Source: Patescibacteria group bacterium (lineage in GTDB: Bacteria; Patescibacteriota; Patescibacteriia; GCA-002772895). From it: a stretch of 41,944 nt of DNA. The position numbers were made by a program, and so were the translations under genes. Positions 1 to 41,944 of the stretch are shown piece after piece. The DNA is taken from NCBI GenBank assembly GCA_018895765.1, contig JAHINX010000061.1, positions 1 through 41,944 on the forward strand. Reading direction: 5' to 3'. Numbering within the stretch: position 1 is the stretch's first letter; each line of letters opens with the position of its first letter. Below the pieces are notes generated by a model, which saw only the letters and a program-made list of their open reading frames with translations, did no database searches and was not told where the DNA came from.

Positions 1-61
1 AATTTTCACACCAAATATTTTATATTTTATTTTTAATTTTTTATTTTGAGCGATAGCGAAT

Positions 62-2719
62 ATGTCCATAGCATTTCACAATTTAACAGTGGAGGGGGCG
101 TTAGAAGAATTAGGGACAAGTATTGATGGCCTCAAAGAGAAGGAGATAAAAGCGCGTCTTAAACAGTATGGTAAAAATGAATTGCCAAGGGAAAAAATGC
201 TTTCCCGTTTTTCAATATTTCTTTCACAATTCAAATCGCCTTTAGTTTATATACTTTTATTTGCGGCTATAATAAGTGGCATATTGATGGAAACAATTGA
301 TATGGTGATTATTCTGGCCGCTATTTTTATTAATGTTATTATTGGTTTTGCGCAGGAGGATAAAGCTAATCGTTCTTTAGAACAGCTAAAGACGTTAGTA
401 GAACGTAGATCGCACGTAATAAGAGGAGGTCGGGAGATTGAAATAAAGGCTGAAGATTTGGTCCCAGGAGATATCGTTGTTTTGGAAGAGGGAAGTAGAG
501 TACCTGCTGATGGACGGATAATTAAAGAAAATGATTTAGAAGTAAACGAGGCTTCTCTCACGGGTGAATCGCTTCCTATTAAAAAAACATCAAAAAAGAT
601 TGATAAAAACATTGTTTTAGCAGAACGAAAAAATATGGTTTTTATGGGAACGCTTGTTACTGGAGGAAGGGCATATTTTGTAGTTACTGATATTGGAATA
701 AAGAGCCATTTTGGCGAGATCGCCAGTTTGGTTAGAGAGACAAAAGAAGAAAAAACACCTCTTCAAGAACGTATTGGAAATTTTAGTAAGATATTGGGCG
801 CGGTGATTGTTTTTGTTACAATTATTTTATTTTTAGTCGGTATAGCTTTGGGTAGATCGCCACTTGAGATGTTTTTAACTTCAATCGCTGTTGCTGTTGC
901 GTCTATTCCCGAAGGTTTGCCTATTTCTATTACCGTCATCCTGGCAATCGGGATGCAAAAAATGTCCAGACATAAAGCATTAACGCGAAAAATGATTGCC
1001 GCTGAAACGCTTGGTAGCGTAAGCGTTATTTGTACGGATAAAACAGGGACGCTTACGATTGGAGAAATGCGCGCAGTCCACCTTATGTCTTATTGCGGAG
1101 ATTTATTTATTCAAAAAAATAAGCAACATAAAGCAATACATAAGGAATTATTAGATCAAGCTATGAAGATAAGTTTATTATGTAATAATGCTGTTGCGGA
1201 AAATATGAAAGGAGAGCTGAAAAGTTGGAAAATATTGGGCGACAGTACGGAAAAGCCATTGCTTATAAAAGGCTATGAAATAGGTTATGATAAACAAACT
1301 TTGGAAAAGAAGATGCCGCGTCTTCATGAGTTGACTTTTAATTCTGAACGAAAGTTTATGGCAACCCTGAATAAGACCAGTAAAATAAAAGCAGAAATAT
1401 TTATAAAAGGCGCACCGGAACTTCTTTTAGAAAAATCAAAATATTTTTTTGATGGTATAAAAACTTTAAAACTTGGATCAAAAGAAAAGGCATATTTTAA
1501 AAAAGAAATAGAAAAATTAACCTCAAATGGTCTTAGGGTTTTGGGTCTTGCTTATAAAGATGCAGAAAATGGACGCGAAAAAATTGAAGAAAAGGATATA
1601 AAAGATATTGTTTTTGTTGGTATAATGGGGCTCAAAGATCCTCTCCGTGAAACCGCAAAAAGCACTATTCAGCTTACCAGAGATGCGGGTATTAGGCCAG
1701 TGATTGTAACCGGTGATCATATTTTGACAGCCAAGGCAATTGGCGAAGAGATTGGTTTTCGGATAGGAGAAGAAAACGTTTTGGAAGGAAAGGATATAGA
1801 TGAATTAAGCGATGCGGAACTAAAAGAAAAAATAAAAGATATTGATATTTTTGCTAGAGTACTGCCAAAGCATAAATTAAGAATTATTGATGCATGGCAG
1901 AGCAGGGGCGAGATAGTGGCGATGACAGGAGATGGCGTAAATGATGCGCCAGCAATCAAGAGAGCGGACATTGGGATTGCTCTTGGTTCGGGTTCGGACG
2001 TAACAAAAGAAACTTCTGATATGGTTCTTTTGGATGATAATTTTAGCACTATAATAAAAGCTATTGAGCGGGGACGAATTCTTTTTGATAATATAAGAAA
2101 GGTTATTGTATATTTACTTTCTGATAGTTTTACCGAGGTAATCCTTATTGCTGGAGCCCTTATCTTGGGATTGCCTTTGCCAGTTACCGCAGCTCAGATT
2201 TTATGGGTGAATATTATTGATGATGGCCTGCCAGGGCTATCTTTGGCTTTTGACAAAGGAGAGAAAGATGTAATGGAACGCAAGCCTAGAAAAAGAACAA
2301 CACCGATTTTAAATAACGAAATGAAGGCTATAATATTTATTATGGGAATATTAACTGATCTTTTTTTATTAGGCGTTTTTTATTTTGTCTGGGAGCTAAC
2401 CAAGGATTTGAATTATAGTAGGACGATTTCTTTTGTTGGACTTGGCATTGATTCTTTATTTATTGTTTATGCAGCGAGAAGCCTGCACCACAGTATTTGG
2501 CATACAAAGTTTTGGAATAATCAATTTCTAAATTTGTCGGTTTTAGCGGGAGTTTTAATGCTTTTTCTTGTTGTGTATTTGCCTGTTTTACAAACAGCCT
2601 TTAAAACAATCGGACTTGGCTGGCGTGAATGGGTTTTTCTTTTAGGCATCGGAATGATTAATCTTGTACTTATAGAATTTATAAAATGGTTTTTTATTCA
2701 TAGACATAAAGTTGATTAG
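62..2719 (+). CDS. P-type cation-transporting ATPase (P2-type, Ca2+/Mg2+-ATPase-like)
   Basis: 885-aa ORF with the P-type motif set: LTGES, ICTDKTGTLT (DKTGT phosphorylation site), KGAPE, VTGDH, MTGDGVNDAPA. Hydrophobic helices at both ends. Confidence 0.9.
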   Translation: MSIAFHNLTVEGALEELGTSIDGLKEKEIKARLKQYGKNELPREKMLSRFSIFLSQFKSPLVYILLFAAIISGILMETIDMVIILAAIFINVIIGFAQEDKANRSLEQLKTLVERRSHVIRGGREIEIKAEDLVPGDIVVLEEGSRVPADGRIIKENDLEVNEASLTGESLPIKKTSKKIDKNIVLAERKNMVFMGTLVTGGRAYFVVTDIGIKSHFGEIASLVRETKEEKTPLQERIGNFSKILGAVIVFVTIILFLVGIALGRSPLEMFLTSIAVAVASIPEGLPISITVILAIGMQKMSRHKALTRKMIAAETLGSVSVICTDKTGTLTIGEMRAVHLMSYCGDLFIQKNKQHKAIHKELLDQAMKISLLCNNAVAENMKGELKSWKILGDSTEKPLLIKGYEIGYDKQTLEKKMPRLHELTFNSERKFMATLNKTSKIKAEIFIKGAPELLLEKSKYFFDGIKTLKLGSKEKAYFKKEIEKLTSNGLRVLGLAYKDAENGREKIEEKDIKDIVFVGIMGLKDPLRETAKSTIQLTRDAGIRPVIVTGDHILTAKAIGEEIGFRIGEENVLEGKDIDELSDAELKEKIKDIDIFARVLPKHKLRIIDAWQSRGEIVAMTGDGVNDAPAIKRADIGIALGSGSDVTKETSDMVLLDDNFSTIIKAIERGRILFDNIRKVIVYLLSDSFTEVILIAGALILGLPLPVTAAQILWVNIIDDGLPGLSLAFDKGEKDVMERKPRKRTTPILNNEMKAIIFIMGILTDLFLLGVFYFVWELTKDLNYSRTISFVGLGIDSLFIVYAARSLHHSIWHTKFWNNQFLNLSVLAGVLMLFLVVYLPVLQTAFKTIGLGWREWVFLLGIGMINLVLIEFIKWFFIHRHKVD

Positions 2720-2742
2720 GGAAACTAATTACGAATATTTAT

Positions 2743-3408
2743 ATGAGAAAAGCAAAAATCGCCGTGATTATACCGGCGTTTAACGAAGAAGAAACAATTG
2801 CAGGTGTGGTGGCGGCGGCAAGCGCGAGTGAATTGGTAAGTGAGGTTATTGTGGTTTCTGATGGTTCAGCCGATAAAACCGCCCGGTTAGCAAAAAAAAA
2901 TGGCGCAACTCAAATTTTTAATTTGCCAATAAAAAAAGGAAAGGGCGCCGCAATGCTTCACGGGCTCACTCATACGGATGCAGAAATAATCGTTTTTTTG
3001 GATGCGGATTTAAAGGGGTTTCGAGCGGAACACTTAAAGCGTTTGATAGAGCCGGTTTTTCGCGGTGAGTTAGTAATGAGTGTAGGGATTAGAGATCGTG
3101 GAAAGATAATGGAAAAAATCGGTCCATATCTTCCTCTTATCGGAGGAGAAAGAGCTATGCAGAGATTTGTAATAGAGAACATCCCGGACAAATATTTAAA
3201 GGGATTTATGATTGAGTCAGCGCTGAATTATTATTGCAGGTCCAGAGAGCTTCCCTATGGGACTGTTTTTTTGCCGGGCGTAAAAATAAGACGGAAGATG
3301 CAGAAAGTTGGGGTCTTGAAAGGGCTTTTGCAATATGTTAAGATGATATATCAAATTATAAAGGCAATGATATTGGTCAGATTGGCGAAAATGAGAGGAA
3401 GGTTTTAA
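2743..3408 (+). CDS. family 2 glycosyltransferase
   Basis: N-terminus KIAVIIPAFNEEETI...VVSDGSADKT...FLDADL is typical of the GT-A/GT2 fold. 221 aa. Confidence 0.75.
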   Translation: MRKAKIAVIIPAFNEEETIAGVVAAASASELVSEVIVVSDGSADKTARLAKKNGATQIFNLPIKKGKGAAMLHGLTHTDAEIIVFLDADLKGFRAEHLKRLIEPVFRGELVMSVGIRDRGKIMEKIGPYLPLIGGERAMQRFVIENIPDKYLKGFMIESALNYYCRSRELPYGTVFLPGVKIRRKMQKVGVLKGLLQYVKMIYQIIKAMILVRLAKMRGRF

Positions 3409-3530
3409 AGAAATTATCAATTATCAACGTTCAATTATCAATGAATTTCAAAGTTTAATTTTTTCAATGATCATTAAACGGTTTGCGATTGATTATTCAT
3501 TGATCATTGGTTATTGAATATTGAGTATTT

Positions 3531-4955
3531 ATGAAAGTTATTATCATGGGTCTGGGTTTATATGAAAAAGGAAGCGGCATTTCTGCCGCCAAGTTTTTTA
3601 TTGAAAAAGGCGACGAAGTTTTGATTACTGACTTAAAAGAGAGAAAGGAGTTGCTGCGTCAGATAAAAGAATTGGAAAAATTTTGCAAGAATCATAATAA
3701 AAAAATGCCCATACTTCATCTTGGTGGACATAAAGAAGATGATTTTAAAAGTGTAGATATTGTGATGCGGAATCCCGGCGTGCCAAAGGATTCGCTTTTT
3801 TTAAAAATCGCGCGAAAAGCCGGAGCGCAAATAGAAACCGATGTTACTATTTTTATGAAAAATTGCCACGCGATGGTTATTGGCGTAACAGGCACCCGTG
3901 GAAAAAGCACCACAGCATCTTTGATCTATGAAATATTGAAAAAATCCCCCCTAACCCCCCTTTGCAAAAGGGGGGAGAAAGGGGGAATTTGGCTTGGCGG
4001 AAATATAAAAATTTCTCCGCTTTCGTTTATAGAAAAAGTTAAGCCAAGCGATATTGTTGTTTTGGAATTTTCAAGCTGGATGCTGGAAAACTTTTCTGAA
4101 TATAAAATTGCCCCGCATATTGCTGTTATCACAAATATTTATCCCGACCATTTAAATACTTACAAAAATATGGCAGAATATATTTCTGCCAAGAAAAATA
4201 TTTTTCAATATCAAAAGGCAGGAGATTATTTAGTTTTAAACGGAGAGAATAGGGAAACGAAAAAATGGAAAGGCTATGGAAAAACAATTTATTTTTATAA
4301 AGAAAATATTAAAAAGTTTTATAAATTGCCCATTAAATTGCAGGGTGAGCATAATTTAGAAAATATTAGCGCGGCATATGCAGTGGTAAAAATTATGAAG
4401 GTGCCAGTAGCAAAGATTGAAAAAGTTTTGAAAAAATTTAACGGCCTCTCCGATAGACAGGAGATAATCGCGCAAAATAAGGGGATAACTTTTGTTAATG
4501 ATACAACAGCTACAACGCCGGACGGAACAATCGCGGCTCTCCGTAGATTTGGCGCGAACCAAGAAATCAAGAAAACAAGAAAACAAAAAAACAAGAAAAC
4601 AAGAAAGCAAGAAAGCAAAAAAATCATCCTAATCTGTGGTGGAAGCGACAAGGGGCTAGACTATAAACAATTTGCAAAAGAAGCAAAAAAATATTGCAAA
4701 GCAGTAATATTTTTTCCGGGAACGGCGACGGAAAAAATAAATTATAAATTATCAATTATCAATTATCAATTAATTATTATGGCGAAAGACATGAACAGTG
4801 CGGTAAAAAAGGCAAGACAACAGGCCATTAGAGGAGATATTATATTATTGTCTCCAGCTGCTGCCAGTTTCGGTTTGTTTAAAAATGAATTTGACAGAGG
4901 AGAGGAATTTAAGAAAGTAGTAACACAGGTAACACAGAAAGAACAGCACAGATAA
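3531..4955 (+). CDS. murD: UDP-N-acetylmuramoylalanine--D-glutamate ligase
   Basis: GVTGTRGKSTT P-loop and C-terminal LLSPAAASFGLFKNEFDRGEEF (MurD signature). Carries three repeat-derived in-frame inserts (see findings). Confidence 0.85.
   Translation: MKVIIMGLGLYEKGSGISAAKFFIEKGDEVLITDLKERKELLRQIKELEKFCKNHNKKMPILHLGGHKEDDFKSVDIVMRNPGVPKDSLFLKIARKAGAQIETDVTIFMKNCHAMVIGVTGTRGKSTTASLIYEILKKSPLTPLCKRGEKGGIWLGGNIKISPLSFIEKVKPSDIVVLEFSSWMLENFSEYKIAPHIAVITNIYPDHLNTYKNMAEYISAKKNIFQYQKAGDYLVLNGENRETKKWKGYGKTIYFYKENIKKFYKLPIKLQGEHNLENISAAYAVVKIMKVPVAKIEKVLKKFNGLSDRQEIIAQNKGITFVNDTTATTPDGTIAALRRFGANQEIKKTRKQKNKKTRKQESKKIILICGGSDKGLDYKQFAKEAKKYCKAVIFFPGTATEKINYKLSIINYQLIIMAKDMNSAVKKARQQAIRGDIILLSPAAASFGLFKNEFDRGEEFKKVVTQVTQKEQHR
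3941..3990 (-). repeat. G-rich hairpin element, family A, inverted copy inside murD
   Basis: aaaaatcccccctaacccccctttgcaaaaggggggagaaagggggaattt is the reverse complement of the family seen at 17213-17310, 19410-19455 and 35907-35953. Translated in frame as SPLTPLCKRGEKGGI. Confidence 0.7.
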
Positions 4956-5016
4956 CACAGATAACACAGATTTTTAAGACACAGATAACACAAATTTTTA
5001 AGACATAGATAACACC
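4921..5016. repeat. tandem repeat (cagataaca units, about 24-nt higher-order unit) spanning the murD stop codon
   Basis: cacagataacacagatttttaaga / cacagataacacaaatttttaaga / catagataacac. The murD TAA and its last roughly 10 codons (VTQVTQKEQHR) lie inside the repeat. Confidence 0.8.
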
Positions 5017-5116
5017 CCAGTAGTAGAGCAAAGCTCACTACGGGGCAGGCAGATATGCGCTCGCCTCGCTTCGCGGTCGAAGCGGGCTTCGCGCTATTAA
5101 AAAATCCCGCATTATT

Positions 5117-5536
5117 CTAAGCGGGATTTTGTGGTAGATCAAACTGTTCCAAAATAACATCATAGGCCTCTTTTTTAATGGGCCCGCGTGTTTTTAATGA
5201 AAAAGAAAAAAGTATATAGCATTTATTGTCTGTCCCTACATAACCGACACGCATTTCCTGGTCGTCATATCTTCCTAAAAGATGCATTGCAAAGCCGGGT
5301 CTGGGTTTCGGCATAAGAGTCGCCTTATCCATTTCATTTTTATTAGTATGAATAAAGACGACAAAGATATCGTTCTTATCGTCTGCGCAAATTGCGGCCA
5401 ATCTTTTGCCATTTTTAAATAACTTGTATTCAAAGATAGTATTCGCTATAATCTTTAGCTTTCCATCTAGGAATAATCTTTCTTTTTCATCTTGTCTGAC
5501 TTTTGTTACTTCGTTTTTTGGCACGATTTCCTCCAT
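5117..5536 (-). CDS. hypothetical protein (orphan cassette)
   Basis: 139-aa ORF. Upstream minus-strand promoter TTGACA(5606-5601)-17-TAGTAT(5583-5578). The stop codon lies inside the hairpin aatcccgc/gcgggatt, which is followed by a T-run. The start could instead be the GTG 12 nt downstream, just after GGAGG. Confidence 0.6.
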   Translation of the reverse strand: MEEIVPKNEVTKVRQDEKERLFLDGKLKIIANTIFEYKLFKNGKRLAAICADDKNDIFVVFIHTNKNEMDKATLMPKPRPGFAMHLLGRYDDQEMRVGYVGTDNKCYILFSFSLKTRGPIKKEAYDVILEQFDLPQNPA

Positions 5537-5694
5537 TCTTCACTGAAGCTTCGAATGGCACAGCCCCCTCTTTACTTATACTATAAATTTAAAAGATCAT
5601 TGTCAAATAAGCAAAAAAATGATATTGTTATTATAGGAACCTCTCTAAAACACGTCACCTATGGCATTCTGTTTACAGAGATTCCTATATAAGT

Positions 5695-6993
5695 ATGAAA
5701 AGATTATTGAAAAAAATAGTCCCGAAATGGGCTATTAGATTTTATCATTGGCTTTTGGCAAACCTGGGAGCGCTTGTTTACAGATATCCTTCACGGAAAA
5801 TAATAGTTATAGGCGTAACCGGAACCAAAGGCAAATCAACAACTTCGTATCTTATAGCCAAGCTTTTGGAGGAGTTTGGAAATAAAGTCGGGCTTACCTC
5901 CACGATAATTTTTAAAATAGGCAAAAAGGAATGGTTGAATGATAAAAAAATGACCATGCTTGGACGTTTTCATTTGCAAAAGCTTTTGCGTCAGATGGTA
6001 AACGAAGGGTGCAAGTATGTAATTATAGAAACTTCTTCGGAAGGGATTGCGCAATATAGACATAGCGGGATAGACTATGACATAGCTGTTTTTACCAATC
6101 TTTCGCCAGAGCATATAGAGTCGCATGGTAGTTATAGTAAATATAAAAAAGCAAAATCAAAATTATTTTCTTCTCTTGAGCGCGGCCGCGAGAAAGGCGT
6201 CCCTAAAACGGCAATAATAAATCTTGACGATAAAGAAGCGGATTATTTTTTGGGATTTAATAATAATAATGTCGGCTATACTTTAAAAAATTCATATAAA
6301 AAGCAGGCAAAAAAAATAATATCGGCAAAAAATTTAAGCGTTAGCGAATCCGGTATAAAATTTTTCATATCGGACATCGAGTTAAGGAGTAAGTTATTAG
6401 GAGAATTTAATGCTTATAATATTCTTGCCGCAATCGCTTGTTGCGACGCGCTCGGCAAGAGCCTTCCGGAATTGCCCGAAAAAGTAGAAAAAATAGAATC
6501 AGTCCCCGGCAGGATGGAGTTTATAAATGAAGGGCAAAATTTTCAGGTAATTGTTGATTACGCACATGAACCGGTATCAATGCGCGCGCTTTACGGCATT
6601 GTCCGTGAAATTCCCCATAAGCGGGTTATTCATATCTTTGGCGCCACTGGCGGAGGACGCGACAAATCGCGCCGGCCGATTTTGGGAGAAATCGCAGACC
6701 AGAATGCCAGCATCATAGTTCTTACGAATGACGATCCATATGAAGAAAATCAGGAAAAAATTGTCAGTGACATAAAAAAAGGAATTAAGAAGAAAAAAGA
6801 AGGGGAATCGTTTTTTGTCGTTATGGATAGAAAAAAAGCCATAGAAGACGCTGTTATGCAGGCCGAAGAAGGAGACATACTACTTATAACCGGTAAGGGT
6901 TCTGAACAGAAAATTGCTATTGATGGAAAAATGCTTCCATGGGACGATAGAGATATTGCCCGGCAAGCCATAAAGCTAAAACTTAAAAAATAA
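5695..6993 (+). CDS. murE: UDP-N-acetylmuramoyl-L-alanyl-D-glutamate--diamino acid ligase (MurE-type Mur ligase)
   Basis: GVTGTKGKSTT, IETSSEG...FTNLSPEHIESHGSYSKYKKAK, VDYAHEP, TNDDPYEE at the DNPR position. 432 aa. Confidence 0.75.
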   Translation: MKRLLKKIVPKWAIRFYHWLLANLGALVYRYPSRKIIVIGVTGTKGKSTTSYLIAKLLEEFGNKVGLTSTIIFKIGKKEWLNDKKMTMLGRFHLQKLLRQMVNEGCKYVIIETSSEGIAQYRHSGIDYDIAVFTNLSPEHIESHGSYSKYKKAKSKLFSSLERGREKGVPKTAIINLDDKEADYFLGFNNNNVGYTLKNSYKKQAKKIISAKNLSVSESGIKFFISDIELRSKLLGEFNAYNILAAIACCDALGKSLPELPEKVEKIESVPGRMEFINEGQNFQVIVDYAHEPVSMRALYGIVREIPHKRVIHIFGATGGGRDKSRRPILGEIADQNASIIVLTNDDPYEENQEKIVSDIKKGIKKKKEGESFFVVMDRKKAIEDAVMQAEEGDILLITGKGSEQKIAIDGKMLPWDDRDIARQAIKLKLKK

Positions 6994-6998
6994 ATATG

Positions 6999-7143
6999 CC
7001 CAGTAAGACCAACTTTGATCTTTGTTGCGCTAAGACGCAACAGGTAAAAATGCTGTTTTTCTTGGCGTAAATTATAATCAAAAAATAAAATTAATCAACT
7101 TTTAAAATTTTATATAAATTATTTTCAAAGTTGTCTTACTGGG
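6999..7143. repeat. family F intergenic element with about 19-bp terminal inverted repeats, abutting a start codon
   Basis: cccagtaagaccaactttga (6999-7018) pairs with tcaaagttgtcttactggg (7125-7143). Contains an internal hairpin gttgcg/cgcaac and an AT-rich core. Homologous to 35022-35152. Confidence 0.7.
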
Positions 7144-7144
7144 T

Positions 7145-7786
7145 ATGACTGACCAAAAAGAAGAAAAAATTGAAAAATCTGATTTTAAAGCCGTAAAGCT
7201 GAAAGACGGCGAAGAAATTTTATTGGTAGTTAGGCAAACGCCGGTTGCTTTTAGCTCCGCGTTTTTAATCGGCCTTTTTTTATTTCTTTTGCCCTTTTTC
7301 TTCTTGTTTCCGCTTTTTTCTTGGGGAAAGATTGGGATGGTGATTTTTTTCATTCTTTTGGGAGGAGCGATACTTTTTGCCCTCTATGAATTAATCAACT
7401 GGTATTTTAATTGCGGGATTATTACCAGTCTTAGAGTAATAGACATTGATCAAAAAGGACTCTTCAACCGCATTGTTTCTGAAGTTCCATATTATAAAAT
7501 TGATGATGTTTCATATAATATAAAGGGGATAAAGCAATCAATGTTTAGGTATGGCAACGTAGTGGTGGCGATAAGAGGTTATCGGTCTAGCGTCACTTTG
7601 CGAAACGTTGCTAAGCCGGCAATGATTCAGGAATTGGTTTTGGAAGTTGAGCGCCGGGTGCGGAAGTGGGACGAAAATGAAGAAAAAAAGCCGGTAATGG
7701 ATAAAATTATGGATGAAATGGATAAGCTTTCTTCTGTGGAAAAGCGCGCTCTTGCCCTTGCGCTTAAAAAAATGAAAAAAGAATAA
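7145..7786 (+). CDS. membrane protein with bacterial PH-like (YdbS/YdbT-type) domain
   Basis: Two hydrophobic helices followed by a segment resembling bPH-domain proteins (ITSLRVIDIDQKGLFNRIVSEVPYYKIDDV). 213 aa. Confidence 0.5.
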   Translation: MTDQKEEKIEKSDFKAVKLKDGEEILLVVRQTPVAFSSAFLIGLFLFLLPFFFLFPLFSWGKIGMVIFFILLGGAILFALYELINWYFNCGIITSLRVIDIDQKGLFNRIVSEVPYYKIDDVSYNIKGIKQSMFRYGNVVVAIRGYRSSVTLRNVAKPAMIQELVLEVERRVRKWDENEEKKPVMDKIMDEMDKLSSVEKRALALALKKMKKE

Positions 7787-7789
7787 GAT

Positions 7790-8167
7790 ATGAAAGATTT
7801 ATCGCTAAAAAAAATATTGGGAATGAAGATAGCGGGTATTGCTATTCTGCTTCTTATTATTCTTTTTGGATTTAATTTTTTTAAAGAATATAGCCGGAGC
7901 AGGGCGCTTGATAAAGAAATAAAAAAATTGGAAGTTGCAGCAAAAGAAGTGGAAGCGCAAAATCTTGATATTCTTAATCTGGCGACATATTTGGATACGG
8001 AAGAGTTTTTGGAAAGCGAAGCAAGGACAAAGCTGGGGTTGAAAAAACCGGGAGAAGAAGTTATTTCCGTTTCTTTGCCTGAGGAAGCAAATGCGCTTGT
8101 GGACAATTTAAATAATCCGGAGGAGCCAAACTTTGTTTTGTGGTGGAAACATTTTTTTAATAAATAG
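7790..8167 (+). CDS. septum formation initiator (FtsB/DivIC-like)
   Basis: N-terminal TM helix, then a coiled coil and the conserved ESEARTKLGLKKPGEEVI motif. Confidence 0.65.
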   Translation: MKDLSLKKILGMKIAGIAILLLIILFGFNFFKEYSRSRALDKEIKKLEVAAKEVEAQNLDILNLATYLDTEEFLESEARTKLGLKKPGEEVISVSLPEEANALVDNLNNPEEPNFVLWWKHFFNK

Positions 8168-8179
8168 TTAAAGAAATTA

Positions 8180-8212
8180 AATCTGAAATTTGAAATCTGC
8201 AATTTGAAATTG
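8180..8212. repeat. heptamer tandem repeat (aatctga/aatttga units)
   Basis: aatctga aatttga aatctgc aatttga. The 20-mer at 8180-8199 is the exact reverse complement of 18239-18258. Confidence 0.85.
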
Positions 8213-8215
8213 TAT

Positions 8216-8289
8216 GCGGGTATAGTACATTGGCAGTATGCGACCTTCCCAAGGTTGAGAGACGGGTCCGATTCCCGTTACCCGCTCCA
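8216..8289 (+). tRNA. tRNA-Gly (anticodon CCC), CCA encoded
   Basis: Manual cloverleaf: acceptor GCGGGTA/TACCCGC, D stem GTAC/GTAT, anticodon arm CGACC-TTCCCAA-GGTTG, T arm ACGGG-TCCGATT-CCCGT, then T-CCA. Confidence 0.8.
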
Positions 8290-8298
8290 ACAGAGGAT

Positions 8299-8320
8299 CC
8301 GGCTTAAAGCCGGGTTTTTT
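8299..8320 (+). terminator. rho-independent terminator after tRNA-Gly
   Basis: ccggc-ttaaa-gccgg hairpin followed by T6. Confidence 0.7.
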
Positions 8321-8350
8321 GATTTTGCAGATGTCTGCTATAATATAAAT

Positions 8351-8707
8351 ATGTATAATTATATATTAAGCGATTTGGGATTTTTTGTTCTCAGGTTTTC
8401 TGTTGGCATTATACTCATAGCGCACGGTATCCCTAAAATAAGAACAAGAAAAGCGCCATTTACAACCGGATGGAAAAATTTGCTTTTAGGCATTTGGGAA
8501 CTTTTGGGCGGATTCCTTTTAGTTGCGGGATTGTGGATGAATTTTGTTGCAACTGGTTTAGCAATCGAAATGCTCGGAGCAATATATTTTCATATTTTGG
8601 TTTGGAAACAAGTATTTAAGGGTGGATGGGAATTACCTTTTCTAATTTTCTGCGCTCTTATTCTTTTAGCATTGACAGGAGGAGGGAACTGGCGTATCAT
8701 AATTTAG
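8351..8707 (+). CDS. DoxX-family membrane protein
   Basis: The track ORF at 8204 overlaps tRNA-Gly, so the internal ATG at 8351 is used. Sequence FVLRFSVGIILIAHGIPKI...LLGGFLLVAGL matches the DoxX pattern. Confidence 0.6.
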   Translation: MYNYILSDLGFFVLRFSVGIILIAHGIPKIRTRKAPFTTGWKNLLLGIWELLGGFLLVAGLWMNFVATGLAIEMLGAIYFHILVWKQVFKGGWELPFLIFCALILLALTGGGNWRIII

Positions 8708-8746
8708 ATATGCCAGCGCAAAATCAGTTTGTCTTCCCGCCTTTAT

Positions 8747-8818
8747 GCCGAAGTGGCTCAATGGTAGAGCAACGGTATCGTAAACCGTAGGTTGTGGGTT
8801 CGATTCCCACCTTCGGCT
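8747..8818 (+). tRNA. tRNA-Thr (anticodon CGT)
   Basis: Acceptor GCCGAAG/CTTCGGC, D arm GCTC-AATGGTA-GAGC, anticodon arm ACGGT-ATCGTAA-ACCGT, T arm GTGGG-TTCGATT-CCCAC. 72 nt. Confidence 0.9.
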
Positions 8819-8867
8819 ATGAAGGTGGGGAGGTAAAAAGATTTTGACTGGCTATTTTTAATTCCTA

Positions 8868-8900
8868 AATAGCTAAAAAGCTAAGTAGCTAAGTAGCTGA
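8868..8900. repeat. octamer tandem repeat (agctaaaa/agctaagt) directly before the ftsE start
   Basis: tagctaaaaagctaagtagctaagtagctga. TAA/TAG recur every 8 nt. Confidence 0.8.
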
Positions 8901-8901
8901 T

Positions 8902-9582
8902 ATGATCGAATTTAAAAATGTTTCAAAAATTTATCCGCCGGATTTTGTTGGCGTGAAAAATATAAGCCTCCGCATCCAAGATGGAGAGTTTGTTTCTGTT
9001 ATTGGAAAGTCAGGTAGCGGAAAAACGACACTAGTAAAGCTGTTAATGGCCGAAGAACCCATCTCTCATGGCGAGCTCAAGATTGGAGACGTGGAAGTTA
9101 CGAAAATAAAAAGAAATGAGATTCCCTCTTTGCGCAGACAGATAGGCGCGGTTTTCCAGGATTATAAGCTTTTGCCAAGAAAAACAATTTTTGAAAATGT
9201 AGCTTATGCCTTGGAGGTTTGTGGAATAAATAACAAGCGTATAGGCGAAATTGTTCCGCAAGTTCTAAGAGTTGTGGGCCTTGAAGGGAAAGAAGGTAGA
9301 TACCCACTTCAAATATCAGGCGGAGAACAGCAAAGGGCGGCTATAGCCCGGGCTCTTGTTCATAGCCCAAAGCTCTTAGTCGCTGATGAACCGACCGGAA
9401 ATCTTGATGCCTTGAATACGCAAGAGATTATTGAGCTTCTGAAAAAGATAAACAGTCTTGGCACAACGGTCCTTCTGGTTACTCATAATCGCGAGGTAGT
9501 GAATGCATTAAAAAAGCGGGTTGTCACCTTGGACATGGGGATGGTAGTCGGTGATGCCGAGCATGGGAGATATAAGATATAA
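8902..9582 (+). CDS. ftsE: cell division ATP-binding protein FtsE
   Basis: ABC ATPase (GKSGSGKTT, LSGGEQQR, LLVADEPTGNLD) immediately upstream of an FtsX-like permease gene. Confidence 0.85.
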   Translation: MIEFKNVSKIYPPDFVGVKNISLRIQDGEFVSVIGKSGSGKTTLVKLLMAEEPISHGELKIGDVEVTKIKRNEIPSLRRQIGAVFQDYKLLPRKTIFENVAYALEVCGINNKRIGEIVPQVLRVVGLEGKEGRYPLQISGGEQQRAAIARALVHSPKLLVADEPTGNLDALNTQEIIELLKKINSLGTTVLLVTHNREVVNALKKRVVTLDMGMVVGDAEHGRYKI

Positions 9583-9584
9583 GA

Positions 9585-9622
9585 AATGACCAATTTCCCA
9601 AATCCCAATGACCAATGAAGAG
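9585..9622. repeat. heptamer repeat block (aatgacc/caaatcc/caatgac)
   Basis: cccaaatcccaatgaccaatgaag (9597-9620) is identical to 38189-38212. Both copies start at a stop codon. Confidence 0.85.
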
Positions 9623-9641
9623 GGAATGACTAATAAATTAT

Positions 9642-10556
9642 ATGATTTCTAACTTGCAAAAAATATTCAAATTCGGAGCGCAAAATTTTGCCCGTAATTT
9701 TTGGCTGAAAATTTTGACTATCGTAATTTTAACAGTTCTACTTTTGCTAATAAATGGACTTGTGATTATAAATTTTTTGACCAACGAAGCATCTCGTCAG
9801 GTTCAGTCAAAAGTTGATGTCAGTATTTATCTGAAAACAAGTGCGACAAATGAAGAGGCGCAGAGTCTGCGATCTTATCTTATGAGTCTGGCTAACGTAT
9901 CCAATGTAACCTATAAAAGTTCGGATGATGTTTTGAAAGAATTTAAAGAAACGCACAAAGACGACCAAGACATTCTTTCTTCCCTAACGTTTTTAGAGAC
10001 AAATCCTTTCGGCGGGGCTTTAGTCGTGCAAACAGTAAATGTTAATGACTATAATACTGTTTTAAAACAACTCGACACTCCTATTTATGATAAAATAATT
10101 GAGAATAAAGATTTTGGCGACAATGAAAAACTTATTGAAGTAATAAATAGGATGACTAGTTTTGTAAAGCAATTTATAGTTCTAATTAGCCTATTTTTTG
10201 CCCTTATTGCGGTTATTGTGATATTTAACACTATCCGCATGGGGATTGATGCCCATCGCCACGAGATAAGCATAATGCGCCTTGTCGGCGCGGCAAATTG
10301 GTTTGTTAAGGGGCAATTTGTTGTTGAGCTGCTTATCTATAGTACTATTGCTGCTATAGCTTCTCTTATATTAATTTTTCCGATAATATCCGTAATACAG
10401 CCAAATGTGTTGGCATTTTTTAATGGTCAGGCAGGTGATATTTTTGCTTATTACAGGGCAAATATATTCGGGCTGTTTGCTTTGCAATTTGTTGGTATTT
10501 TTGCCTTTTCTTTGCTTTCCGCATGGTTTGCGCTGGGAAGATATTTGAAGAAATAA
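9642..10556 (+). CDS. ftsX: cell division permease FtsX
   Basis: N-terminal TM helix, extracytoplasmic domain, then three C-terminal TM helices. Adjacent to ftsE. Confidence 0.8.
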   Translation: MISNLQKIFKFGAQNFARNFWLKILTIVILTVLLLLINGLVIINFLTNEASRQVQSKVDVSIYLKTSATNEEAQSLRSYLMSLANVSNVTYKSSDDVLKEFKETHKDDQDILSSLTFLETNPFGGALVVQTVNVNDYNTVLKQLDTPIYDKIIENKDFGDNEKLIEVINRMTSFVKQFIVLISLFFALIAVIVIFNTIRMGIDAHRHEISIMRLVGAANWFVKGQFVVELLIYSTIAAIASLILIFPIISVIQPNVLAFFNGQAGDIFAYYRANIFGLFALQFVGIFAFSLLSAWFALGRYLKK

Positions 10557-10621
10557 TCAATGATCAATTTTCAATTATCAACTATGGTGTTCCCGCTATC
10601 GCGGGAACATTATTTAAAACT

Positions 10622-11545
10622 ATGAAATTTAGTTGGAAAAAAATAAAAAAACCAATAGTGGGACTTTCTCCAATGGCGGATTATACTGATAGCGCCTTTT
10701 GTTTAATGTGCCGGAGTTTTGGCGCGGATATTGTTTACCGCGAAATGGTAAGCGCGGACGCAATAGTTTATGAGAATAAAAAAACTTTAGAAATGGCAAA
10801 GTTTGACGAAGAAGAGCGTCCGATAATTCTGCAAATTTTTGGAAAAGACCCGGAGATTATGGCTCGCGCCACGCGCATTCTGGAAAAAAAATATAAGCCC
10901 GACGGGATTGATATAAATATGGGTTGCCCGGCAAAAAAAATTGTTGGAAGCTTTAATGGAGCATCATTAATGAGAGACGCGAAGTTAGCAGGGGATATTG
11001 TCCGCGCCGTAAAAAGGGCAGTAAAAGTTCCGGTTTCGGTAAAAACCCGGCTTGGTTGGGAAAAGCCGAATGAGATTTTGCGTTTTGCGCCAGTTCTTGA
11101 GCGCGCTGGCGCGGATGCGATTGCAATTCATGGCAGAACAAAAGCTCAGGGCTATAGCGGAAAGGCAAATTGGGAGATGATTAGACGGGTTTCTAAAAAA
11201 CTAAAAATCCCGGTTTTAATAAACGGCGATATAGTTGACGCAGAAACTTTTCAAAAGGCGATTGAAGTTAGCGGGGCAGATGGCGCGCTAATTGGCCGAG
11301 GAGCGCTTGGTCATCCTTGGATTTTTCAAGAAATAAAAACTAGCGGGTTTCCAACCCCCGATAGTAAGGAATTGAGAAAAATAATTTTGGAACATGCCAA
11401 ACTTCATATAAAAGAACATCACGAGTTGATAACTTTCCGTAAGCATTTGGTTTATTATGTAAAAGGCTTTACTGGCGCCAAAAAGCTGAGAGGAATGCTT
11501 GTAAAGGTTAATGACCTGTCGGATCTTAAAAAAATATTTGAATAA
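10622..11545 (+). CDS. tRNA-dihydrouridine synthase
   Basis: LSPMADYTDSAFC..., IDINMGCPAKKIV, AIHGRT motifs. The start is moved to the ATG at 10622 because the track ORF's N-terminus reads through heptamer repeats and a hairpin. Confidence 0.85.
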   Translation: MKFSWKKIKKPIVGLSPMADYTDSAFCLMCRSFGADIVYREMVSADAIVYENKKTLEMAKFDEEERPIILQIFGKDPEIMARATRILEKKYKPDGIDINMGCPAKKIVGSFNGASLMRDAKLAGDIVRAVKRAVKVPVSVKTRLGWEKPNEILRFAPVLERAGADAIAIHGRTKAQGYSGKANWEMIRRVSKKLKIPVLINGDIVDAETFQKAIEVSGADGALIGRGALGHPWIFQEIKTSGFPTPDSKELRKIILEHAKLHIKEHHELITFRKHLVYYVKGFTGAKKLRGMLVKVNDLSDLKKIFE

Positions 11546-11619
11546 CAGGTGCGGTTGACGCCTGTTTCTATTTATGCAAAGATGGTAATAGGGTTCTTTT
11601 CATCGAAGGAGGAGTGAAA

Positions 11620-12975
11620 ATGTGTAAAATTGCAATACTTTTTGTTATTCTTTTTTCCGGATGCGGTATGTTCGGTCCGCCAAAAATTGGTAGTGGAAAG
11701 CCGATTAAAGAGGTTTTTGCGATTGAAGCAACTTTGAATCCGTCAAGTAAGTGTTCATTCCTGATGCTTTACAGGGCTTTTAGCGAGATTAATAAGTCTT
11801 ACTATAAGAAGGTAAGCAAGAAGGAAGTTTTTGAGGGCGGATTAAAAGGTCTTTCAAAAGAATTGGGAACCGAGCTTGTTCTCCCGGAGTTTGAAAAAGA
11901 TGATGAGTATACTAGTGATAAATTATGGCGGACAATAATCGACGCTCGCGATAAGAGTAAAAAGAGCTTAAGCCAGCTTTGCTATGCCACGGTACAAGGC
12001 GCGGTCAGCAATTTGGGTGACAGATTTAGTATTTTTATTCCCGCGAAAAACTCTAAAGATTTTGTCCGTGGAGTTCTTGGCGGAAGCTATTTTGGCATTG
12101 GAGCTGTCTTTCAGATTTTTGTAGAACCGGAACAAAGAGTTTTTATCCGCACAGTGCACCATTCGTCTCCCGCAGAGCGGGCTGGGCTGAAAGATTATGA
12201 TGAGCTAATCGCCGTAGAGGATGTTGTTATTAAAAAACTCAATATTAAAAGAGCTAATGAATATTCAAAGGTAGTGTCGCTCATTAAGGGAAAAAATGGA
12301 AAGCCTGTTTATCTTACTGTAAACAGAAAAGGATGGAAGCATCCCAGAAAGATAAAAGTTATTCGCGGAAAAGTGAAAAATAAAGAGGCGAATTGCAAGC
12401 TTTTGGGAAAAATTGTTTATTGTCGGGTTTTTAACTTCGGCGAGAGAATGATGAAGGATTTTAAGGAAAGCTTTGAAGCTTTGTCAAAAGAGCATGACAA
12501 TAAGGTTGTCATTGATTTGCGAAACAATCTTGGCGGTCTTTTGTATCAAGCTACGGGACTCTTGGCTTATGGGTGGTTTAATGCAAGATTTAGCGCGGCA
12601 GTAATAAAGTCCAGAGAGCAGTTTACTATGCTTATAAGCGAAGGCGGAGAGGCAAGGCTTCGTGGATATAAAACCGTTATTCTCGTAAACCATACCAGCG
12701 CCTCGGCTTCGGAGATTGTTGCCGGCGCTTTGCAAGACCACGGAAAAGCGGTTCTTATCGGCACTAAAACATTTGGCAAGGGAACGGTTCAGGCCTTGAT
12801 GCCGGTCTTGGGAGCGGCCCTAAATCTCACTGTTAGAGAATACTGGACGCCACTTGGTGACATCGTTAACAAAAAGGGTATTACTCCGGACATTGAAGTG
12901 CTAAAAGACATCGCAGATTTTATAAATGCGCGCGATCCTCAGCTTGGCACCGCAATAAAGTATCTTAACAAATAG
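11620..12975 (+). CDS. S41 C-terminal processing peptidase, lipoprotein, with PDZ domain
   Basis: Lipobox LFSGC, a PDZ-like GIGAVF...SPAERAGLKDYD segment, catalytic NHTSASASE and TFGKG. SD GAAGGAGG. Promoter TTGACG(11555)-17-AAAGAT. Confidence 0.8.
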   Translation: MCKIAILFVILFSGCGMFGPPKIGSGKPIKEVFAIEATLNPSSKCSFLMLYRAFSEINKSYYKKVSKKEVFEGGLKGLSKELGTELVLPEFEKDDEYTSDKLWRTIIDARDKSKKSLSQLCYATVQGAVSNLGDRFSIFIPAKNSKDFVRGVLGGSYFGIGAVFQIFVEPEQRVFIRTVHHSSPAERAGLKDYDELIAVEDVVIKKLNIKRANEYSKVVSLIKGKNGKPVYLTVNRKGWKHPRKIKVIRGKVKNKEANCKLLGKIVYCRVFNFGERMMKDFKESFEALSKEHDNKVVIDLRNNLGGLLYQATGLLAYGWFNARFSAAVIKSREQFTMLISEGGEARLRGYKTVILVNHTSASASEIVAGALQDHGKAVLIGTKTFGKGTVQALMPVLGAALNLTVREYWTPLGDIVNKKGITPDIEVLKDIADFINARDPQLGTAIKYLNK

Positions 12976-13059
12976 TATTATGCCGTTCTCCTAGAGAGCG
13001 GCTTTTTTATTGACAAAGTCGCTGATTTATGCAATGATTAAAAGAGGCAAGGAGAAGAA

Positions 13060-14112
13060 ATGCGAGTAAAATTCTTTTTTGTTCTTTTAATTTATTTTTG
13101 CGGTTGTGGACATACAGAACGCAGGGATATGGCTGGAAAATTAAACAGGGGATATAATCTTGCTATTAATTCAAATCCTTCCGGCGAATGCGATTATTTA
13201 GTTTTGGGCGAAACGTGGTTTGCTGTGTCTCATCAATTCTATAAGGAAGTCACAAAGAAGCAGATTTATAACTACGCGCTTGAAGGAATTAAAAAAGCAT
13301 TGGGCAAACATACTTTGGATTTTTACAGCAACAAGTCTAAAAAATATAGCGCTTGGTATTTTTGGCCACTTGTAGTTCGCGCTTCGCGTATTTCCGGAAA
13401 AAGCAAAAGCGAATTATGCTATGCCACTATCGAAGCCATTGTAAAAAAATTGGACGATCCCTACAAAGGATTCTATGTTCCAAAAAAAGCAAAAAAGGCG
13501 ATTAAATGGATGATTGCGCCAAAGGAATATCGTCCCGAGCCAGTTGCTACTTGTAAGAAATATGAGGACGTAATTTATTGTAAGATTTTGGTGTTTGACT
13601 CCAGGACGACGGCAGAGTTTTTGTCCGTTTTTAGTCCTTTGAAAAATGGAAGCAAAAAGTTTATTCTTGATCTGCGGGACAGTAAAGGCGGACTAACAGA
13701 AGTTTGTCGCGAAATGCTTGGGCTTCTCTGGCTTGGCAGAAAAACAGCGTACATGGTAATTGATAGCAATGGCAAAAAAAGCCCGGTGTATGCCACGTTT
13801 GATGGCACGCCTCTTTTGAAAGGGTTTCGCTCGGTAGTCCTCATCAACAGGAATACTTATTCCTCCTCAGAGTTTTTTAGCTCGGCAGTCAAGGATTATA
13901 AAAGCGCGGTTTTGATTGGTGAAAAGACATATGGGAAAGGCATGCTCCAGTATAGTCATTTTTTGCGCGGAGGAGGCGTACTAAGGATTAGTATGTATCA
14001 CGTTCTAAGTCCAAGGGGGAAAAAATTGAACGGATTTGGAGTAGTCCCCGATATTTACATAAAAGATAAAAACGATGCTCCACTAAAAAAAGCATTAGAG
14101 GTTTTAAAGTAA
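13060..14112 (+). CDS. S41 peptidase paralog lacking the PDZ segment, lipoprotein
   Basis: Lipobox YFCGC. N-terminal region homologous to the upstream paralog. NRNTYSSSEF and TYGKG are retained. Promoter TTGACA(13010-13015)-17-AATGAT shares atttatgcaa with the paralog's promoter. Confidence 0.7.
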   Translation: MRVKFFFVLLIYFCGCGHTERRDMAGKLNRGYNLAINSNPSGECDYLVLGETWFAVSHQFYKEVTKKQIYNYALEGIKKALGKHTLDFYSNKSKKYSAWYFWPLVVRASRISGKSKSELCYATIEAIVKKLDDPYKGFYVPKKAKKAIKWMIAPKEYRPEPVATCKKYEDVIYCKILVFDSRTTAEFLSVFSPLKNGSKKFILDLRDSKGGLTEVCREMLGLLWLGRKTAYMVIDSNGKKSPVYATFDGTPLLKGFRSVVLINRNTYSSSEFFSSAVKDYKSAVLIGEKTYGKGMLQYSHFLRGGGVLRISMYHVLSPRGKKLNGFGVVPDIYIKDKNDAPLKKALEVLK

Positions 14113-14247
14113 AGAGTACTATATTGGCTTCCTCGGCTCGGAAATAAAAAAATTACTTTTTCATTTCGCTCGCTCTACGTCGCCAATAAAAAAATTCACC
14201 CGTTATTTTTCGGGTGATTTTTAATTTAAAAAATTATCAGAGGTTCC

Positions 14248-14730
14248 TTAAACCAGTTCTCCGACCCATCTGCCGATAAAATAAGTTGCAATAATAACTA
14301 GAACAGCGATGAAGATATGCTCCAGGATCGCTCGGAAAGGGGATTTTTTTTGCTGTCTTGCGAGATAAAAACTAAAAATTCCAATTAAAAACAACCCCCA
14401 AGCCGCCCCTGCGATTACAGCTGTGCTTAATGCCAAGAGTAGAACCGGAACAACAAAAGTGAGCGCTGTGACAAATTTGAAAACAAAAGTGGATCCGGTT
14501 GCTTCCCAAATTTCTTTTTTGGAGCGGTTTTTATTTGTTTCTTCCGCTATATGGATCCCTAAAGCATCGGAAAGCGCGTCCGCAATGGCGATAACTAGAA
14601 TGCCCGCCACTACCGCTGTTTTGGAGTGCGTGCCGGCATTGAGCCCGACTATCAAGCCAAGCGTTGTAATAACCCCGGAAGTAAGGCCAAACCCCAATCC
14701 GGTTTTGAATGACTGTTTGATGTTTAACAT
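14248..14730 (-). CDS. VIT1/CCC1-family membrane protein (putative Fe/Mn transporter)
   Basis: 160 aa. GLGFGLTSGVITTLGLIVGL...AIADALSDALGIHIAEE resembles the membrane domain of the VIT family. Confidence 0.5.
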   Translation of the reverse strand: MLNIKQSFKTGLGFGLTSGVITTLGLIVGLNAGTHSKTAVVAGILVIAIADALSDALGIHIAEETNKNRSKKEIWEATGSTFVFKFVTALTFVVPVLLLALSTAVIAGAAWGLFLIGIFSFYLARQQKKSPFRAILEHIFIAVLVIIATYFIGRWVGELV

Positions 14731-14786
14731 ATTATTTAATTATATCACAAGATAAAAAAATCCGAGATTTTCTCGGGTTTTTTTAT

Positions 14787-14814
14787 CTTCGGGGCTTGGA
14801 TTCGAACCAAGATA
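14787..14814 (-). pseudogene. tRNA 3' remnant (T arm plus degenerate acceptor strand)
   Basis: The minus strand reads TATCTTGGTTCGAATCCAAG-CCCCGAAG. The 20-mer at 14795-14814 is identical to 15875-15894 in the intact tRNA-Gln. No 5' half is present. Confidence 0.7.
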
Positions 14815-14857
14815 TTGTATTTATCTAAAACGATATACAATAAATATTTTTCTATTC

Positions 14858-14886
14858 TTGACAAAATGTTTAAAATGCGCTACTAT
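14858..14886 (+). promoter_or_regulatory. sigma70-type promoter TTGACA-17-TACTAT
   Basis: TTGACA at 14858-14863, an exact 17-nt spacer, TACTAT at 14881-14886. About 50 nt upstream of the GC-rich ORF. Confidence 0.6.
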
Positions 14887-14933
14887 ATTTCCAAGTTAAG
14901 TCGTACATTCCCAAAACCCCGCTGTGGTAAAAC

Positions 14934-15590
14934 ATGGCAAAAACAGGAGAAAAACAGATGAAAACAACGGATATGAAGAGTTTTTCTGTGAAAGAGTTGG
15001 TTGCATTGGGCAAGGCGAAGAGCGTTGGCAGGGAGGATTGGCTTAACGCTGTCGCCGAGGTCTATGGCGAGCTGACGGTTTCTGAACCGGCCCGCTCATG
15101 GAGGGAAGAGGACGGCGTCATCTACTTCTCGGTTACCTCTGACGGTACGACTGGCGAGGAGTGGATCAAGCGTCTAGGGGATAGGGACTTCTGTGTGAGC
15201 GACTATGCCAAGCAAATGCTTCGTTCCCCGGACTTCAAGCCGACCAATGGTGTGACGACCGAAGTCGCTGTTTTGAAGGGCATGCTCTTCGCGGACGACG
15301 ACCGGGTCACGAAGAAGATTCGTGCCAAAGCCAACAAGAGGAAGCTTGCGAAGCCGAATGCCGAGGTCGCCTGCCTCATTCGCGAGAAGTTCACGGATGG
15401 GGAGATCAAAGCCATAGGGCTCTACTGGATTCTCGTGATGCACGAGCCTATCGATAATTTTGGTGGTCGTCCGCGCCTCCTTTATGTTTGCCGCAGCGGC
15501 AGCGGTCGCTGGTTGTACGCGTGCTACGGCAGGCCTGACGGTAGGTGGGATCGTGAGTACGGGTTCGCGTTTGCCGTTCCGCAAGTGTAG
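14934..15590 (+). CDS. hypothetical protein, GC-rich (foreign composition)
   Basis: 218-aa ORF that is visibly much more GC-rich than its flanks. Alternative start ATG at 14958 follows AGGAG. Followed by terminator 15689-15716. Confidence 0.65.
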   Translation: MAKTGEKQMKTTDMKSFSVKELVALGKAKSVGREDWLNAVAEVYGELTVSEPARSWREEDGVIYFSVTSDGTTGEEWIKRLGDRDFCVSDYAKQMLRSPDFKPTNGVTTEVAVLKGMLFADDDRVTKKIRAKANKRKLAKPNAEVACLIREKFTDGEIKAIGLYWILVMHEPIDNFGGRPRLLYVCRSGSGRWLYACYGRPDGRWDREYGFAFAVPQV

Positions 15591-15688
15591 CACTTTGAAC
15601 TCTGATTTTTAGAACTTAGCCCTTTTGATACTTTGTCCTTTGCCCTTCCCGCCGGGTTTTTTAGACGGGATTCTCAATAACGCATCTT

Positions 15689-15716
15689 GCCGCATGGTTC
15701 GCCCTGCGGCTTTTTT
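15689..15716 (+). terminator. rho-independent terminator
   Basis: gccgca-tggttcgccc-tgcggc followed by T6. Confidence 0.7.
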
Positions 15717-15731
15717 ATTTTTCAAAATATC

Positions 15732-15756
15732 AAAAAATCCCAAGATGAACTTGAGA
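15732..15756 (-). terminator. rho-independent terminator of the tRNA-Gln transcription unit
   Basis: The minus strand reads TCTCAAG-TTCAT-CTTGGGA followed by T6, starting 10 nt after the outer tRNA 3' end. Confidence 0.7.
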
Positions 15757-15765
15757 CTTTTTTAT

Positions 15766-15982
15766 TTCCGGAGTAGGGATTCGAACCCCAATAGTCAGGA
15801 TCAAAACCTGAAGTCCTGGTTCACCCCGCCAGAGGCGTGGGTTGACCCAATCTATTTTTTACAAATTTCCGAGACTTGGATTCGAACCAAGATAGCGGGC
15901 TTCAAAGGCCCGAGTCCTACCATTAGACGATCTCGGAAAATTGTAAAAAAATGTACGGCGGGGCAAGTTAGACGACTCCGGA
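15766..15982 (-). pseudogene. split (outer) tRNA-Gln(UUG)-like gene interrupted in the D-loop by a 147-nt block
   Basis: 5' piece TCCGGAGTCGTCTAAC (15982-15967). 3' piece GGAC-T-TCAGG-TTTTGAT-CCTGA-CTAT-TGGGG-TTCGAAT-CCCTA-CTCCGGA-A (15816-15766). The acceptor strands are perfectly complementary. Confidence 0.65.
15867..15937 (-). tRNA. tRNA-Gln (anticodon TTG), intact, nested in the split gene
   Basis: TCCGAGA-TC-GTCT-AATGGTA-GGAC-T-CGGGC-CTTTGAA-GCCCG-CTAT-CTTGG-TTCGAAT-CCAAG-TCTCGGA-A. 71 nt, and all stems pair. Confidence 0.9.
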
Positions 15983-15992
15983 GTATGGAGTT

Positions 15993-16021
15993 ATAATAGC
16001 ATAATTTCAGAAAAATTGCAA
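15993..16021 (-). promoter_or_regulatory. promoter TTGCAA-17-TATTAT of the tRNA-Gln unit
   Basis: -35 at 16021-16016, -10 at 15998-15993. The outer tRNA 5' end begins 10 nt after the -10. Confidence 0.6.
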
Positions 16022-16307
16022 GTGTCCGGTATTCGGCCAAAGTAGGTGTTTGCGTATTTTATTTATATCATATAAAATTGTAATGGAACCTCTGATAAAT
16101 ATAGTGCCGTAGCGAAATCTTCAAATTTTGAGCGAAAATTTTGAACAAGCAACGATGTTTAATGGCTATTAAGCGGAGGAGCTTTTCAAAATTTGCAGCC
16201 AAAATTTGGAAATTGCAGTAGGTAATATGTTTTTCAGAGGTTCTAAAGGTGAGATAATTAAAGATTTTAAAATGTTTGGTCCAAGAGTTTACAAAAGTAG
16301 TCCCTTT

Positions 16308-16874
16308 ATGGAGCAGAAGGGTTTTTCCCTGGTCATAACGGGACCCATGGGTTCTGGAAAGACGACAGAGCTTTTTCGTCAACTGGAGAGAATTGAGATA
16401 GCTGGCGGAACAGTAATGTTGATAAAGCCGGTTCGCGACGATCGCGACACAGGCGTCCGCACTCATGGGGGATTTGAAAGAGAAGCGATAGCGCTAAATT
16501 CTCCGGAAGAAATTTTTGATTATTTGGAGCCGGAGATAACGACAATCGGCATAGAAGAGGCGCAATTTTTTGATGACTCAATTTGCGGAGTAGTGCGTGT
16601 TTTGGTGGCACATGGAAAAAGAGTCATATTAAGCGGTTTGGATTTGGATGCAATGGGCAGGCCGTTTGGGCCAATGCCTTTTCTTTTAACACAGGCGGAA
16701 TATGTAATGAAGCTCCAGGCAGTATGTATGTCCTGCGGAGCCGACGCCTCCAGAACCAAGAGAAAAGTTGAGTCCAAAGAACAGGTAATGGTTGGCGGTA
16801 TGGAAATTTATGAACCTGTTTGCACCGCTTGCCATGAAAGCTGGCTTCGGGGTGAAAGAGAGGGGGAGTTGTAG
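16308..16874 (+). CDS. tdk: thymidine kinase
   Basis: ITGPMGSGKTTEL P-loop, IEEAQFFD, C-terminal Cys pairs (CMSCG...CTAC). The start is set at MEQKGFSLV (ATG 16308), with 16272 as an alternative. Confidence 0.85.
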   Translation: MEQKGFSLVITGPMGSGKTTELFRQLERIEIAGGTVMLIKPVRDDRDTGVRTHGGFEREAIALNSPEEIFDYLEPEITTIGIEEAQFFDDSICGVVRVLVAHGKRVILSGLDLDAMGRPFGPMPFLLTQAEYVMKLQAVCMSCGADASRTKRKVESKEQVMVGGMEIYEPVCTACHESWLRGEREGEL

Positions 16875-16940
16875 CTTACTTGCTTTTATTATCATTTTAA
16901 GGTAGAATGTATATATAGTTTAAAAATTAACCTCATATCT

Positions 16941-17099
16941 ATGGAAGCATATTGCGTAAAATGCAAAGCCAAAAGAGAGATGAAAGATGCAAAGGATACC
17001 ACCTTTAAAGCAAAGGGTGGCAAGACCAGAAATGCAATGAAAGGCGTATGTCCAGAGTGCGGTACTACTATGTTCCGCATCATGCCTAACAAAAAATAA
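16941..17099 (+). CDS. small zinc-ribbon protein (DUF5679-like)
   Basis: 52-aa ORF absent from the track: MEAYCVKCKAKREMKDAKDTTFKAKGGKTRNAMKGVCPECGTTMFRIMPNKK. CxxC...CxxC pattern. Followed by terminator 17148-17168. Confidence 0.65.
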   Translation: MEAYCVKCKAKREMKDAKDTTFKAKGGKTRNAMKGVCPECGTTMFRIMPNKK

Positions 17100-17147
17100 G
17101 GCATTTTCTCAAAATTTTCGCTAAAATAGCGGAAATAAAACAAAATT

Positions 17148-17168
17148 CTCCCTTATGGGGAGTTTTTT
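17148..17168 (+). terminator. rho-independent terminator
   Basis: ctccc-ttatg-gggag followed by T6. Confidence 0.65.
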
Positions 17169-17212
17169 GTTATTTCTGCTGGAGTGTGTCGTATAAAAAG
17201 CGTATCTATGAA

Positions 17213-17310
17213 TTCCTCCCCGTCTTCTCCCCCTTAGGAGAAGGGGGACCCGGGGGGATTTAATAATTTTTAAGTCCCCCCTGCCCTTCTTTTTCAAAGG
17301 AGGGGACTTG
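17213..17310. repeat. family A G-rich hairpin elements, two copies arranged tail to tail
   Basis: tcttctcccccttaggagaagggggacccggggggatttaataat, followed by the inverted copy ttaagtcccccctgcccttctttttcaaaggaggggacttg. Confidence 0.7.
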
Positions 17311-17385
17311 CTGAAACAGCCTCATTTTCCTTAAAAATTATCCACACCTTGCAATTTTTGGCGTATCTGTTTATTATAAATATAT

Positions 17386-17583
17386 ATGGCAGAAAAATTG
17401 CGTATCCCGGACCCGATTTTGGCACAGCCAAAACATAAAAAAATGACATTCAAGCGCGAGGCGCTTATTGTTTTGTTTATCGGATTTTTGGCGGGCTGGG
17501 TATGGATGACCTGGGCGATGGTTATTGAAAAGCCACTTGGCCTGGGAGACGTCAGCTTTTTCCGATTACTACTTCCGTTTTAG
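17386..17583 (+). CDS. small membrane protein, hypothetical
   Basis: 65-aa ORF with one hydrophobic helix. Upstream TTGCAA-17-TATTAT. A perfect TTATCCACA box lies at 17338-17346. Confidence 0.4.
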   Translation: MAEKLRIPDPILAQPKHKKMTFKREALIVLFIGFLAGWVWMTWAMVIEKPLGLGDVSFFRLLLPF

Positions 17584-17622
17584 TAATTGTAATCCGTAAC
17601 TCGTAATCCGTAACTCGTAAAA
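17584..17622. repeat. heptamer tandem repeat (gtaatcc/gtaactc)
   Basis: tagtaat tgtaatc cgtaact cgtaatc cgtaact cgtaaaa. A TAA recurs every 7 nt. Confidence 0.85.
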
Positions 17623-17646
17623 TGTGTCGCTTTGCGACAAATTATT

Positions 17647-18195
17647 ATGAAAAAATTCAAAAAAATTATATTATTGGTTTTAATTTTTATCGCCGGTTTT
17701 GGAATCGGCAATGCGGTGAAATATTATTTGGATATGTGGCGCGCCGATATGAGCGTGCAAACATTTTTAAACGCCATTGAAGCGCCGTATAAAAATGATA
17801 ACTATGGCGGAGCAACGCCGGAAGAAACATTTGATATGTATCTCACGGCTTTGAAGAAAGGCGATCTGGAATTGGCAAGTAAGTATTTTGTGATTGGGAA
17901 ACAAGAAAACAGATTAGCTATTTTATCCGATAAAAAGGATAATAATGAGTTGGATGATTATATAGCAAAATTGGAAAATGCAAAAAATACTTGGAAAATA
18001 AAAAAAGATGAATTTTATAATTGGGAAAGCAGGGCGGCGTATGAATATGAGACAGTGGTAGAAAAATTAAAATATATAGAAGTAGAGAATCCAGTTTCAA
18101 AACAATTAGAAAAAGTTGCAGTAAAACCAGGAAAATATAATGAGATAATACATTTTGAAAAAAATAATAACATTTGGAAACTCTATTTATTATGA
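17647..18195 (+). CDS. membrane-anchored hypothetical protein
   Basis: MKKFKKIILLVLIFIAGFGIG anchor. Its stop TGA overlaps the possible ATG of the nuclease ORF (ATGA at 18192-18195). Confidence 0.55.
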   Translation: MKKFKKIILLVLIFIAGFGIGNAVKYYLDMWRADMSVQTFLNAIEAPYKNDNYGGATPEETFDMYLTALKKGDLELASKYFVIGKQENRLAILSDKKDNNELDDYIAKLENAKNTWKIKKDEFYNWESRAAYEYETVVEKLKYIEVENPVSKQLEKVAVKPGKYNEIIHFEKNNNIWKLYLL

Positions 18196-21100
18196 TAAAA
18201 AAATCCTCTTTCTATAAAAAAGGAGGATTTTGGAATTTCAGATTTCAAATTTCAGATTTTAGATTTAATCTGATTAAATTATTTATACCGGTTATTTTGA
18301 TTGCCGGTTTTTTTGTCCCCTATTTTTCTTTTGCTTGGGACAGCCATTTTACCCATCGCGCCTTAACTTATGAAGCGGGAGAATTTTTTAATTATTTTAA
18401 TGATAGCCAACTAAGTGAAGAAGAAATTAATTGGCTGATGCAAGGAGCGCAAGAAGAAGATACTCCTCCGCGCTGGATAAACCATTTTTACAATCCAATA
18501 ACAGGCGAGGGTTGGACAGGCGATAAGCTGGGAGAAAACTCCCCAGGGCTTGTAAAATTTTTAAGCGGATTTTTTCTTTCTTCAAGAACTGCGCTTTCTG
18601 CAAAAAACTGGGCAAAAAACCGTTCCGCCCAAGCTGACTATTCATTATATAAAGGCGACCAAACCTGGCAAAAAGCGATTGATGCCTATTTGGAAGGGGA
18701 TAGAGAATCCGCTTTTGTTGCTTTGGGCCATATTCTTCATCTATTGGAAGATATGACGGTGCCGGACCATACGCGCGGAGACACTCATGCCGGCATTGTT
18801 GGCGACAAAGGAAGCCCCTTGGAAAATTGGGCAAAAGAATATAACAAAGACAAAATTGGCAAATTACAAACAGCAGAGGAATTATATAAGTCAGGCCAGA
18901 AGCCAAAAGATTTTTCAATTTTGGAAAATTATTTTGATTGGAATGCAAAATACAGTAGTGAAAATTTTTTTAGTGAGGATACAATAAATGAAAACTTAAT
19001 AGCTGTTCCAGAGTTAATTATTGGAGAAAATCAGCAAATTTACGGTTATATTAATAATTATCCCGTTTATACGGTAAAAGATAATAAAGAAACTATCAAT
19101 GATCCCCAAATCCTCACCGCTTATTGGCAGCGCCTCTCAAAGCAGGCAGTCATCTCCAGCGCCGGAGTAATAAATCTTTTTTTCAAAGAGGCCGAACGCC
19201 AATCAAAACTTCCGCAAAAAATGACAAAAAAGAGCAATACTACAACAAACACAATTTGGTCGCCATTTGGGGAGCTTACAAAATTATACAATACAGCAGT
19301 TCAGTTCGCGCAAGGTTTTTTCCCGCAAAGCACAAAAGCCGATGAATCGGTAAATGATGAGATTGTCACGTCGCAAGCTAATAGTGGTGACGAACGACTA
19401 TCAGAGCAAGCTTCTCCCCCTTCGGAGAAGGGGGATTTAGGGGGATTTAATAATAACCAATCAACAATAATCAATCAGCAATCAATAATTCCTGACCCGA
19501 CTCCCGCAAGCGAATCAATAACAGAGCCGGAAACAAATTTCTACGTCAGCCAGGTAATAGACGGCGATACGATTACGTTGAATAGCGGAGAAGATGTCCG
19601 TCTAATTGGTATGGATACGCCAGAACGCGGAGAAGAGTGTTTTGAAGAAGCAAAGCAGAAAATGGAATCAATGGTATTGGGCAAGAATATCCGTTTAGAA
19701 AAAGATACAAGTGAAACCGACAAATATAATCGGTTGTTACGTTATATTTATATAGACGGCGTGTTGGTAAATGCCGAGATGCTAAAAGAGGGATATGCGC
19801 ATCTTATGATGATACGGCCGGATACGAAATATTACAGCGCTTTCAAGTCATACGAAGAAGAAGCGAAATTTTTTGAACGCGGATGTTTATTTCAAAAGGA
19901 AGGCGTCGGTGGAGCCGATCCAATAGATGAAACGCCGGTATACACGGGCTGGTCATCAGCCGGCGGGAGTTCTAAGCCGGCGCCTCAAGCGCCAAAGGAA
20001 GAAACGCCGACTTCAACTCCGGAAACCGCCACCAGCACGTTGGAAGTAATTTTGGAAGATATAACTTCAACCTCAACTCCGCAAACTTCAACCTCAACTC
20101 CGCAAACTTCAACCTCAACTCCGGAAACTTCAACCTCAACTCCGGAAACCGCCACCAGCACGTTGGAAATCCCCGAAATTTTGCCAAATATTATTATAAA
20201 TGAAATACAGATTAGCGGAGGTCCGGGTGACACCGATAATGAATTTATAGAATTATATAATAATTCATCTGGCGCAGTTGATATTACTGATTGGAAATTA
20301 TTTAAAAAAACAGAAACGGTGCTGAGTTATAACCCTGATAAACAGCCTCCTGCGGAATATAATCTTGTTTCAAAATTCCCCACGGGCTCAACAATTCCAG
20401 CGAATTCGTATTTTCTTATTGTCCCCAAAAATGCCATTGGTAAACATGCGGATACGAATTATACCAACGGAAGCAATTTTGCCACGAGCGACGATACTCT
20501 TATTATAAGAGATGCGGACGGAAATATTATTGATAAAGTCGGTTTTGGCCTTGCGAATGACTATGAAGTACAACAAACGTATAATCCGCTGGACGGCCAA
20601 AGCATAAGCCGCACAAATTTTATCGACACGAATAATAATTTTAATGATTTTACGGTTTCCAGTTCAACGCCACAAGGGACAAGTAGCACTATGGCAATTG
20701 CGCCAGAACCAGAGCCGGAACCGGTTATTCCACCTGTCGTACCGGAACCGTCGGCGCCAACAATAGCTTGCACTACCTTTACTTACGGTACTCATAACAA
20801 AGAGGAAGGAGAAGCAGACAAAATCGCCGCCGAACCATTTCCGGATTTTTCAAATACATTAACTGTTACATTGGAAGCAGGGAAGACCTACTACACCGAC
20901 GATACAATATCCATTCCTAATAATAGAAAGTTAATAATAGAAGAAGGTGTGGTGTTAAAATTTGGAAGATGGCGCTGGGGAGGATGGATGAACTTTCCAA
21001 TCAGTTTGCGCATTTTAGGAGACCTGGAAGTAAATGGCACTGCTTCAAACCCGGTTATTTTTACAACTTTCCGCGATGACGCGCACGGCGTGGCGATTGA

Positions 21101-21704
21101 TATTTCCGGTTCCGAGCCCGCGCCTGGCGATTGGGGCTCTATACAGATAGAAAGTCCTAATGGTAAAGATATAAAAATTCAGCACGCCAAAATTTATTAT
21201 GCCGGCGGAGCGGCGAGTGCCGCCAATTCTTCCGGTGGCGCAATATTTGTGAATTTTTCGGACGCGGACATAGAGATTTCCGATATAGAAGTTAGCCACA
21301 GCCAGTCAGGCATCTATTCGCGCCTATTCCCGGGCACCCAGCCGAATATTTTAAATAGTAATTTTGAATATAATGCGCTCTGGGGCATATCTGCCCAAGA
21401 AGATAGCGCTATCCGTATAATCGGAAATACATTCCAGTGCAACGGCTTAACCGGCAATTCCGGTACAACCGGTGGAGTGAATGTTGTGGGTAATCCGGAA
21501 AATATTGTGATAGAAAATAATGATTTCATCAATAATAAAATCGGGTTGAATTTTTATAACGATAATCCGGACATAGAATTAAATGCGCAAAATAATTATT
21601 GGGGTGCAGAGTCCGGTCCGTGGCACGAAACAAAAAACCCCGCCGGAGCAGGGGATATAATACAGGGAAATGTAGATTTTAATCCGTGGACAGAAATAAA
21701 ATAG
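18192..21704 (+). CDS. secreted multi-domain nuclease: Zn-dependent PLC/P1-nuclease-like domain, SNase (thermonuclease) domain, TS-rich linker, lamin-tail domain, parallel beta-helix repeats
   Basis: Signal peptide ending FSFA, then mature WDSHFTHRAL and HILHLLEDMTVPDH (PLC/P1 fold). DGDTITL...RLIGMDTPE...YNRLLRY (SNase). IINEIQISG...NEFIELYN (LTD). PbH1-like repeats at the C-terminus. The exact start is uncertain (see findings). Confidence 0.75.
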   Translation: MIKKSSFYKKGGFWNFRFQISDFRFNLIKLFIPVILIAGFFVPYFSFAWDSHFTHRALTYEAGEFFNYFNDSQLSEEEINWLMQGAQEEDTPPRWINHFYNPITGEGWTGDKLGENSPGLVKFLSGFFLSSRTALSAKNWAKNRSAQADYSLYKGDQTWQKAIDAYLEGDRESAFVALGHILHLLEDMTVPDHTRGDTHAGIVGDKGSPLENWAKEYNKDKIGKLQTAEELYKSGQKPKDFSILENYFDWNAKYSSENFFSEDTINENLIAVPELIIGENQQIYGYINNYPVYTVKDNKETINDPQILTAYWQRLSKQAVISSAGVINLFFKEAERQSKLPQKMTKKSNTTTNTIWSPFGELTKLYNTAVQFAQGFFPQSTKADESVNDEIVTSQANSGDERLSEQASPPSEKGDLGGFNNNQSTIINQQSIIPDPTPASESITEPETNFYVSQVIDGDTITLNSGEDVRLIGMDTPERGEECFEEAKQKMESMVLGKNIRLEKDTSETDKYNRLLRYIYIDGVLVNAEMLKEGYAHLMMIRPDTKYYSAFKSYEEEAKFFERGCLFQKEGVGGADPIDETPVYTGWSSAGGSSKPAPQAPKEETPTSTPETATSTLEVILEDITSTSTPQTSTSTPQTSTSTPETSTSTPETATSTLEIPEILPNIIINEIQISGGPGDTDNEFIELYNNSSGAVDITDWKLFKKTETVLSYNPDKQPPAEYNLVSKFPTGSTIPANSYFLIVPKNAIGKHADTNYTNGSNFATSDDTLIIRDADGNIIDKVGFGLANDYEVQQTYNPLDGQSISRTNFIDTNNNFNDFTVSSSTPQGTSSTMAIAPEPEPEPVIPPVVPEPSAPTIACTTFTYGTHNKEEGEADKIAAEPFPDFSNTLTVTLEAGKTYYTDDTISIPNNRKLIIEEGVVLKFGRWRWGGWMNFPISLRILGDLEVNGTASNPVIFTTFRDDAHGVAIDISGSEPAPGDWGSIQIESPNGKDIKIQHAKIYYAGGAASAANSSGGAIFVNFSDADIEISDIEVSHSQSGIYSRLFPGTQPNILNSNFEYNALWGISAQEDSAIRIIGNTFQCNGLTGNSGTTGGVNVVGNPENIVIENNDFINNKIGLNFYNDNPDIELNAQNNYWGAESGPWHETKNPAGAGDIIQGNVDFNPWTEIK
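19410..19455 (+). repeat. family A G-rich hairpin element inside the nuclease ORF, followed by caatcaa heptamers
   Basis: cttctcccccttcggagaagggggatttagggggatttaataat is translated as SPPSEKGDLGGFNNN. The following caatcaa caataat caatcag caatcaa is translated as QSTIINQQSII. Confidence 0.7.
20064..20147 (+). repeat. 4 x 21-bp coding tandem repeat (TSTSTPQ/E)
   Basis: acttcaacctcaactccgcaa x2 and ...ccggaa x2, flanked by a 33-bp direct repeat tcaactccggaaaccgccaccagcacgttggaa (20013-20045 and 20137-20169). Confidence 0.9.
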
Positions 21705-21705
21705 C

Positions 21706-21742
21706 ATATATTCAGAGCCCAGCCCTGAATATATTGTTTTTT
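21706..21742 (+). terminator. rho-independent terminator of the nuclease gene
   Basis: atatattcag-agcccagcc-ctgaatatat (10-bp stem) followed by tgtttttt. Confidence 0.8.
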
Positions 21743-21867
21743 CACGTGTTTTTATTTTTTCTGGGGAGCAAAACGGAGCTAGGATGAACATACCAATGTA
21801 TGTTCATCGCTCTAAACAAAAAAAGACCACCCGATTGATTGGGTGGTTTTGTTTTGGGTGGTTTTGC

Positions 21868-22221
21868 CTATGGCATAAGATTTTTTGCTCGGGTTCTTAT
21901 TTTGCAGTTCGGGCAAGAGTCCGGCATCTCTGCGCTGTAAAGAATCATTTTGTATCCGCAATTAGCGCATTGAATTTCAGTTTCTAGTGGATCACTAAAG
22001 TTCCATATTGTCCGAGGCGGTCTCCCTGGCGCAGTAGTATTTTCCGCAATACTTCTTTCTGTATTTTTTGATTCAATTACAATCGGCGTTTTGTCTTTTG
22101 GCCACTTCCAGCTAATCGCTTCCATATGTTTTTTTAAAAAATCATTGTTTTCGCCCAAAAGATGAAGAGGGCAATTGGTGTTTCTAAATATCTCTACATC
22201 TTTGTCAGTGTACTTGCTCAT
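21868..22221 (-). CDS. zinc-ribbon protein, paralog 1 (hypothetical)
   Basis: 117 aa. SD AGGAGG. Promoter TTGACA(22297-22292)-17-TAAGAT(22274-22269). C-terminal CANC...CPNC. Terminator accaccc/gggtggt at 21815-21855. Confidence 0.7.
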   Translation of the reverse strand: MSKYTDKDVEIFRNTNCPLHLLGENNDFLKKHMEAISWKWPKDKTPIVIESKNTERSIAENTTAPGRPPRTIWNFSDPLETEIQCANCGYKMILYSAEMPDSCPNCKIRTRAKNLMP

Positions 22222-22338
22222 TTTCGTCCTCCTGCTTATCTTTCTAGCGAAAGATTTGTGTTTTGCTCATCTTAACATAATTTTTGGAGATTGTCAAGAA
22301 TAAAAAAACGCTATCTGGACGATAGCGATAGTTTGGTA

Positions 22339-22692
22339 TTAAGTTGTGATTGGTTTGTTTTTATCTGTTGGCAAATTGCAACAAGGGCAGGCATAAGGCG
22401 GGTTTCCTCTGGAATCTAACGAGGAAAAGATTTTGCAATTATTGCACATTATAATACCCATGGCTTTATTGGTGATGACCCAAGACGTAGAGAAAGAGTA
22501 TCTTTGCGGGACAGTATCCTCCTCTTCCGGTCGAGTATTTTCTTTTTCCGATTCAATGATAATGTTCGGCGGTTGCCAGTTAAGTTTTTTCATCCATTGT
22601 ACATACTCTTCATCATTTGAGCCGAGCAAATGCGCTGGACAGGCCTCGGGGTCGGCCTTAAAATCCTCGATGTCCTCTTTTGTGTATTCCAT
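22339..22692 (-). CDS. zinc-ribbon protein, paralog 2 (hypothetical)
   Basis: 117 aa counted from ATG 22692 (SD AAGGAGG 8 nt upstream). Shares YT.[KE]D[VI]E.F...CP.HLLG.N...IIES...C.NC...CP.C with paralog 1. Terminator cgctatc/gatagcg followed by T7. Confidence 0.7.
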   Translation of the reverse strand: MEYTKEDIEDFKADPEACPAHLLGSNDEEYVQWMKKLNWQPPNIIIESEKENTRPEEEDTVPQRYSFSTSWVITNKAMGIIMCNNCKIFSSLDSRGNPPYACPCCNLPTDKNKPITT

Positions 22693-22733
22693 TATCAAGA
22701 CCTCCTTTACTTAAAAAATAACATAAAAGCGAT

Positions 22734-22755
22734 ATTTTGTCAATGTTGACAAAAT
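22734..22755. promoter_or_regulatory. perfect 10-2-10 palindrome forming back-to-back -35 boxes of divergent promoters
   Basis: attttgtcaa-tg-ttgacaaaat. On the + strand: TTGACA(22746-22751)-17-TAGATT(22769-22774). On the - strand: TTGACA(22743-22738)-17-TATTTT(22720-22715). Confidence 0.65.
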
Positions 22756-22801
22756 ATAAAATTTGTGATAGATTGGGATATTGGCAGAAAAGGAGAGAAA
22801 G

Positions 22802-23023
22802 ATGCCAAAGCTCATTCCAAGAGAATATGTTCTAAGGGTTTGCCGGCCTGGTATGGAGAATGCTTGTTCGTATCTTATGTGCAGTTCCAAGGGTTTTGAA
22901 TGCGCAAAGGGTACGGAATTTGAAAAAAGAATAAATGCAAAAAGAAATGCGAATGTGATGAATGCTTTGTCGTCCAACTGTCCTGGTATTGATAGTTTAG
23001 ATAAAAAAGAAACTCTAAACTAA
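22802..23023 (+). CDS. small 4-Cys protein (hypothetical)
   Basis: 73 aa counted from ATG 22802 (SD AAAGGAGAG). Homologous to the C-terminal 50 aa of the downstream Nudix protein, with the pattern VC..C.[YF]L..SS.G..C.K.T...NC. Confidence 0.6.
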   Translation: MPKLIPREYVLRVCRPGMENACSYLMCSSKGFECAKGTEFEKRINAKRNANVMNALSSNCPGIDSLDKKETLN

Positions 23024-23034
23024 GGAGAGAAGAG

Positions 23035-23715
23035 ATGGCAAAAGACCCGACCGTGACACATAATAAATCCGGCGAACAGGTTCATCATTCTGTCGGAGCT
23101 ATTATCAAAAATCGCGAAGGAAAATACCTTCTTATTGATAGAAAAAATCCGCCCCATGGCTTTGCTTGCATTGCCGGCCACATAGACGAAAGCGAAACGC
23201 ATATTGAAGCGATTGAGAGAGAAGTCTATGAAGAATCCGGTTTCAAGTCAAAACATCAGAGATTAGTGGAAGAAAAAGAAATCGCCAACAATGTCTGCAA
23301 GAGTGGTATAAAAATACATTTTTGGTATTTGTTTGAATGCGAATGTAATGGCACACCTTGGCTGAACGAAGATGAGGCGCACTCTATTGCCTGGTATTCG
23401 CAAGAAGAAGTCCAGATTCTAGCAGACGAGGGCAAACTGGAGCCGGTTTGGAATTTTTGGCTAAAGCGTCACAATGTTATCATTGACAGGGACAAGGTAA
23501 GGGAAATAACAGAAGATCGCGAAGAAGCAAGTTTTAGAACAGGTCTTCCGGCTGACAAACGAAAAGGCGTCTGCCAGGAAGATAATCCGGAAAAGCGCTG
23601 TGATTTTTTAATTCTTTCATCCGAAGGATGGGTATGTGAAAAATCCACAGATCTTGGCGAGGCAATAAAAGAATATTTTAAAGATAAGGGCAAAGAGCTC
23701 CAAGATAATTGCTAA
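23035..23715 (+). CDS. Nudix hydrolase fused to a C-terminal 4-Cys module
   Basis: Nudix box GHIDESETHIEAIEREVYEESGF. C-terminal GVCQEDNPEKRCDFLILSSEGWVCEKST...DNC. Its SD overlaps the stop codon of the upstream gene. Confidence 0.8.
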   Translation: MAKDPTVTHNKSGEQVHHSVGAIIKNREGKYLLIDRKNPPHGFACIAGHIDESETHIEAIEREVYEESGFKSKHQRLVEEKEIANNVCKSGIKIHFWYLFECECNGTPWLNEDEAHSIAWYSQEEVQILADEGKLEPVWNFWLKRHNVIIDRDKVREITEDREEASFRTGLPADKRKGVCQEDNPEKRCDFLILSSEGWVCEKSTDLGEAIKEYFKDKGKELQDNC

Positions 23716-23721
23716 TAATAG

Positions 23722-23748
23722 TCCGCGATAAAAATCGCGGATTTTTTT
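23722..23748 (+). terminator. rho-independent terminator
   Basis: tccgcgat-aaaa-atcgcgga followed by T7. Confidence 0.8.
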
Positions 23749-23758
23749 ATTGTCTGGG

Positions 23759-23787
23759 TTGACATTTTTCAATCGGGTGAATATAAT
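23759..23787 (+). promoter_or_regulatory. full-consensus promoter TTGACA-17-TATAAT
   Basis: TTGACA at 23759-23764, a 17-nt spacer, TATAAT at 23782-23787. It lies 224 nt upstream of the uvrB ATG. Confidence 0.65.
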
Positions 23788-23793
23788 ATTAGA

Positions 23794-23846
23794 ACAACAA
23801 AAAAGACAATACCCCTAAGCGAACATGTTTGCCGGGGGATTTTTTA
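23794..23846 (+). ncRNA. candidate about 50-nt small RNA or uvrB leader/attenuator
   Basis: The consensus promoter is followed by the hairpin cccc-taa-gcgaa-catg-tttgc-c-gggg and then gattttttag. Confidence 0.3.
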
Positions 23847-23929
23847 GTAGCTGGCTTCAAATTTTGGATTCGCCGGCTGGCGGAGAGCAAAATTTGATTA
23901 GCAGCTGCTAACCCCGCCCTAATTTTGTA
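23841..23929 (+). repeat. family E long-hairpin element ending in TAACCCCGC
   Basis: tagctggcttcaaattttg...caaaatttgattagcagctgctaaccccgccc. An inverted homolog lies at 26152-26227. Confidence 0.7.
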
Positions 23930-24010
23930 TTATAGGAAGTATTGATAATAAATTATAATTAAAATATTTCAACTGGTCCTGCGCAGAGGGCGGGGTGGAT
24001 AACATTTATT

Positions 24011-25999
24011 ATGAAATTTAAACTAAAATCAAAATATAAGCCGGCAGGCGACCAGCCAAAGGCGATTGAGGCTTTATTGGAGGGTTTAAAAAAGGGGATG
24101 CGCGCGCAAACACTTTTGGGAATTACCGGCTCCGGAAAAACTTTTACCATGGCTAATGTTATCGCAAAGATAAATCAGCCTACTCTTGTAATTGCGCACA
24201 ATAAAACTCTTGCCGCCCAGCTTTGTCAGGAGTTTCGCGAATTTTTTCCGGAAAATGCAGTGCATTATTTTGTCTCTTATTACGATTATTATCAGCCCGA
24301 AGCGTATATTCCGACAAGCGACACTTATATAGATAAGGAAGCAATGATAAATGATGAGATAGATCGTTTGCGCCATGCGGCCACTCAGTCGCTTCTCTCG
24401 CGCAGAGATGTAATAATAGTAGCTTCGGTTTCCTGTATCTATGGTCTTGGCGCGCCGGAAACATATGAAAAAATAAATCTGCATTTAAAAATCGGGGACG
24501 AATTTCTCCGTGATGATCTCATTCGGCGCCTTATTGATATGCAGTTTGAACGCACTAATTCCGATCTGACCCGCGGACATTTTCGTCTTCGCGGAGATGT
24601 TTTGGAAATAATGCCGATCAGTGAAGAAATCATCTATCGTATAGAGTTTAGCGCCTTAGGAAAAAACAATAGCGTGAATAATATTGTCCTTATTGACCCT
24701 GTCACGCGGAAAATAAAATCAAAAGAACAGAGCGCTTGGATTTTTCCGGCAAAGCATTTTATAACAAAAGAAAGCGAAAGAAAAAAATCCCTGAAAGAGA
24801 TAAATATAGAGCTTGAAAAACAATTAAAAATTTTTGAACGTGAAGGAAAGTTATTGGAAGCCGAACGTCTGGCGCGCCGGACAAAAAACGATATAGAAAT
24901 GATACGCGAGCTGGGGTATTGTCATGGGATAGAAAATTATTCTCGCCACTTATCCGGTAGAAAGGCGGGCGAATCGCCGGACACTCTTTTGAGTTATTTT
25001 CCAAAAACTTTTTTAACAATTATCGATGAGTCGCATGTCACTATTCCGCAAATTGGCGGGATGTATGAGGGTGACGCTTCCAGGAAACGGACGCTTATTG
25101 AATATGGCTTCCGTTTGCCGTCTGCCGCCGACAACCGTCCACTTAAGTTTCCGGAATTTTTGGCGCGGACAGGACAGATGATTTTTACTTCTGCCACCCC
25201 GAGTACTTATGAAAAAGAAAATAGTGAGCAGATAGTAGAGCAGATTATTCGCCCTACCGGACTCATAGACCCGAAGATTACAATTTGTCCTATAACTGAA
25301 ACAGAAAAAAATCTTTCGCAAGTTGATGACCTCTTGAAGCGCGTAAAAGAAAAAGTTGAAAAAGGGGAGCGCATATTGGTAACGACCCTTACAAAAAAAA
25401 TGGCTGAAGATTTATTTCAGTATTTGCATGAAGAGAAAATAAAAGCCAATTATATTCATAGTGATGTAAAAGCCCTGGATCGTATTAAAATTTTGACTGA
25501 TTTTCGCAGAGGAAAGTTTGATTGTTTAGTTGGAGTAAATCTTCTCCGCGAAGGGCTGGATTTGCCGGAAGTGACAATGGTGGCAATTTTGGATGCGGAT
25601 AAAGAAGGATTTTTGCGGAGCGAAACCGCGCTTATCCAAACAATTGGTCGGGCGGCAAGAAATGTTTTGGGCGAAGTTATTCTTTATGCCGACAATATGA
25701 CCGGTTCTATGCGCCGTGCGTTTGACGAAACAGAACGGCGCCGTTTTTTGCAACTGGCATATAATAAACGCCACAACATCACCCCGCAGACGATTATAAA
25801 GAATATCAAAAATATTTTGCCGGAAATAATGGAAACAGAAAAGCAAGAAGATGCGCCAATAAAGGGTAGAAATATAAAACAAATTATTTCTGAAAAAGAG
25901 CGCCAGATGAAAGATTCGGCGAGCCGGTTGGATTTTGAAACCGCGGCCATTCTGCGTGATGAGGTAAGGATTCTGAAAAAGAAATCCCGGAATCATTAA
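24011..25999 (+). CDS. uvrB: excinuclease ABC subunit B
   Basis: 662 aa. GITGSGKTFTMA, the YYDYYQPEAY beta-hairpin region, helicase motifs and a C-terminal UVR domain. Confidence 0.95.
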   Translation: MKFKLKSKYKPAGDQPKAIEALLEGLKKGMRAQTLLGITGSGKTFTMANVIAKINQPTLVIAHNKTLAAQLCQEFREFFPENAVHYFVSYYDYYQPEAYIPTSDTYIDKEAMINDEIDRLRHAATQSLLSRRDVIIVASVSCIYGLGAPETYEKINLHLKIGDEFLRDDLIRRLIDMQFERTNSDLTRGHFRLRGDVLEIMPISEEIIYRIEFSALGKNNSVNNIVLIDPVTRKIKSKEQSAWIFPAKHFITKESERKKSLKEINIELEKQLKIFEREGKLLEAERLARRTKNDIEMIRELGYCHGIENYSRHLSGRKAGESPDTLLSYFPKTFLTIIDESHVTIPQIGGMYEGDASRKRTLIEYGFRLPSAADNRPLKFPEFLARTGQMIFTSATPSTYEKENSEQIVEQIIRPTGLIDPKITICPITETEKNLSQVDDLLKRVKEKVEKGERILVTTLTKKMAEDLFQYLHEEKIKANYIHSDVKALDRIKILTDFRRGKFDCLVGVNLLREGLDLPEVTMVAILDADKEGFLRSETALIQTIGRAARNVLGEVILYADNMTGSMRRAFDETERRRFLQLAYNKRHNITPQTIIKNIKNILPEIMETEKQEDAPIKGRNIKQIISEKERQMKDSASRLDFETAAILRDEVRILKKKSRNH

Positions 26000-26151
26000 C
26001 ATTGGCGGAAATAATAGCTTTGGACTTCAAAATTTGAAGTCAGCCTACCCCGCGCCAAAGCCCGAACAGAATCTACTTTATCCTTTTGGATATCGGCTCG
26101 GAATCGCCTAACGGCTTACACCAACTAAAAATAATATCTTTCAAACGGCTT

Positions 26152-26227
26152 GGTGCGGGGTTAATAACTGCTGGTCAAATTTTGTTCGTCCTTTGGACTT
26201 CAAAATTTGAAGCCAGTTATTAAAAAA
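26152..26227 (-). repeat. family E long-hairpin element (inverted relative to 23841-23929)
   Basis: Its reverse complement is tttttaataactggcttcaaattttgaagtcc...caaaatttgaccagcagttattaaccccgcacc. A shortened third copy lies at 26015-26058. Confidence 0.7.
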
Positions 26228-26252
26228 AGCCCCGCTCAAATGAGTCGGGGCT
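26222..26252 (-). terminator. rho-independent terminator of the minus-strand GC-rich unit
   Basis: The minus strand reads agccccg-actcatttgag-cggggct followed by T7. Confidence 0.75.
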
Positions 26253-26301
26253 AGGTTGGTGGGAATAGGCAAGTGCCTATGCAGTGGGGTAGGCGCGGGG
26301 C

Positions 26302-26508
26302 CTAAGAGATGGGCAGAACCGCGGGGATGCAGGTGAATTGCTCGGCGAGGCCGGGCGAATCGTTTTTCCAGAACCGGTCGTGTAGGTTCTTGGCCTCAAT
26401 CCGCGCTTCCATAAGCGTGAAAGCGGTGATTCCGAGAACCTTGTTTGGCTCTCCGGGCCAACCACAGGCGCATCTTGCCGCCCAGACGATTTTTCGCTGA
26501 CAAGGCAT
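26302..26508 (-). CDS. hypothetical protein, GC-rich
   Basis: 68 aa. SD AAGGAG 7 nt upstream of the ATG. Last gene before terminator 26222-26252. Confidence 0.55.
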   Translation of the reverse strand: MPCQRKIVWAARCACGWPGEPNKVLGITAFTLMEARIEAKNLHDRFWKNDSPGLAEQFTCIPAVLPIS

Positions 26509-26528
26509 ACTTTTCTCCTTTATGGGTT

Positions 26529-26771
26529 TTATACAGCCATGATCCTTGCAAGCTCGCGTGCCTCGCGTTGCGCCTCGTGGAATTTACTCCTCATTTCTCC
26601 ATAGGTGAAGAAGCGTTCTGCCAGCGCGTCCGGTCCGTCATCCATTTGGCGGATGCTCATCGGCGCTTTTTCGCAAAGCCGGCGAAGGTCGTTCAGGCCG
26701 GAATCGGTGAGCTGAGCTTGGATCTCGTCTTCGATCATACTGTTGATCATTTTGATAGCCTTCAGGGTCAT
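26529..26771 (-). CDS. hypothetical protein, GC-rich
   Basis: 80 aa counted from ATG 26771 (MTLKAIKMINS...), preceded by AAAAGGAAAAG. Confidence 0.5.
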   Translation of the reverse strand: MTLKAIKMINSMIEDEIQAQLTDSGLNDLRRLCEKAPMSIRQMDDGPDALAERFFTYGEMRSKFHEAQREARELARIMAV

Positions 26772-26856
26772 CTTCTTTTCCTTTTCGGATTTTTGCGGCA
26801 AGTTAGGTATGCCGCAGAAATCCGCGGCAGGAGATTAGTCGCCGGTGTTTCTGACC

Positions 26857-27021
26857 TTACTTAAACTGGACAGTCAACGCCGGTTTGAGACAGAGAGTCG
26901 GATTTGGTCGCAGAACTGAGGCCGTTTTGTGCGCCTGCACTGCTTTGAGGCGCGCTTTCAGAACCGAGCTGGCCAAAAAAAAGTCTTTGAATGAGCAGTT
27001 TGCGCATTTGCACTCGAACAT
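26857..27021 (-). CDS. hypothetical small protein (54 aa)
   Basis: ORF absent from the track: MFECKCANCSFKDFFLASSVLKARLKAVQAHKTASVLRPNPTLCLKPALTVQFK. AAAGGAA lies upstream. It begins 27 nt after the tRNA-like sequence. Confidence 0.35.
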   Translation of the reverse strand: MFECKCANCSFKDFFLASSVLKARLKAVQAHKTASVLRPNPTLCLKPALTVQFK

Positions 27022-27048
27022 TTTTTTTCCTTTCTTTTCTGTGTTTTG

Positions 27049-27126
27049 TGGTACCCCCGACCGGATTCGAACTGGCGAATACTGGCGTTAAAGGCTAGTC
27101 TCTTAAGCAAACTAGAGTACGGGGTA
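27049..27126 (-). pseudogene. tRNA-like sequence with UUA at the anticodon position and an encoded CCA; degenerate
   Basis: TACCCCG-TA-CTCT-AGTTTGCTTA-AGAG-A-CTAGC-CTTTAAC-GCCAG-TATTC-GCCAG-TTCGAAT-CCGGT-CGGGGGT-A-CCA. There is an A-C mismatch in both the anticodon and T stems, the 5' acceptor strand is one C short, and the D-loop has no GG. Confidence 0.45.
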
Positions 27127-27129
27127 TTG

Positions 27130-27202
<73 letters not shown>

Positions 27203-27235
27203 GGTTAGCGCCTGCTAAATAGCCGACGCTAAGCA

Positions 27236-27523
27236 CTACTTATTGTCATTGAACTGATCGGTGAAGAACTCCAGAGAGAGCACTTCCATAGTCGGTCGCA
27301 AGAGCGGGTTTTCGTTATTGGCGATTGCCTCGCGACACTTAGTATCTGATTCGTTGATAGGTGGCAAGAAGATCGTAATAGGGATATCGTCATCATCCTC
27401 TATGGTTGTTTCCTCATCTACGGGGATAATGACTCTTCCGTACTCCGTCTTTTCGCGGTGGTGCTGGGAGATAATATCAAAGAACGTCTCTGCTAGTCCG
27501 CCAGTTTCCTTTAAAATGTCCAT
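27236..27523 (-). CDS. acidic hypothetical protein
   Basis: 95 aa counted from ATG 27523 (GTG 27529 is also possible). SD AAGGAG. Its stop lies 33 nt upstream of tRNA-Lys. Confidence 0.55.
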   Translation of the reverse strand: MDILKETGGLAETFFDIISQHHREKTEYGRVIIPVDEETTIEDDDDIPITIFLPPINESDTKCREAIANNENPLLRPTMEVLSLEFFTDQFNDNK

Positions 27524-27557
27524 TTTCACTTTTCTCCTTTTTGTGAAATATGGCTAC

Positions 27558-27586
27558 AATATAGCACATTTTAATCTTTTTGTCAA
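27558..27586 (-). promoter_or_regulatory. promoter TTGACA-17-TATATT with TGn extension
   Basis: -35 at 27586-27581, -10 at 27563-27558, with TGC immediately upstream of the -10. Confidence 0.6.
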
Positions 27587-27685
27587 GGGGGGTCTATAAA
27601 AATACTGTAATTTTAGCTAAATATGATAGTAGTATCTTGCTTAAAGTACCGAAATAAGCTAAAATTAACCAACCTATACATTATT

Positions 27686-30340
27686 ATGCAGGATAAGATA
27701 ATTATAAAAGGCGCGCGTGAGCACAATCTGAAAAATATTAGTTTGGAGCTTCCGCGCAATAAGCTGATCGTTTTTACGGGATTATCCGGTTCGGGAAAAT
27801 CGAGCCTGGCTTTTGATACTATTTTTGCCGAAGGCCAGCGCAGGTATATTGAGTCGCTATCGGCATATGCCCGGCAGTTTTTGGGAAAGATGGATAAGCC
27901 GGATGTTGATGAAATAGAAGGTCTTGCGCCGGCAATTTCCATTGATCAAAAAGCCCATAGCGCAAACCCGCGTTCAACCGTGGCGACCATTACCGAAATT
28001 TATGATTATTTGCGCGTCCTCTTTGCTCGCGTGGGAGAACCGTTTTGTCCAGTTTGCAAAAAGAAAATTCAAAAAATGACTGTCCAGGAAATGGTGGATG
28101 TAACGCTAGAAAAATTGGAAAAAGAAAAAATAAAAAGCGAAGATAAACTAATTATTTTATCTCCAATTATTCGTGGCCGAAAAGGCGAATATTATCAGCT
28201 TCTTTATGATTTATATAATAAAGGTTTTAGTGAAGTCGCGGTTGACGGAAAAATGCATAAGCTTAGTGGAACGATAAAATTATCCCGTTATAAACGGCAC
28301 GATATTGATTTGGTTATCAGAAAATTAACCATCGCATATCCGATCCATGATAATAAAGTTTTGCAAAAAGAATTATCCGAAGCAATAGAAACTTCTTTAG
28401 AAGAGTCGGACGGTTTGGTAAAAATTATTATGCCGGGGACGTCTGTCATTGCGAGGAGTCCGTACTCGGAGGACGTGGCAATCTCACTGCAAAAAGATAG
28501 GATTGCTTCGTCGCAGAATTCTCCATTTTCCGTCAAGGCTACGAACGGCACGCAGAATGACGTTTTATTACTTTCGTCAAAATATTCTTGCCCGAATGAT
28601 AATTTTGCTTTTCCGGAAATAGAACCGCGTCTTTTTTCATTTAATAGTCCATACGGCGCTTGTGAATATTGTCATGGAATTGGAACGAAATTTATTTTTT
28701 CTGACGAAATATGCCCAAAGTGTCTTGGTAAGCGCCTAAAAATAGAAGCGCTTCATGTTTTAATCGGCGGAAAAAATATTAATGATGTTGTTAATATGTC
28801 GATAAGCGAAGCAGTAGAGTTTTTTAGTGGATTAAAATTATCCGCAAAACAAAAAGAAATTGCCGAAGCCGCGCTCCGCGAAATAAAAAACCGCCTTACT
28901 TTTATGCTTGATGTTGGGCTTAATTATCTAACATTGAATAGAAAGGCTGGCACCTTGTCTGGCGGAGAAGCACAAAGAATCCGGCTTGCTTCGCAAGTTG
29001 GCTCACGTCTTGTCGGCGCGCTCTATGTTCTTGATGAGCCGACAATCGGGCTTCACCAGCGTGACAACGAGCGTTTGCTTGAAACGTTATCTGAGCTCCG
29101 CGATATCGGCAATACGGTGATTGTAGTTGAGCATGATGAAGATACAATCTTAATGAGTGATTATATGGTTGATATAGGTCCTGGCGCCGGTAAAAACGGT
29201 GGAGAAATAGTTGCATCAGGCACGTTGCAGGAGGTTTTGAAAAATAAAAATTCTTTGACCGCAAAATATCTCCGCGGAGAATTAAAAGTGCCAATGCCCG
29301 AGACGCGCAGAAAAAATATTAAAGAAAAAATTGTAATTTCCGGCGCGACCGAGCATAATCTGAAAAATATAAAAATTGAAATTCCCTTGAAAAAATTTGT
29401 TTGTCTTACCGGCGTTTCCGGTTCCGGTAAATCAACGGTGATGAATGACATTTTATACCGCGCGGCTTCCAAAAAAATAAACCATTCAGGGGTTAGGCCG
29501 GGCGCATATAAAAAAATAGAAGGCCTCTCGCATATTGATCGCGTGATTGTTGTTGACCAGTCGGCAATTGGTAGAACTCCGCGTTCCAATCCGGCAACTT
29601 ATACCGGATGTTGGACACATGTCCGCGAACTTTTTTCCACTACGCCCGAAGCGCGGGCGCGTGGGTATAAAATCGGACGTTTCAGTTTTAACCGCCCGGG
29701 TGGAAGATGCGAACACTGCGAAGGTAATGGCACGATTGCTATTGAAATGCATTTTTTGCCGACAGTTTATGTAAAATGCGATGTTTGTAAGGGCAAGCGG
29801 TTTGACCGCGAAACATTGGAGATAAAATATAAAGGGAAGAATATTGCTGATATTTTGGATATGGAAATAGATGAAGCCGATGGATTTTTCAAGAATATTC
29901 CGCAGATATCCGACAAGCTGAAAGTTTTGCGCCAAGTCGGTTTGGGCTATTTGGAACTCGGCCAGGGCGCGCCGACCTTGTCTGGCGGAGAAGCGCAAAG
30001 AGTGAAATTGGCAAAAGAGCTTTCAAAATATTATTCTCTTCGTTTCCGTCAAGGCCTGTCGCGTTCGCTTTATCTTTTGGATGAGCCGACAGTCGGCCTC
30101 CATTATGACGATATAAAAAAGCTTGTCGCGGTTTTGCAAGAGCTTGTTTCCGCGGGAAATACAGTTCTAATTATTGAACATAATCTTGATATAATAAAAA
30201 ATGCGGATTATATTATTGACCTTGGTCCGGAGGGCGGGGATAAAGGTGGAGAGGTTATTGCAACTGGTACACCGGAAGAGGTGGCGCGGATGCCCAGATC
30301 ATATACGGGGCAATACTTGCGAAAAGTTTTGGGGGTTTAG
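27686..30340 (+). CDS. uvrA: excinuclease ABC subunit A
   Basis: The start is set at [18 protein letters not shown]. Two ABC modules ([26 protein letters not shown] x2) and zinc-finger Cys clusters. Confidence 0.95.
28445..28561 (+). mobile_element. family C MITE-like element, 117 bp, in frame inside uvrA
   Basis: gtcattgcgaggagtccgtactcggaggacgtggcaatctc...cgcagaatgac, with terminal inverted repeats. The first roughly 40 nt match 32027-32066. Translated as [39 protein letters not shown]. Confidence 0.75.
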
Positions 30341-30384
30341 TTTACCCCGCGCCAAACTCAATAAAAAAAAGCCCAAGTTGGGCT

Positions 30385-30642
30385 TTAGTTACGGTTTTGT
30401 TTCCATTGGCGGAGTTTATCGATAATTGCTTCAAGACGCATTTTGAAATTGAAATCATCTTCGCCGGGCATGCGTGTTTTGACTAGTGTGATTCCGTTTT
30501 TATACCTTTCAATAAAATCTATATCAAATTGAGTATAAGGGATGACACTTACAAATACCGGAGCTCCTACTTTTTCGTCATAAGGCATTTCAATGATATA
30601 GCCCCTATTAGGCAACGACGATACTTGAATGAGCTGGTTCAT
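30385..30642 (-). CDS. hypothetical protein (orphan cassette)
   Basis: 85 aa counted from ATG 30642 (SD AAGGAGG). Promoter TTGACA(30690-30685)-17-TAATAT(30667-30662). Terminator hairpin aagcccaa/ttgggctt overlaps the stop codon. Confidence 0.6.
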   Translation of the reverse strand: MNQLIQVSSLPNRGYIIEMPYDEKVGAPVFVSVIPYTQFDIDFIERYKNGITLVKTRMPGEDDFNFKMRLEAIIDKLRQWKQNRN

Positions 30643-30773
30643 GACTACCTCCTTATCCATAATATTAAGCGTAAATATATTTTATGTCAACCAAATTAGA
30701 AAAATATTCATAAAAATCCCCAATACTTTTCGCGAACGCGAAAAGTATTGGGGATTTAAATAAAATCAGGATT

Positions 30774-32015
30774 ATGTTTAGTAAAAAAATGGCAAAAGCA
30801 TTAAATAACCTACCTGACAAGCCCGGCGTATATCTTTTTAAAGATAATCGTGGGGAAATTATTTATGTTGGCAAAGCCGGCTCATTAAAGCGGAGAGTAA
30901 AATCATATTTTGCGCGGGCAGGGGACAGAAAAACAGAAGCGCTTGTTTCGGAAGCTATTGATTTGGAAATCCGCGAAACGCCATCTGTTCTTGAAGCTCT
31001 GATTTTGGAAGCGGAACTTATAAAAAGATTAAAACCAAAATACAACATCCGCGATAAAGACGATAAGTCATTTATTTATGTCGGCATCACGCGGGAAGAT
31101 TTTCCAAAACCGATATTGGTGCGCGGGCATGAGTTGCAAGCTATGAATTCTAAGTTTCAAGTTTCTTTTGGGCCGTTTACCAGCGCCGGCGCGCTCCGTG
31201 AAGCGTTAAAAATTTTGCGCGGAATTTTTCCTTGGTCAGAGTGTAAACCAAACCAAAACAAACCATGTTTTTATTATGGCATTAAAAAATGTCCCGGTGT
31301 ATGCGTTGGCAAAATCAGTAAAAAAGATTATCAGAAAAACATTTCAGGTTTAAAATTATTTTTTCGCGGGAAGAAGACGCAAATTATAAAAAATCTGGAA
31401 CGCGAAATGAAAGAGGCTTCAAAAGATCGCGAGTTTGAGCGCGCGGCTGAATTTCGCAATAGGATTTATGCCCTAAACCATATTCATGATATTTCTTTGA
31501 TAAAAAAAGACGATTTTATGAACTGTAGGGCTCCCGAAGCCCTACAGCATAAAGCAATGGGCAGAATTGAGGGGTATGATATATCCAATATCAGCCAAAA
31601 GCTGGCAACCGGTTCTATGGTCGTTTTTAGAGATGGCGCGCCGGAAAAAAAAGAATATAAAAAATTTCGCATAAAAAATACCAAGTCCGGCGACGTGCCA
31701 ATGCTTCGCGAGGTTTTGACGCGCAGATTTAAAAATAATTGGCCAAGTCCTGATATAATTTTGATTGATGGAGGAGAAGCGCAGGTTGGCGTTGCGGAAA
31801 AAGTTTTGAAGGCAAACAAATTGAATATTCCGGTTATTGGCATTGCCAAGGGGATCTCCAGAAAAAACGACCGTTTTGTTTTTGATTATAATGACCAGGA
31901 ATTGAAAAGAATAACTAAAATTTTTGAAAATTTATTTAAACAGGTTCGCGATGAAGCGCATCGTTTTGCGATTGGCTACCATAGAAGTTTGCGGAAAATA
32001 AAACGGCCGTTATAA
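30774..32015 (+). CDS. uvrC: excinuclease ABC subunit C, short form without the C-terminal (HhH)2 domain
   Basis: GIY-YIG (PGVYLFKDNRGEIIYVGKAGSLKRRV), a UVR domain (FERAAEFRNRI) and an endonuclease domain (IEGYDISN...DGGEAQ...RDEAHRFAI). It ends after 413 aa. Confidence 0.85.
   Translation: MFSKKMAKALNNLPDKPGVYLFKDNRGEIIYVGKAGSLKRRVKSYFARAGDRKTEALVSEAIDLEIRETPSVLEALILEAELIKRLKPKYNIRDKDDKSFIYVGITREDFPKPILVRGHELQAMNSKFQVSFGPFTSAGALREALKILRGIFPWSECKPNQNKPCFYYGIKKCPGVCVGKISKKDYQKNISGLKLFFRGKKTQIIKNLEREMKEASKDREFERAAEFRNRIYALNHIHDISLIKKDDFMNCRAPEALQHKAMGRIEGYDISNISQKLATGSMVVFRDGAPEKKEYKKFRIKNTKSGDVPMLREVLTRRFKNNWPSPDIILIDGGEAQVGVAEKVLKANKLNIPVIGIAKGISRKNDRFVFDYNDQELKRITKIFENLFKQVRDEAHRFAIGYHRSLRKIKRPL
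31521..31547 (+). repeat. family B 27-nt hairpin element in uvrC
   Basis: aactgtagggctcccgaagccctacag. Stem gtagggct/agccctac, loop cccga. Translated as NCRAPEALQ. Confidence 0.85.
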
Positions 32016-32026
32016 AACCTCTTTCC

Positions 32027-32131
32027 GTCATTGCGAGAAGTGCGTACTCGCGCGACGTGGCAATCCCGTCTAAAATGAGATTGCCACGCCCCGCTCCAGT
32101 TTTGAAGAACTGGATCTGGACTCGCAATGAC
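32027..32131 (+). mobile_element. family C MITE-like element, intergenic copy directly after the uvrC stop
   Basis: gtcattgcgagaagtgcgtactcgcgcgacgtggcaatccc...ctcgcaatgac. Flanked by the imperfect direct repeats aacggccgttataaaac (32002-32018) and aacggcctcataaaac (32149-32164). Confidence 0.75.
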
Positions 32132-32213
32132 ATGCAGGGGAGTTTTAGAACGGCCTCATAAAACGGGTTGACAAAAAGTAATAAATTTGCTTAAATATAA
32201 GGAAGGAGGCGCG

Positions 32214-32387
32214 ATGGATAAGCGGGTTTTATTGGTTTTTCTGGTAATGGGTATTGATGATACAATGAATCTTGACCGCATTCTGCGGAAAAGTACCTTT
32301 AGTCCGCCCGCAAAAAGAAAAGTTCAGCGGATTTTGAAAAACCGAGCTTTTGCTCATCGTTTATTGGTCATTCACAAAAAAGGATAA
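32214..32387 (+). CDS. small hypothetical protein
   Basis: 57 aa counted from ATG 32214. Promoter TTGACA(32168-32173)-17-TTAAAT. SD AAGGAAGGAGG. Confidence 0.45.
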   Translation: MDKRVLLVFLVMGIDDTMNLDRILRKSTFSPPAKRKVQRILKNRAFAHRLLVIHKKG

Positions 32388-32399
32388 GAGGAGGAGAAA

Positions 32400-32732
32400 A
32401 TGAAAAAAGTAACGGTTCTGATCGTTTTATTGTTTTTTTCCGGATGCGCTGGCGCAAGATATGAAAAATGCAATTGTGACACGTCTTTAAGAACGCTAAA
32501 ACAGGAAGTCAACAAAGACTTAACAGAGCAAAAATTGGCAAGCGCCCGGAATGAATCAATTTCCAGAGAATACCGTTTGCTTTTCTATAAGCTAGTGACT
32601 CATGTGAAGGAAATGCAAAAGGATTATAATGGTCTACAGGCAAGATATATGATGTTGGAGCTCCACGGCGCCCAACTGGAAAAAAATATCAGAGATTTGA
32701 AAAAGCCACGCCACACAAGAAAGAAGAGGTAG
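32400..32732 (+). CDS. coiled-coil lipoprotein with basic C-terminal tail
   Basis: Lipobox LFFSGC, heptad-like helical body, C-terminus KKPRHTRKKR. SD GAGGAGG. Confidence 0.6.
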   Translation: MKKVTVLIVLLFFSGCAGARYEKCNCDTSLRTLKQEVNKDLTEQKLASARNESISREYRLLFYKLVTHVKEMQKDYNGLQARYMMLELHGAQLEKNIRDLKKPRHTRKKR

Positions 32733-32735
32733 AAA

Positions 32736-33104
32736 ATGAAAAATCTCATATTGTTTTTATCGATTTTTCTTTTTGCTTGCACCAAAGGAACGCCAGTACC
32801 AGCAACCCCTTTAAAAACTCATAACGAGCTTAGGCTTGAAAAAGAATTTACCGCGTTAAAGAAAGATTTTCAAACATTAAAAAATGAAACGAATGACGAT
32901 CTTGCTAAGCTTCAACTTCAAATTATTCAAGATAGAAAAAGAACCGATGATTTGATCCTTGGAGCGGTAAAAGGCATTGGCGCCGGAGTAAGGAATGCTT
33001 TTGGAAGTTTTGCCAAGAGTATCACTTTAACATTCACATCATTTGACACGCGCATCAAGGAATTGGAAAAAGTTCATCATAAAAAGATAAAAAAGAAAAA
33101 GTAG
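32736..33104 (+). CDS. coiled-coil lipoprotein with basic C-terminal tail
   Basis: Lipobox LFAC, coiled-coil body, C-terminus HHKKIKKKK. Terminator aacgggc/gcccgtt followed by a T-run at 33109-33133. Confidence 0.6.
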   Translation: MKNLILFLSIFLFACTKGTPVPATPLKTHNELRLEKEFTALKKDFQTLKNETNDDLAKLQLQIIQDRKRTDDLILGAVKGIGAGVRNAFGSFAKSITLTFTSFDTRIKELEKVHHKKIKKKK

Positions 33105-33149
33105 TTTTAACGGGCCCTTCCGCCCGTTTTTTTAAATTCCACAATATGT

Positions 33150-33273
33150 TTGAATTGTGGTGAATATTGGTGTATAATAAAGTTACAGTGGTGAAAAGTG
33201 GGGGATATTCTGTGGATAACAACCCCTTTTTACTCTATTTTAGTTAAAATGCTGTTACTTCTACTTATCCACA
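33150..33273 (+). promoter_or_regulatory. mraZ/dcw promoter region with GTGG-type (MraZ-box-like) repeats and two perfect DnaA-box 9-mers
   Basis: TTGAAT(33150-33155)-17-TATAAT(33173-33178). GTGGTG at 33188-33193 and GTGGGG at 33198-33203, spaced 10 bp apart. tgtggataa at 33211-33219 and ttatccaca at 33265-33273, in inverted orientation. Confidence 0.5.
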
Positions 33274-33375
33274 GTATCAATTGCAAATATCAAATTGCAA
33301 ATTTATTGATTATATTGTTTTAGGGTAATCGTAATAATTTAATAAAATTTGGAATCTGAAATTAGAAATTAGAAT

Positions 33376-33807
33376 ATGTTCATCGGCGAATACCACCACA
33401 ATATGGACGATAAGGGACGGCTGGCAATACCAGCCAAGTTTCGGGCTGAGTTGGAACGGGGCGTTGTAATAACTCGTGAGCTTGATAGTTGTTTATCTAT
33501 TTATCCGGCAGAGGAGTGGGATAAGCGCGCGGAAAAGCTTGCTAAAATACCAACAGTCCAGACTGATCCGCGCTCTTTTGTACGTTCACAACTTTCAGGC
33601 GCAATGGATATGAAATTGGATGGTCAGGGAAGGATCGTTTTGCCGGATTACCTTCGCAAATACGCGGGACTTGCAAAAGAAGCGGTAATTGTCGGGCTTT
33701 ATAATCGTTTAGAAATTTGGGATAAAGGCGCTTGGGAAAAATACCGCGATTCTATGGAAGAAAAAGCAAATGAAGTGGCGGAAAAGCTTGGAGATTTTGG
33801 AATATAA
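33376..33807 (+). CDS. mraZ: transcriptional regulator MraZ
   Basis: MFIGEYHHNMDDKGRLAIPAKFR... with the duplicated DxxGR motif (DDKGRLAIP and DGQGRIVLP). First gene of the dcw-type cluster. Confidence 0.9.
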   Translation: MFIGEYHHNMDDKGRLAIPAKFRAELERGVVITRELDSCLSIYPAEEWDKRAEKLAKIPTVQTDPRSFVRSQLSGAMDMKLDGQGRIVLPDYLRKYAGLAKEAVIVGLYNRLEIWDKGAWEKYRDSMEEKANEVAEKLGDFGI

Positions 33808-33812
33808 AATAA

Positions 33813-33896
33813 CCCCTAACCCCTAACCTTTAACCTTTAACCTTTAACAATTAACCGTCAAATGTCAGATGTCAAATGTTAGATGTTAAATGTTCT
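33813..33896. repeat. 12 consecutive heptamers (cccctaa x2, cctttaa x3, caattaa, ccgtcaa, atgtcag, atgtcaa, atgttag, atgttaa, atgttct)
   Basis: Direct reading. It fills nearly the whole mraZ-rsmH spacer, with TAA or TAG in most units. Confidence 0.9.
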
Positions 33897-33900
33897 TACT

Positions 33901-34896
33901 ATGTATCATAATCCGGTAATGATTAAGGAGGTTTTGGAAGAAATGAATCCGCAACCTGGAGAAAATTTCATTGATTGCACTTTGGGAAACGCAGGGCATA
34001 CGATAGAAATTTTAGGAAGAACGAAACCCGACGGCAGAATTTTGGGTTTTGAATTAGACATCAAGGCGAGCGGGGAGGCAAAGGAACGGCTCCAAGAATT
34101 ACCGTGCCATTCGAAGCTTTCAAAGAGCGAAGAATGGTCAAATTTTGGAGAGGAGGGCCTTTTGAGCAGAGTTCACCCCGTTAAATCCGACAAGGTCGGT
34201 GCGAAGCAATTTAACAGAGTGGAAATTATTGAAGATAATTTTCGCAATATTAAAAAATATAAAAACAAATTGCCAAAAATAGATGGTATATTGGCTGACT
34301 TAGGTCTCCGAAGCGGACAAATAGAAGAAAGTGGAAAAGGGTTTTCTTTTAATGCGGACGAACCTCTTGATATGCGGTTCGGTTCAGAAGGAACAAGCGC
34401 GGAAGAAATTGTAAATACTTATACAACAGATGAGCTGGCGCATATTTTTCGCGAATACGGTGAAGAAAAAAATTATCAGCACATTGCAAAAGAAATTGTA
34501 AAAGCAAGAAAAAATAAACCAATAAAAACAACAGGCGAATTGGCGGAAATTATTCTGGATTTTTATCGCCAAAAGTTGAAAACTAAAAAAGAAATTCCAT
34601 GGCTCGGAGGAATACATCCGGCAACGCGTATTTTTCAGGCGCTTCGGATTGAGGCTAATGATGAGCTTGGTGCTTTAAAAAAATTATTGGAAGACGGGTC
34701 TGAGATTTTATCTCCCGGAGGAAGAATAGGAATTATTTCTTATCATTCTTTGGAAGATAGAATCGTCAAACGATTCTATAGAACTAGCCCCCAATTGGTC
34801 GTAAAGACCAAAAAACCGATCATTCCAAGCGAGGAGGAGGTAAAAAAAAATCGGCGTGCAAGAAGCGCAAAGTTTCGTGTCGCCATTAAGGAATAA
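33901..34896 (+). CDS. rsmH: 16S rRNA (cytosine1402-N4)-methyltransferase
   Basis: MYHNPVMIKEVLE..., DCTLGNAGH, GILADLGLRSGQ, HPATRIFQALRIEAN, SYHSLEDRIVK. Contains an insert of about 38 aa at 34099-34212. Confidence 0.9.
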   Translation: MYHNPVMIKEVLEEMNPQPGENFIDCTLGNAGHTIEILGRTKPDGRILGFELDIKASGEAKERLQELPCHSKLSKSEEWSNFGEEGLLSRVHPVKSDKVGAKQFNRVEIIEDNFRNIKKYKNKLPKIDGILADLGLRSGQIEESGKGFSFNADEPLDMRFGSEGTSAEEIVNTYTTDELAHIFREYGEEKNYQHIAKEIVKARKNKPIKTTGELAEIILDFYRQKLKTKKEIPWLGGIHPATRIFQALRIEANDELGALKKLLEDGSEILSPGGRIGIISYHSLEDRIVKRFYRTSPQLVVKTKKPIIPSEEEVKKNRRARSAKFRVAIKE

Positions 34897-34941
34897 AATC
34901 TCCTAAACACACCCTTTATAAAATTTTTTTATCCTCGTTTA

Positions 34942-35017
34942 TCCCCGCCCCGGTTTTGTCAGTAAGGTTTTTTTTGAAATCTTTTGGATAAAACCGGGGC
35001 GGGGGAAATCGGTTTTT
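34942..35017 (+). terminator. long GC-rich hairpin with T-run after rsmH (terminator or REP-like)
   Basis: tccccgccccggtttt (34942-34957) pairs with aaaaccggggcggggga (34990-35006), then ...ggtttttt. Confidence 0.5.
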
Positions 35018-35021
35018 TATG

Positions 35022-35152
35022 CCCGGTAGTGAAACTTTGACAGCTTTGCATGGCAAAGCCGGACATTGCCGGAAATATAAAAGCTTTCAAAAACATTTTA
35101 ATTTCAACAAATTAATCTAAAAAATTATAAAAGTCAAAGTTCTACTACCGGG
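35022..35152. repeat. family F intergenic element abutting the ftsL-like start codon
   Basis: cccggtagtgaaactttgac (35022-35041) pairs with gtcaaagttctactaccggg (35133-35152). The AT-rich core contains aaattaatc, as does the copy at 6999-7143. Confidence 0.7.
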
Positions 35153-35153
35153 T

Positions 35154-35507
35154 ATGGTAAAAAGAAAAATAAAAAAACAAAAATTTGAATTTAGGAGACA
35201 AAGAGGCCGGGCAAAAAAAGGAAAATTACCCGTTTTCCGATTTAATATTTTTGCTGTTGCACTTGCGCTTGTTTTTTTAATTGGTAATCTTGTTATTATT
35301 AACAGCATCACGGAAAATGGATACAAAATGAAAAAAATGAAAGAAGATTTAATGGACTTGAAAAATAAAAAACAAGAATTAAGTTTAGAAATCTCCGAAA
35401 GGCAATCAATGGAAAATGTTCTGTCAAAAGTGGAAGATTTGGGTTTGGTAAAAGCCGATAAAATAGAATATATAGAGGGCTCCGCAAGTGCGATGGTGAA
35501 AAGATAA
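35154..35507 (+). CDS. cell division protein FtsL-like
   Basis: Basic N-terminus, one TM helix, then a coiled coil. It sits directly after rsmH, as in dcw clusters. Confidence 0.6.
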   Translation: MVKRKIKKQKFEFRRQRGRAKKGKLPVFRFNIFAVALALVFLIGNLVIINSITENGYKMKKMKEDLMDLKNKKQELSLEISERQSMENVLSKVEDLGLVKADKIEYIEGSASAMVKR

Positions 35508-35544
35508 CACCTAACACCTAACATTTAACACCTAACATTTAACA
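35505..35544. repeat. heptamer tandem repeat (taacacc/taacatt) starting at the ftsL-like stop codon
   Basis: taacacc taacacc taacatt taacacc taacatt taaca. A TAA every 7 nt gives stops in all three frames. Confidence 0.9.
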
Positions 35545-35630
35545 TGCCCCCGCTTTAGCGGGATTTTTTGTTTTTAACGATTTTAGATATCTCTTGCAAA
35601 AAAGCATATTTTAAGATAATATTATATAAT

Positions 35631-37109
35631 ATGCCATACAAAAAATATAAAAAGATTCATTTTATAGGGATTGGCGGAATAGGCGTAAGCGCTGTTGCTA
35701 AGTGGGCGCTTTTGGAAGGCGTGGAGGTGAGCGGTTCCGATGTGGAAAATACAGAAATAACGAGTGAGCTTCAAAAAATGGGAGCCAAAATTTTTATTGG
35801 TCATAAAGAAAAAAACATTGCGCGTGATATTGACTTAATTGTTTATTCTTCGGCCGTGCCAGCCACAAATCCTGAACGCTCGGTTTTGAGACGGATACGC
35901 CACAGCAAGTCCCTTCCTTTGGAAAAGGAAGGACAGGATGGATTTAATAATGATTTAATTCCCCAGAAATCATATTTCGAATTTTTGGGAGAAATAACCC
36001 GTGGGAAAAAATTGATTGCAGTGTCAGGGACTAATGGCAAGAGCACGACAACGGCAATGCTGGGAAAAATTTTGATTGACGCCGGTCTTGACCCACTTGT
36101 TATCGTCGGTTCAAAAATAAATGTTTTTTCGCACGGCAATTTTAATTATGGAAAAGGGGAATACGCAGTCGTGGAGGCATGCGAGCATAACGCGCATATG
36201 TTGAATCTGCATCCATGGTCAATCGTTCTTACAAATATAGAAGCAGATCATTTGGATTTTTATAAAAATTTGGACAATATTCTGGAAGCGTTTAAAAAAT
36301 ATGTCGCCAAGATAGAAAAAGGATGTTTTCTAATATATAACGGCGATGATAAAAATAGCGCCGAGGTGGCAAAAACTCACGCTTGCCGTCTTATTTCCTA
36401 TGGCGTGCATGAAGATGCGGACTTGCGGTTTGAAGAGCGCCATATCGATAAAGGCACACAGATTTTTCAAACAAAAACTGTAGGGCTCCCGAAGCCCTAC
36501 CAGATGGAATTGCAAGTACCTGGGCTTTTTAATGTTTATAATGCGATGGCGGCAATATCTATGGCAAAGGCGCTTGGTATCAAATTTGAGGTAATAAAAA
36601 AATCGCTTGCAAATTTTCGCGGGCTTTGGCGCAGGTTTGAGCACGTTGGAGAATATAATGGCGCGCCAATTATTTCCGATTACGGCCACCATCCGCACGC
36701 GATAGAAGCAACGCTTTTGGCCGCACGCGAATTTTATCCGGATAGAAGAGTTATATTAGCATACGAACCACACCAGCACCATAGGACAAAGGCTCTTTTT
36801 GCCGATTTTGTCCGCAGTTTCGACAAGGCAGATGTTCTTATTTTGGGAGAGATATATAATGTAGAAGGAAGAGTCGAAAAACAAGATTGTGATATATCTT
36901 CGCGCAAACTTGCAGACGCAATTATAAAGTATTGGGAATCGGATGAAAATAAAAAGGAGCGTACAGAGCACGAATTATTTTATTGTGAAAATAATGATGA
37001 AGTTTTGAAAGCGCTGAAAGAGACAATAAACTCCGACGACGTTGTGATAATTATGGGAGCAGGGGGGATTTACAAAGTTGCAAAAAGATTGATTGCCGCG
37101 GATTCCTAG
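35631..37109 (+). CDS. murC: UDP-N-acetylmuramate--L-alanine ligase
   Basis: The start is set at MPYKKYKKIHFIGIGGIGVSAVA. GTNGKSTT and DYGHHPHAIEATL. Carries a family A insert (35907-35953) and a family B insert (36476-36503). Confidence 0.9.
   Translation: MPYKKYKKIHFIGIGGIGVSAVAKWALLEGVEVSGSDVENTEITSELQKMGAKIFIGHKEKNIARDIDLIVYSSAVPATNPERSVLRRIRHSKSLPLEKEGQDGFNNDLIPQKSYFEFLGEITRGKKLIAVSGTNGKSTTTAMLGKILIDAGLDPLVIVGSKINVFSHGNFNYGKGEYAVVEACEHNAHMLNLHPWSIVLTNIEADHLDFYKNLDNILEAFKKYVAKIEKGCFLIYNGDDKNSAEVAKTHACRLISYGVHEDADLRFEERHIDKGTQIFQTKTVGLPKPYQMELQVPGLFNVYNAMAAISMAKALGIKFEVIKKSLANFRGLWRRFEHVGEYNGAPIISDYGHHPHAIEATLLAAREFYPDRRVILAYEPHQHHRTKALFADFVRSFDKADVLILGEIYNVEGRVEKQDCDISSRKLADAIIKYWESDENKKERTEHELFYCENNDEVLKALKETINSDDVVIIMGAGGIYKVAKRLIAADS
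35907..35953 (+). repeat. family A hairpin element (diverged copy) inside murC
   Basis: aagtcccttcctttggaaaaggaaggacaggatggatttaataatgat is translated as KSLPLEKEGQDGFNNDL. Confidence 0.6.
36476..36503 (+). repeat. family B hairpin element in murC
   Basis: aactgtagggctcccgaagccctaccag is translated as TVGLPKPYQ. Confidence 0.85.
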
Positions 37110-37213
37110 CGGATTCTCACGGATGGGATTTACGGATCCGTGTAATCTAATCAGTGGAAATCAGCTATAAATCCGTAAAAATCCTTTTTATTAAACGGAA
37201 GGAACTATAACAT

Positions 37214-38182
37214 ATGATAAATATTTTAGAAAATCAACTCCTATCCAAATACACCACCTTTCATATTGGCGGGGCGGCCAAACATTTTGTAATTGTAAAA
37301 AATACAGAAGAATTGCAAGAGGCCTTGGAATGGGCAAAAGAGAATAATGAGAAATATTTTATCCTTGGTGGAGGGTCTAATGTGCTTTTTTCCGATGATG
37401 GATATGAGGGGCTGGTTATAAAAATTGCTTTTTTCGACATAATAATAGAAGGAGGGGGGATGATTGCCGGAGCAGGCGTTCCCTTGCTCTTAGCCGTCAA
37501 GCGCGCGGGAGATGCAGGGCTCGCGGGCTTGGAAAATTTTGCAGGCATTCCTGGCACAATTGGTGGCGCGGTTACAAATAATGCCGGCGCTTATGGATCA
37601 TCTATAGAAAAAGCCGTAGAAAAAGCCGAAATCGGCTTTGCCGTCCCGAGCGAAGTCGAGGGATCTCACAATTACAATATAAAAATAGTAGATAACGAAT
37701 GGTTTGAATTTGGTTATCGGAAAAGTAAGCTGAAATATTGGCAAGACGCTGACAAGCCGGTTATTCTACGCGTTTGGTTGAAATTGCAAAAAGAAGATAA
37801 AGAAAAATTGCAGGAAAAAATTAAAGAAGTAATGAATGACCGGATAAAGAAAGAGCCAAAGGGCTTTTGCGCCGGATGTGCTTTTAAAAATATAAAAGGA
37901 GAAGAAGTGGCAAAAATTTTGGAGAAGTTTGATTTTACTCCCGAAGAACGCGAACGCTTTGGCTCCCGTAAGGCAATTCCGACAGCCTGGTTTATTGATC
38001 ACGCGGGATTAAAGGGTAAAAAAATCGGCGGAGCCTATATTTCGGAAGAGCATGCTAATTATATAATGAATGATAGCACAGCAACCGCGGATCACGTCCT
38101 TCAGCTTGTTTCACTTGTAAAACAGCAGGTCCGTGATAAATTTGGAGTGCAATTAGAAGAAGAGGTGCAAGTAGTAGAATGA
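37214..38182 (+). CDS. murB: UDP-N-acetylenolpyruvoylglucosamine reductase
   Basis: LSKYTTFHIGGAAKHFV, GGGSNVLF, and YRKS followed by the C-terminal substrate domain. Confidence 0.9.
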   Translation: MINILENQLLSKYTTFHIGGAAKHFVIVKNTEELQEALEWAKENNEKYFILGGGSNVLFSDDGYEGLVIKIAFFDIIIEGGGMIAGAGVPLLLAVKRAGDAGLAGLENFAGIPGTIGGAVTNNAGAYGSSIEKAVEKAEIGFAVPSEVEGSHNYNIKIVDNEWFEFGYRKSKLKYWQDADKPVILRVWLKLQKEDKEKLQEKIKEVMNDRIKKEPKGFCAGCAFKNIKGEEVAKILEKFDFTPEERERFGSRKAIPTAWFIDHAGLKGKKIGGAYISEEHANYIMNDSTATADHVLQLVSLVKQQVRDKFGVQLEEEVQVVE

Positions 38183-38212
38183 CCAAGTCCCAAATCCCAA
38201 TGACCAATGAAG
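38178..38212. repeat. heptamer repeat block identical to the one after ftsE
   Basis: gaatgaccaagtcccaaatcccaatgaccaatgaag. The murB TGA stop is part of the first aatgacc unit. Confidence 0.85.
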
Positions 38213-38259
38213 GCGCTTTGCTGTCGCAAAAATAAATTATTAAAAATTAATTTAAATTT

Positions 38260-38637
38260 ATGAAATTAGAATCAATAAAATATACGGGGATAGAATCAAG
38301 CCCCGCGTTAAATGAATACGTAGAAGAAAAGATTGCGACTCTTAGTAAATATGTAGAAAATTTTGGCACTCCGCGCGATATTCGTGTGGAGCTTGAAAAA
38401 ACTACACACCACCATCAGACAGGCCCATTTTTTCGCGCTGAGGCGAATATTAATATTCCCGGGCATTTTTTCCGCGCAGAGCAGACTGCGGATGATATAT
38501 ATGACGCGATTGATATGTTAAAAAATGATTTGGAACGCCAACTTTCCGATTACTCGGATAAACTCCGCACAAAAAAGCGCGATGGTGGACAAGAGATGAA
38601 AAATATGTTAAATTATGACGAGTCAGTAGGGGAATAA
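38260..38637 (+). CDS. hpf: ribosome hibernation promoting factor (short HPF/RaiA type)
   Basis: 125 aa. S30AE-family pattern: ...SPALNEYVEEKI...RVELEK...FRAEANINIPG..FRAEQTADDIYDAIDMLKNDLERQL. Confidence 0.8.
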   Translation: MKLESIKYTGIESSPALNEYVEEKIATLSKYVENFGTPRDIRVELEKTTHHHQTGPFFRAEANINIPGHFFRAEQTADDIYDAIDMLKNDLERQLSDYSDKLRTKKRDGGQEMKNMLNYDESVGE

Positions 38638-38656
38638 AAAAAGAGCCCGCAGGCTC

Positions 38657-38884
38657 TTAAGTGAGAATTCTGTATTTAACTAAAACTGATATAAATCGCT
38701 GAGGAAGCCCGGTGGCAGCATGCGGTAAAGGCAGTCTTCCATTAGAGGAATTGATTATAACGGTCATGTCAAACTCTGTTTTATAGCTTATTACGTCAAC
38801 TTTTCCTAATTCTTTATGTATTGCGTCAGATACTGCTTTATCATCGCATATTGTATTTTGCAAAATTACGCGGTGCTTTAGCAT
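38657..38884 (-). CDS. hypothetical protein (orphan cassette)
   Basis: 75 aa counted from ATG 38884 (SD AAGGAGGG). Promoter TTGACA(38939-38934)-17-TAATAT(38916-38911). Hairpin aagagcc/ggctctt plus a T-run overlaps the stop codon. Confidence 0.6.
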   Translation of the reverse strand: MLKHRVILQNTICDDKAVSDAIHKELGKVDVISYKTEFDMTVIINSSNGRLPLPHAATGLPQRFISVLVKYRILT

Positions 38885-39015
38885 TACTCCCTCCTTTTCT
38901 TTTGTTCTTGATATTATCAAAAAATTAAATATTTGTCAAGTGTCAATGATTAGCTCCACAGAACGGGATACGGCATTCCCTTACTACTTGCTACACACTA
39001 CTTACTACATTTTTT

Positions 39016-41679
39016 ATGTTCTTCTCCGACCCAAACAAAAAAGCGTTAAAAAGAATGCAGCCATTTGTGGATAAAACCAATGAGCTGGAACCAGCATTTG
39101 AAAAAATGTCTGATTTTGATTTGCAAAATAAAAGCAAAGAACTAAAAACGCAGGCTCAAACAACTGTAGGGCTCCCGAAACCCTATAGTTTAGATGATAT
39201 TTTGCCTGAGGCGTTTGCCTTAGTGCGCGAAGCGGCAAAGAGAACATTGGGACAGCGTCATTTCGACGTTCAGCTCTTGGGCGGAGTCGTTCTTCATAAT
39301 GGAGAAATCGCGGAGATGAAAACCGGTGAAGGAAAAACCTTAACTTCCACTTTGGCGGTATATCTAAATGCTTTGGCAGGAAGGGGAGCGCACGTTGTTA
39401 CTGTAAATGATTATCTTTCCCGCCGTGACGCCATATGGATGGGGCAGATTTTTGGATTTTTAGGTCTTTCGGTTGGTATTATCAACCATATGCAGTCATT
39501 TCTATATGACGCGAGCTGGAAGGCGGAAACGCCGGAAGAATCGGAAGAAGCTGACCGCAAACGCGACCTTTATGCCAGCTTCCGTGTAAATGAGGATTTT
39601 TTGCGCCCATGTTCCCGCAAAGAAGCATATGACGCGGACATTACTTACGGCACAAACAATGAATTTGGTTTTGATTATTTGCGTGACAATATGGCAACTC
39701 GGCTGGAGGATAGAGTTCAGCGCGAATTTTATTATGCGATTGTGGATGAAGTAGATTCTATTTTAATTGATGAGGCGCGTACCCCGCTCATTATCTCGGC
39801 GCCAGCAGAAGAATCTGGCGAAATGTATGCCCGCTTTGCCCGTATTGTAAAAAATTTAAAAGAAGACGAAGATTATAATCTAGATTTAAAAATGCGCGCC
39901 GCAACGCTTACGGATGCAGGCGTGGATAAAATAGAAAAAGCGCTTAATATTCCGAATATTTATGCTGAAGGCGGAATAAAAATGGTCCATCATCTTGAGC
40001 AGGCCTTAAAAGCTGAAACACTTTTTCACCGTGACAAGGAATACGTAATCCGAGACGGAGAAGTTTTTATTGTTGATGAATTTACTGGCCGGTTAATGCC
40101 TGGTAGGAGATATAGCGAAGGGCTTCATCAGGCGATTGAGGCCAAAGAGGGCGTAAAAGTTCAGCGCGAAAACCAGACGCTAGCCAGCGTTACATTTCAA
40201 AATTATTTTAGAATGTATGAAAAGCTCGCCGGTATGACCGGCACGGCCTTGACGGAAGCGGAAGAATTTTCAAAAATTTATTTTCTTGAAACTGTGGCCA
40301 TGCCGACAAATAAGCCATTATCAAGAAAGGATTTTCCGGACAGAATTTATAAAAATAAAAAAGGAAAAATCCGCGCGGTAATAGAAGAGGTGAAAGAACT
40401 TCAGGCAAAAGGACAGCCAGTATTGGTTGGTACGGTATCGGTTGAAGAGAATGAAGAATTTAGCGAAAAATTTGAAAAAGCAGGCATACGCCATGAAATT
40501 TTGAATGCAAAAAATCATGCCCGTGAAGCGGAGATTATTGCTCAGGCAGGCAAAAAGGGCGCGGTGACTCTAGCTACCAATATGGCAGGCAGAGGCGTTG
40601 ATATTGTCTTGGGTGGTGCTCCATATAATGAGAAAGCGGCCGAAGAAATCCGCGTTTTGGGAGGCTTAGCGGTAATTGGCACTGAACGGCACGAATCGCG
40701 CCGGATCGATAATCAGCTCCGCGGACGCGCCGGACGCCAGGGCGATCCGGGCTTTAGTCGTTTTTATGTATCCTTGGAAGATGAACTGATGCGTATTTTT
40801 GCGGCCGAAAAGATAGGATATATAATGGAAAAGCTGGGTCTTCCGGAAGATACGCCGATTGAAAACGGAATGGTTTCAAAGGCTATTGAATCAGCCCAGA
40901 AAAAAGTTGAAGGACATAATTTTGATATCAGAAAGCACTTACTTGAGTATGATGATGTTATAAATCGTCATCGCGAAGCGATTTATTCACGCAGAAGAAG
41001 CATTTTGGAACGGGAGAACATAAAAGAAGATATATTAAAAATAATAGAAGACGAGCTGGAGCAGGTGATTGTTTTTCATACTTCCGATCCGGCACGTAAA
41101 AATTGGAATTTAAAAGAAATATGGCAGGTGGCAAATACAATTTTTTCTTTAGAAAAAGAAGTATTAGCAAAATTTTCAGAGATTTTGGCAGGCGAGGGGA
41201 GCGACAATCTTAGCGTCGTAAAACGCAGAGACGCGATGGTTGAGATTTTGGTTAAAAAAATGCGAGAAGAATACGAAAAAATGGAAAGTAGAATGATTGA
41301 ACAATCTGGAAACCGCGAAATTTTGCGCCAGATTGAAAAAGGCCTTAGTATGCGCGTTCTTGATACTTTATGGATAAGCCATCTTGAAGAAATTGATTAT
41401 TTACGTACAAGTATCGGTTTGCGTGGAATTGCCGGCAAAGATCCTTTGGTGGAATTTAAGCGCGAAGCATATCGCCTTTGGAATGAGCTCCAGTCCGCAA
41501 TTGATAAGCAAATGGCGTACTCTATTTTTAAAATTGAACTTGCGCAGAATATGGCCCCCCAGTCTCCCTTTAAAAATCAAAACGTGAATGCTCCTTTAGA
41601 GCAAAAAGAAAAAGCTGGTCGCAATGATCCTTGTCCCTGTGGAAGCGGTAAAAAATACAAAAAATGCTGTGGCGTGTAA
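39016..41679 (+). CDS. secA: preprotein translocase ATPase SecA
   Basis: 887 aa. LPEAFALVREA, MKTGEGKTL, DEVDSILIDEARTPLIIS, and the C-terminal zinc motif CPCGSGKKYKKCCG. Confidence 0.95.
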   Translation: MFFSDPNKKALKRMQPFVDKTNELEPAFEKMSDFDLQNKSKELKTQAQTTVGLPKPYSLDDILPEAFALVREAAKRTLGQRHFDVQLLGGVVLHNGEIAEMKTGEGKTLTSTLAVYLNALAGRGAHVVTVNDYLSRRDAIWMGQIFGFLGLSVGIINHMQSFLYDASWKAETPEESEEADRKRDLYASFRVNEDFLRPCSRKEAYDADITYGTNNEFGFDYLRDNMATRLEDRVQREFYYAIVDEVDSILIDEARTPLIISAPAEESGEMYARFARIVKNLKEDEDYNLDLKMRAATLTDAGVDKIEKALNIPNIYAEGGIKMVHHLEQALKAETLFHRDKEYVIRDGEVFIVDEFTGRLMPGRRYSEGLHQAIEAKEGVKVQRENQTLASVTFQNYFRMYEKLAGMTGTALTEAEEFSKIYFLETVAMPTNKPLSRKDFPDRIYKNKKGKIRAVIEEVKELQAKGQPVLVGTVSVEENEEFSEKFEKAGIRHEILNAKNHAREAEIIAQAGKKGAVTLATNMAGRGVDIVLGGAPYNEKAAEEIRVLGGLAVIGTERHESRRIDNQLRGRAGRQGDPGFSRFYVSLEDELMRIFAAEKIGYIMEKLGLPEDTPIENGMVSKAIESAQKKVEGHNFDIRKHLLEYDDVINRHREAIYSRRRSILERENIKEDILKIIEDELEQVIVFHTSDPARKNWNLKEIWQVANTIFSLEKEVLAKFSEILAGEGSDNLSVVKRRDAMVEILVKKMREEYEKMESRMIEQSGNREILRQIEKGLSMRVLDTLWISHLEEIDYLRTSIGLRGIAGKDPLVEFKREAYRLWNELQSAIDKQMAYSIFKIELAQNMAPQSPFKNQNVNAPLEQKEKAGRNDPCPCGSGKKYKKCCGV
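39162..39188 (+). repeat. family B hairpin element in secA
   Basis: aactgtagggctcccgaaaccctatag is translated as TVGLPKPYS, just upstream of the conserved LPEAFA segment. Confidence 0.85.
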
Positions 41680-41680
41680 T

Positions 41681-41724
41681 ACAAGGACGTTCCTTGTAAG
41701 ATTGACAAGGAACGTCCTTGTAAG
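41681..41724. repeat. pair of 17-nt hairpins (REP-like doublet) upstream of the RAYT-like gene
   Basis: acaagga-cgt-tccttgt-aag (41681-41700) and acaagga-acg-tccttgt-aag (41705-41724). The stems are the same and the loops are complementary. TTGACA(41702-41707)-17-TATAGG overlaps the second hairpin. Confidence 0.75.
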
Positions 41725-41769
41725 TATAGGATAGTGTATTTTATAAATAAAAGTTGATAAAATTGATAT

Positions 41770-41944
41770 ATGCGAGATGATAGATATAAAAATTTTGCCG
41801 AAGGAGCCGTATATCATATTTATAATCGAGGCAATAATAAACAAAGTATTTTTTTAGATAAAGATGATTATAAATTTTTTATAACTCGATTAAGGCAAAA
41901 TCTTTATCCTGATGAATTATTAAAACGTATAGATCCTTTGCCAT
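41770..41944 (+). CDS. IS200/Y1-family transposase, RAYT-like (5' part only, cut by the window edge)
   Basis: MRDDRYKNFAEGAVYHIYNRGNNKQSIFLDKDDYKFFITRLRQNL... matches the N-terminal pattern of REP-associated tyrosine transposases (H.I.RGNN.Q.IF..D.DY..F). The ORF runs off the end of the window. Confidence 0.7.
   Translation, partial: MRDDRYKNFAEGAVYHIYNRGNNKQSIFLDKDDYKFFITRLRQNLYPDELLKRIDPLP

Follow-up and report, generated by a model that had tools for sequence, protein, structure and literature searches.

Heptanucleotide tandem arrays in the gene spacers of a Patescibacteria bacterium, probably born in place by local duplication

Many short spacers between the genes of a Patescibacteria/Parcubacteria bacterium hold head-to-tail arrays of 7-nt units. 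It is probable that these are heptanucleotide SSR arrays that were born in place by local duplication, and that they form near-neutral filler in a recent, lineage-specific bloom. The sample was the 41,944-nt window, that is, the whole stretch analysed, of contig JAHINX010000061.1 (assembly GCA_018895765.1); together with 1.5 kb upstream in contig L023, ~43.4 kb of this genome was covered. All coordinates refer to the plus strand of the window.

The period-7 excess and its distribution

Tandem arrays of period 7 exceed expectation about 10-fold in the window. TRF returned 16 period-7 rows, compared with 1.51±1.27 (maximum 5) in 100 dinucleotide-preserving shuffles. The multiples of 7 were also enriched, with 11 rows at period 14 (0.32 in shuffles) and four at period 21 (0.03), and other periods showed little or no excess. 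A strict lag scan with a threshold of >=17/21 matches found ten arrays at period 7 and none in 30 simulations; in the same scan of the window there were two arrays at period 8, one at period 9, and none at periods 4-6 and 10-13. Eight of the ten strict arrays lie in non-coding DNA, which makes up 15% of the window, and the autocorrelation of non-coding DNA peaks at lags 7, 14, and 28, the lag-7 peak being seen in non-coding DNA only. An earlier note on this DNA, made by reading the letters, had described non-random, period-7-specific, mostly intergenic arrays and had proposed a shuffled control; within the window, these counts bear out both the enrichment and the description.

The arrays contain 3.6-13 units (TRF and lag scan), and the match levels of 75-100% make the repeats imperfect. 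Every array listed in the earlier note was recovered at its position and with its units, and the word does differ among spacers, most units being unique to one locus within the 42 kb; two unit families recur at 2-4 loci. Its statement that heptamers fill most short spacers is correct as to their presence but not as to 'most', since on the gene map they occur in 8 of the 16 co-directional spacers of 30-130 nt (an octamer array occupies one more) and in 10 of all 28 co-directional spacers. The neighbours of the arrays include mur, fts, mraZ/W, and dus genes. Contigs of NCBI GCA_022012845.1 and of Logan SRR11548473 carry the arrays unchanged, and therefore they are not assembly artefacts.

Individual arrays and their counterparts in a sister species

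Four partly overlapping contigs of a sister species (L010, L013, L030, and L032) were compared with the window, at ~80% DNA identity overall and ~72-86% across aligned segments. Eleven arrays are specific to the window, three are common to both species, and none is specific to the sister. Judged by this comparison, the arrays are a recent, lineage-specific bloom.

The whole MraZ-MraW spacer is filled by 13 heptamer units in a single register (33808..33900, an array of 87 nt). TAA opens the 5' units, ATG occurs in the 3' units, and the divergence between units grows with their separation from 1.6 to 5 mismatches (r = 0.60, permutation p = 0.0002). These features point to an array that was born in place by duplication and that replaced an ancestral TAA-AT-ATG junction, which is the form found in the sister (L013), where 2 nt separate the two genes. 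Contigs L008 and L031 carry an identical array, and the true start of MraW is at 33901, not at 33883 as given by the ORF finder. Seeds are visible in the sister at two other sites as well. Between tRNA-Thr and the FtsE ATG, the octamer array CTAAATAG/CTAAGTAG x4 (8865..8898) corresponds to the single word CTAAAAG in L030. In the N-terminal tail of the SNase-LTD protein, the heptamer ATTTCAG is repeated 4.6 times (18233..18270, read as FRFQISDFRF), compared with one copy, AATTTCAG, in L010.

In the GT2-MurD region, the spacer is 122 nt in the window and 40 nt in L032, which lacks both of its arrays. The first, CAATTAT/AATTATC with ~5 units (3411..3453), starts 3 nt past the GT2 stop codon. The second, a degenerate TATTGAN/TTGATNA array (3489..3530) that the list in the earlier note omits, is inverted relative to the first and abuts the MurD ATG. 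Jointly, the two can fold as a long imperfect hairpin (RNA fold -27.9 kcal/mol, z = -2.4). Within murD, TRF detected the octamer array CAAGAAAA x8 (4559..4625), whose product, NQEIKKTRKQKNKKTRKQ, lies in a loop at the surface of the C-terminal domain and forms an insertion of 20 residues relative to PDB MurD 3lk7 and of 16 relative to the sister MurD (P0158). TRF also detected an AATTATC array of ~4.7 units in murD (4737..4775), read as INYKLSIINYQL. L032 has this array at equal length with one substitution; it is old, its copy number frozen by the reading frame. Tandem repeats of 9 and 24 nt, GTAACACAG, CACAGATAA, and ACACAGATAACACAGATTTTTAAG (4920..5015), span the murD stop codon and are absent from L032.

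Downstream of DivIC, the array AAATCTG/AAATTTG x4.7 (8179..8211) lies between the DivIC stop codon and tRNA-Gly(CCC), in a spacer of 48 nt compared with 3 nt in the sister. At the end of FtsE, TRF found AGATATA x2.4 across the stop codon followed by a 38-nt block of the units AATGACC AATTTCC CAAATCC CAATGAC CAATGAA (9568..9622); the array is absent from L030, where the spacer is 21 nt. The units AATAATC AATGATC AATTTTC AATTATC AACTATG (10552..10585) start 2 nt before the FtsX stop codon and are followed by a CCCGC-TATC-GCGGG hairpin, and L030 has the same number of units at ~83% identity. Directly after the stop codon of a small ORF lies GTAATCC/GTAACTC, with a true period of 14 (17584..17622), then a TGTCGC-TTT-GCGACA hairpin and the next ATG; this array is absent from L010 and L030, which hold unrelated sequence there. 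A CAATCAA-like array detected by TRF inside the SNase-LTD ORF (19456..19490, read as QSTIINQQSII) has no alignable sequence in the sister. These SNase-LTD readings and the LSIINYQL of MurD agree with the earlier claim that stop-free orientations occur inside ORFs.

In the mraZ leader, the period-14 array TATCAAATTGCAAA x2 (33275..33302, TRF) is absent from L013. The units ATCTGAA ATTAGAA ATTAGAA (33346..33374) end 1 nt before the MraZ ATG, where L013 also has a period-7 array, but of different length and with the units TTGATAA/TTGAAAG. The array TAACACC/TAACATT x6 (35505..35544) has the FtsL-like stop codon as its first TAA and precedes a terminator-like hairpin, CCCGCTTTAGCGGG, with a T-run; L013 has no array there, and the stop codon position and the hairpin with its T-run are conserved. 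At MurB, a second copy of the AATGACC...CAATGAAG block (38178..38212), identical in Logan contig L031, holds the TGA stop codon in its first unit. Finally, CTTACTA CTTGCTA CACACTA CTTACTA (38979..39010) ends 5 nt short of the start codon (ATG) of the second P-type ATPase gene.

The probable origin of the arrays can be described as follows. A 7-nt (often 14-nt) word at a gene junction would have been duplicated by strand slippage or unequal local duplication, and the copies would then have diverged through point mutation. Several arrays alternate with a period-14 structure, which fits the duplication of two-unit blocks. Since ancestral spacers were only 2-40 nt in this compact genome, the seed word would usually have held the upstream stop or the downstream start codon; such a codon-bearing seed, with a period coprime to 3, would explain why arrays start at stop codons and carry stops in all frames. 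Because a 7-nt step shifts the frame, arrays would survive only after a stop codon, in leaders, or as frame-keeping blocks, the latter being tolerated in protein loops and tails. The arrays inside ORFs are indeed insertions in variable loops with the reading frame preserved. MITE-like and hairpin inserts were gained in this lineage too, some in spacers and others within uvrA, murD, murE, and uvrC, and suggest that small repeats are generally tolerated or generated here. The arrays are one part of a wider gain of small repeats by the species and most probably amount to near-neutral filler; it is the slippage, the near-neutrality, and the cause of period 7 that we infer, whereas birth in place, recency, and present-day stability are shown by the sequence comparisons themselves.

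Alternative explanations

The arrays could instead act at the RNA level, as unstructured, G-poor, A/C-rich mRNA stretches that serve as landing or binding platforms (for ribosomal protein S1, cold-shock-type proteins, or, at C-rich, G-poor sites, Rho) and tune the initiation of genes lacking a Shine-Dalgarno motif, uncouple neighbours, or tune termination. Such a role was proposed for the TAACTGA repeats of Beggiatoaceae, which share the placement and the lack of ribosome-binding sites (MacGregor 2015, PMC4679880). On the sense strand the arrays are A-rich, and their G content of 10.5% is about half that of the remaining non-coding DNA (20%); nine of 13 arrays have more C than G. This G-poverty and A-richness could reflect selection at the RNA level. 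Folding is also weak, at -0.067 kcal/mol per nt compared with -0.144 in other spacers, but this follows from base composition alone, since letter-shuffled arrays reach -0.039. Five of the 13 arrays end 0-5 nt from a start codon without a Shine-Dalgarno motif; however, about two thirds of all genes here lack the motif (several look leaderless), and therefore the association is expected by chance. Arrays are as often found right after stop codons (7 of 13 follow one) and before terminator-like hairpins (35505, 17584, and 10552), where an initiation element would not be expected. In favour of a function, two arrays common to both species have retained their length, but the sister expresses the same operons without arrays, its MraZ-MraW gap being 2 nt. 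Since units vary by locus, no single sequence-specific binder fits, and the binding array suggested in the earlier note is unlikely for the same reason. Overall, a function at the RNA level appears unlikely.

It is also improbable that some or all of the arrays represent small elements, mobile or gene-converted, or the footprints of such elements, and not products of local slippage; they would then resemble the dispersed small repeats found with heptamer arrays in Nostoc. The 35-41-nt AATGACC...GAAG block does occur at two similarly flanked loci (9585-9622 and 38178-38212), whose 24-nt identical core was confirmed, and contig L023 of another assembly has its 41-nt form twice in tandem, 14 nt apart. 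Arrays of AATTATC occur at three loci (3411, 4737, and 10552) with similar flanks, and one inverted. These recurrences suggest interlocus copying or a favoured word, and not only independent birth. In addition, the genome holds several MITE-like families with terminal inverted repeats, and the array at 19456..19490 lies directly 3' of a copy of a 44-nt dispersed hairpin element. In most arrays, however, the units are unique, and for three arrays the sister shows the seed, as a single copy or as a junction. Terminal inverted repeats and target-site duplications are absent from the arrays, and the divergence gradient of the 13-unit array fits growth in place. Small repeats of other kinds include the Rickettsia palindromic elements, which are in-frame palindromic inserts, and MITE/REP-type repeats. 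As with such elements, this genome tolerates small repeats in essential ORFs with the frame preserved; unlike all of these elements, the heptamer arrays are tandem and not palindromic.

A selected, frame-independent barrier that ends ribosomes in every frame after readthrough or frameshifting, as the earlier note had considered, is very improbable. Sense-strand stops in all three frames occur in 6 of the 13 intergenic arrays, compared with 2.7 among letter-shuffled arrays (p ~0.02) and 1.2 in other spacers, and seven arrays begin at, or <=3 nt from, the real stop codon of the upstream gene, as that note had observed for several. Such a barrier could be of greater importance in this lineage, which encodes a tRNA-like gene with a UUA (ochre-reading) anticodon at the position where the array-poor sister has tRNA-Gln(UUG). 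However, the antisense strand is equally rich, with stops in all three frames in seven of the 13 arrays (p = 0.0075), and the excess therefore comes from periodicity and A/T-rich words and not from sense-strand selection. The arrays at 33275 and 38979 have no sense-strand stop, that at 3411 has stops in one frame only, and several arrays lie in leaders and not after genes. TAA accounts for most of the array stops, and it is this codon that a UUA anticodon would read. The tRNA(UUA) itself scores low (37.9 bits) and its acceptor stem is irregular, and thus it may be inactive; its co-occurrence with arrays concerns one lineage. The stop content is therefore a by-product of seeding, the sense-strand excess being due to the seven arrays seeded on a real stop codon.

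Array lengths were compared across three assemblies (the window, GCA_022012845.1, and Logan SRR11548473) that are 99.5-100% identical. None of the 13 intergenic arrays differs in unit number among them, and two of the arrays shared with the sister are of exactly equal length. The sole indel is a 55-nt block duplication or deletion, explained by the 41-nt block and 14-nt separation in L023. With no unit-number difference found, high slippage rates are not demonstrated, although the assemblies are only ~14 SNPs apart. Among the three roles suggested in the earlier note, replication slippage fits best as an origin, the sister comparison showing birth in place from ancestral junctions, but not as a present-day hotspot of hypervariability. 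Contingency (phase-variation) loci, in which copy-number changes switch the expression of neighbouring genes, are extremely improbable. The tandem repeats do adjoin start codons and occur in 5' coding regions, but they are imperfect, invariant among the assemblies, of fixed length between species when inside ORFs, and next to housekeeping genes (mur, fts, and mraZ/W) and not surface or restriction genes.

Comparison with known heptamer repeats

The STRR heptamers of heterocystous cyanobacteria, reportedly described by Mazel and colleagues in 1990 with the units CCCCA(A/G)T, TT(G/T)GTCA, and CAACAGT, had been named as the closest analogue. The analogy is a fair one, since both are tandem intergenic heptamers transcribed with flanking genes, with several unit families in one genome. 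However, the host phylum differs, each STRR family occupies many loci whereas most units here are at a single locus in 42 kb, and the consensus units of STRR1, STRR2, and STRR3 gave no tandem match beyond chance in the window.

The arrays belong to the class of bacterial heptanucleotide long SSRs. Such SSRs are over-represented in many bacteria, and the excess has tentatively been connected with the stretch of DNA that the polymerase holds in its active site, according to Mrazek 2007 as cited by Rehm et al. 2015 (PMC4692102). As in that class, the excess is specific to period 7, with neighbouring periods normal; the arrays are mainly intergenic, most often between co-directional genes, and typically of ~4 units; their length and sequence differ between close species; and occasional inverted pairs can form stem-loops, with no function demonstrated. 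Xanthomonas arrays (GGGAATC) vary between close species and also occur as inverted pairs, and Nostoc arrays have the unit GGGGA(C/T)T (PMC4692102). In contrast to both, the units here are A/T-rich and G-poor without G-quadruplex potential and vary by array with no dominant word, and the host is a reduced-genome Patescibacteria whose bloom is absent from a sister at ~80% DNA identity.

TAACTGA direct repeats occur between genes of marine Beggiatoaceae, some Cyanobacteria, and Bacteroidetes (MacGregor 2015, PMC4679880). They are also stop-triplet-rich heptamers, in 2-6 copies, many of which end a few nt before start codons without a Shine-Dalgarno site and some of which overlap the end of the upstream ORF. 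In reverse orientation within ORFs they read LSVISYQ, compared with LSIINYQ here, and the complementary strand of the AATTATC arrays reads TAATTGA, which differs from TAACTGA at one position per unit. The window has no TAACTGA array, its only matches being TAATTGA x2 on the minus strand inside murD. No single word dominates here, and arrays next to a start codon (5 of 13) are fewer than those that follow a stop codon (seven); the evidence for birth in place, as opposed to import, is direct. Overall, the arrays are a new example of the known bacterial heptanucleotide excess (STRR, TAACTGA, and GGGAATC), here as a lineage-specific bloom beside MITE-like inserts.

Heptamer arrays in the window

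The 41.9 kb of the window (40% G+C) consist nearly entirely of co-directional housekeeping genes, among them P-type ATPases, murD, a second Mur ligase, ftsB/divIC, ftsE/X, dus, two S41 peptidases, tdk, an SNase-LTD protein, uvrB/A/C, mraZ, mraW, an ftsL-like gene, murE, and murB. The top named homologues belong to ‘Patescibacteria group’ and ‘Parcubacteria group bacterium CG10_big_fil_rev’. With MraW as query, GTDB representative genomes gave only matches of 32-46% identity and no close relative, and exact-protein look-ups with MraW (from a wrong ORF start) and the second P-type ATPase gave no match; a metagenome scan yielded one useful sister contig. An Rfam search of the window returned tRNAs only.

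Every tandem array listed in the earlier note was located, with the units described there. TRF gave 16 rows of period 7, versus 1.51±1.27 in 100 dinucleotide-preserving shuffles of the window, together with 11 rows of period 14 (0.32 in shuffles) and four of period 21 (0.03 in shuffles). A stricter lag scan of the window found ten period-7 arrays, versus none in simulations, and nothing at periods 4-6 and 10-13. Eight of the ten lie within the non-coding 15% of the window, and the autocorrelation of non-coding DNA peaks at lags 7, 14, and 28. The comparison with a shuffled control that the note had proposed, run here on the window, thus gives a strong period-7 excess, mostly in spacers. Its statement that most spacers are filled in this way was too strong, since a heptamer array is present in eight of the 16 co-directional spacers of 30-130 nt; one further spacer of this set holds an octamer array. 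The same arrays were recovered in two contigs of the NCBI assembly GCA_022012845.1 and in Logan contigs of run SRR11548473; therefore the arrays are real, and the concordance of three assemblies rules out an assembly artefact. The period-7 feature is both real and statistically strong.

Seven intergenic arrays (starting at 3411, 9585, 10552, 17584, 33808, 35505, and 38178) begin at, or no more than 3 nt from, the upstream stop codon, and five (3489, the octamer array 8865, 33346, 33808-33900, and 38979) stop 0-5 nt short of a start codon. A short G+C-rich hairpin lies 3' of three stop-proximal arrays, and two of these three hairpins were flagged as terminator-like. The sense strand of the arrays contains 40% A and 10.5% G, versus 29.5% A and 20% G in other non-coding DNA. 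Folding of the arrays is weak, yet not weaker than that of letter shuffles of the same arrays. The exception is the inverted pair at 3409-3530, in which a degenerate array missing from the earlier list (3489-3530) is inverted relative to 3411-3453, so that the two can pair in a long imperfect hairpin reaching the murD start codon. Arrays inside ORFs occupy tolerant sites: the octamer array of murD forms a 20-residue loop insertion relative to the solved MurD and a 16-residue insertion relative to MurD of the sister species, and the ATTTCAG array lies in the N-terminal tail of the SNase-LTD protein. ORF callers are misled by the arrays, for example at the start of MraW.

Array evolution and the sister species

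The decisive evidence on array evolution is the comparison with a sister species, whose contigs (L010, L013, L030, and L032) keep the gene order at about 72-86% DNA identity over aligned segments and allow 14 arrays to be compared. Eleven of these are found only in the lineage of the window. The MraZ-MraW junction, TAA-AT-ATG in the sister, is occupied by 13 heptamers in the window; likewise, the spacers between DivIC and tRNA-Gly, GT2 and MurD, and FtsE and FtsX measure 3, 40, and 21 nt in the sister versus 48, 122, and 59 nt in the window. Three arrays are common to both species: in the AATTATC array inside murD the copy number is equal and a single substitution separates the two, the FtsX-Dus array has an equal number of units at about 83% identity, and the array before mraZ differs in both units and length. 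No sister-specific array was found in the regions compared, and more distant relatives hold 0-1 arrays per 12-22 kb.

Seeds can also be seen in the sister, in that ATTTCAG, present there once, has grown to 4.6 copies in the window, and a single CTAAAAG has become the octamer array at 8865. In the 13-unit array at 33808-33900, the mraZ stop codon TAA survives in the 5' units and the mraW start codon ATG in the 3' units; a single register is kept throughout, and the divergence between units climbs smoothly with their separation (r = 0.60, p = 0.0002), as expected if local duplication was followed by point mutation. We consider it reasonably probable, and the most likely mechanism, that the arrays were duplicated in place and then persisted in a near-neutral state. 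The AATTATC family and the AATGACC-block family, the latter with a 24-nt identical core, are each found at several loci, so that some copying from locus to locus, or a word preference, occurs as well.

Slippage polymorphism, which the earlier note had suggested looking for, did not appear: between the window and the NCBI contigs, which match it at 99.5-99.9% identity with a total of 14 SNPs, no array differs in unit number, and therefore the arrays are not hypervariable contingency loci. Only two indels separate these sequences, one of 13 nt outside the arrays and one of 55 nt, which represents one versus two copies of the entire 41-nt AATGACC block. A Logan contig is 100% identical to the window over 4.9 kb, three arrays included. 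The 13-nt indel (26792-26804, window versus contigs L008 and L009) lies in a G+C-rich stretch between uvrB and the tRNAs and is enclosed by an ORF listed on the + strand (26445-26864), which lacks a Pfam match and does not appear among the NCBI-called genes.

Other small repeats were gained in the same lineage as well, namely MITE-like elements bounded by terminal inverted repeats, a hairpin element of 44 nt, and a hairpin word of 25 nt; some of these are carried in frame by uvrA, murD, murE, uvrC, and an ATPase gene. The heptamer bloom is thus part of a wider build-up of small repeats in this species. The MITE-like element with ends GTCATTGCGAG ... CTCGCAATGAC has one intergenic copy after uvrC (32024-32140) and a related sequence of ~117 nt in frame in uvrA (28436-28568) that is absent from the sister contig L010; one spacer of the sister (L010/L030) is occupied by a related fragment. 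The 25-nt hairpin word AACTGTAGGGCTCCCGAAGCCCTAC is located in three unrelated ORFs and two different reading frames, with identical copies in uvrC (31521-31545) and murE (36476-36500) and a 92% copy in a P-type ATPase gene (39162-39186); at the uvrC site an unrelated stretch of the same length is found in the sister. The 44-nt dispersed hairpin element CTTCTCCCCCTTAGGAGAAGGGGGA...GGGGGATTTAATAAT is present at 17224-17267, 19411-19454 (SNase-LTD ORF), and 35908-35951 (murE), and in three tandem copies at 150-290 of the NCBI contig L023; it may be the origin of the 10-residue insert SPLTPLCKRGEKGG that MurD shows relative to the sister. At 6994-7146 and 35019-35155 lie inserts, each about 140-150 nt long, whose terminal inverted repeats read ATGCCCRGTA...TACYGGGTAT. 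The first ends precisely at the ATG of bPH and the second at that of the ftsL-like gene, in each case the gene that follows; the Mur-ligase-bPH spacer is 9 nt in the sister. In the SNase-LTD protein, a 21-nt in-frame tandem repeat of 4.1 copies (TSTSTPQ/E, 20063-20149) breaks the NCBI assembly, as contig JAKLRM010000017.1 begins exactly at 20063.

RNA-level and stop-codon readings

The main rival to duplication in place, that the arrays act at the RNA level, draws on several arrays placed immediately 5' of start codons that lack a Shine-Dalgarno site, as are the TAACTGA repeats of MacGregor (PMC4679880). However, about two thirds of the window genes lack this site anyway (the motif is found in about one third only) and several look leaderless; it was against this background that mutual exclusion of array and motif was examined. 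As many arrays occupy 3' positions before hairpins, and the same operons run in the sister without arrays. An RNA-level role is unlikely. Boxes resembling a -10 element, 6-8 nt before the ATG and without a Shine-Dalgarno motif, suggest from sequence leaderless mRNAs for murE (35631), doxX (8351), VIT1 (14730, - strand), and hyp91 (30660, - strand).

The earlier note had also proposed a multi-frame translation stop, which is not supported. In six of the 13 intergenic arrays, stops on the sense strand cover all three frames, whereas letter shuffles give 2.7 such arrays (p about 0.02). The antisense strand is equally stop-rich (seven of 13 versus 3.2, p = 0.0075), and on this ground selection for stops on the sense strand was rejected. 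In three arrays the sense strand shows a stop in one frame or in none. A period coprime to 3 carries any stop-bearing unit through all frames, and seven arrays were seeded on a real stop codon; the stop content is therefore a by-product rather than evidence of selection.

A tRNA-like gene with anticodon UUA (27049-27126, - strand; Rfam tRNA model 37.9 bits, gathering score 29), which would read the stop codon UAA, adjoins tRNA-Lys(UUU) (27129-27202) and is also present in contigs L008 and L009. With this score and an irregular acceptor stem, it may be inactive. At this position the sister (L010, L013) has tRNA-Gln(UUG) and then tRNAs for Val, Glu, and Met that are missing in the window. Recoding of TAA is ruled out, because alignment with the sister, which has tRNA-Gln(UUG) in place of tRNA(UUA), puts the stop codons of MraZ, FtsL, and FtsX at matching positions. 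A quite improbable scheme would make the arrays an RNA-level device newly recruited in this lineage, in which unstructured, G-poor modules at gene boundaries would load a general RNA-binding factor of S1/Csp/Rho type or serve as frame-independent backstops, their spread being coupled to the replacement of tRNA-Gln(UUG) by tRNA(UUA) at the same locus. If it were true, the window would be a natural experiment showing how termination and re-initiation at gene boundaries are rewired in a streamlined genome.

Significance and known heptamer systems

Patescibacteria are regarded as streamlined organisms under strong pressure to stay compact. Since its split from the sister (about 80% DNA identity), one species has added 11 or more short tandem arrays, besides several MITE-like or hairpin inserts, and it offers an unusually clean before-and-after view of heptamer arrays born from stop/start codon junctions. 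The value of the window lies in these clean ancestral-state comparisons and in the contrast of a repeat bloom with the image of a streamlined genome. A literature search for heptamer repeats and Patescibacteria together found no paper treating both.

The cyanobacterial STRR are one named heptamer example, and the Beggiatoaceae TAACTGA repeats, preceding start codons that have no Shine-Dalgarno site (MacGregor, PMC4679880), are another; the window arrays differ from both in unit sequence, which rules out membership of either family. A passage of PMC4692102, citing Mrazek 2007, describes heptameric SSRs as over-represented in many bacteria and gives the length of DNA in the polymerase active site as the putative reason for the number 7; Xanthomonas GGGAATC and Nostoc GGGGAYT arrays are the examples named in that article. 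A comparison of replication and repair genes between the two sister genomes would offer a test of why bacteria favour 7-nt repeats. With tandem 7-mers, a period-specific excess, and an intergenic location, the arrays of the window agree with the generic definition of heptameric SSRs.

What the first reader, a model, noticed from the sequence alone, without database searches (positions are those of the whole stretch)
3941..35953. G-rich hairpin element ending in GGATTTAATAAT colonises murD, murC, the nuclease gene and an intergenic site
Five copies of one family were read.
- 19410-19455: cttctcccccttcggagaagggggatttagggggatttaataat.
- 17215-17266: tcttctcccccttaggagaagggggacccggggggatttaataat.
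- An inverted partner at 17262-17310.
- A diverged copy at 35907-35953 in murC: aagtcccttcctttggaaaaggaaggacaggatggatttaataat.
- An inverted copy at 3941-3990 in murD.
All three coding copies keep the reading frame open: SPPSEKGDLGGFNNN, KSLPLEKEGQDGFNNDL and SPLTPLCKRGEKGGI. The murC copy lies between the Rossmann-like N-terminal domain and the GTNGKSTT P-loop. The murD copy lies right after the P-loop helix. Both are positions where Mur ligases are normally compact.
Basis: partly seen in the sequence, partly recalled or inferred. Interest (0 to 1): 0.7.

Follow-up and report, generated by a model that had tools for sequence, protein, structure and literature searches.

The report
Tiny G-run hairpin repeats inside genes
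A 35-50 base, G/C-run hairpin repeat that is scattered through the genomes of many bacterial phyla sits in frame inside the essential cell-wall genes murC and murD (and a nuclease gene) of this Patescibacteria genome, adding floppy surface loops to the proteins much as the 'palindromic elements' of Rickettsia do.

Summary
All five copies are at the stated coordinates and the three coding copies are in frame. A family model built only from copies in other organisms recovers all five: B 8e-15, A 3e-13, murD copy 1.5e-9, murC copy 1e-5, inverted partner 0.01.

The closest MurD and MurC orthologues (78-81% identical) and solved Mur ligase structures lack the segments. AlphaFold models place them in low-confidence loops.

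1. The element belongs to a family found across many phyla, with consensus T-C5-6-TTT-NNN-AAA-G5-6-N2-5-G5-6-ATTT. It occurs in Nitrospirota, Desulfobacterota, Proteobacteria, cyanobacteria, Bacteroidota, Omnitrophota, Patescibacteria and predicted phage contigs. It is mostly intergenic, often as inverted doublets, and occasionally in frame in protein linkers.
2. The same codon positions of murC and murD carry such hairpins in scattered, non-sister lineages. This points to repeated gain or loss at permissive sites.
3. At least two other hairpin families are also in frame in uvrA, uvrC, murC and secA.

Best reading: a selfish, non-autonomous REP/MITE-like hairpin, retained in genes only where a surface loop tolerates it. 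It behaves like Rickettsia palindromic elements but is not a member of that family. The mobilising enzyme is unknown; a link to small DUF559 endonuclease genes is only a lead.

The parts
3941..3990 (-). Copy C. A full two-tier palindrome, AAATCCCCCC-TAA-CCCCCC-TTTGCAAAA-GGGGGG-AGAAA-GGGGGAATT, in frame in murD. It encodes KSPLTPLCKRGEKGGI (MurD residues 138-152).
   Evidence: Sequence. nhmmer E=3e-11 and 1.5e-9. Absent from the closest orthologue, L001; present at the same codon in L004 and L006. Loop with pLDDT 57. Identical in a second assembly, L298.
17215..17267 (+). Copy A. Intergenic, downstream of the thymidine kinase gene and its terminator-like hairpin. Nested hairpin CCTCCCCG-TCTTCTCCCCC-TTAG-GAGAAGGGGGA-CCCGGGGGGA followed by TTTAATAAT.
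   Evidence: D3. nhmmer 2.6e-4 and 2.7e-13. TK gene identified.
17262..17313 (-). Copy D. An inverted partner that forms a tail-to-tail doublet with copy A. It belongs to the diverged sub-family with mixed C/T and G/A arms. Reverse-complemented it reads CAGCAAGTCCCCTCCTTTGAAAAAGAAGGGCAGGGGGGACTTAAAAATTATT.
   Evidence: I18 (87% over 30 nt with the murC copy). nhmmer 0.0095. The doublet folds at -25.8 kcal/mol, z=-3.5. The same A-type/D-type composite is seen in L133, L143 and L146.
19410..19455 (+). Copy B. Half form (a hairpin plus a second G run plus ATTTAATAAT), in frame in the linker before the SNase domain of a 1176-aa secreted nuclease. It encodes SPPSEKGDLGGFNNN.
   Evidence: 89% identical to copy A (D3). 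nhmmer 4.5e-6 and 8e-15. The homologue P0241 has an unrelated linker.
35903..35953 (+). Copy E. Diverged sub-family, in frame in murC between the N-terminal and central domains. It encodes SKSLPLEKEGQDGFNN. The whole insert relative to the empty site is about 35880-35962.
   Evidence: nhmmer 1e-5. Loop with pLDDT below 50. Canonical G-run hairpins occupy the same codon in L174, L176 and L177.
3531..4955 (+). murD, the host gene of copy C.
   Evidence: Pfam MurD-like_N, Mur_ligase_M and Mur_ligase_C. Homologues.
35628..37109 (+). murC, the host gene of copy E and of a second, unrelated 21-nt hairpin at 36480-36500.
   Evidence: Pfam. Homologues. Alignment.
18174..21704 (+). SNase + lamin-tail-domain protein, the host gene of copy B.
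   Evidence: Pfam.

Best explanation
The five sequences are copies of a very small (35-50 nt), non-coding, selfish DNA repeat.

Anatomy. A C5-6TTT / AAAG5-6 hairpin with a 3-nt loop is followed by a short spacer and a second G run ending in ATTT. In the full form an upstream AAAT-C5-6 pairs with that second G run, giving a nested palindrome.

Spread. The family multiplies and disperses within genomes and moves between lineages. It probably travels as single-stranded hairpin DNA handled in trans by an enzyme not yet identified, in the manner of REP/REPIN or MITE elements. This step is inferred.

Fate of copies. Most copies land or survive between genes, often as tail-to-tail inverted doublets such as 17215-17313. 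In the gene-dense Patescibacteria genome some copies lie inside genes. Only those copies persist that keep the frame, contain no stop codon and fall in a surface loop or inter-domain linker. There the C runs and G runs are translated as flexible Pro/Gly/Lys/Ser-rich loops (the xPLxKGGxxGG type). Retention in loops and linkers is shown. The selective filter itself is inferred.

Consequences. MurD gains about 10 residues after the P-loop helix. MurC gains about 23 residues in the linker between its N-terminal and central domains. The nuclease carries the element in its pre-SNase linker. The same permissive sites are occupied again and again in different lineages, even by different repeat families. 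No function for the host is required.
For: Family membership and repetition:
- Models built from other organisms' copies recover all five window copies.
- 65 copies of the ATTTAATAAT sub-family in 46 metagenome contigs have unrelated flanks.
- Copies A and B are 89% identical although one is intergenic and the other genic.

Distribution:
The loci come from more than 10 phyla, including cultured isolates (Calothrix PCC 7716, Iodobacter arcticus, Chromatium okenii, Algoriphagus aquimarinus), and several genomes were hit more than once.
- Positions not forced by the search pattern are conserved: T before the C run in 131 of 166 copies, and TTT-NNN-AAA.
- A scan of predicted viral contigs also reached the 120-locus limit, with the same consensus.

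Mostly extragenic:
- 32 of 133 copies from other phyla lie inside long open frames, against 66% of random positions.
- 3 of 49 metagenome copies do, against 59%.
- Inverted doublets and head-to-tail clusters are common.

Filled and empty sites:
- Shown for murD and murC.
- The murD insert is not an assembly artefact. It is identical in an independent assembly, GCA_022012845.1.

Loop and linker location:
- AlphaFold models and gaps in solved structures.
- In-frame copies in other phyla sit between Pfam domains: radical SAM, GT4 glycosyltransferase, RlpA and a PKS-like protein. One sits as an insert inside the DHH domain of RecJ.

Permissive-site filter:
- The UvrC site that carries a GTAG-type hairpin in the window carries a G-run element in L174.
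- Insert-bearing MurC and MurD proteins are scattered on neighbour-joining trees.
Against: - No transposition has been seen and no mobilising enzyme is identified.
- Filled and empty sites do not differ by a clean insertion. In murD about 18 nt are replaced by about 48 nt, and in murC about 9-15 nt are replaced. No target-site duplication is visible.
- The RAYT-like Y1 transposase gene next to secA is flanked by a different hairpin, both in L174 and in the window. The RAYT-like gene in Dulcicalothrix has a GTAG-type repeat downstream.
- No neighbouring gene family dominates the 120 loci.
- Near-identical consensus across phyla is unusual for REP-type repeats, which are normally lineage-specific. 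It could instead point to a shared function.
- The stop-free argument is weak. The core is open in 4-5 of 6 frames, against a 54% background, but the copies with the TAATAAT tail are open in only 2 of 6.
- The trees are crude neighbour-joining trees of 24 sequences.
- The relatives used for counting were chosen through murC and murD, so the high genic share in Patescibacteria is biased.
Confidence: 0.6

Rival explanations
1. The hairpin is a functional cis-element. Candidates are a protein-binding or structure-forming DNA site, or an RNA hairpin that affects mRNA stability or slows the ribosome at domain boundaries. On this view its presence at the MurC domain junction and after the MurD P-loop helix is selected, not merely tolerated.
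For: - The consensus is conserved across many phyla and in phage contigs.
- The same codon positions are occupied in several lineages, in the same orientation and frame.
- In-frame copies in other phyla sit at domain boundaries.
- The murC copy keeps a good hairpin although both arms carry C>T and G>A differences from the canonical form.
Against: - The closest relatives do without it.
- The UvrC site is occupied by unrelated hairpin families in different lineages. That fits tolerance better than a specific function.
- Most copies are intergenic with no consistent neighbour.
- No Rfam family matches.
- The mixed-arm variant also exists as a dispersed sub-family, so the murC copy need not have evolved compensatorily in place.
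Confidence: 0.15
2. The repeats are real and dispersed but do not transpose by a dedicated enzyme. They spread by recombination, gene conversion or hairpin-templated repair between existing copies and AT-rich sites, as proposed for the GC clusters of yeast mitochondria. They are lost by deletion promoted by the palindrome. This would explain both the recurrent occupancy of a site and the untidy junctions.
For: - Junctions are replacements rather than clean insertions, with no target-site duplication.
- In uvrC a hairpin replaces 9 codons without any change in length.
- The empty sites of murC and murD are A/T-rich (AAAATAAA) and resemble the AAAT/ATTT ends of the element.
- No transposase could be linked to the element.
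- Mitochondrial GC clusters are a precedent: 42-nt GC-rich palindromes in AT-rich DNA that propagate, merge and are exchanged by recombination (PMC4478555).
Against: - Spread to new sites in unrelated phyla and in phages is hard to achieve by conversion alone.
- Only two empty sites were compared, so the AAAATAAA resemblance is post hoc.
Confidence: 0.2
3. The segments are ordinary lineage-specific loops of these proteins. They only look like a repeat because Pro/Gly-rich loops in a low-GC genome use CCC and GGG codons. In that case the resemblance is chance or low complexity.
For: - Fold z-scores against shuffles are modest.
- The 12-mer tail alone is not significant.
Against: - The E-values run from 1e-5 to 8e-15 with models built from other organisms.
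- The genic copy B is 89% identical to the intergenic copy A.
- The closest orthologues lack the loops.
- Identical hairpin DNA is found in non-coding positions in dozens of contigs.
Confidence: 0.03

Closest known systems
Rickettsia palindromic elements (RPEs). Ogata et al. 2000 Science and 2002 Genome Res, as summarised in PMC10969869 and cited in PMC5896051.
   Same: - Palindromic selfish repeats found in frame inside unrelated housekeeping genes of a small, AT-rich genome of a host-dependent bacterium.
- They are translated as extra peptide segments that are compatible with the fold. The reviews report predicted compatibility for RPEs; here it is shown by loop placement.
   Different: - RPEs are about 100-150 bp, fall into about ten families and are confined to Rickettsia. 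This element is 35-50 nt, is built of C and G runs, and is found in many phyla and in phage contigs.
- Most copies here are intergenic.
- Sequence similarity to RPEs was not tested.
REP / REPIN elements mobilised by RAYT (Y1, IS200-like) transposases. PMC3116915; GTAG- and CGTC-tagged REPs in PMC3733652.
   Same: - Short (20-40 nt), GC-rich imperfect palindromes.
- High copy number, mainly extragenic.
- Frequent inverted doublets and clusters.
- A RAYT-like gene is present in the same genome.
   Different: - There is no GTAG or CGTC tag.
- The local RAYT-like genes are flanked by other hairpins.
- The consensus is shared across phyla, whereas REPs are normally lineage-specific.
- Several copies are intragenic and translated.
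Bacterial MITEs with in-frame insertions: Coxiella QMITEs, ERIC, BOX (PMC5896051, PMC10969869, PMC3184786).
   Same: - Non-autonomous repeats with inverted ends (here AAATC6 ... G6ATTT).
- They sometimes fuse in frame with host ORFs.
   Different: - This element is shorter than typical MITEs.
- No target-site duplication was seen and no parent IS with the same ends is known.
Palindromic GC clusters of yeast and other fungal mitochondrial genomes (PMC4478555).
   Same: - Palindromes of about 40 nt, rich in G+C, in an A+T-rich compact genome.
- They proliferate, merge into composites and are exchanged between species. Here, compare the concatenated and doublet modules.
   Different: - They are organellar.
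- Their sequence is unrelated.
- That they enter coding regions is my recollection and was not checked here.
Small dispersed repeats (SDRs, 21-27 nt) of Nostoc punctiforme (Elhai et al. 2008). This paper is known to me from memory. It is only cited in PMC3116915 and was not read here.
   Same: Very small hairpin-associated repeats that appear to be mobile without a known enzyme. Cyanobacteria are among the hosts of the present family.

Membership tests
REP/REPIN (RAYT-associated) | Short GC-rich imperfect palindrome, repeated many times, mainly between genes | tested here: met
   The hairpins fold. There are at least 120 loci in genomes and at least 120 in viral contigs. 24% of copies lie in open frames against 66% of random positions, and 6% against 59%.
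REP/REPIN (RAYT-associated) | Inverted doublets (REPINs) as a common unit | tested here: met
   Window 17215-17313. Many +/- pairs lie 20-60 nt apart. Composites are seen in L133, L143 and L146.
REP/REPIN (RAYT-associated) | Conserved GTAG or CGTC tetranucleotide at the foot of the hairpin (PMC3733652) | tested here: not met
   The consensus is T-C5-6TTT...AAAG5-6...G5-6ATTT, with no GTAG or CGTC. A different repeat in the window, GTAGGGCTCCCGAAGCCCTAC, does carry GTAG.
REP/REPIN (RAYT-associated) | A RAYT gene flanked by the same repeats | tested here: not met
   The Y1_Tnp gene of L174 is flanked by doublets of TGTCAAAGCCTCCCTTTGCCA. The window orthologue is preceded by ACAAGGAACGTCCTTGTAAG. 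The RAYT-like gene of L079 has a G-run doublet about 200 nt upstream, but a GTAG repeat downstream.
Rickettsia palindromic elements | In-frame insertion of a palindromic repeat into unrelated protein genes, translated as a surface segment | tested here: met
   murD, murC and the nuclease gene.
Rickettsia palindromic elements | Length of about 100-150 bp, one of the described RPE families, Rickettsia host | tested here: not met
   The element is 35-50 nt. The host is Patescibacteria, as named for the homologues.
MITE | Terminal inverted repeats | tested here: met
   The full form has AAATCCCCCC ... GGGGGGATTT. Only about 10% of copies (17 of 166) have the outer 5' arm.
MITE | Target-site duplication flanking the element | tested here: inconclusive
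   None is visible in the murD comparison (one empty site and three filled sites) or in the murC comparison (one empty site and four filled sites). The junctions look like replacements. Too few sites were compared.
MITE | A related autonomous IS with the same ends | tested here: inconclusive
   No transposase is linked. Small DUF559 genes are flanked by the hairpins in L087, L095, L144 and L057, and preceded by them in L299. However, 77 of 80 DUF559 loci in viral contigs lack the element.
Rfam RNA families | Match at the gathering score to a curated structured RNA | tested here: not met
   Only tRNAs reach the gathering score in the window. Around 17150-17350 there are only sub-threshold generic hairpin matches.

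The most novel reading that the evidence does not exclude
The G-run hairpin is the terminal or partner sequence of a previously unrecognised, phylum-spanning selfish unit built around a small (about 120 aa) DUF559, Vsr-like PD-(D/E)xK endonuclease. The layout would be hairpin(+), endonuclease gene, hairpin(-), as in L087, L095 and L144. The thousands of gene-less single and doublet hairpins, including those translated inside murC and murD, would be its non-autonomous derivatives or footprints. Phages would be the vehicles that keep the consensus the same across phyla.
Probability: 0.15. Interest if true: 0.8.

Novelty: new variant of a known kind. Interest (0 to 1): 0.6.

Why it matters
- **New setting for a known phenomenon.** In-frame palindromic repeats in essential genes have been a textbook oddity of Rickettsia. 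Here the same thing appears in Patescibacteria with a much smaller element, and with at least three repeat families in six genes within 42 kb.
- **Breadth of the family.** The element belongs to a family whose about 35-nt consensus is shared by many phyla and by phage contigs. I found its sequence in none of the about 8 million full texts searched.
- **Practical uses.**
  - Unexplained Pro/Gly-rich loops and length variation in proteins of candidate-phyla bacteria could be accounted for.
  - The inserts mark permissive sites in MurC, MurD, UvrA, UvrC and SecA.
  - Annotators should expect spurious 'hypothetical proteins' and extended N-termini read through these stop-poor hairpins.
- **Open question made testable.** What enzyme or process can keep such a tiny repeat uniform across bacterial phyla?

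Tried and rejected
1. Rfam. At the gathering score the window gives only tRNAs. A permissive scan of the doublet region gives only generic sub-threshold hairpins.
2. Literature.
   - Searches for the sequence itself found no relevant paper.
   - A search on Patescibacteria with palindromic in-frame repeats found nothing relevant.
   - A search on DUF559 with repeat or mobile found nothing on such an association.
3. RAYT as the mobilising enzyme. Not supported, because the flanking repeats are different.
4. All-against-all clustering of ORFs in the 120 loci from other phyla. The large clusters are ABC transporters and response regulators, that is, common families. Only the small DUF559 cluster was adjacent to elements.
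5. Reverse test of the DUF559 link. Of 80 DUF559 loci in viral contigs, only L299 has elements and L335/L336 have weak hits. The link, if real, is limited to one sub-clade.
6. Target-site duplications. None was found.
7. The idea that the element is tolerated because it lacks stops in all frames. The effect is modest, and it does not hold for copies with the TAATAAT tail.
8. The exact GGATTTAATAAT at 6253. Chance, with no hairpin.
9. A DNA alignment made for a covariance model (A3). I trimmed too much of the 5' C run, so no covariance model was built. The HMMs were used instead.
10. A look-up of the window's SecA, to extend the contig past the RAYT gene. Not on record.

Full report
**1. What is in the window.**
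The window is low in G+C (about 39%). Its MurC and MurD homologues are named Patescibacteria or Parcubacteria by their sources. The host genes are MurD (3531-4955), MurC (35628-37109) and an SNase plus lamin-tail-domain protein (18174-21704).

Runs of five or more C or G are rare in the window, and 13 of the 33 such runs fall inside these five copies. Each copy folds as a hairpin. The two intergenic copies together form a three-hairpin structure (-25.8 kcal/mol, z=-3.5).

**2. Anatomy.**
- Copy C (murD) is a two-tier palindrome: AAATC6-TAA-C6-TTTGCAAAA-G6-AGAAA-G5AATT.
- Copy A is similar, and it ends in GGGGGGATTTAATAAT.
- Copy B lacks the outer 5' arm. It has a hairpin plus a second, unpaired G run plus ATTTAATAAT.
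- Copies D and E have mixed C/T and G/A arms. They match each other at 44 of 52 positions, including a 5' CAGCAAG (I18).
- E shares the 12-nt tail with A and B.
- The tail is therefore a sub-family feature, not a family feature. The exact tail at 6253 is chance.

**3. Formal statistics.**
A profile HMM of 166 of these matches recovers C, B and A but not D or E.

A second scan, for the tail sub-family in metagenome contigs, gave 65 copies in 46 contigs with unrelated flanks. A profile grown on 141 hits in those contigs recovers all five window copies, with E-values from 8e-15 to 0.0095, and nothing else in the window.

One caveat applies. The fishing patterns came from the window copies. Even so, the positions they did not force are strongly conserved.

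**4. The copies are inserts.**
- MurD. In an alignment of 24 sequences, the closest orthologue (78% identical) has KIKYPRV where the window has KSPLTPLCKRGEKGGI. At the DNA level about 18 nt are replaced by about 48 nt.
- MurC. The closest orthologue (81% identical) has Q-NKIL where the window has 23 more residues.
- Solved MurD (3lk7) and MurC (6cau) align with gaps there.
- AlphaFold models built on those alignments put MurD residues 138-152 in coil between helix 125-137 and strand 153-156 (residues 141-150 have mean pLDDT 57). They put MurC residues 89-111 in coil between helix 81-88 and strand 112-114, with pLDDT below 50 for residues 90-107. The flanks are confident.
- The nuclease copy lies in a non-conserved linker just before the SNase domain.
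- The murD insert is identical in an independent assembly, GCA_022012845.1, which is 99.97% identical to the window overall.

**5. Recurrence at the same codons.**
- Two more distant MurD orthologues (L004, L006) carry the same kind of hairpin at exactly the same position, orientation and frame.
- Five MurC orthologues carry xP(L/F)xKGGxRG(V/I) segments at the window's site. For three of them (L174, L176, L177) the DNA is a canonical G-run hairpin.
- On rough neighbour-joining trees the insert-bearing sequences are scattered. So there were either several gains or many losses.
- The UvrC site that holds a different, GTAG-type hairpin in the window holds a G-run element in L174.
- I read this as permissive sites that are hit or kept repeatedly. 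A targeting mechanism, or sequence homogenisation between copies, cannot be excluded.

**6. A family found across phyla.**
The genome scan returned loci from Desulfobacterota, Nitrospirota, Beta- and Gammaproteobacteria, cyanobacteria, Bacteroidota, Ignavibacteria, Omnitrophota, Chloroflexota, Myxococcota, Acidobacteriota, Patescibacteria and others. These include cultured isolates, and several genomes appear more than once.

The consensus is T-C5-6-TTT-NNN-AAA-G5-6-(2-5 nt)-G5-6-ATTT. About 10% of copies have the outer 5' arm. The same consensus is found in at least 120 predicted viral contigs.

Copies are depleted in open frames: 24% against 66% of random positions, and 6% against 59%. Many form tail-to-tail doublets or head-to-tail clusters.

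Some copies are in frame in real proteins, mostly between Pfam domains. Examples are a radical SAM protein, a GT4 glycosyltransferase of the isolate Algoriphagus aquimarinus, RlpA and a PKS-like protein. A copy in RecJ lies as an insert inside the DHH domain.

**7. Mechanism.**
Shown:
- The element is repeated and dispersed.
- It is mostly extragenic.
- It forms hairpins.
- It is present or absent among close relatives.
- It sits in loops and linkers when it is genic.

Inferred:
- It is mobile.
- Genic copies are survivors of a filter for frame, absence of stop codons and structural tolerance.

Unknown:
- The enzyme. A RAYT-like Y1 transposase gene begins at 41770 and has an orthologue after secA in L174, but both are flanked by other hairpins. 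No gene family is a consistent neighbour.
- Target-site duplication. The filled/empty comparisons show none. That fits single-strand HUH-type transposition, and it fits recombinational spread of the kind proposed for mitochondrial GC clusters.

The one lead is DUF559. Small DUF559 endonuclease genes are bracketed by the hairpins in an Omnitrophota locus, a Nitrospirota locus, a Thalassocella locus and a metagenome locus, and are preceded by tandem copies in a viral contig. Most DUF559 genes in viral contigs, however, have none.

**8. Comparison with known systems.**
The behaviour matches Rickettsia palindromic elements and the in-frame MITEs of Coxiella and enterobacteria. The anatomy and distribution match REP/REPIN elements. 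Two defining REP features, the GTAG/CGTC tag and a RAYT gene flanked by the same repeat, were tested and not met. I therefore describe it as REP- or RPE-like in how it works, and not as a member of either family.

No Rfam family matches. Searches for the sequence itself in the open-access full texts found no relevant paper. I cannot exclude that a subscription paper has named it, for example among the Nostoc small dispersed repeats.

**9. Verdict.**
The finding is a new variant of a known kind. Its interest comes from four things: the phylum-spanning consensus, the repeated occupancy of the same codons of essential genes, the co-existence of several in-frame hairpin families in one small genome, and the unidentified mobilising mechanism.

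Noticed in passing
window 31525-31545 (uvrC), 36480-36500 (murC), 39166-39186 (secA): A second repeat family is present: a 21-nt GTAG-tagged perfect hairpin, GTAGGGCTCCCGAAGCCCTAC. It is in frame in three housekeeping genes. In SecA it adds 6 residues compared with L174. In UvrC it replaces 9 codons with no change in length compared with L173. In MurC it sits in a beta-hairpin turn (TKTVGLPKPYQ). It looks like a classical GTAG-type REP, but here it lies inside genes.
   Followed up: partly
window 28442-28483 (uvrA) and 32024-32065 (intergenic, after uvrC): A third repeat family (..GTCATTGCGAG...GACGTGGCAATC..) is present. The UvrA copy is part of a 44-residue insert ([17 protein letters not shown]...). 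The insert is absent from the closest orthologue, L173, but present in similar form at the same site in L174.
   Followed up: partly
window 41678-41724 and 41770-41944: The window ends with the start of a RAYT-like Y1 transposase gene (MRDDRYKNFAEGAVYHIYNRGNNKQ...). It is preceded by a doublet of the hairpin ACAAGGAACGTCCTTGTAAG, which occurs nowhere else in the window. The orthologue in L174/L175 (Pfam Y1_Tnp) sits at the same place after secA and is flanked on both sides by doublets of TGTCAAAGCCTCCCTTTGCCA. That is a classic RAYT/REP arrangement. Its repeat is unrelated to the G-run element.
   Followed up: partly
L087 776-1220; L095 3338-3772; L144 2131-2598; L057 829-1423; L299 2-544: Small DUF559 (Vsr-like endonuclease) genes are bracketed by, or immediately preceded by, copies of the G-run hairpin. 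The loci come from Omnitrophota, Nitrospirota, a metagenome contig, Thalassocella and a viral contig. This could be the autonomous partner of the hairpin, or two selfish elements sharing the same intergenic dumps. 77 of 80 other DUF559 loci in viral contigs have no hairpin.
   Followed up: partly
window 3405-3447, 4733-4783, 10545-10587, 19455-19500: AT-rich low-complexity repeats of the AATTATCAA type lie at gene ends and inside genes. In MurD they are translated as KINYKLSIINYQLII. Orthologues have I(T/R/K)NYEL(R/L) at the same place, which suggests another repeat-derived protein segment. The stretch just after hairpin copy B in the nuclease gene (NNQSTIINQQSII) is of the same kind.
   Followed up: no
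window 4563-4610 (MurD residues 345-360): MurD has a Lys-rich insert, KKTRKQKNKKTRKQES, that most orthologues lack. Its pLDDT is below 50. Other orthologues carry different repeat-derived peptides at this same site, for example RSVIPAKAGI and PPNLPLSKGRKRRGASPSLVKEGLGAV.
   Followed up: no
window 23833-23922 and 26150-26234: Two adjacent pairs of inverted repeats (39 nt at 85% and 38 nt at 79% complementarity) bracket uvrB (24011-25999) about 2.3 kb apart. I have no explanation. It could be a long-range hairpin, an invertible or mobile segment, or repeat copies at both gene ends.
   Followed up: no
window 9582-9625 versus L298 11064-11162: The independent assembly GCA_022012845.1 is 99.97% identical to the window. 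It carries a 55-nt tandem duplication in the ftsE-ftsX intergenic region. This is a small length polymorphism within the population.
   Followed up: partly
window 20001-20168: Tandem 21-nt repeats inside the nuclease gene encode TSTSTPQ/TSTSTPE units (a Thr/Ser/Pro linker).
   Followed up: no
L167 102-852; L169 234-618; L160 135-599; L137 9307-9712; L171 7964-8774: In some metagenome contigs the hairpin modules are concatenated head to tail, with a period of about 58 nt. In others they recur every 393 nt with identical flanks. These are BIME-like mosaics or higher-order repeats of the same family.
   Followed up: no

What the first reader, a model, noticed from the sequence alone, without database searches (positions are those of the whole stretch)
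15766..15982. An intact tRNA-Gln gene nested inside a second, split tRNA-Gln gene
This reads the minus strand from the promoter TTGCAA-17-TATTAT (16021-15993). Ten nt after the -10 comes TCCGGAGTCGTCTAAC (15982-15967). That is a tRNA 5' acceptor strand, positions 8-9 and the start of a D stem, and it is nearly identical to the first 16 nt of the intact tRNA-Gln (TCCGAGATCGTCTAAT). Its perfectly complementary acceptor strand CTCCGGA-A lies about 200 nt downstream (15773-15766). That strand closes a complete anticodon arm (TCAGG-TTTTGAT-CCTGA, anticodon UUG), variable loop and T arm. A hairpin-plus-T6 terminator (15756-15732) follows. Between the two pieces is a 147-nt block (15820-15966) that carries the canonical 71-nt tRNA-Gln(UUG) at 15867-15937. 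The block ends are complementary: GCCCCGCC (15964-15957) pairs with GGCGGGGT (15830-15823). The inner tRNA is also bracketed by a perfect 10-bp inverted repeat, TTTTTTACAA (15950-15941) and TTGTAAAAAA (15864-15855), which extends its acceptor stem. The promoter and terminator therefore frame the outer gene, and a self-complementary cassette holding a complete isoacceptor sits in its D-loop. Two readings are possible. The cassette could be a tRNA-carrying insertion that killed and functionally replaced its target. Alternatively, excision of the inner tRNA by RNase P and RNase Z could leave two outer halves held together by the GC clamp, giving a split tRNA. I know of no bacterial precedent for either. 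The outer D-loop lacks GG, which favours the pseudogene reading.
Basis: seen in the sequence. Interest (0 to 1): 0.8.

Follow-up and report, generated by a model that had tools for sequence, protein, structure and literature searches.

The report
tRNA gene nested inside another tRNA
A glutamine tRNA gene of an uncultured CPR (Patescibacteria) bacterium has been split in its D-loop by a 147-base hairpin-ended cassette carrying a second, complete glutamine tRNA, and the same tRNA-in-tRNA nesting recurs, up to three or four levels deep, in dozens of other CPR genomes, apparently undescribed.

Summary
On the minus strand, a promoter-like site is followed by 16 nt of a tRNA-Gln 5' end. Next comes a 147-nt cassette: GC clamp, AU helix, complete tRNA-Gln(UUG), AU helix, GC clamp. 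The remaining 54 nt of the outer tRNA-Gln(UUG) and a terminator follow.

Deleting the cassette in silico gives a clean cloverleaf. A relative (L004) carries the uninterrupted orthologue behind the same promoter, so a contiguous ancestor existed.

The case is not unique. A pattern scan of species-representative genomes returned 61 loci, almost all CPR. About 30 show the same nesting, with insertions in D, anticodon or T loops. The cassette ends are conserved (CYTG-CCCC...GGGG-TGAA) and their helix covaries. Some loci also carry empty GC hairpins, and nesting reaches 3-4 levels. A tRNA-Gly in L004 is nested too.

Outer genes range from intact (window, L013, L042) to heavily decayed. Inner tRNAs are always intact, and inner and outer share an anticodon wherever this can be read.

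Best reading: a self-compensating insertion cassette replaces its target. The inner tRNA is expressed from the host promoter and the outer halves become leader and trailer. A functional split or spliced outer tRNA is not excluded. How the cassette moves is unknown.

The parts
15993..16021 (-). Promoter-like site of the outer gene: TTGCAA, 17 nt, (TG)TATTAT, ending 10 nt before the outer +1.
   Evidence: The spacing is the same, and 41/55 bases are identical, as at the promoter plus 5' end of the uninterrupted orthologue in L004.
15967..15982 (-). Outer tRNA-Gln 5' exon: acceptor strand TCCGGAG, positions 8-9 (TC), D-stem strand GTCT, and D-loop AAC.
   Evidence: It is orthologous to L004 TCCGGGGTCGTCTAAC.
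15820..15966 (-). 147-nt insertion cassette in the outer D-loop.
   Evidence: Deleting it restores a cloverleaf. Its ends, CTTG-CCCCGCC...GGCGGGG-TGAA, are shared with cassettes in L013, L019, L069, L047 and L057.
15956..15966 (-). GC clamp, 5' strand: TTGCCCCGCCG.
   Evidence: It pairs with 15831-15821 in the MFE fold, forming 11 bp including 3 G.U. The helix covaries across 7 cassettes.
15941..15950 (-). AU helix, 5' strand: TTTTTTACAA. It continues the inner acceptor stem.
   Evidence: repeat I1: 20 nt, 95% complementary.
15867..15937 (-). Inner, intact tRNA-Gln(UUG), 71 nt, with no encoded CCA.
   Evidence: Rfam 64.3 bits and an ARAGORN call. It is 45/70 identical to the outer gene. Its closest relatives are inner tRNAs of other nested loci, with L014 at 63/71.
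15855..15864 (-). AU helix, 3' strand: TTGTAAAAAA.
15821..15831 (-). GC clamp, 3' strand: TGGCGGGGTGA.
   Evidence: It doubles as the pseudo-acceptor in the marginal contiguous Rfam hit at 15833-15766.
15766..15819 (-). Outer tRNA-Gln(UUG) 3' exon: D-loop CCA, D-stem strand GGAC, anticodon arm TCAGG-TTTTGAT-CCTGA, variable loop, T arm, acceptor strand CTCCGGA and discriminator A.
   Evidence: nhmmer 28.7 bits covering model positions 20-70. It is 97.7% identical over 43 nt to uninterrupted tRNA-Gln genes L071-L074.
15732..15762 (-). Intrinsic terminator of the compound transcription unit.
   Evidence: A homologous hairpin follows the uninterrupted genes in L004 and L007.
14787..14816 (-). Relic of a third tRNA-Gln: variable loop, T arm, acceptor 3' strand CCCCGAA and discriminator. 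A terminator follows at about 14777-14752. The T arm is 20/20 identical to that of the inner tRNA.
   Evidence: (repeat family D8), and (19.2 bits, E = 2.7e-5). No 5' partner was found.

Best explanation
The locus is a resident tRNA-Gln(UUG) gene that was interrupted in its D-loop, between positions 16 and 18-20. The interrupting sequence is a 147-nt non-coding cassette whose two ends are complementary and which carries a complete tRNA-Gln(UUG) of a different sequence lineage.

Proposed working (inferred):
1. The cassette has no promoter of its own. The whole unit is transcribed from the resident promoter to the resident terminator as a precursor of about 230 nt.
2. In that RNA, the cassette ends form an 11-bp GC clamp plus a 10-bp AU helix that prolongs the inner acceptor stem. 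This is a leader-trailer 'processing stalk' that lets the inner tRNA fold on its own.
3. RNase P and the 3'-end machinery release the inner tRNA, and CCA is added afterwards.
4. The two outer pieces are left as leader and trailer. The outer gene is functionally replaced and free to decay.

Shown: the anatomy, the orthology to an uninterrupted gene, the predicted fold, and the existence of a family of such cassettes with conserved ends, a covarying stalk and a decay series of outer genes.

Inferred: transcription, processing, non-function of the outer halves, and mobility.

How the cassette gets in is unknown. Insertions sit in or at the edge of the D, anticodon and T loops, and tRNAs also sit inside GC hairpins. 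I therefore suspect a mechanism that targets the loops of DNA or RNA hairpins.
For: Anatomy and fold.

A contiguous ancestor existed. L004 has the uninterrupted orthologue with the same promoter at the syntenic position between the VIT gene and thymidine kinase. L071-L074 carry uninterrupted genes with an identical anticodon arm.

Inner and outer belong to different lineages. They are 45/70 identical, and the inner is closest to inner tRNAs of other nested loci.

A family exists.
- The scan for TCGTCTAA-N20-50-TCGTCTAAYGGTAGGAC returned 61 loci.
- About 20 of these show both halves of an outer gene around a complete inner tRNA, and about 10 more show a 5' remnant plus clamp.
- Nesting reaches 3-4 levels in L056 and L057.
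- A tRNA-Gly in L004 is nested.

Cassette ends and stalk.
- The ends CYTG-CCCC..GGGG-TGAA recur at D-loop, anticodon-loop and T-loop sites, with or without a tRNA inside.
- The clamp helix is 88.6% paired, against 68% when shuffled and 41-47% when slid. Eight of 15 pairs show double changes.
- Leader-trailer duplexes are -17.8 to -37.4 kcal/mol in nested loci, against -6.5 to -12.9 kcal/mol for un-nested tRNA-Gln.

Decay series of outer genes.
- Intact: window, L013, L042.
- Intact exons with three insertions: L060.
- One or two mismatches: L037.
- Decayed T arm or acceptor: L059.
- Truncated or unpaired: L019, L032, L039, L044, L069.
- 3' exon gone: L053, L021, L065, L040, L016.
- Syntenic relatives L061, L066 and L023 share one insertion but differ in outer state.

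Replacement logic. Inner and outer have the same anticodon in all of about 11 pairs where both can be read.

In the window, the outer D-loop has lost the G found in the sister cassettes (TGAA|CCA against TGAA|GTA).
Against: - No expression or processing data exist, so non-function of the outer halves is inferred.
- In the window all four outer stems are still perfect. This fits a young insertion but equally fits selection.
- L060 keeps perfect outer exons despite three insertions, which is odd for a dead gene.
- No transposase, integrase, target-site duplication or second cassette copy was found in the window, so mobility is not demonstrated.
- Some inner and outer pairs are nearly identical (L037 38/38, L059 49/50, L056 40/40). 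This points to self-duplication or gene conversion rather than an incoming element.
- The extended helix pairs the -1 base with the discriminator, which is not an ideal RNase P substrate (my own knowledge).
- The locus set comes from one narrow sequence pattern, and roughly 10 of the 61 hits look like chance upstream 8-mers.
Confidence: 0.62

Rival explanations
1. The outer gene is a functional two-piece (split) tRNA. RNase P and RNase Z (or RNase III acting on the stalk) cut out the inner tRNA. The outer 5' and 3' pieces then stay together through the acceptor stem, D stem and GC clamp, and act as a second tRNA-Gln(UUG) carrying an extra arm in the D-loop.
For: All outer stems are perfect in the window, L013 and L042. 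The clamp plus outer stems are predicted to form. The clamp covaries and keeps a conserved G.U pair, which suggests constraint at the RNA level. Fragmented rRNAs held together by base pairing are known in bacteria (my own knowledge).
Against: - Most outer genes in the family are decayed, truncated or lack the 3' exon, while the clamp and inner tRNA persist.
- Several outer genes carry a hairpin in the anticodon loop (L019, L037, L060, L022), and the T loop is replaced in L057. Neither is compatible with decoding unless the insertion is spliced out.
- The window outer D-loop has no G18/G19 although the T loop is canonical TTCGAAT.
- Inner and outer share the anticodon, so the second tRNA would be redundant.
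Confidence: 0.12
2. The cassette is a true intervening sequence. After or together with release of the inner tRNA, the outer exons are ligated (for example by an RtcB-type or Rnl-type ligase), giving a contiguous functional outer tRNA. This would be a bacterial, protein-dependent tRNA intron that hosts a tRNA.
For: Insertions are precise in several loci, and removing them restores canonical loops: L037 TTTTG|GT, L042 AATGG|TA, L039 and L060 TGGTAG|GAC. Multiple insertions with intact exons in L060 resemble the multi-intron tRNAs of Thermoproteales (my own knowledge). The conserved cassette ends could be a recognition site.
Against: - There is no bulge-helix-bulge motif. The junction is a 3 x 4 internal loop between the D stem and the clamp.
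- No group I or other known ribozyme is detected.
- In the window and its sister cassettes, removal leaves a defective D-loop (AACCCA or AACGTA). In L057 it leaves a non-canonical T loop.
- The widespread decay of outer exons argues against a spliced, functional product.
- No splicing enzyme has been identified.
Confidence: 0.07
3. There is no split gene. The locus is a tandem pair: the intact tRNA-Gln followed by a contiguous, degenerate tRNA-Gln at 15833-15766. The upstream 16-mer would be an unrelated leftover or a chance match.
For: Rfam RF00005 scores 15833-15766 at 29.4 bits, just above the gathering score of 29. The 3' clamp strand GGCGGGGTGAA resembles a tRNA 5' end.
Against: - That hit has an acceptor mismatch and almost no D arm, and ARAGORN does not call it.
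- The 16-mer pairs 7/7 with the 3' acceptor strand and sits behind the orthologous promoter at the orthologous distance.
- The same GGGG-TGAA end flanks cassettes in anticodon and T loops, where it cannot be an acceptor strand.
- The deletion construct gives a far better cloverleaf.
Confidence: 0.04
4. The structure is a metagenome assembly artefact: a chimeric join at repeated tRNA sequence.
For: The sequence comes from a metagenome-assembled genome. The two tRNA-Gln copies share the 9-mer TCGTCTAAY and the 11-mer GGTTCGAATCC.
Against: - A second assembly record is identical, although it may derive from the same reads.
- The cassette has unique, mutually complementary ends that a repeat-induced misjoin would not create.
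- The same architecture occurs in dozens of independent assemblies, including records deposited as complete chromosomes, such as OY969472.1 (L031).
Confidence: 0.02

Closest known systems
Archaeal interrupted tRNA genes. These include bulge-helix-bulge introns at non-canonical positions, the mobile multi-intron tRNAs of Thermoproteales, and the split or tri-split tRNAs of Nanoarchaeum and Caldivirga. Source: my own knowledge, plus the summary in PMC10714607.
   Same: A tRNA gene is interrupted in the D, anticodon or T loop. GC-rich complementary sequences hold the halves together. Several insertions can occur in one gene. Related intervening sequences are found at different sites and in different genes.
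   Different: The organism is a bacterium (CPR). No bulge-helix-bulge motif is present. Both halves lie in one transcription unit. The intervening sequence carries a complete tRNA. Outer genes commonly decay, whereas archaeal hosts remain functional.
Integrative elements that target tRNA genes and carry a copy of the tRNA 3' part in attP, so that integration restores the gene (my own knowledge).
   Same: The logic is self-compensating insertion into a tRNA gene: the incoming DNA supplies what it destroys. The relic at 14816-14787 shares a 20-nt T-arm repeat with the inner tRNA, which is reminiscent of an att duplication.
   Different: The cassette is 147 nt long and non-coding, with no integrase. 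It carries a whole tRNA rather than a 3' part. The outer pieces are complementary halves, not direct repeats. The cassette ends are inverted repeats.
Palindromic mini-elements and hairpin-loop targeting. Examples are REP/BIME with RAYT transposases, Rickettsia palindromic elements inserted inside genes, and IS1397/ISKpn1, which insert into REP loops (my own knowledge).
   Same: Short GC-rich palindromes are inserted inside genes. Empty hairpins such as CCTGCCCCGCC-NNN-GGCGGGGTGAA are found in tRNA loops. Insertion sites are hairpin loops.
   Different: Here the palindrome encloses a functional tRNA. So far it has been seen only in tRNA genes within the 564 kb examined. No associated transposase is known, and the element is not multicopy in the window.
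Intervening sequences of bacterial 23S and 16S rRNA that RNase III removes without religation, leaving fragmented rRNA, together with rRNA leader-trailer processing stalks (my own knowledge).
   Same: An extended helix replaces a loop. A leader-trailer stalk flanks the mature RNA. The host RNA might stay functional in pieces.
   Different: The host is a tRNA, the insert contains another tRNA, and RNase III cleavage has not been tested.
Bacterial group I introns in tRNA anticodon loops (cyanobacteria and some proteobacteria; my own knowledge).
   Same: A bacterial tRNA gene is interrupted by an intervening sequence.
   Different: The cassette is in the D-loop, is 147 nt long, has no group I core and gives no Rfam hit.
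Dada DNA transposons of eukaryotes, which target specific sites in tRNA and snRNA genes (PMC3706591).
   Same: These are elements specialised on small-RNA genes.
   Different: They are eukaryotic, encode a DDE transposase and make 6-7 bp target-site duplications. They rely on the target being multicopy rather than carrying a replacement.

Membership tests
Archaeal-type BHB tRNA intron or split tRNA | A bulge-helix-bulge motif (two 3-nt bulges separated by a 4-bp helix) at the exon-intron junctions. | tested here: not met
   In the predicted fold the junction is a roughly symmetric internal loop (AAC on one side, ACCA on the other) between the 4-bp D stem and an 11-bp clamp. I tried to build a BHB by hand on the window, L019 and L060 junctions and could not.
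Archaeal-type BHB tRNA intron or split tRNA | The halves are encoded at separate loci, each with its own promoter (split tRNA). | tested here: not met
   Both halves lie between one promoter-like site and one terminator, 217 nt apart end to end.
Archaeal-type BHB tRNA intron or split tRNA | A splicing endonuclease (EndA) and a ligase are encoded in the genome. | not testable with these tools
   Only 42 kb of the genome is held, so the full MAG could not be screened.
Bacterial group I intron in a tRNA gene | A group I ribozyme core, located in the anticodon loop. | tested here: not met
   There is no RF00028 or other intron hit at the gathering score or at E <= 10, and none in 18 nested loci. 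The cassette is 147 nt long and sits in the D-loop.
Integrase-mediated island at a tRNA gene (attL/attR) | A direct repeat of the tRNA 3' part flanks an element that encodes a tyrosine or serine recombinase. | tested here: not met
   The outer pieces are non-overlapping halves, and the cassette has no ORF. The relic at 14816-14787 does share a 20-nt direct repeat with the inner tRNA. However, no integrase lies between them. The only gene there is a DGR-target-like ORF.
MITE or REP-like palindromic element | Terminal inverted repeats. | tested here: met
   The clamp is TTGCCCCGCCG / TGGCGGGGTGA. The same ends occur in other genomes.
MITE or REP-like palindromic element | A target-site duplication. 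| tested here: not met
   No consistent duplication is seen at the junctions of the window, L013, L042, L037 or L060. L059 alone may have a GTA duplication.
MITE or REP-like palindromic element | Many dispersed copies per genome. | tested here: inconclusive
   There is one exact copy of the end motif in the 42-kb window, and near-matches occur at the chance level. A clamp of similar style flanks tRNA-Thr. The whole genome is not available.
Tandem tRNA duplication with a contiguous pseudogene | The second copy is a contiguous cloverleaf with its own 5' acceptor strand. | tested here: not met
   The contiguous reading scores 29.4 bits, with an acceptor mismatch and no D arm. The split reading gives four perfect stems and is orthologous to an uninterrupted gene.
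rRNA-type intervening sequence or processing stalk | An extended helix that RNase III cleaves. | not testable with these tools
   The inner acceptor stem, AU helix and clamp are predicted to form one long helix. Cleavage needs an experiment.

The most novel reading that the evidence does not exclude
CPR bacteria harbour a previously undescribed class of self-compensating genetic element. It is a small, protein-less cassette made of a complete tRNA inside a conserved GC-clamped processing stalk. The cassette inserts into the hairpin loops of a tRNA gene with the same anticodon, takes over its promoter, and is itself the next target. This produces Russian-doll tRNA genes and continual turnover of tRNA loci. 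Alternatively, or in addition, the clamp marks a CPR-specific RNA-processing pathway that removes such inserts or tolerates fragmented tRNAs.
Probability: 0.4. Interest if true: 0.9.

Novelty: new variant of a known kind. Interest (0 to 1): 0.8.

Why it matters
Interrupted, split and permuted tRNA genes are textbook oddities of archaea and a few eukaryotes. In bacteria only group I introns are known. If this finding holds, it matters in four ways.

1. It adds a bacterial form of tRNA gene disruption. The interrupting sequence carries a working replacement and the process is recursive.

2. It explains why tRNA finders see odd partial hits and 'missing' or duplicated tRNAs in CPR genomes.

3. 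It offers a natural system for asking how much insertion a tRNA scaffold tolerates. It also offers conserved RNA or DNA ends (CYTG-CCCC...GGGG-TGAA) with which to search for the unknown enzyme that makes or processes them.

4. It bears on the long-running debate about whether split tRNAs are ancestral or derived. Here the split state is clearly derived from a contiguous gene.

Tried and rejected
- BHB intron: hand and MFE inspection of the junctions found no bulge-helix-bulge motif.
- Group I or other known RNA families: there are no hits in the window or in 18 nested loci.
- Phage origin: the nested pattern has 0 hits in IMG/VR. The 24 hits to GGGGTGAAGTAGGAC are all non-tRNA chance matches.
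- Empty-site allele of the same species: the metagenome scan found only uninterrupted genes of other species.
- Closest thymidine kinase relatives (P0002, P0004): their contigs are too short or carry no tRNA upstream.
- Link to diversity-generating retroelements: the neighbouring ORF (14934-15590) belongs to a family that sits next to bAvd and a reverse transcriptase elsewhere. No RT, Avd or ORF homologue occurs in the window or in any nested locus, so I dropped the association.
- G.U versus A.C asymmetry, as a test of RNA-level selection on the stalks: 64 G.U on the sense strand against 46 on the antisense strand after refolding, which is inconclusive.
- My spliced-alignment dynamic programme picks up spurious micro-exons, for example GGT inside the window cassette. 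I used it only as a guide and read the loci by eye.
- MAFFT misaligned the L004 5' half to the window clamp. I replaced this with a direct ungapped comparison.
- Literature: six full-text searches found no description of nested tRNA genes in CPR.
Full report
**Observation**

- A promoter-like site: TTGCAA (16021-16016), 17 nt, TG-TATTAT (15998-15993). The promoter scan also finds it.
- Ten bases later, TCCGGAGTCGTCTAAC (15982-15967).
- A 147-nt block (15966-15820) that contains a canonical 71-nt tRNA-Gln(UUG) at 15937-15867. Rfam scores it 64.3 bits and ARAGORN calls it.
- CCAGGAC-T-TCAGG-TTTTGAT-CCTGA-CTAT-TGGGG-TTCGAAT-CCCTA-CTCCGGA-A (15819-15766).
- A terminator at 15762-15732.

The repeat finder confirms three pairings: the outer acceptor (8/8, 200 nt apart), the GC clamp (7/7), and a 20-nt, 95% complementary repeat made of the AU helix plus the inner acceptor stem.

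Several results show this is more than chance.
- TCGTCTAAY occurs only twice in the window, both here.
- A tRNA-Gln profile hits the 3' piece at E = 2.8e-8 over model positions 20-70, exactly complementary to the 5' piece.
- Deleting 15966-15820 in silico yields a 70-nt tRNA-Gln(UUG) with four sound stems. Its D-loop, AACCCA, lacks G18/G19.
- The 217-nt RNA is predicted to fold into outer acceptor, outer D stem, an 11-bp clamp (TTGCCCCGCCG/TGGCGGGGTGA, three G.U pairs), the 10-bp AU helix and the inner tRNA. The energy is -86.7 kcal/mol, z = -5.2.
- An NCBI assembly of the same organism is identical across the locus.

**Organism and orthology**

The window is from a Patescibacteria (CPR) genome, GCA_022012845.1. 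Relatives whose thymidine kinase is 64-75% identical keep the same gene order, Dus ... VIT ... tRNA-Gln ... TK - DUF5679, and each has a single uninterrupted tRNA-Gln there.

L004 (GCA_042568305.1) carries tRNA-Gln(UUG) on the same strand behind the same promoter. Of 55 positions from the -35 element through TCCGGGGTCGTCTAAC, 41 are identical and the spacing is identical. The terminator hairpin is also alignable.

A metagenome scan for an empty site found four uninterrupted tRNA-Gln(UUG) genes in other species. Their anticodon and T arms are 97.7% identical to the outer 3' piece over 43 nt.

The two outer pieces are therefore the halves of a once-contiguous resident gene.

The inner tRNA belongs to a different lineage. 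It is 45/70 identical to the outer gene, and its nearest relatives are inner tRNAs of other nested loci, for example L014 at 63/71.

**The case is not unique**

I scanned one genome per species (GTDB) for a tRNA-Gln 5' fragment 20-50 nt upstream of an intact tRNA-Gln 5' end (TCGTCTAA-N20-50-TCGTCTAAYGGTAGGAC). This returned 61 loci, nearly all CPR MAGs.

Against random sequence the expectation is below 0.1. Against the fairer null, a chance 8-mer upstream of real tRNA-Gln genes, perhaps ten hits are expected. About ten hits do indeed look like chance.

The remaining hits fall into two classes.

Class A, about 30 loci, is the window's architecture: outer 5' exon, one clamp strand, a complete inner tRNA-Gln, the other clamp strand, and then an outer 3' exon, a decayed one, or none.
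- Insertion points are the D-loop (window, L013, L019, L042, L022, L037, L059 and others), the loop edge of the D stem (L039, L060), the anticodon loop or stem (L032, the L053 group, L061) and the T loop (L056, L057).
- L056 and L057 are nested three to four levels deep.
- Several outer genes carry additional 'empty' GC hairpins in their anticodon or T loops. An example is CCTGCCCCGCC-GTG-GCGGGGTGAA in L060; others are in L019, L022, L037 and L047.
- The tRNA-Gly(CCC) of L004 is nested in the same way, with two empty hairpins in the outer T loop. The phenomenon is therefore not Gln-specific.

Class B, about 15 loci and mostly Microgenomates-like, has a leader hairpin whose 5' strand is an exact copy of tRNA positions 1 to about 20. 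I did not pursue it further.

**The cassette**

Its ends are conserved across genomes and across insertion sites. The 5' end is C-Y-Y-G-CCCC(G)CC and the 3' end is GG(C)GGGG-TGAA or -TAAA.

I aligned seven cassettes by hand, anchored on CCCC/GGGG.
- The clamp helix is 88.6% paired, against 68% after shuffling and 41-47% when the partner strand is slid.
- Eight of 15 pairs show changes on both sides.
- The CCCC/GGGG core is invariant, and one G.U pair is kept in 6 of 7 cassettes.
- This is a small, hand-picked set.

Leader-trailer duplexes around inner tRNAs are -17.8 to -37.4 kcal/mol, with the window at -24.2. The same windows around eight un-nested tRNA-Gln genes give -6.5 to -12.9 kcal/mol.

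Homologous cassettes occur both in syntenic relatives, implying vertical inheritance (L061/L066/L023 and L053/L065/L040), and in non-syntenic contexts (L013/L069, L039/L060, L053/L021).

No known RNA family matches the inserts. No protein is encoded in them.

**Is the outer gene alive?**

Across the family the outer genes form a decay series.
- Fully intact: window, L013, L042.
- Intact exons despite three insertions: L060.
- One acceptor mismatch and one D-stem mismatch: L037.
- T stem and acceptor decayed: L059.
- Truncated or unpaired: L019, L032, L039, L044, L069.
- Only the 5' remnant and clamp left: L053, L021, L065, L040, L016.
- Three syntenic relatives that share one insertion differ in outer state (L061, L066, L023).

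Inner tRNAs are always intact; Rfam calls only them. Where both anticodons can be read, in about 11 pairs, they are identical. That is expected if the insert must replace what it disrupts, or if it is a copy of its host.

In the window the outer D-loop has diverged from its sister cassettes (TGAA|CCA against TGAA|GTA) and has no G to meet the canonical T loop.

Together this favours the reading that insertion inactivates the outer gene, the inner tRNA takes over its promoter and terminator, and the outer halves persist for a while as leader and trailer.

I put this at about 0.6. The perfect stems in the window, and L060's intact exons, keep the split-tRNA reading (about 0.12) and the intron reading (about 0.07) alive. 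Neither can be excluded without RNA data.

**Mechanism of insertion**

This is unknown. I found no transposase, integrase, consistent target-site duplication or second copy in the window.

Some inner and outer pairs are almost identical (L037, L059, L056). Others, including the window, are clearly different lineages. Both self-copying or gene conversion and import therefore seem to occur.

Insertions sit in or at the edge of the loops of tRNA hairpins, and tRNAs also sit inside GC hairpins. From this I infer a process that targets hairpin loops, whether in single-stranded DNA or in RNA followed by reverse transcription. This is inference only.

The locus itself looks like a turnover hot spot. 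A third tRNA-Gln relic lies 950 nt downstream at 14816-14787: a T arm 20/20 identical to the inner tRNA, a different acceptor strand, and its own terminator.

**Comparison with known systems**

The nearest analogues are listed here.
- Archaeal interrupted and split tRNAs. These share loop insertions, GC-rich pairing and mobile introns. They differ in depending on BHB motifs, and their hosts stay functional.
- tRNA-targeting integrative elements. These share the self-compensating logic but are large and integrase-driven, and they duplicate only the tRNA 3' part.
- REP elements, Rickettsia palindromic elements and IS1397. These are palindromes inserted in genes or into hairpin loops, but they carry no tRNA cargo.
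- rRNA intervening sequences and processing stalks.
- Eukaryotic Dada transposons (PMC3706591).

None combines a complete replacement tRNA, conserved complementary ends and recursive nesting. Six full-text literature searches found no description of this. The searched library lacks most subscription journals, so prior description cannot be ruled out.

**Verdict**

The finding generalises to a widespread CPR phenomenon that appears undescribed.

I rate it a new variant of known kinds (interrupted tRNA genes, and self-compensating insertions in tRNA genes), with interest 0.8. I give a 0.4 chance that it represents a genuinely new class of element or processing pathway.

Noticed in passing
window 8712-8853 (+), around tRNA-Thr(CGU) at 8747-8818: tRNA-Thr is flanked by a strong leader-trailer stalk. 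It consists of CTTCCCGCCTT/AAGGTGGGGAG (11 bp, 2 G.U), AAAATC/GATTTT and GCCAG/CTGGC. The duplex is -40.6 kcal/mol and the fold of 8701-8870 is -71.5 kcal/mol. The clamp has the same style as the Gln cassette. The L004 orthologue has no stalk. This may be a fully replaced, formerly nested gene.
   Followed up: partly
L004 490-740 (+), around tRNA-Gly(CCC) at 552-622: A nested tRNA-Gly. Upstream lies a 34-nt outer 5' piece, GCGGGTATAGTATAGTGGTAGTACGTCTGCTTCC, which runs up to the anticodon. Downstream lies an outer T arm interrupted by two empty GC hairpins (TGCGCCCCAGGCGCA and CCCGCCTAGGGCGGG), then the acceptor strand TATCCGC and CCA. Nesting is therefore not restricted to tRNA-Gln.
   Followed up: partly
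window 14752-14816 (-): A solo 3' fragment of a third tRNA-Gln (variable loop, T arm, acceptor strand CCCCGAA) followed by its own terminator. The T arm is 20/20 identical to that of the inner tRNA. No 5' partner was found.
   Followed up: partly
window 14934-15590 (+): A 218-aa ORF with no Pfam or PHROG match lies between the relic and the nested locus. Its homologues (1955 hits, 70-77% identity across CPR classes) sit next to bAvd and a reverse transcriptase elsewhere, so they look like DGR target proteins. Here there is no RT or Avd, so this is an orphan copy. Local GC is raised (0.45).
   Followed up: partly
window 27049-27126 (-): A tRNA-like gene lies 2 nt after tRNA-Lys(UUU). ARAGORN calls it a suppressor with anticodon UUA, and Rfam scores it 37.9 bits. 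The acceptor TACCCCG/CGGGGTA is perfect and CCA is encoded, but the anticodon stem is poor.
   Followed up: no
L012, L028, L041, L046, L049-L052, L064, L068, L045, L070, L062, L063, L017 (leaders of tRNA-Gln): In about 15 mostly Microgenomates-like genomes, the tRNA-Gln leader is a hairpin of about 50 nt (-14 to -27 kcal/mol). Its 5' strand is an exact copy of tRNA positions 1 to about 20 and its 3' strand is the complement. The copy tracks the tRNA's own acceptor sequence from genome to genome. It could be a regulatory or processing device, or a derived form of nesting.
   Followed up: partly
L057 6050-6550 (+) and L056 1680-2100 (+): Three- to four-level 'Russian doll' tRNA-Gln genes with T-loop insertions (CTAGG|CCCG-CCCCC...GGGGG-TGAA|AGTCCTAG). 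In L057 the outermost 5' piece pairs with the 3' end of a different level, which suggests recombination between the nested copies.
   Followed up: partly
window 17224-17267, 19411-19454, 35908-35951 and 3955-3990: A small family of palindromic repeats, CTTCTCCCCCTTnGGAGAAGGGGGA...GGGGGATTTAATAAT, lies in intergenic regions. It is unrelated in sequence to the tRNA clamp.
   Followed up: no
window 15977-15989 and 15767-15779 (-): The leader just before and into the outer 5' exon (TCCATACTCCGGA) is 12/13 identical to the outer 3' end (TCCCTACTCCGGA). This is partly because TCCGGA is a palindrome. Its significance is unclear.
   Followed up: no
window 31521-31545, 36476-36500, 39162-39186 (+): Three copies of a 25-nt hairpin-containing repeat, AACTGTAGGGCTCCCGAAGCCCTAC. 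Two copies are identical.
   Followed up: no

Follow-up and report, generated by a model that had tools for sequence, protein, structure and literature searches.

A Nudix hydrolase in a narrow Parcubacteria clade is fused to a mostly phage-borne four-cysteine module and can be encoded beside a free copy of it

What do four small genes between a nuclease gene and uvrB contribute to an uncultured, ultra-small bacterium (Parcubacteria, CPR)? The genes lie on the chromosome, within the stretch of DNA analyzed here (41,944 nucleotides, referred to below as the window). Two of them, on the minus strand, encode ZnR-A and ZnR-B; divergently, the other two encode mini4C, a free-standing member of a four-cysteine (Cys4) family, and Nudix-4C, a Nudix protein that carries a Cys4 module at its C terminus (Table 1). 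The initial annotation treated the four genes as an accessory cluster and likened their layout to defense or counterdefense and nucleotide-signal modules. It also ascribed a promoter, a Shine-Dalgarno sequence, and a terminator to each transcription unit. All of these signals were found, and each ZnR gene has a predicted promoter and terminator of its own, as had been described. The units number three, however, not four. The gap between mini4C and Nudix-4C is 11 nt, the ribosome-binding site of Nudix-4C overlaps the mini4C stop codon, and a single terminator serves both genes; the short gap and the lack of an intervening terminator indicate that the two form one operon. The cluster has a G+C content of ~40%, the same as its flanks and the surrounding genome, and on this composition we rejected the idea of a horizontally acquired island. 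A toxin-antitoxin pair among the small open reading frames (ORFs) of a G+C-rich stretch at 26300 to 26800 was likewise considered and had no Pfam support.

TABLE 1 Features of the mini4C/Nudix-4C locus, numbered by position in the window
Feature	Position	Strand	Description
SNase+LTD protein gene (flank)	18174-21704		1176 aa
Intrinsic-terminator hairpin, bidirectional	21823-21850	both	Ends the nuclease gene (+) and ZnR-A (-; 21847-21826)
ZnR-A	21868-22221	-	117 aa; ORF
ZnR-A promoter-like site	22269-22297	-	TTGACA-17-TAAGAT with TG extension
Terminator-like hairpin 3' of ZnR-B	22309-22327	-	
ZnR-B	22339-22692	-	117 aa; ATG behind an AAGGAGG site (TTG start at 22698 in the ORF list)
ZnR-B promoter-like site	22715-22743	-	TTGACA-17-TATTTT with TG extension
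Perfect 12-2-12 palindrome	22732-22757		ATATTTTGTCAA tg TTGACAAAATAT; each arm is a -35 box plus an A-tract
mini4C/Nudix-4C operon promoter-like site	22746-22774	+	TTGACA-17-TAGATT with TG extension
mini4C	22802-23023	+	73 aa; free-standing Cys4 family member
Nudix-4C	23035-23715	+	226 aa
Nudix domain of Nudix-4C	residues 17-129, ~nt 23083-23421	+	PF00293
Linker of Nudix-4C	residues 146-175		Low confidence (AF2 pLDDT, 43-65)
C-terminal Cys4 module of Nudix-4C	residues ~170-226, nt 23542-23712	+	
mini4C/Nudix-4C operon intrinsic terminator	23720-23743	+	
uvrB (flank)	24011-25999		

The assignment of Nudix-4C to the Nudix hydrolases held up in three ways. The protein scored 60.1 bits against PF00293 (cutoff, 21.1), its Nudix box is complete (G48-HIDES-E54-THIEAIE-R62-E63-V-Y-E66-E67-S-G69-F; consensus, GX5EX7REUXEEXGU), and its predicted fold was matched by Foldseek. 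The key positions of the box are invariant in 19 relatives. In the AF2 model, the Nudix core (pLDDT, 85 to 96) has the α/β/α Nudix fold, and Foldseek aligned the model with a probability of 1.00 to many Nudix structures, at target-normalized TM-scores of up to 0.8; these matches were generic only. Because the box is intact, Nudix-4C is, judging from its sequence, probably an active, single-domain pyrophosphohydrolase. Its best NCBIfam match was MutT, far below the cutoff: the MutT 8-oxo-dGTPase equivalogs (NF008044/TIGR00586) were not reached, with 29.9 bits versus a cutoff of 148 and 22.8 versus 97.9. The NudC model (NF001299) gave 16.7 bits versus a cutoff of 158. With all NCBIfam equivalog scores so far below their cutoffs, no substrate can be transferred to Nudix-4C.

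The relatives of Nudix-4C gave some indication of its likely surroundings. The clade is ~45 to 52% identical, and the fusion to a Cys4 module occurs in four protein clusters only (P0004 to P0007), all confined to a narrow group of Parcubacteria. About 20 close relatives, of 141 to 148 aa, lack the module. The neighbors of these module-less proteins include MazG, an HD nucleotidase, Nudix arrays, and a deoxyribosyltransferase-like gene, so that their setting is one of nucleotide housecleaning, among nucleotide-pool and salvage genes. A scan of GTDB genomes with the fused Nudix query returned one archaeal short Nudix protein.

The 73-residue mini4C and the C terminus of Nudix-4C had been proposed to be the same module. 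BLASTP aligned mini4C with the fused module at an E value of 9e-5, and the Smith-Waterman score of 57 exceeded every one of 5000 shuffles (mean, 24; maximum, 51), which gives the similarity statistical support at a Gumbel P value of ~4e-5. Further, a family HMM made from sequences outside this clade recovered both kinds of copy (E of ~1e-21 for the free module and 1e-9 to 1e-12 for the fused one, with Z set to 1e6). By all three approaches, the free and fused modules are homologous. The four cysteines, together with G, K, and T, do not vary among two free and four fused copies; the signature residues are C14, C22, G31, C34, K36, and N59-C60 in mini4C and C180, C189, G198, C201, K203, and D224-N225-C226 in the fused copy. 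The two are nevertheless not mutual nearest relatives (rank 69 to 95 of 110), and on this ground we rejected a recent tandem duplication of the adjacent mini4C as the origin of the fused module. For the same reason, homotypic pairing between them is only a guess.

Both copies belong to a large, mostly phage-borne, and undescribed family, which goes beyond what the initial annotation had seen. In a full HMMER scan, representatives of no fewer than 375 clusters (50% identity) reached E ≤ 1e-3; most are ~70-aa free proteins encoded on phage contigs. The family is defined by the spacing C-x7-8-C-x10-12-C-x22-28-C, a Gly before the third Cys, a Lys two residues past it, [DN]-N-C at the fourth Cys, and a match to the family HMM, and these features are found alike in mini4C and in the fused module. 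Its consensus is C-x8-C-x11-C-x25-C with the Lys and a GDNCxG motif. Conservation reaches 100, 100, 100, and 99% in the four Cys columns and 99% at the Lys (K36), and the members are without signal peptides or membrane segments. When IMG/VR was searched with a degenerate DNA pattern, 19 of the 20 matches were true module ORFs; a word-index search contributed 2 extra relatives of mini4C. One copy resides in a 462-kb uncultured phage. The phage contexts resemble early or replication regions, and among 19 viral loci the module had no recurrent neighbor and no linked Nudix or ZnR gene.

The small proteins had not been assigned to any named family, and the searches agree: Pfam, NCBIfam, PADLOC, and PHROGs recognize the Nudix domain alone. 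No model in Pfam, PHROG, NCBIfam, or PADLOC covers the Cys4 module, and Pfam and PHROGs searches of 110 family members gave nothing consistent and no Pfam match. Foldseek comparison of predicted models, which had been suggested, led from Nudix-4C to the generic Nudix structures noted above and from mini4C (AF2 model, pLDDT of 88) to nothing under an E value of 2 in the PDB or BFVD. PDB sequence searches with profiles of the module and of a recurrent fusion partner returned only noise. Among the noise was a match to peptide deformylase (E of 0.06), which we do not trust, although two related phage contigs have deformylase genes next to the module.

Near-complete cysteine conservation (99 to 100%) in cytoplasmic proteins points to metal binding, and we infer that the module is a metal-stabilized Cys4 domain, which could hold either Zn or an Fe-S cluster. 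The cysteines are spread singly, with no CxxC knuckles; this C-x8-C-x11-C-x25-C arrangement is unusual for zinc fingers, and in ~56% of members the second site has an additional Cys next to it (CC). Such features would suit a redox- or iron-sensing switch, in which an Fe-S cluster sits on the four scattered cysteines and its oxidative loss switches a MutT-like sanitizing activity. The small Fe-S WhiB-like proteins of actinophages provide a precedent, uvrB adjoins the operon, and the top NCBIfam match, though far below its cutoff, is MutT. We nonetheless consider this switch unlikely: the module resembles no known Fe-S protein in sequence or fold, uvrB has a promoter of its own and may adjoin the operon incidentally, and Fe-S and Zn sites are indistinguishable in silico.

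Which of the four genes belong together depends in part on the ZnR proteins. Their description as paralogs is borne out by 32% identity over 112 aa (E = 2e-12). Both have C18, P19, H21, LLG, and the full set of four ribbon cysteines. ZnR-A consists of an N-terminal domain with a conserved C-P-x-H-L-L-G motif and a putative C-terminal CxxC-x14-CxxC zinc ribbon; the knuckles read CANC-x14-CPNC in ZnR-A and CNNC-x15-CPCC in ZnR-B. Only ZnR-A matches PF21349 (rubrerythrin rubredoxin-like domain), with 23 bits against a cutoff of 26.5. The family has three members among 5.8 billion proteins (word-index search, which yielded 1 extra relative), no homologs were found in scans of IMG/VR and JGI metagenomes, and a search of PDB sequences with the ZnR profile gave noise only. 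An ortholog of ZnR-B occurs only in the closest, CG10-type Parcubacteria relatives (P0030, 65% identity), and the second copy, ZnR-A, was seen in this genome only. The ZnR genes are thus clade-specific orphan additions that lie outside the conserved unit.

A survey of gene neighborhoods, which had been called for, gave a divided answer: the pairing of the 4-Cys module with Nudix recurs in related lineages, but ZnR is not a conserved partner. The free-plus-fused pair is present in three lineages, namely, the window, L001 to L006, and L035. A fourth (L041/L007) lacks a free module upstream of its fused Nudix gene. In L035, the divergent position is occupied by a gene for a coiled-coil membrane protein rather than ZnR, and gene content around the operon differs between relatives more generally. 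On these neighborhoods, which amount to a handful of loci, the view of the four genes as one conserved unit does not stand. We tentatively favor, at somewhat less than even confidence, a conserved unit of two genes, the mini4C/Nudix-4C operon, in which the Nudix enzyme would carry a regulatory Cys4 module and the free copy would tune it.

The divergent arrangement raised a further question, that of control. A perfect palindrome forming both -35 boxes had been described as an obvious site for a single dimeric regulator. The palindrome is indeed perfect and overlaps both boxes; its arms are longer than described (12-2-12, not 10-2-10). The window contains two such palindromes, compared with a mean of 0.06 per window in Markov simulations. 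One candidate for its ligand would be ZnR-B (or mini4C), acting as a small metal-dependent DNA-binding dimer that coregulates both promoters. Besides the perfection and rarity of the palindrome, the retention of its arms in relatives would agree with this proposal, since an outer-arm change in L035 is mirrored in the other arm (ACAT...ATGT versus ATAT...ATAT), and a small regulator gene transcribed divergently is a classic layout. However, the arms are separated by 2 nt in the window and in L035 and by 5 nt in L001 to L006, a difference that rotates the half-sites by ~100 degrees, and L035 retains the palindrome even though a gene other than ZnR is transcribed divergently there. At other promoters within the window, TTGACA with a following A-tract is common and TTGACAAAAT-like sequences occur, and neither ZnR-B nor mini4C matched a DNA-binding family in Pfam or NCBIfam. 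The case for a single dimeric regulator is weakened by the varying spacer and by these frequent promoter sequences, and we regard control by ZnR-B or mini4C as very unlikely. Because the spacer varies among relatives, the best interpretation of the palindrome is a pair of strong consensus divergent promoters placed back to back.

Could the cluster instead act in defense or counterdefense? The Nudix enzyme would then destroy a nucleotide-derived immune signal or NAD/ADP-ribose products, with the Cys4 and ZnR proteins as sensors or partners. The Cys4 family is mostly phage-borne, as are many antidefense proteins; one module copy (in L013) lies near a Tad6-family gene, and Nudix enzymes are part of phage NAD+ reconstitution pathways. 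The variable gene content around the operon is also in keeping with such a role. In L041/L007, the fused Nudix gene neighbors an ADP-ribosylglycohydrolase-like gene and a Nudix gene resembling NrtR, both recognized by eye only; this is a hint that the chemistry concerns ADP-ribose or NAD and not the sanitation of dNTPs. PADLOC returned the candidate PDC-S07 through a weak Nudix-domain match (29 bits, E = 1.3e-7). That match is generic, however, and PADLOC-DB 2.0 gave besides it only a 13-bit zinc-knuckle match to DruE, with none for mini4C or ZnR-B. The 19 viral loci offered neither a recurrent neighbor nor linkage to Nudix or ZnR, the chromosomal synteny around the operon (nuclease ... uvrB) is conserved and its G+C content resembles that of the host, and the ZnR genes are not conserved partners. 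The module-less Nudix relatives, moreover, occupy housekeeping contexts. A defense or signaling role of the cluster, as suggested by the initial annotation, is therefore not supported, and we judge it improbable.

In the two-gene unit that we tentatively favor, the Nudix enzyme of a narrow lineage has acquired a ~55-aa C-terminal domain with four invariant cysteines, attached by a flexible linker. This domain is a member of the large Cys4 family, whose other members are mainly free ~70-aa phage proteins. A divergent second member, mini4C, has its gene immediately upstream and is expressed from the same mRNA. The module would serve in interaction, targeting, or regulation rather than catalysis, and mini4C might tune Nudix-4C, whether it pairs with the fused module or competes with that module for the same partner. 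Nudix-4C itself may clean or recycle nucleotides or their derivatives. Such recycling would suit a nucleotide-salvaging organism and the position of the operon between a secreted nuclease gene and uvrB. A bolder proposal, to which we assign a low probability, takes the Nudix fusion as a Rosetta stone clue to the family as a whole. Cys4 would then be a new metal-binding fold, widespread in phages, and a host takeover or antidefense factor often found beside their replication genes, and the module would recognize a nucleotide-derived ligand or a nucleotide-handling protein and thereby recruit or gate the pyrophosphohydrolase.

The Nudix enzyme is ordinary; the value of the locus lies in its accessory Cys4 domain. 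The Nudix fusion is the sole link of the Cys4 family to an enzyme of known chemistry, the cotranscribed free copy is a second handle, and together they provide an experimental way into a piece of phage dark matter. Should the module prove to be a domain for targeting or sensing that depends on metal, annotations could be given to many small phage ORFs, and a new mode of Nudix regulation would emerge in CPR bacteria that rely on nucleotide salvage. If it is a plain structural zinc domain, the cluster would be a routine lineage-specific accessory operon.

Several known systems resemble parts of this locus. The C termini of the ZnR proteins have two CxxC knuckles 13 to 15 residues apart, as in rubredoxin-like and zinc-ribbon proteins (for example, PF21349, DUF7130); unlike these, ZnR-A scores below the gathering threshold, and the ZnR proteins have an N-terminal domain of ~50 aa (YT.[KE]D[VI]E.F...CP.HLLG) that matches nothing. 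WhiB-like (Wbl) proteins are Fe-S proteins of 70 to 100 aa that are common in actinobacteria and their phages and act by binding partner proteins. Cys4 members are likewise small and cytoplasmic, have four near-invariant cysteines, and occur in phages and cells. The taxa differ, however, as does the cysteine pattern (C-Xn-C-X2-C-X5-C in Wbl proteins); there is no sequence or fold similarity, and none of the 110 Cys4 members matched the Whib Pfam model. The best sequence and fold matches of Nudix-4C are small nucleoside triphosphate or ApnA hydrolases. With the single-domain, MutT-type housecleaning pyrophosphohydrolases, among them NudG (a CTP pyrophosphohydrolase; 2rrk), Thermus thermophilus Ndx1 (1vc9), and NudI (3oga), it shares the full Nudix box and the ~140-aa fold; its C-terminal Cys4 domain is absent from all of them. 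NudC, an NADH pyrophosphatase that also decaps NAD-capped RNA, likewise combines a Nudix enzyme with a four-cysteine site, which in Nudix-4C is a putative metal site, and the Nudix domains are weakly similar (5iw4 and 1vk6; E of ~3e-7). NudC has its zinc motif, a CxxC-type ribbon, on the N-terminal side of the Nudix domain, along with a specific SQPWPFPxS motif. Nudix-4C, in contrast, lacks the SQPWPFP motif, and its four cysteines are dispersed within a C-terminal module from an independent family.

Taken as a whole, the cluster amounts to a Nudix operon that carries a new kind of accessory domain. All four genes that the initial annotation placed between the nuclease gene and uvrB are present: those for the zinc-ribbon proteins ZnR-A and ZnR-B, for the free 4-Cys protein mini4C, and for Nudix-4C, a Nudix protein with a C-terminal copy of the same Cys4 module. 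A consensus scan of the cluster located three strong promoter-like sites, all TTGACA-17-TAnnnT with a TG extension, and three terminator hairpins placed where expected, in agreement with the claim that the transcription units have their own promoters and terminators. Because mini4C and Nudix-4C are separated by 11 nt with no intervening terminator, they form one operon. The G+C content of the cluster is that of its flanks, which hold uvrB on one side and the gene for a 1176-aa SNase and LTD protein on the other. The latter protein has TSTPETS-type tandem repeats, its SNase and LTD domains being seen in an ortholog; it probably is a nuclease, secreted or at the cell surface, and as such would suit nucleotide scavenging by a CPR bacterium.

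Features of the cluster and of the neighboring region of the window
Feature	Position	Strand	Description
SNase and LTD protein	18174-21704	+	1176 aa
ZnR-A	21868-22221	-	117 aa
ZnR-B	22339-22692	-	117 aa, from ATG behind AAGGAGG site
Palindrome, ZnR-B/mini4C	22732-22757		12-2-12
mini4C	22802-23023	+	73 aa
Nudix-4C	23035-23715	+	226 aa
Nudix domain of Nudix-4C	23083-23421	+
G+C-rich segment	26000-27050		~1 kb
Small ORF	26302-26508	-	68 aa
Small ORF	26529-26801	-	90 aa
tRNA, anticodon TTA	27049-27126	-	78 nt
ORF, probably uvrA	27623-30340		905 aa
Second palindrome	30721-30750		CAATACTTTTCGCG aa CGCGAAAAGTATTG

The proposed paralogy of ZnR-A and ZnR-B was borne out (32% identity, E = 2e-12); they have in common an N-terminal YT.[KE]D[VI]E.F...CP.HLLG motif and a CxxC...CPxC ribbon. 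ZnR-A is confined to the window genome, since the closest relatives (loci L001 to L006, including Parcubacteria CG10 GCA_002772895.1) have the order nuclease, unrelated coiled-coil protein (-), ZnR-B ortholog (-), mini4C (+), Nudix-4C (+), uvrB. No further ZnR relatives were found in 5.8 billion proteins, IMG/VR, or JGI metagenomes. In a more distant lineage (L035), the mini4C/Nudix-4C pair is retained, with a mini4C that is 48% identical, and the divergent gene encodes a coiled-coil membrane protein, with no ZnR. The lineage of Nudix protein P0006 (L007 and L041) has the fused Nudix alone. Judged by eye, several neighboring genes at 700-4700 of metagenome contig Ga0209541_10023241 (L041) resemble those for an ADP-ribosylglycohydrolase (365 aa), a second Nudix protein with an NrtR-type C terminus (226 aa), an NPPY DNA methyltransferase, and a CN-hydrolase, a setting that hints at ADP-ribose or NAD chemistry.

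The likeness of the free and fused modules is statistically supported. Direct BLASTP of mini4C against the fused module gave an E value of 9e-5, and the Smith-Waterman score of the pair was 57, versus a maximum of 51 in 5000 composition-preserving shuffles (Gumbel p ~4e-5). Alignment of two free and four fused copies showed C14, C22, G31, C34, K36, T38, and C60 to be invariant. An independent hidden Markov model (HMM), built from ~105 family members with this clade left out, recovered the free copies at an E value of ~1e-21 and the fused copies at 1e-9 to 1e-12 (Z set to 1e6); this recovery is the strongest evidence for homology. mini4C ranks 69th to 95th of 110 in closeness to the fused modules. 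Since each window copy has nearer relatives than the other, a recent duplication of the neighboring mini4C was ruled out as the source of the fusion.

A word-index search found only two relatives of mini4C; a full HMMER scan, run against 1.84 billion representative proteins, yielded 375 representatives (E ≤ 1e-3). The majority are free proteins of 60 to 90 aa; a smaller number are joined, N- or C-terminally, to assorted unannotated domains. The family consensus is ..HV..VCK.GQG..CCRYL..G..GF.CAK.T....ID.RV..G.M.A.GDNC.G., with four Cys columns conserved at 100, 100, 100, and 99%, a Lys at 99%, and a modal spacing of C-x8-C-x11-C-x25-C. As in the initial annotation, the family could not be assigned to a named one: there was no consistent Pfam or PHROG match across 110 members, nothing in NCBIfam or PADLOC with the window protein as query, and nothing in PDB sequence-profile searches. 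AlphaFold2, supplied with a 110-sequence alignment, gave a confident compact alpha/beta model of mini4C (mean pLDDT 88, core >94), whose best Foldseek hits, at E = 3.7 in PDB and E = 2.0 in BFVD, do not amount to a match. Five representatives (P0067, P0088, P0137, P0140, and P0148) have the module followed by a common domain of ~100 aa (..LGFLCDGRLVGKRVHHEES.P..E..GTV...) with no Pfam or PDB match, a second domain without description.

No signal peptides or membrane segments were detected in family members, and we infer that the module forms a cytoplasmic Cys4 metal site, Zn or Fe-S. Its missing CxxC knuckles are unusual for zinc fingers. An Fe-S center might act as a redox switch on a MutT-like activity, a reading that we regard as improbable.

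The surroundings of distant module members look viral: rows of small unannotated ORFs on the same strand of a 91-kb contig (L012), HNH endonuclease genes and a Tad6-family gene (L013), and small ORFs packed closely in a row (L060). Another copy belongs to LR756500.1, an uncultured phage of 462 kb. A degenerate DNA pattern, one codon variant of CCRYL...GDNC, retrieved 20 IMG/VR contigs of 11 to 183 kb, with true module ORFs in 19. PHROG matches of large neighboring ORFs (L017, L018, L021, and L029) comprised primase, DnaB-like helicase, DNA helicase, DNA polymerase, and RNA ligase. On three IMG/VR contigs (L017, 4928-6286; L029, 1850-3337; L034, 1860-3218), the module gene and a DNA primase gene lie within ~230 nt of each other, inside a replication gene block; L017 and L034 are near-identical, so that these represent two lineages. 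A peptide deformylase gene with a SEC-C motif adjoins the module in two related contigs, and no neighbor recurs across unrelated module loci. The initial annotation had asked whether ZnR proteins and the module accompany Nudix enzymes elsewhere; at 19 viral module loci they do not, for no ZnR homolog and no linked Nudix gene turned up there.

The Nudix assignment itself is sound, with a complete Nudix box and a 60-bit match to PF00293; every NCBIfam equivalog scored far under its cut-off, and by sequence as well as by fold the protein matches small Nudix enzymes of a generic kind. Only four protein clusters, P0004 to P0007 (48 to 100% identical), bear the C-terminal module. Some twenty close relatives (45 to 52% identity over the Nudix domain) are 141 to 148 aa long and end before it. 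These short relatives occupy nucleotide-metabolism settings: beside MazG (L008), within an array of five Nudix genes and a YfbR-like HD nucleotidase (L010), and between two tRNA synthetase genes, adjoining a gene judged by eye to be nucleoside deoxyribosyltransferase-like (L049). No module ORF occurs at these three loci. In the AlphaFold2 model of Nudix-4C, the core is confident, linker residues 146-175 are not, and the module is intermediate (pLDDT 65 to 74), a prediction consistent with a tethered independent domain. His17, His49, Cys88, His95, Asn86, and Trp97 are invariant in 19 members of the Nudix clade; among the His and Cys residues, only His49 falls in the Nudix box, the others lying outside canonical box positions, and the four could mark a clade-specific metal or substrate site.

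We tentatively read the operon as encoding a house-cleaning or salvage Nudix pyrophosphohydrolase that, in this clade, would have recruited a metal-stabilized Cys4 domain with an interaction or regulatory role, drawn from a largely phage-borne family. The co-translated free copy may modulate the enzyme: it could pair with the fused module, or the two could compete for one and the same partner. We consider it unlikely that the cluster is a defense or anti-defense nucleotide module.

The palindrome between ZnR-B and mini4C is perfect, as first described, and longer than the 10-2-10 then given. Perfect palindromes with arms of at least 12 nt number just two in the window, versus a mean of 0.06 expected from first-order Markov simulations. 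As had been proposed, each arm supplies the -35 box of a promoter, and the two promoters have the same architecture; TTGACA with an A-tract also occurs at promoter-like sites at 14858, 27558, 32168, and 38911. Most simply read, these are two consensus promoters back to back. The proposed site for a single dimeric regulator fared unevenly. In L035, 11 of 12 arm positions and the 2-nt spacer are kept, and the left arm is once more a -35 box, in a promoter (TTGACG-17-TAAATT with TG) that drives a different divergent gene; the mirrored outer-arm change there mildly favors selection for symmetry. In L001 to L006, the arms are identical and the spacer is 5 nt versus 2 nt in the window, a variability that argues against a rigid dimer. 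That a ZnR protein or mini4C is the regulator acting here seems to us the least probable of the alternatives. The other perfect palindrome, between the 905-aa ORF (probably uvrA, from synteny) and the next gene, could be a terminator or operator.

A segment of 50 to 52% G+C (~40% elsewhere) separates uvrB from the tRNAs, at a place occupied in relatives by a longer tRNA array. Its ORFs are small; neither they in Pfam nor the segment in Rfam gave a match, and a toxin-antitoxin pair, considered for the two ORFs, was left unsupported by the Pfam result. The segment looks like a remnant of a foreign element inserted next to a tRNA gene. Directly after tRNA-Lys(ttt), ARAGORN predicts a tRNA that would read the UAA stop codon and that Rfam scores as tRNA (37.9 bits). 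At this position L001 to L004 have tRNA-Gln(ttg), with Val, Glu, and Met tRNAs after it; the window tRNA is no near-copy of either tRNA-Gln. A functional ochre suppressor would be odd, because window genes end in TAA.

There is nothing unusual about the Nudix enzyme, the zinc ribbons, or the divergent promoters. What is new is the Cys4 family, which is in none of the libraries searched and whose predicted fold is unmatched; the Nudix fusion is its only link to an enzyme of known chemistry.

Follow-up and report, generated by a model that had tools for sequence, protein, structure and literature searches.

Copies of a palindromic element in uvrA and at the end of uvrC

The window analysed here is a whole stretch of 41,944 nucleotides from a Patescibacteria group bacterium (contig JAHINX010000061.1 of the assembly GCA_018895765.1). 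On its forward strand, uvrA occupies positions 27623..30340; the longest ORF encodes 905 amino acids and is without the 'insertion domain' of solved UvrAs. UvrA relatives begin at MQDKII, and the start codon is probably M22 at 27686, giving a protein of 884 amino acids. The uvrC gene lies at 30774..32015 on the same strand (413 amino acids). It was found that a palindromic element of 117 nucleotides (copy A, 28445..28561, forward strand) lies in frame within uvrA as 39 stop-free codons, corresponding to residues 275-313 of the 905-residue ORF or 254-292 of the 884-residue protein. Both the size of this element and the open frame had been proposed in an initial annotation of the DNA, which also pointed to a sister copy near uvrC sharing roughly its first 40 nucleotides with copy A. 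Copy B (core at 32027..32131, forward strand) is a true sister, with 35 of the first 41 nucleotides identical. Three exact matches to the 11-mer GTCATTGCGAG are present in the window (28445+, 32027+, and 32121-), against a chance expectation of about 0.02 for an 11-mer (84 kb, both strands). A search with an nhmmer profile of 115 family members, all taken from other genomes, gave only two sites in the window: the left 70 nucleotides of copy A (E = 3.6e-14) and copy B (E = 1.2e-17). Thus, the two copies belong to one interspersed repeat family.

The left arm of copy A (28444..28485, forward strand) consists of the tag TGTC, the stem ATTGC, an inner hairpin TCCG-TACT-CGGA, the sequence GCAAT, and a tail. 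It is identical at 39 of 42 positions to an intergenic copy in another assembly (L006, 11030-). The right half (28501..28561, forward strand) is decayed: GATTGCTTCGTC pairs with the left inner stem, the family profile has no match past 28515, and the element ends in the imperfect terminus CGCAGAATGAC followed by G. The tags at the two ends are TGTC and CGTC. The predicted fold of copy A is not above that of shuffled sequences (z = -0.9). In the comparison with the empty sites of L001 and L002, no target duplication was recognisable at copy A, and the 15 flanking nucleotides are unlike the empty site.

Copy B is a CGTC-type dimer of 105 nucleotides with CGTC and TGTC tags at its ends. Its terminal inverted repeat is perfect over 11 bp (GTCATTGCGAG / CTCGCAATGAC), and its three internal hairpins fold into a three-hairpin junction (dG -53.6 kcal/mol, z = -8.4). 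The terminal inverted repeats that the initial annotation ascribed to both copies are therefore present in copy B, while the right end of copy A is imperfect. The 105-nucleotide core had also been located correctly, but the complete insertion relative to L001 and L002 is 151 nucleotides long (32007..32157, forward strand). It is bounded by the 9-nucleotide direct repeat ATAAAACGG (31998..32006 and 32158..32166, forward strand), a possible target-site duplication, where the L001 empty site has a single ATAAAACGC. The 151 nucleotides fold into one long hairpin (z = -7.1), and the 46 nucleotides beyond the core have their own inverted repeat. The outer inverted repeat around copy B is 14 nucleotides long, with the left arm GGCCGTTATAAAAC at 32005..32018 on the forward strand and the right arm GGCCGTTCTAAAAC at 32142..32155 on the reverse strand.

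The last two codons and the stop codon of uvrC (CCG TTA TAA, 32007-32015) come from the inserted DNA. UvrC ends in RKIKRIDKKE in L001 and in RKIKRPL in the window; the insertion swapped the last five codons (IDKKE) for PL and a stop codon. The earlier description of uvrC as truncated at this element is misleading, since the UvrC proteins of relatives are also short (415-469 amino acids vs 413). Judging from these lengths, a UvrC that has lost its C-terminal domain is the lineage-wide norm and was not caused by the element, which cost only the last five codons.

Empty sites and the fate of the 39 codons

Does the 39-codon segment belong to UvrA? The nearest relative, a Parcubacteria CG10 MAG (P0002/L001) with a UvrA about 95% identical, is without both copies, and its UvrA is missing exactly the 39 codons. 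The empty site in UvrA is seen in both L001 and L002. In 112 of the 120 UvrA relatives, the corresponding segment has 27 residues, against 66 in the window, and no conserved UvrA sequence aligning to the 39 residues was found among the 120. Survival of the codons in close relatives and alignment to conserved UvrA sequence had been named in the initial annotation as outcomes that would speak against an insertion; the opposite was found in both cases. Alignments to the structures 3fpn and 2r6f place the insert at the end of the UvrB-interaction domain. The initial annotation gave only a short linker here for E. coli UvrA, and the solved structures have about five residues at this site (in 2r6f, the chain runs from 255 to 261). 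On this distribution, the 27-residue form is the ancestral state of UvrA. As shown by the comparison of filled and empty sites, both insertions are later than the split from the CG10 Parcubacteria lineage: one copy entered the turn of a beta-hairpin in uvrA, and another went into the final codons of uvrC.

AlphaFold2 gave a pLDDT of about 24, below 50, and no secondary structure over residues 254-291, flanked by strands at 244-248 and 293-297. Thus, the 39 residues are predicted to form a disordered loop at the tip of the beta-hairpin, which lies at the C-terminal edge of the UvrB-binding domain. The dN/dS of uvrA against L001 is 0.03 on either side of the insert (dS 0.84); by this measure, the gene is under purifying selection on both sides and appears to be still working. 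Since the frame is open and dN/dS is 0.03 downstream, the 39 codons are most likely translated, as a disordered loop tolerated by UvrA. The copy would have survived because its length is a multiple of three, it is stop-free in the used frame, and it sits in a surface turn. It probably persists as a passenger and not as a functional module.

Anatomy and distribution of the element family

The element is an inverted dimer, in which two stem-loop arms, each starting with YGTC-ATTGC, face each other across a variable spacer. An arm is 26-40 nucleotides long. Its pyrimidine-GTC tag is followed by a 5-bp stem that does not vary (ATTGC/GCAAT), a small internal loop, a variable but covarying 5-bp stem with a triloop, and a short tail. 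Immediately before GTCATTGCGAG, 59% of the arms have T and 38% have C, which makes 97% with either base (616 arms; 558 distinct in a second count). The tails are CTC (40%), CCA (25%), or CCC (20%). Compensatory changes were found in 26 cells, vs 6.6 +/- 2.2 in shuffles, and none of 500 shuffles was as high. The inverted partner terminus is present in 163 of 174 pattern hits. Two folds are available to the dimer: a pair of hairpins, or a single long hairpin that GTCATTGCGAG/CTCGCAATGAC closes.

The family is found in CPR, Chloroflexi, Proteobacteria, Cyanobacteria, and phage-like contigs. The CGTACTCG subfamily occurs in at least 118 genome stretches of CPR, Gammaproteobacteria, Chloroflexi, Campylobacteraceae, and Flavobacteriales, while other members lie on plasmids of Novosphingobium, Methylosinus, Methylocystis, and Aulosira. 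At least 120 viral contigs carry the family, with element lengths of mostly 72-105 nucleotides. Single MAGs have matches on at least eight contigs. Tandem clusters were observed among the copies. The host genomes range from 34 to 72% G+C, yet the 11-nucleotide termini and the inner stems are near-identical across phyla.

How often could such an element be read through? The length is a multiple of three in 167 copies, of which 109 are open in frame 0; about one-fifth of the family copies would pass the combined filter of frame and stop codons. Of the 122 elements in genome loci, 22 are spanned by an open frame that continues for 50 codons or more on either side, and Pfam domains were detected in 9 of the 10 element-spanning ORFs scanned. 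Further in-frame copies are located in or near interdomain linkers of portal proteins, Wzy, a GT4 glycosyltransferase, UvrB, a UvrD-like helicase-nuclease, and a TruB fusion. The UvrAs of two other Parcubacteria carry family members in the same hairpin as the window; the family has entered this hairpin at least twice, and probably three times. In the 42-kb window itself, no fewer than four genes contain repeat-derived DNA: uvrA, uvrC, secA, and a Mur ligase.

Comparison with known palindromic repeats

The closest likeness is to the CGTC-tagged REPs of other bacteria, which mostly form inverted dimers able to make a larger hairpin, occur in many copies per genome, lie mainly between genes and near the 3' ends of ORFs, and have no dedicated transposase (Di Nocera, De Gregorio & Rocco 2013, BMC Genomics 14:522, PMC3733652). 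Their superfamily takes in RPE-4 and RPE-6 of Rickettsia and dRS3 of Neisseria, their unpaired terminal tag CGTC has the variants TGTC and CCTC, and in-frame REPs were found in uvrA, uvrB, uvrD, recBCD, and truB (PMC3733652). The present family shares the pyrimidine-GTC tag, a stem beginning with A-T and T-A pairs, and a short tail. It likewise forms inverted dimers able to make one large hairpin, has many copies per genome without a dedicated transposase, occurs near the 3' ends of ORFs (copy B at the uvrC stop codon), and has in-frame copies in uvrA, uvrB, uvrD-type helicases, and truB. On the other hand, each of the four described CGTC families has a single 8-9 bp stem starting from A-T and T-A pairs, a loop of 4-5 nucleotides, and a tail fitting CCA (PMC3733652), while the arms found here are longer, their invariant 5-bp stem being followed by an internal loop and then by a second stem that covaries, and their tail is more often CTC or CCC. 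The string ATTGCGAG is absent from the supplements of PMC3733652, and the survey of 2013 did not cover CPR, Chloroflexi, or phage-like contigs. Because the stem and loop differ, the present family is placed outside the four described families. It is the architecture that argues for membership in the CGTC superfamily, since the arms are longer and more complex and only about 25% of them end in CCA.

Rickettsia palindromic elements (RPEs) are repeats of 100-150 bp that lie in frame and stop-free in essential genes, at surface positions, and are absent from homologues; proteins bearing them have been shown to be expressed. RPE-1 and others were reportedly described by Ogata and co-workers (Science, 2000) and by Claverie and Ogata (TIBS, 2003). 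Copy A resembles them as a palindromic, stop-free, in-frame repeat in a conserved gene whose orthologues are without the insert. It would belong to another sequence family, its host is of another phylum, and the expression of its 39 codons is predicted, while RPE proteins are known to be expressed.

REPINs are REP doublets tagged with GTAG; each kind is confined to one species and its RAYT, whose gene is flanked by the same REPs. They are said to be mobilised by RAYT transposases, as in the work attributed to Nunvar et al. in 2010 and to Bertels and Rainey in 2011. As in the replicative hairpin unit of REPINs, two inverted arms lie across a short spacer, and both kinds of element are numerous in a genome and occur in part as tandem clusters. 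Unlike REPINs, the present elements are tagged with YGTC and keep termini that are almost the same from phylum to phylum, and no RAYT was found in the window.

Mobility and alternative explanations

The most probable reading, at roughly 0.78, is that both copies are members of a family of non-autonomous palindromic repeats with a very wide distribution, and that the uvrA copy is a tolerated passenger. The conservation of tag and hairpin suggests a trans-acting enzyme that would recognise single-stranded hairpin DNA, as proposed for REP/RAYT. No transposase, including Y1/RAYT, was found among the 20 ORFs scanned in the window, where the remaining ORFs match L001 housekeeping genes; nor was any transposase or mobilising enzyme enriched beside 182 copies in viral loci.

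Are the elements instead classical MITEs, that is, deletion derivatives of an IS whose termini are recognised by a DDE transposase that makes a target-site duplication? Bacterial MITEs such as Correia, Nezha, and RUP (reviewed in PMC10969869) are likewise short, non-coding, and bounded by terminal inverted repeats. A MITE would be expected to have a target-site duplication of fixed length at every copy, and the termini of an autonomous IS in the same or a related genome. The perfect 11-bp termini of copy B fit this origin, as do the direct repeat around the uvrC insertion that is single in the empty site, the outer 14-nucleotide inverted repeat, and the 46 nucleotides of extra DNA; a flanking direct repeat together with such extra DNA is seen more typically in DDE-type MITEs than in REPs. 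However, the direct repeat bounds the 151-nucleotide unit and not the conserved core, the outer flanks recur nowhere in about 250 loci, and a metagenome scan gave only an unrelated family. No duplication was recognisable at copy A, and neither a matching IS nor a transposase was found in the window, nor a transposase near other copies. The tag, hairpin, tail, inverted dimers, and tandem clusters are features of REPs, and near-identical termini across phyla at such different G+C contents are unlike an IS-specific MITE. A MITE origin is thus unlikely. Inverted repeats are present, as the initial annotation said in calling the element MITE-like, but the MITE class was not established; a CGTC-tagged REP dimer of the REPIN or RPE kind fits the anatomy better, and the search for a partner transposase gave none.

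It is still less likely that the insert has been co-opted, either as a loop that modulates the UvrA-UvrB interaction or as an mRNA hairpin that regulates uvrA, with the recurrence in repair genes being adaptive or targeted. Three lineages have family members in the same UvrA hairpin, and their nearest relatives are without them; this could mean targeting and not passive tolerance. Also in favour are the copies in UvrB, the UvrD-like helicase, and TruB, which mirror the gene list of Di Nocera 2013, and the position at the hinge of the UvrB-binding domain. However, the three inserts are unlike each other in sequence and length, the loop is predicted to be disordered, 112 of 120 relatives have no insert, and the hairpin of copy A has decayed to the level of shuffles, which gives no hint that structure is under selection. 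Any large multidomain protein whose turns are flexible is simply a more permissive host.

Two more distant UvrAs (P0006 and P0007) have inserts in the same frame and at nearly the same place, which could also suggest an old UvrA segment that relatives have lost. This is very improbable: at least six independent precise deletions would be needed on the tree, the segment matches an interspersed repeat profile from unrelated genomes, and the sister copy near uvrC is likewise missing in the relative. The insertion points also differ, since the G-x-E turn is kept downstream of the element in P0006 and P0007 and lost in the window. Equally improbable is an element removed or skipped before the protein is made (an intron, an intein, or translational bypass) or an assembly artefact, for although the canonical form is strongly palindromic and the contig comes from a metagenome assembly, the frame is open and continuous, 117 nucleotides or 39 amino acids are too short for a group I/II intron or an intein, no Rfam family (E <= 10), Pfam, or NCBIfam match was found, there is neither a stop codon nor a pair of matched take-off and landing codons as in T4 gene 60, and the independent assemblies L004/L005 and L006 have analogous in-frame inserts.

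Implications

Repeated insertions in excision-repair genes have been noted for other REP families (Di Nocera 2013, PMC3733652). Palindromic repeats in repair genes are thus already described in other bacteria, and the uvrA case adds a CPR member. There is a small chance that a broad, unrecognised machinery or a universal host factor mobilises the YGTC-ATTGCGAG family and truly prefers certain targets, such as DNA that excision repair exposes or sequence or structure contexts of the UvrA, UvrB, UvrC, UvrD-like, and TruB genes. If so, mechanism or adaptation, and not a passive tolerance filter, would account for the repeated occurrence in repair genes. The paired filled and empty sites provide clean material for studying the mechanism of insertion.

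Selfish palindromic DNA in coding genes, described in Rickettsia and a few Proteobacteria, is extended by the present findings to the streamlined, ultra-small CPR and to phage structural genes. In CPR, such inserts inflate and distort protein alignments as well as the boundaries of domains and the calling of genes, and spurious ORFs arising from the elements carry recurring peptides such as VIARSEATKQS, SLRGA..RSNL, and ..LAMT.

An in-frame insertion in the uvrA gene

The contig, with a G+C content of 40%, is syntenic with the corresponding locus (L001) of its nearest relative, Parcubacteria group bacterium CG10_big_fil_rev_8_21_14_0_10_36 (GCA_002772895.1). Along it lie, in this order, uvrB (24011-25999), two tRNAs, uvrA (27623-30340), and uvrC (30774-32015), followed by mraZ, mraW, mur genes, and secA. 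It was claimed in the initial annotation that a 117-nt MITE-like element (copy A, 28445-28561) lies in frame inside uvrA, and this observation was confirmed. The best UvrA relative, that of L001 (P0002; about 95% identity over aligned residues), has 845 amino acids, which is 884 minus exactly 39, and the DNA comparison revealed exactly 117 extra nucleotides in the window between ATGCCG... and ...CTTTCGTCAAAATATTC. In 112 of the 120 closest UvrA cluster representatives, a segment of 27 residues stands where the window has 66. At the insert position, about five residues are present in solved UvrA structures. The match to the isolated UvrB-interaction domain (3fpn) ends three residues ahead of the start of the insert. 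The central interpretation, in which an element is tolerated inside a DNA-repair gene, is supported. Compared with the empty site, copy A has no duplication at the insertion site, and the 15 nt flanking copy A are unlike the empty site. A further search of a protein database, for which the query was a 113-aa segment spanning the insert, retrieved nothing but short UvrA fragments that lack an insert and was therefore uninformative.

Between the window and L001, the uvrA genes have a dS of 0.84 and a dN/dS of 0.03. Since this ratio is equally low on both sides of the insert (0.033 upstream and 0.031 downstream), the reading frame 3′ of the insert is under strong purifying selection. The codons of copy A are presumably translated into UvrA. 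In an AlphaFold2 model of UvrA (66-sequence alignment; mean pLDDT 78.7), residues 254-291 have pLDDT values below 50 (block means of about 24) and no secondary structure, with strands at 244-248 and 293-297 on either side. Thus, the insert is predicted to take the place of a beta-hairpin turn and to form a disordered surface loop. The UvrA clade of the window also lacks the insertion domain of solved UvrAs (it has no counterpart to 2r6f residues ~305-417), and its first zinc module is CPxC...CPND rather than two Cys pairs.

A second copy at the 3′ end of uvrC

Both sequences described in the initial annotation are present, copy B having a 105-nt core (32027-32131) at the 3′ end of uvrC, and 35 of their first 41 nucleotides are identical. 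There are three exact occurrences of the 11-mer GTCATTGCGAG in the window, namely at the left ends of copies A and B and, as the reverse complement, at the right end of copy B. A nucleotide profile made from 115 elements, all of other genomes, matches only two places in the window, which are copies B and A (E = 1.2e-17 and 3.6e-14, respectively). The predicted fold of copy B is a junction of three hairpins, with a terminal stem of 11 bp closing it (dG -53.6 kcal/mol, z = -8.4). In copy A, the left arm and the central stem are intact and the right half is decayed; its fold is no better than that of shuffled sequence (z = -0.9).

In L001 and L002, another relative with an empty site, 160 nt of the window are missing. 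These consist of a 151-nt insertion containing copy B (32007-32157) and one copy of the 9-nt direct repeat ATAAAACGG that flanks the insertion (31998-32006 and 32158-32166), whereas ATAAAACGC is present just once at the empty site. On the two sides of the 105-nt core, 20 and 26 nt of extra DNA form an outer inverted repeat, GGCCGTTATAAAAC / GTTTTAGAACGGCC. The insertion falls within the last uvrC codons, and the inserted DNA provides the stop codon, so that the C-terminus is ...RKIKRPL* in the window versus ...RKIKRIDKKE* in L001. A copy does lie at this end of uvrC, but the truncation mentioned in the initial annotation is not due to the element. Since the UvrCs of all relatives (415-469 aa, with GIY-YIG, UvrC_M, UVR, and RNase-H-like domains) lack the C-terminal helix-hairpin-helix domain, the short UvrC is a lineage-wide trait. 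The possibility that copy B is a terminator was rejected, as there is no T-run on its 3′ side and no terminator call. The 9-nt direct repeat and the unique outer flanks suggest that copy B results from a different or composite insertion event. These flanks remain unique, since the outer inverted repeat, when scanned for in metagenomes, matched only an unrelated MITE-like family. This family (L245-L254, from JGI metagenomes Ga0209780 and Ga0209363), which is ~170-200 nt in length and has long inverted repeats at its termini (GTTTCTCTTCATTGTAAAAGCCGCCGTTCTAAAACAGC...), was retrieved solely because of a 13-mer in common with the outer repeat.

A widespread family of palindromic repeats

Copies A and B belong to a family of YGTC-tagged palindromic repeats, which are inverted dimers of two stem-loop arms. 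The pattern GTCATTGCGAG..GCAATC..GATTGC was found in at least 120 stretches in IMG/VR. Among the matches listed, 163 of 174 have the inverted partner terminus, and the element lengths are mostly 72-105 nt. The host contigs range from 34 to 72% in G+C content, and the termini are nearly identical across phyla. The family consensus also matches plasmids of Novosphingobium, Methylosinus, Methylocystis, Methylobacterium, and the cyanobacterium Aulosira, with at least 40 matches on one 1.76-Mb replicon of Novosphingobium resinovorum. A subfamily with CGTACTCG in the first side hairpin, which includes copies A and B, was found in at least 118 stretches in species-representative genomes. Among the matches listed, its CPR hosts are Falkow-, Komeili-, Uhr-, Collier-, Woese-, Moranii-, Doudna-, Gracili-, and Saccharibacteria as well as Parcubacteria, and its hosts outside CPR are Gammaproteobacteria, Anaerolineae, Dehalococcoidia, Campylobacteraceae, and Flavobacteriales.

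Each arm has an invariant stem (ATTGC/GCAAT) followed by an inner 5-bp stem with a triloop, and ends with a short tail (CTC 40%, CCA 25%, CCC 20%). The base before GTC is a pyrimidine (T 59%, C 38%; 616 arms). Compensatory changes in the inner stem amount to 26 cells versus 6.6 +/- 2.2 in shuffles (none of 500 shuffles was as high) and are also far above slid controls.

In-frame copies in other genes and genomes

Two other Parcubacteria UvrAs (P0007 of locus L004 and P0006 of locus L006) have family members in the same hairpin and in the same frame (S, then VIARSEAERNDEAI...ARDD). In a neighbour-joining tree of UvrA, the closest relative of each insert carrier has no insert. In addition, the G-x-E turn 3′ of the element is kept in P0006 and P0007 but lost in the window. 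Thus, at least two and probably three independent insertions occurred in this hairpin. In the alignment of P0001-P0120, 62 of the 120 proteins have a total of 97 insertions of 6 aa or longer, which fall at 13 sites of the alignment. Core position 153, within the UvrB-binding domain, marks a second hot loop; there, P0106 has a 39-aa insert ('VIPNAVRDL...ARARDD') that resembles a further element of the CGTC type. Other lineage-specific inserts are present in P0014 and P0018.

An unbiased look at the pattern-derived loci revealed in-frame copies in UvrB, in a TruB fusion protein (at an identical site in two genomes), in a UvrD-like helicase/PD-(D/E)XK nuclease, in two GT4 glycosyltransferases between the two Rossmann domains, and in two O-antigen-ligase-like proteins. 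Family insertions recur in excision-repair genes. Phage portal proteins of the SPP1, Mu, and HK97 types also have in-frame copies (carriers include the IMG/VR contigs L095, L053, L107, L115, L076, L084, L105, and L079); the SPP1-type portals of six IMG/VR contigs have the same insertion site, while another set has a family member between the Portal_Mu and Mu_F domains. In 167 copies, the length is divisible by three; the GTC-ATT frame is open in 109 of these, the next frame in 98, and the third, in which AATGAC reads TGA, in only one. Copy B would be open in both orientations. In-gene copies are possible because the family is intrinsically translatable.

Other repeats and a tRNA-like gene

The window contains a second palindromic repeat, AACTGTAGGGCTCCCGAAGCCCTAC, which is smaller and bears a GTAG tag ahead of a GGCT/AGCC stem. 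Its three copies, in uvrC (31521-31545), in a Mur ligase ORF (36476-36500 within 35568-37109), and in the secA ORF (39162-39186 within 39016-41679), are all in frame and read NCRAPEALQ or TVGLPKPY. The SecA copy adds six residues compared with L001, and those in UvrC and the Mur ligase take the place of an equal or near-equal-length segment in a variable linker. The uvrC genes of L004 (9538-10947) and L006 (11481-12836) have lineage-specific in-frame inserts (PFGEGASHTSSPEGVGG / PPFIKEGAPPFGKGRLGG) in the linker before the RNase-H-like domain, and the L006 UvrC has a further 24-aa insert. These insert peptides resemble translated GGGGG/CCCCC palindromes, of which the window has copies at 17224, 19411, 35908, and 3942. 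The window also has an 8-nt-period repeat, AAGAAAAC (4556-4621), inside a MurD-like ORF (3531-4955), a 21-nt tandem repeat (20001-20168) encoding T/S/P-rich units within a 1176-aa nuclease/LTD protein, and ATTATCAA-type repeats at 3405-3447, 4733-4783, and 10545-10587. Inverted repeats of ~90 nt (23833-23922 and 26150-26234; 79-85% complementary, 2.2-2.3 kb apart) flank uvrB and have no BLAST match in L001.

Adjoining the tRNA-Lys gene, a tRNA-like gene (27049-27126, minus strand) carries a UUA anticodon and would read UAA, a stop codon. It is annotated as 'tRNA-Stop' by ARAGORN and scores 37.9 bits with the Rfam tRNA model. It is absent from L001, which has a Lys-Gln-Val-Glu-Met tRNA cluster at the same place. 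The alignment gives no support to its being a mutated copy of the neighbouring L001 tRNA-Gln, of which it is not a close copy. Among the stop codons of the window, TAA is used most often, ending 13 of 21 long ORFs.

Relation to known repeats and possible mobilization

Rfam has no match to the element, either at gathering thresholds or at E <= 10, and Pfam and NCBIfam have no family for the translated elements. A phage GenBank BLAST with copy B had no match. Literature searches found nothing but unrelated primer matches for the string GTCATTGCGAG, no relevant paper on CPR with MITE or REP, and none naming the family. The CGTC-tagged REPs have a CGTC or TGTC tag, a stem beginning with AT, and a CCA tail, and are mostly inverted dimers; the superfamily takes in Rickettsia RPE-4/RPE-6 and Neisseria dRS3 (Di Nocera, De Gregorio, and Rocco 2013; PMC3733652). 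They occur in frame in uvrA of Opitutus terrae and Thioalkalivibrio, in uvrB of R. conorii, and further in UvrD/Rep helicases, recBCD, and truB (PMC3733652). Apart from the tail, which is CCA in 25% of the arms, this architecture is common to the present family, as is the in-gene behaviour. However, its arms are longer and more complex than those of the four CGTC families of that study, and the string ATTGCGAG is not in the supplements. For these two reasons, I filed the family as CGTC-like in architecture but not as a described family.

The element is an interspersed, structured palindromic repeat with filled and empty sites; in uvrA, a gene under constraint, it keeps the reading frame and has no stop codon. 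It is most likely a passenger tolerated owing to its landing place and frame, whose secondary structure has probably decayed within the coding region after insertion. By analogy with REP/RAYT, it may be moved by a trans-acting enzyme recognizing the tag and hairpin. No dedicated transposase was found for CGTC-tagged REPs (PMC3733652). Clustering of the ORFs within 1.2 kb of 182 copies revealed no partner transposase, but only phage portal, terminase, capsid, and tail genes, and the ORFs scanned in the window are housekeeping genes with no mobilizing enzyme.

The phenomenon is of a known kind, that of RPE/REP-type in-frame palindromic inserts, uvrA included. What is new is a CGTC-like family that is extremely widespread, had no name before, and is now documented in phage genes and CPR bacteria. 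The repeated use of one UvrA hairpin and the conservation of the family across phyla are worth pursuing.
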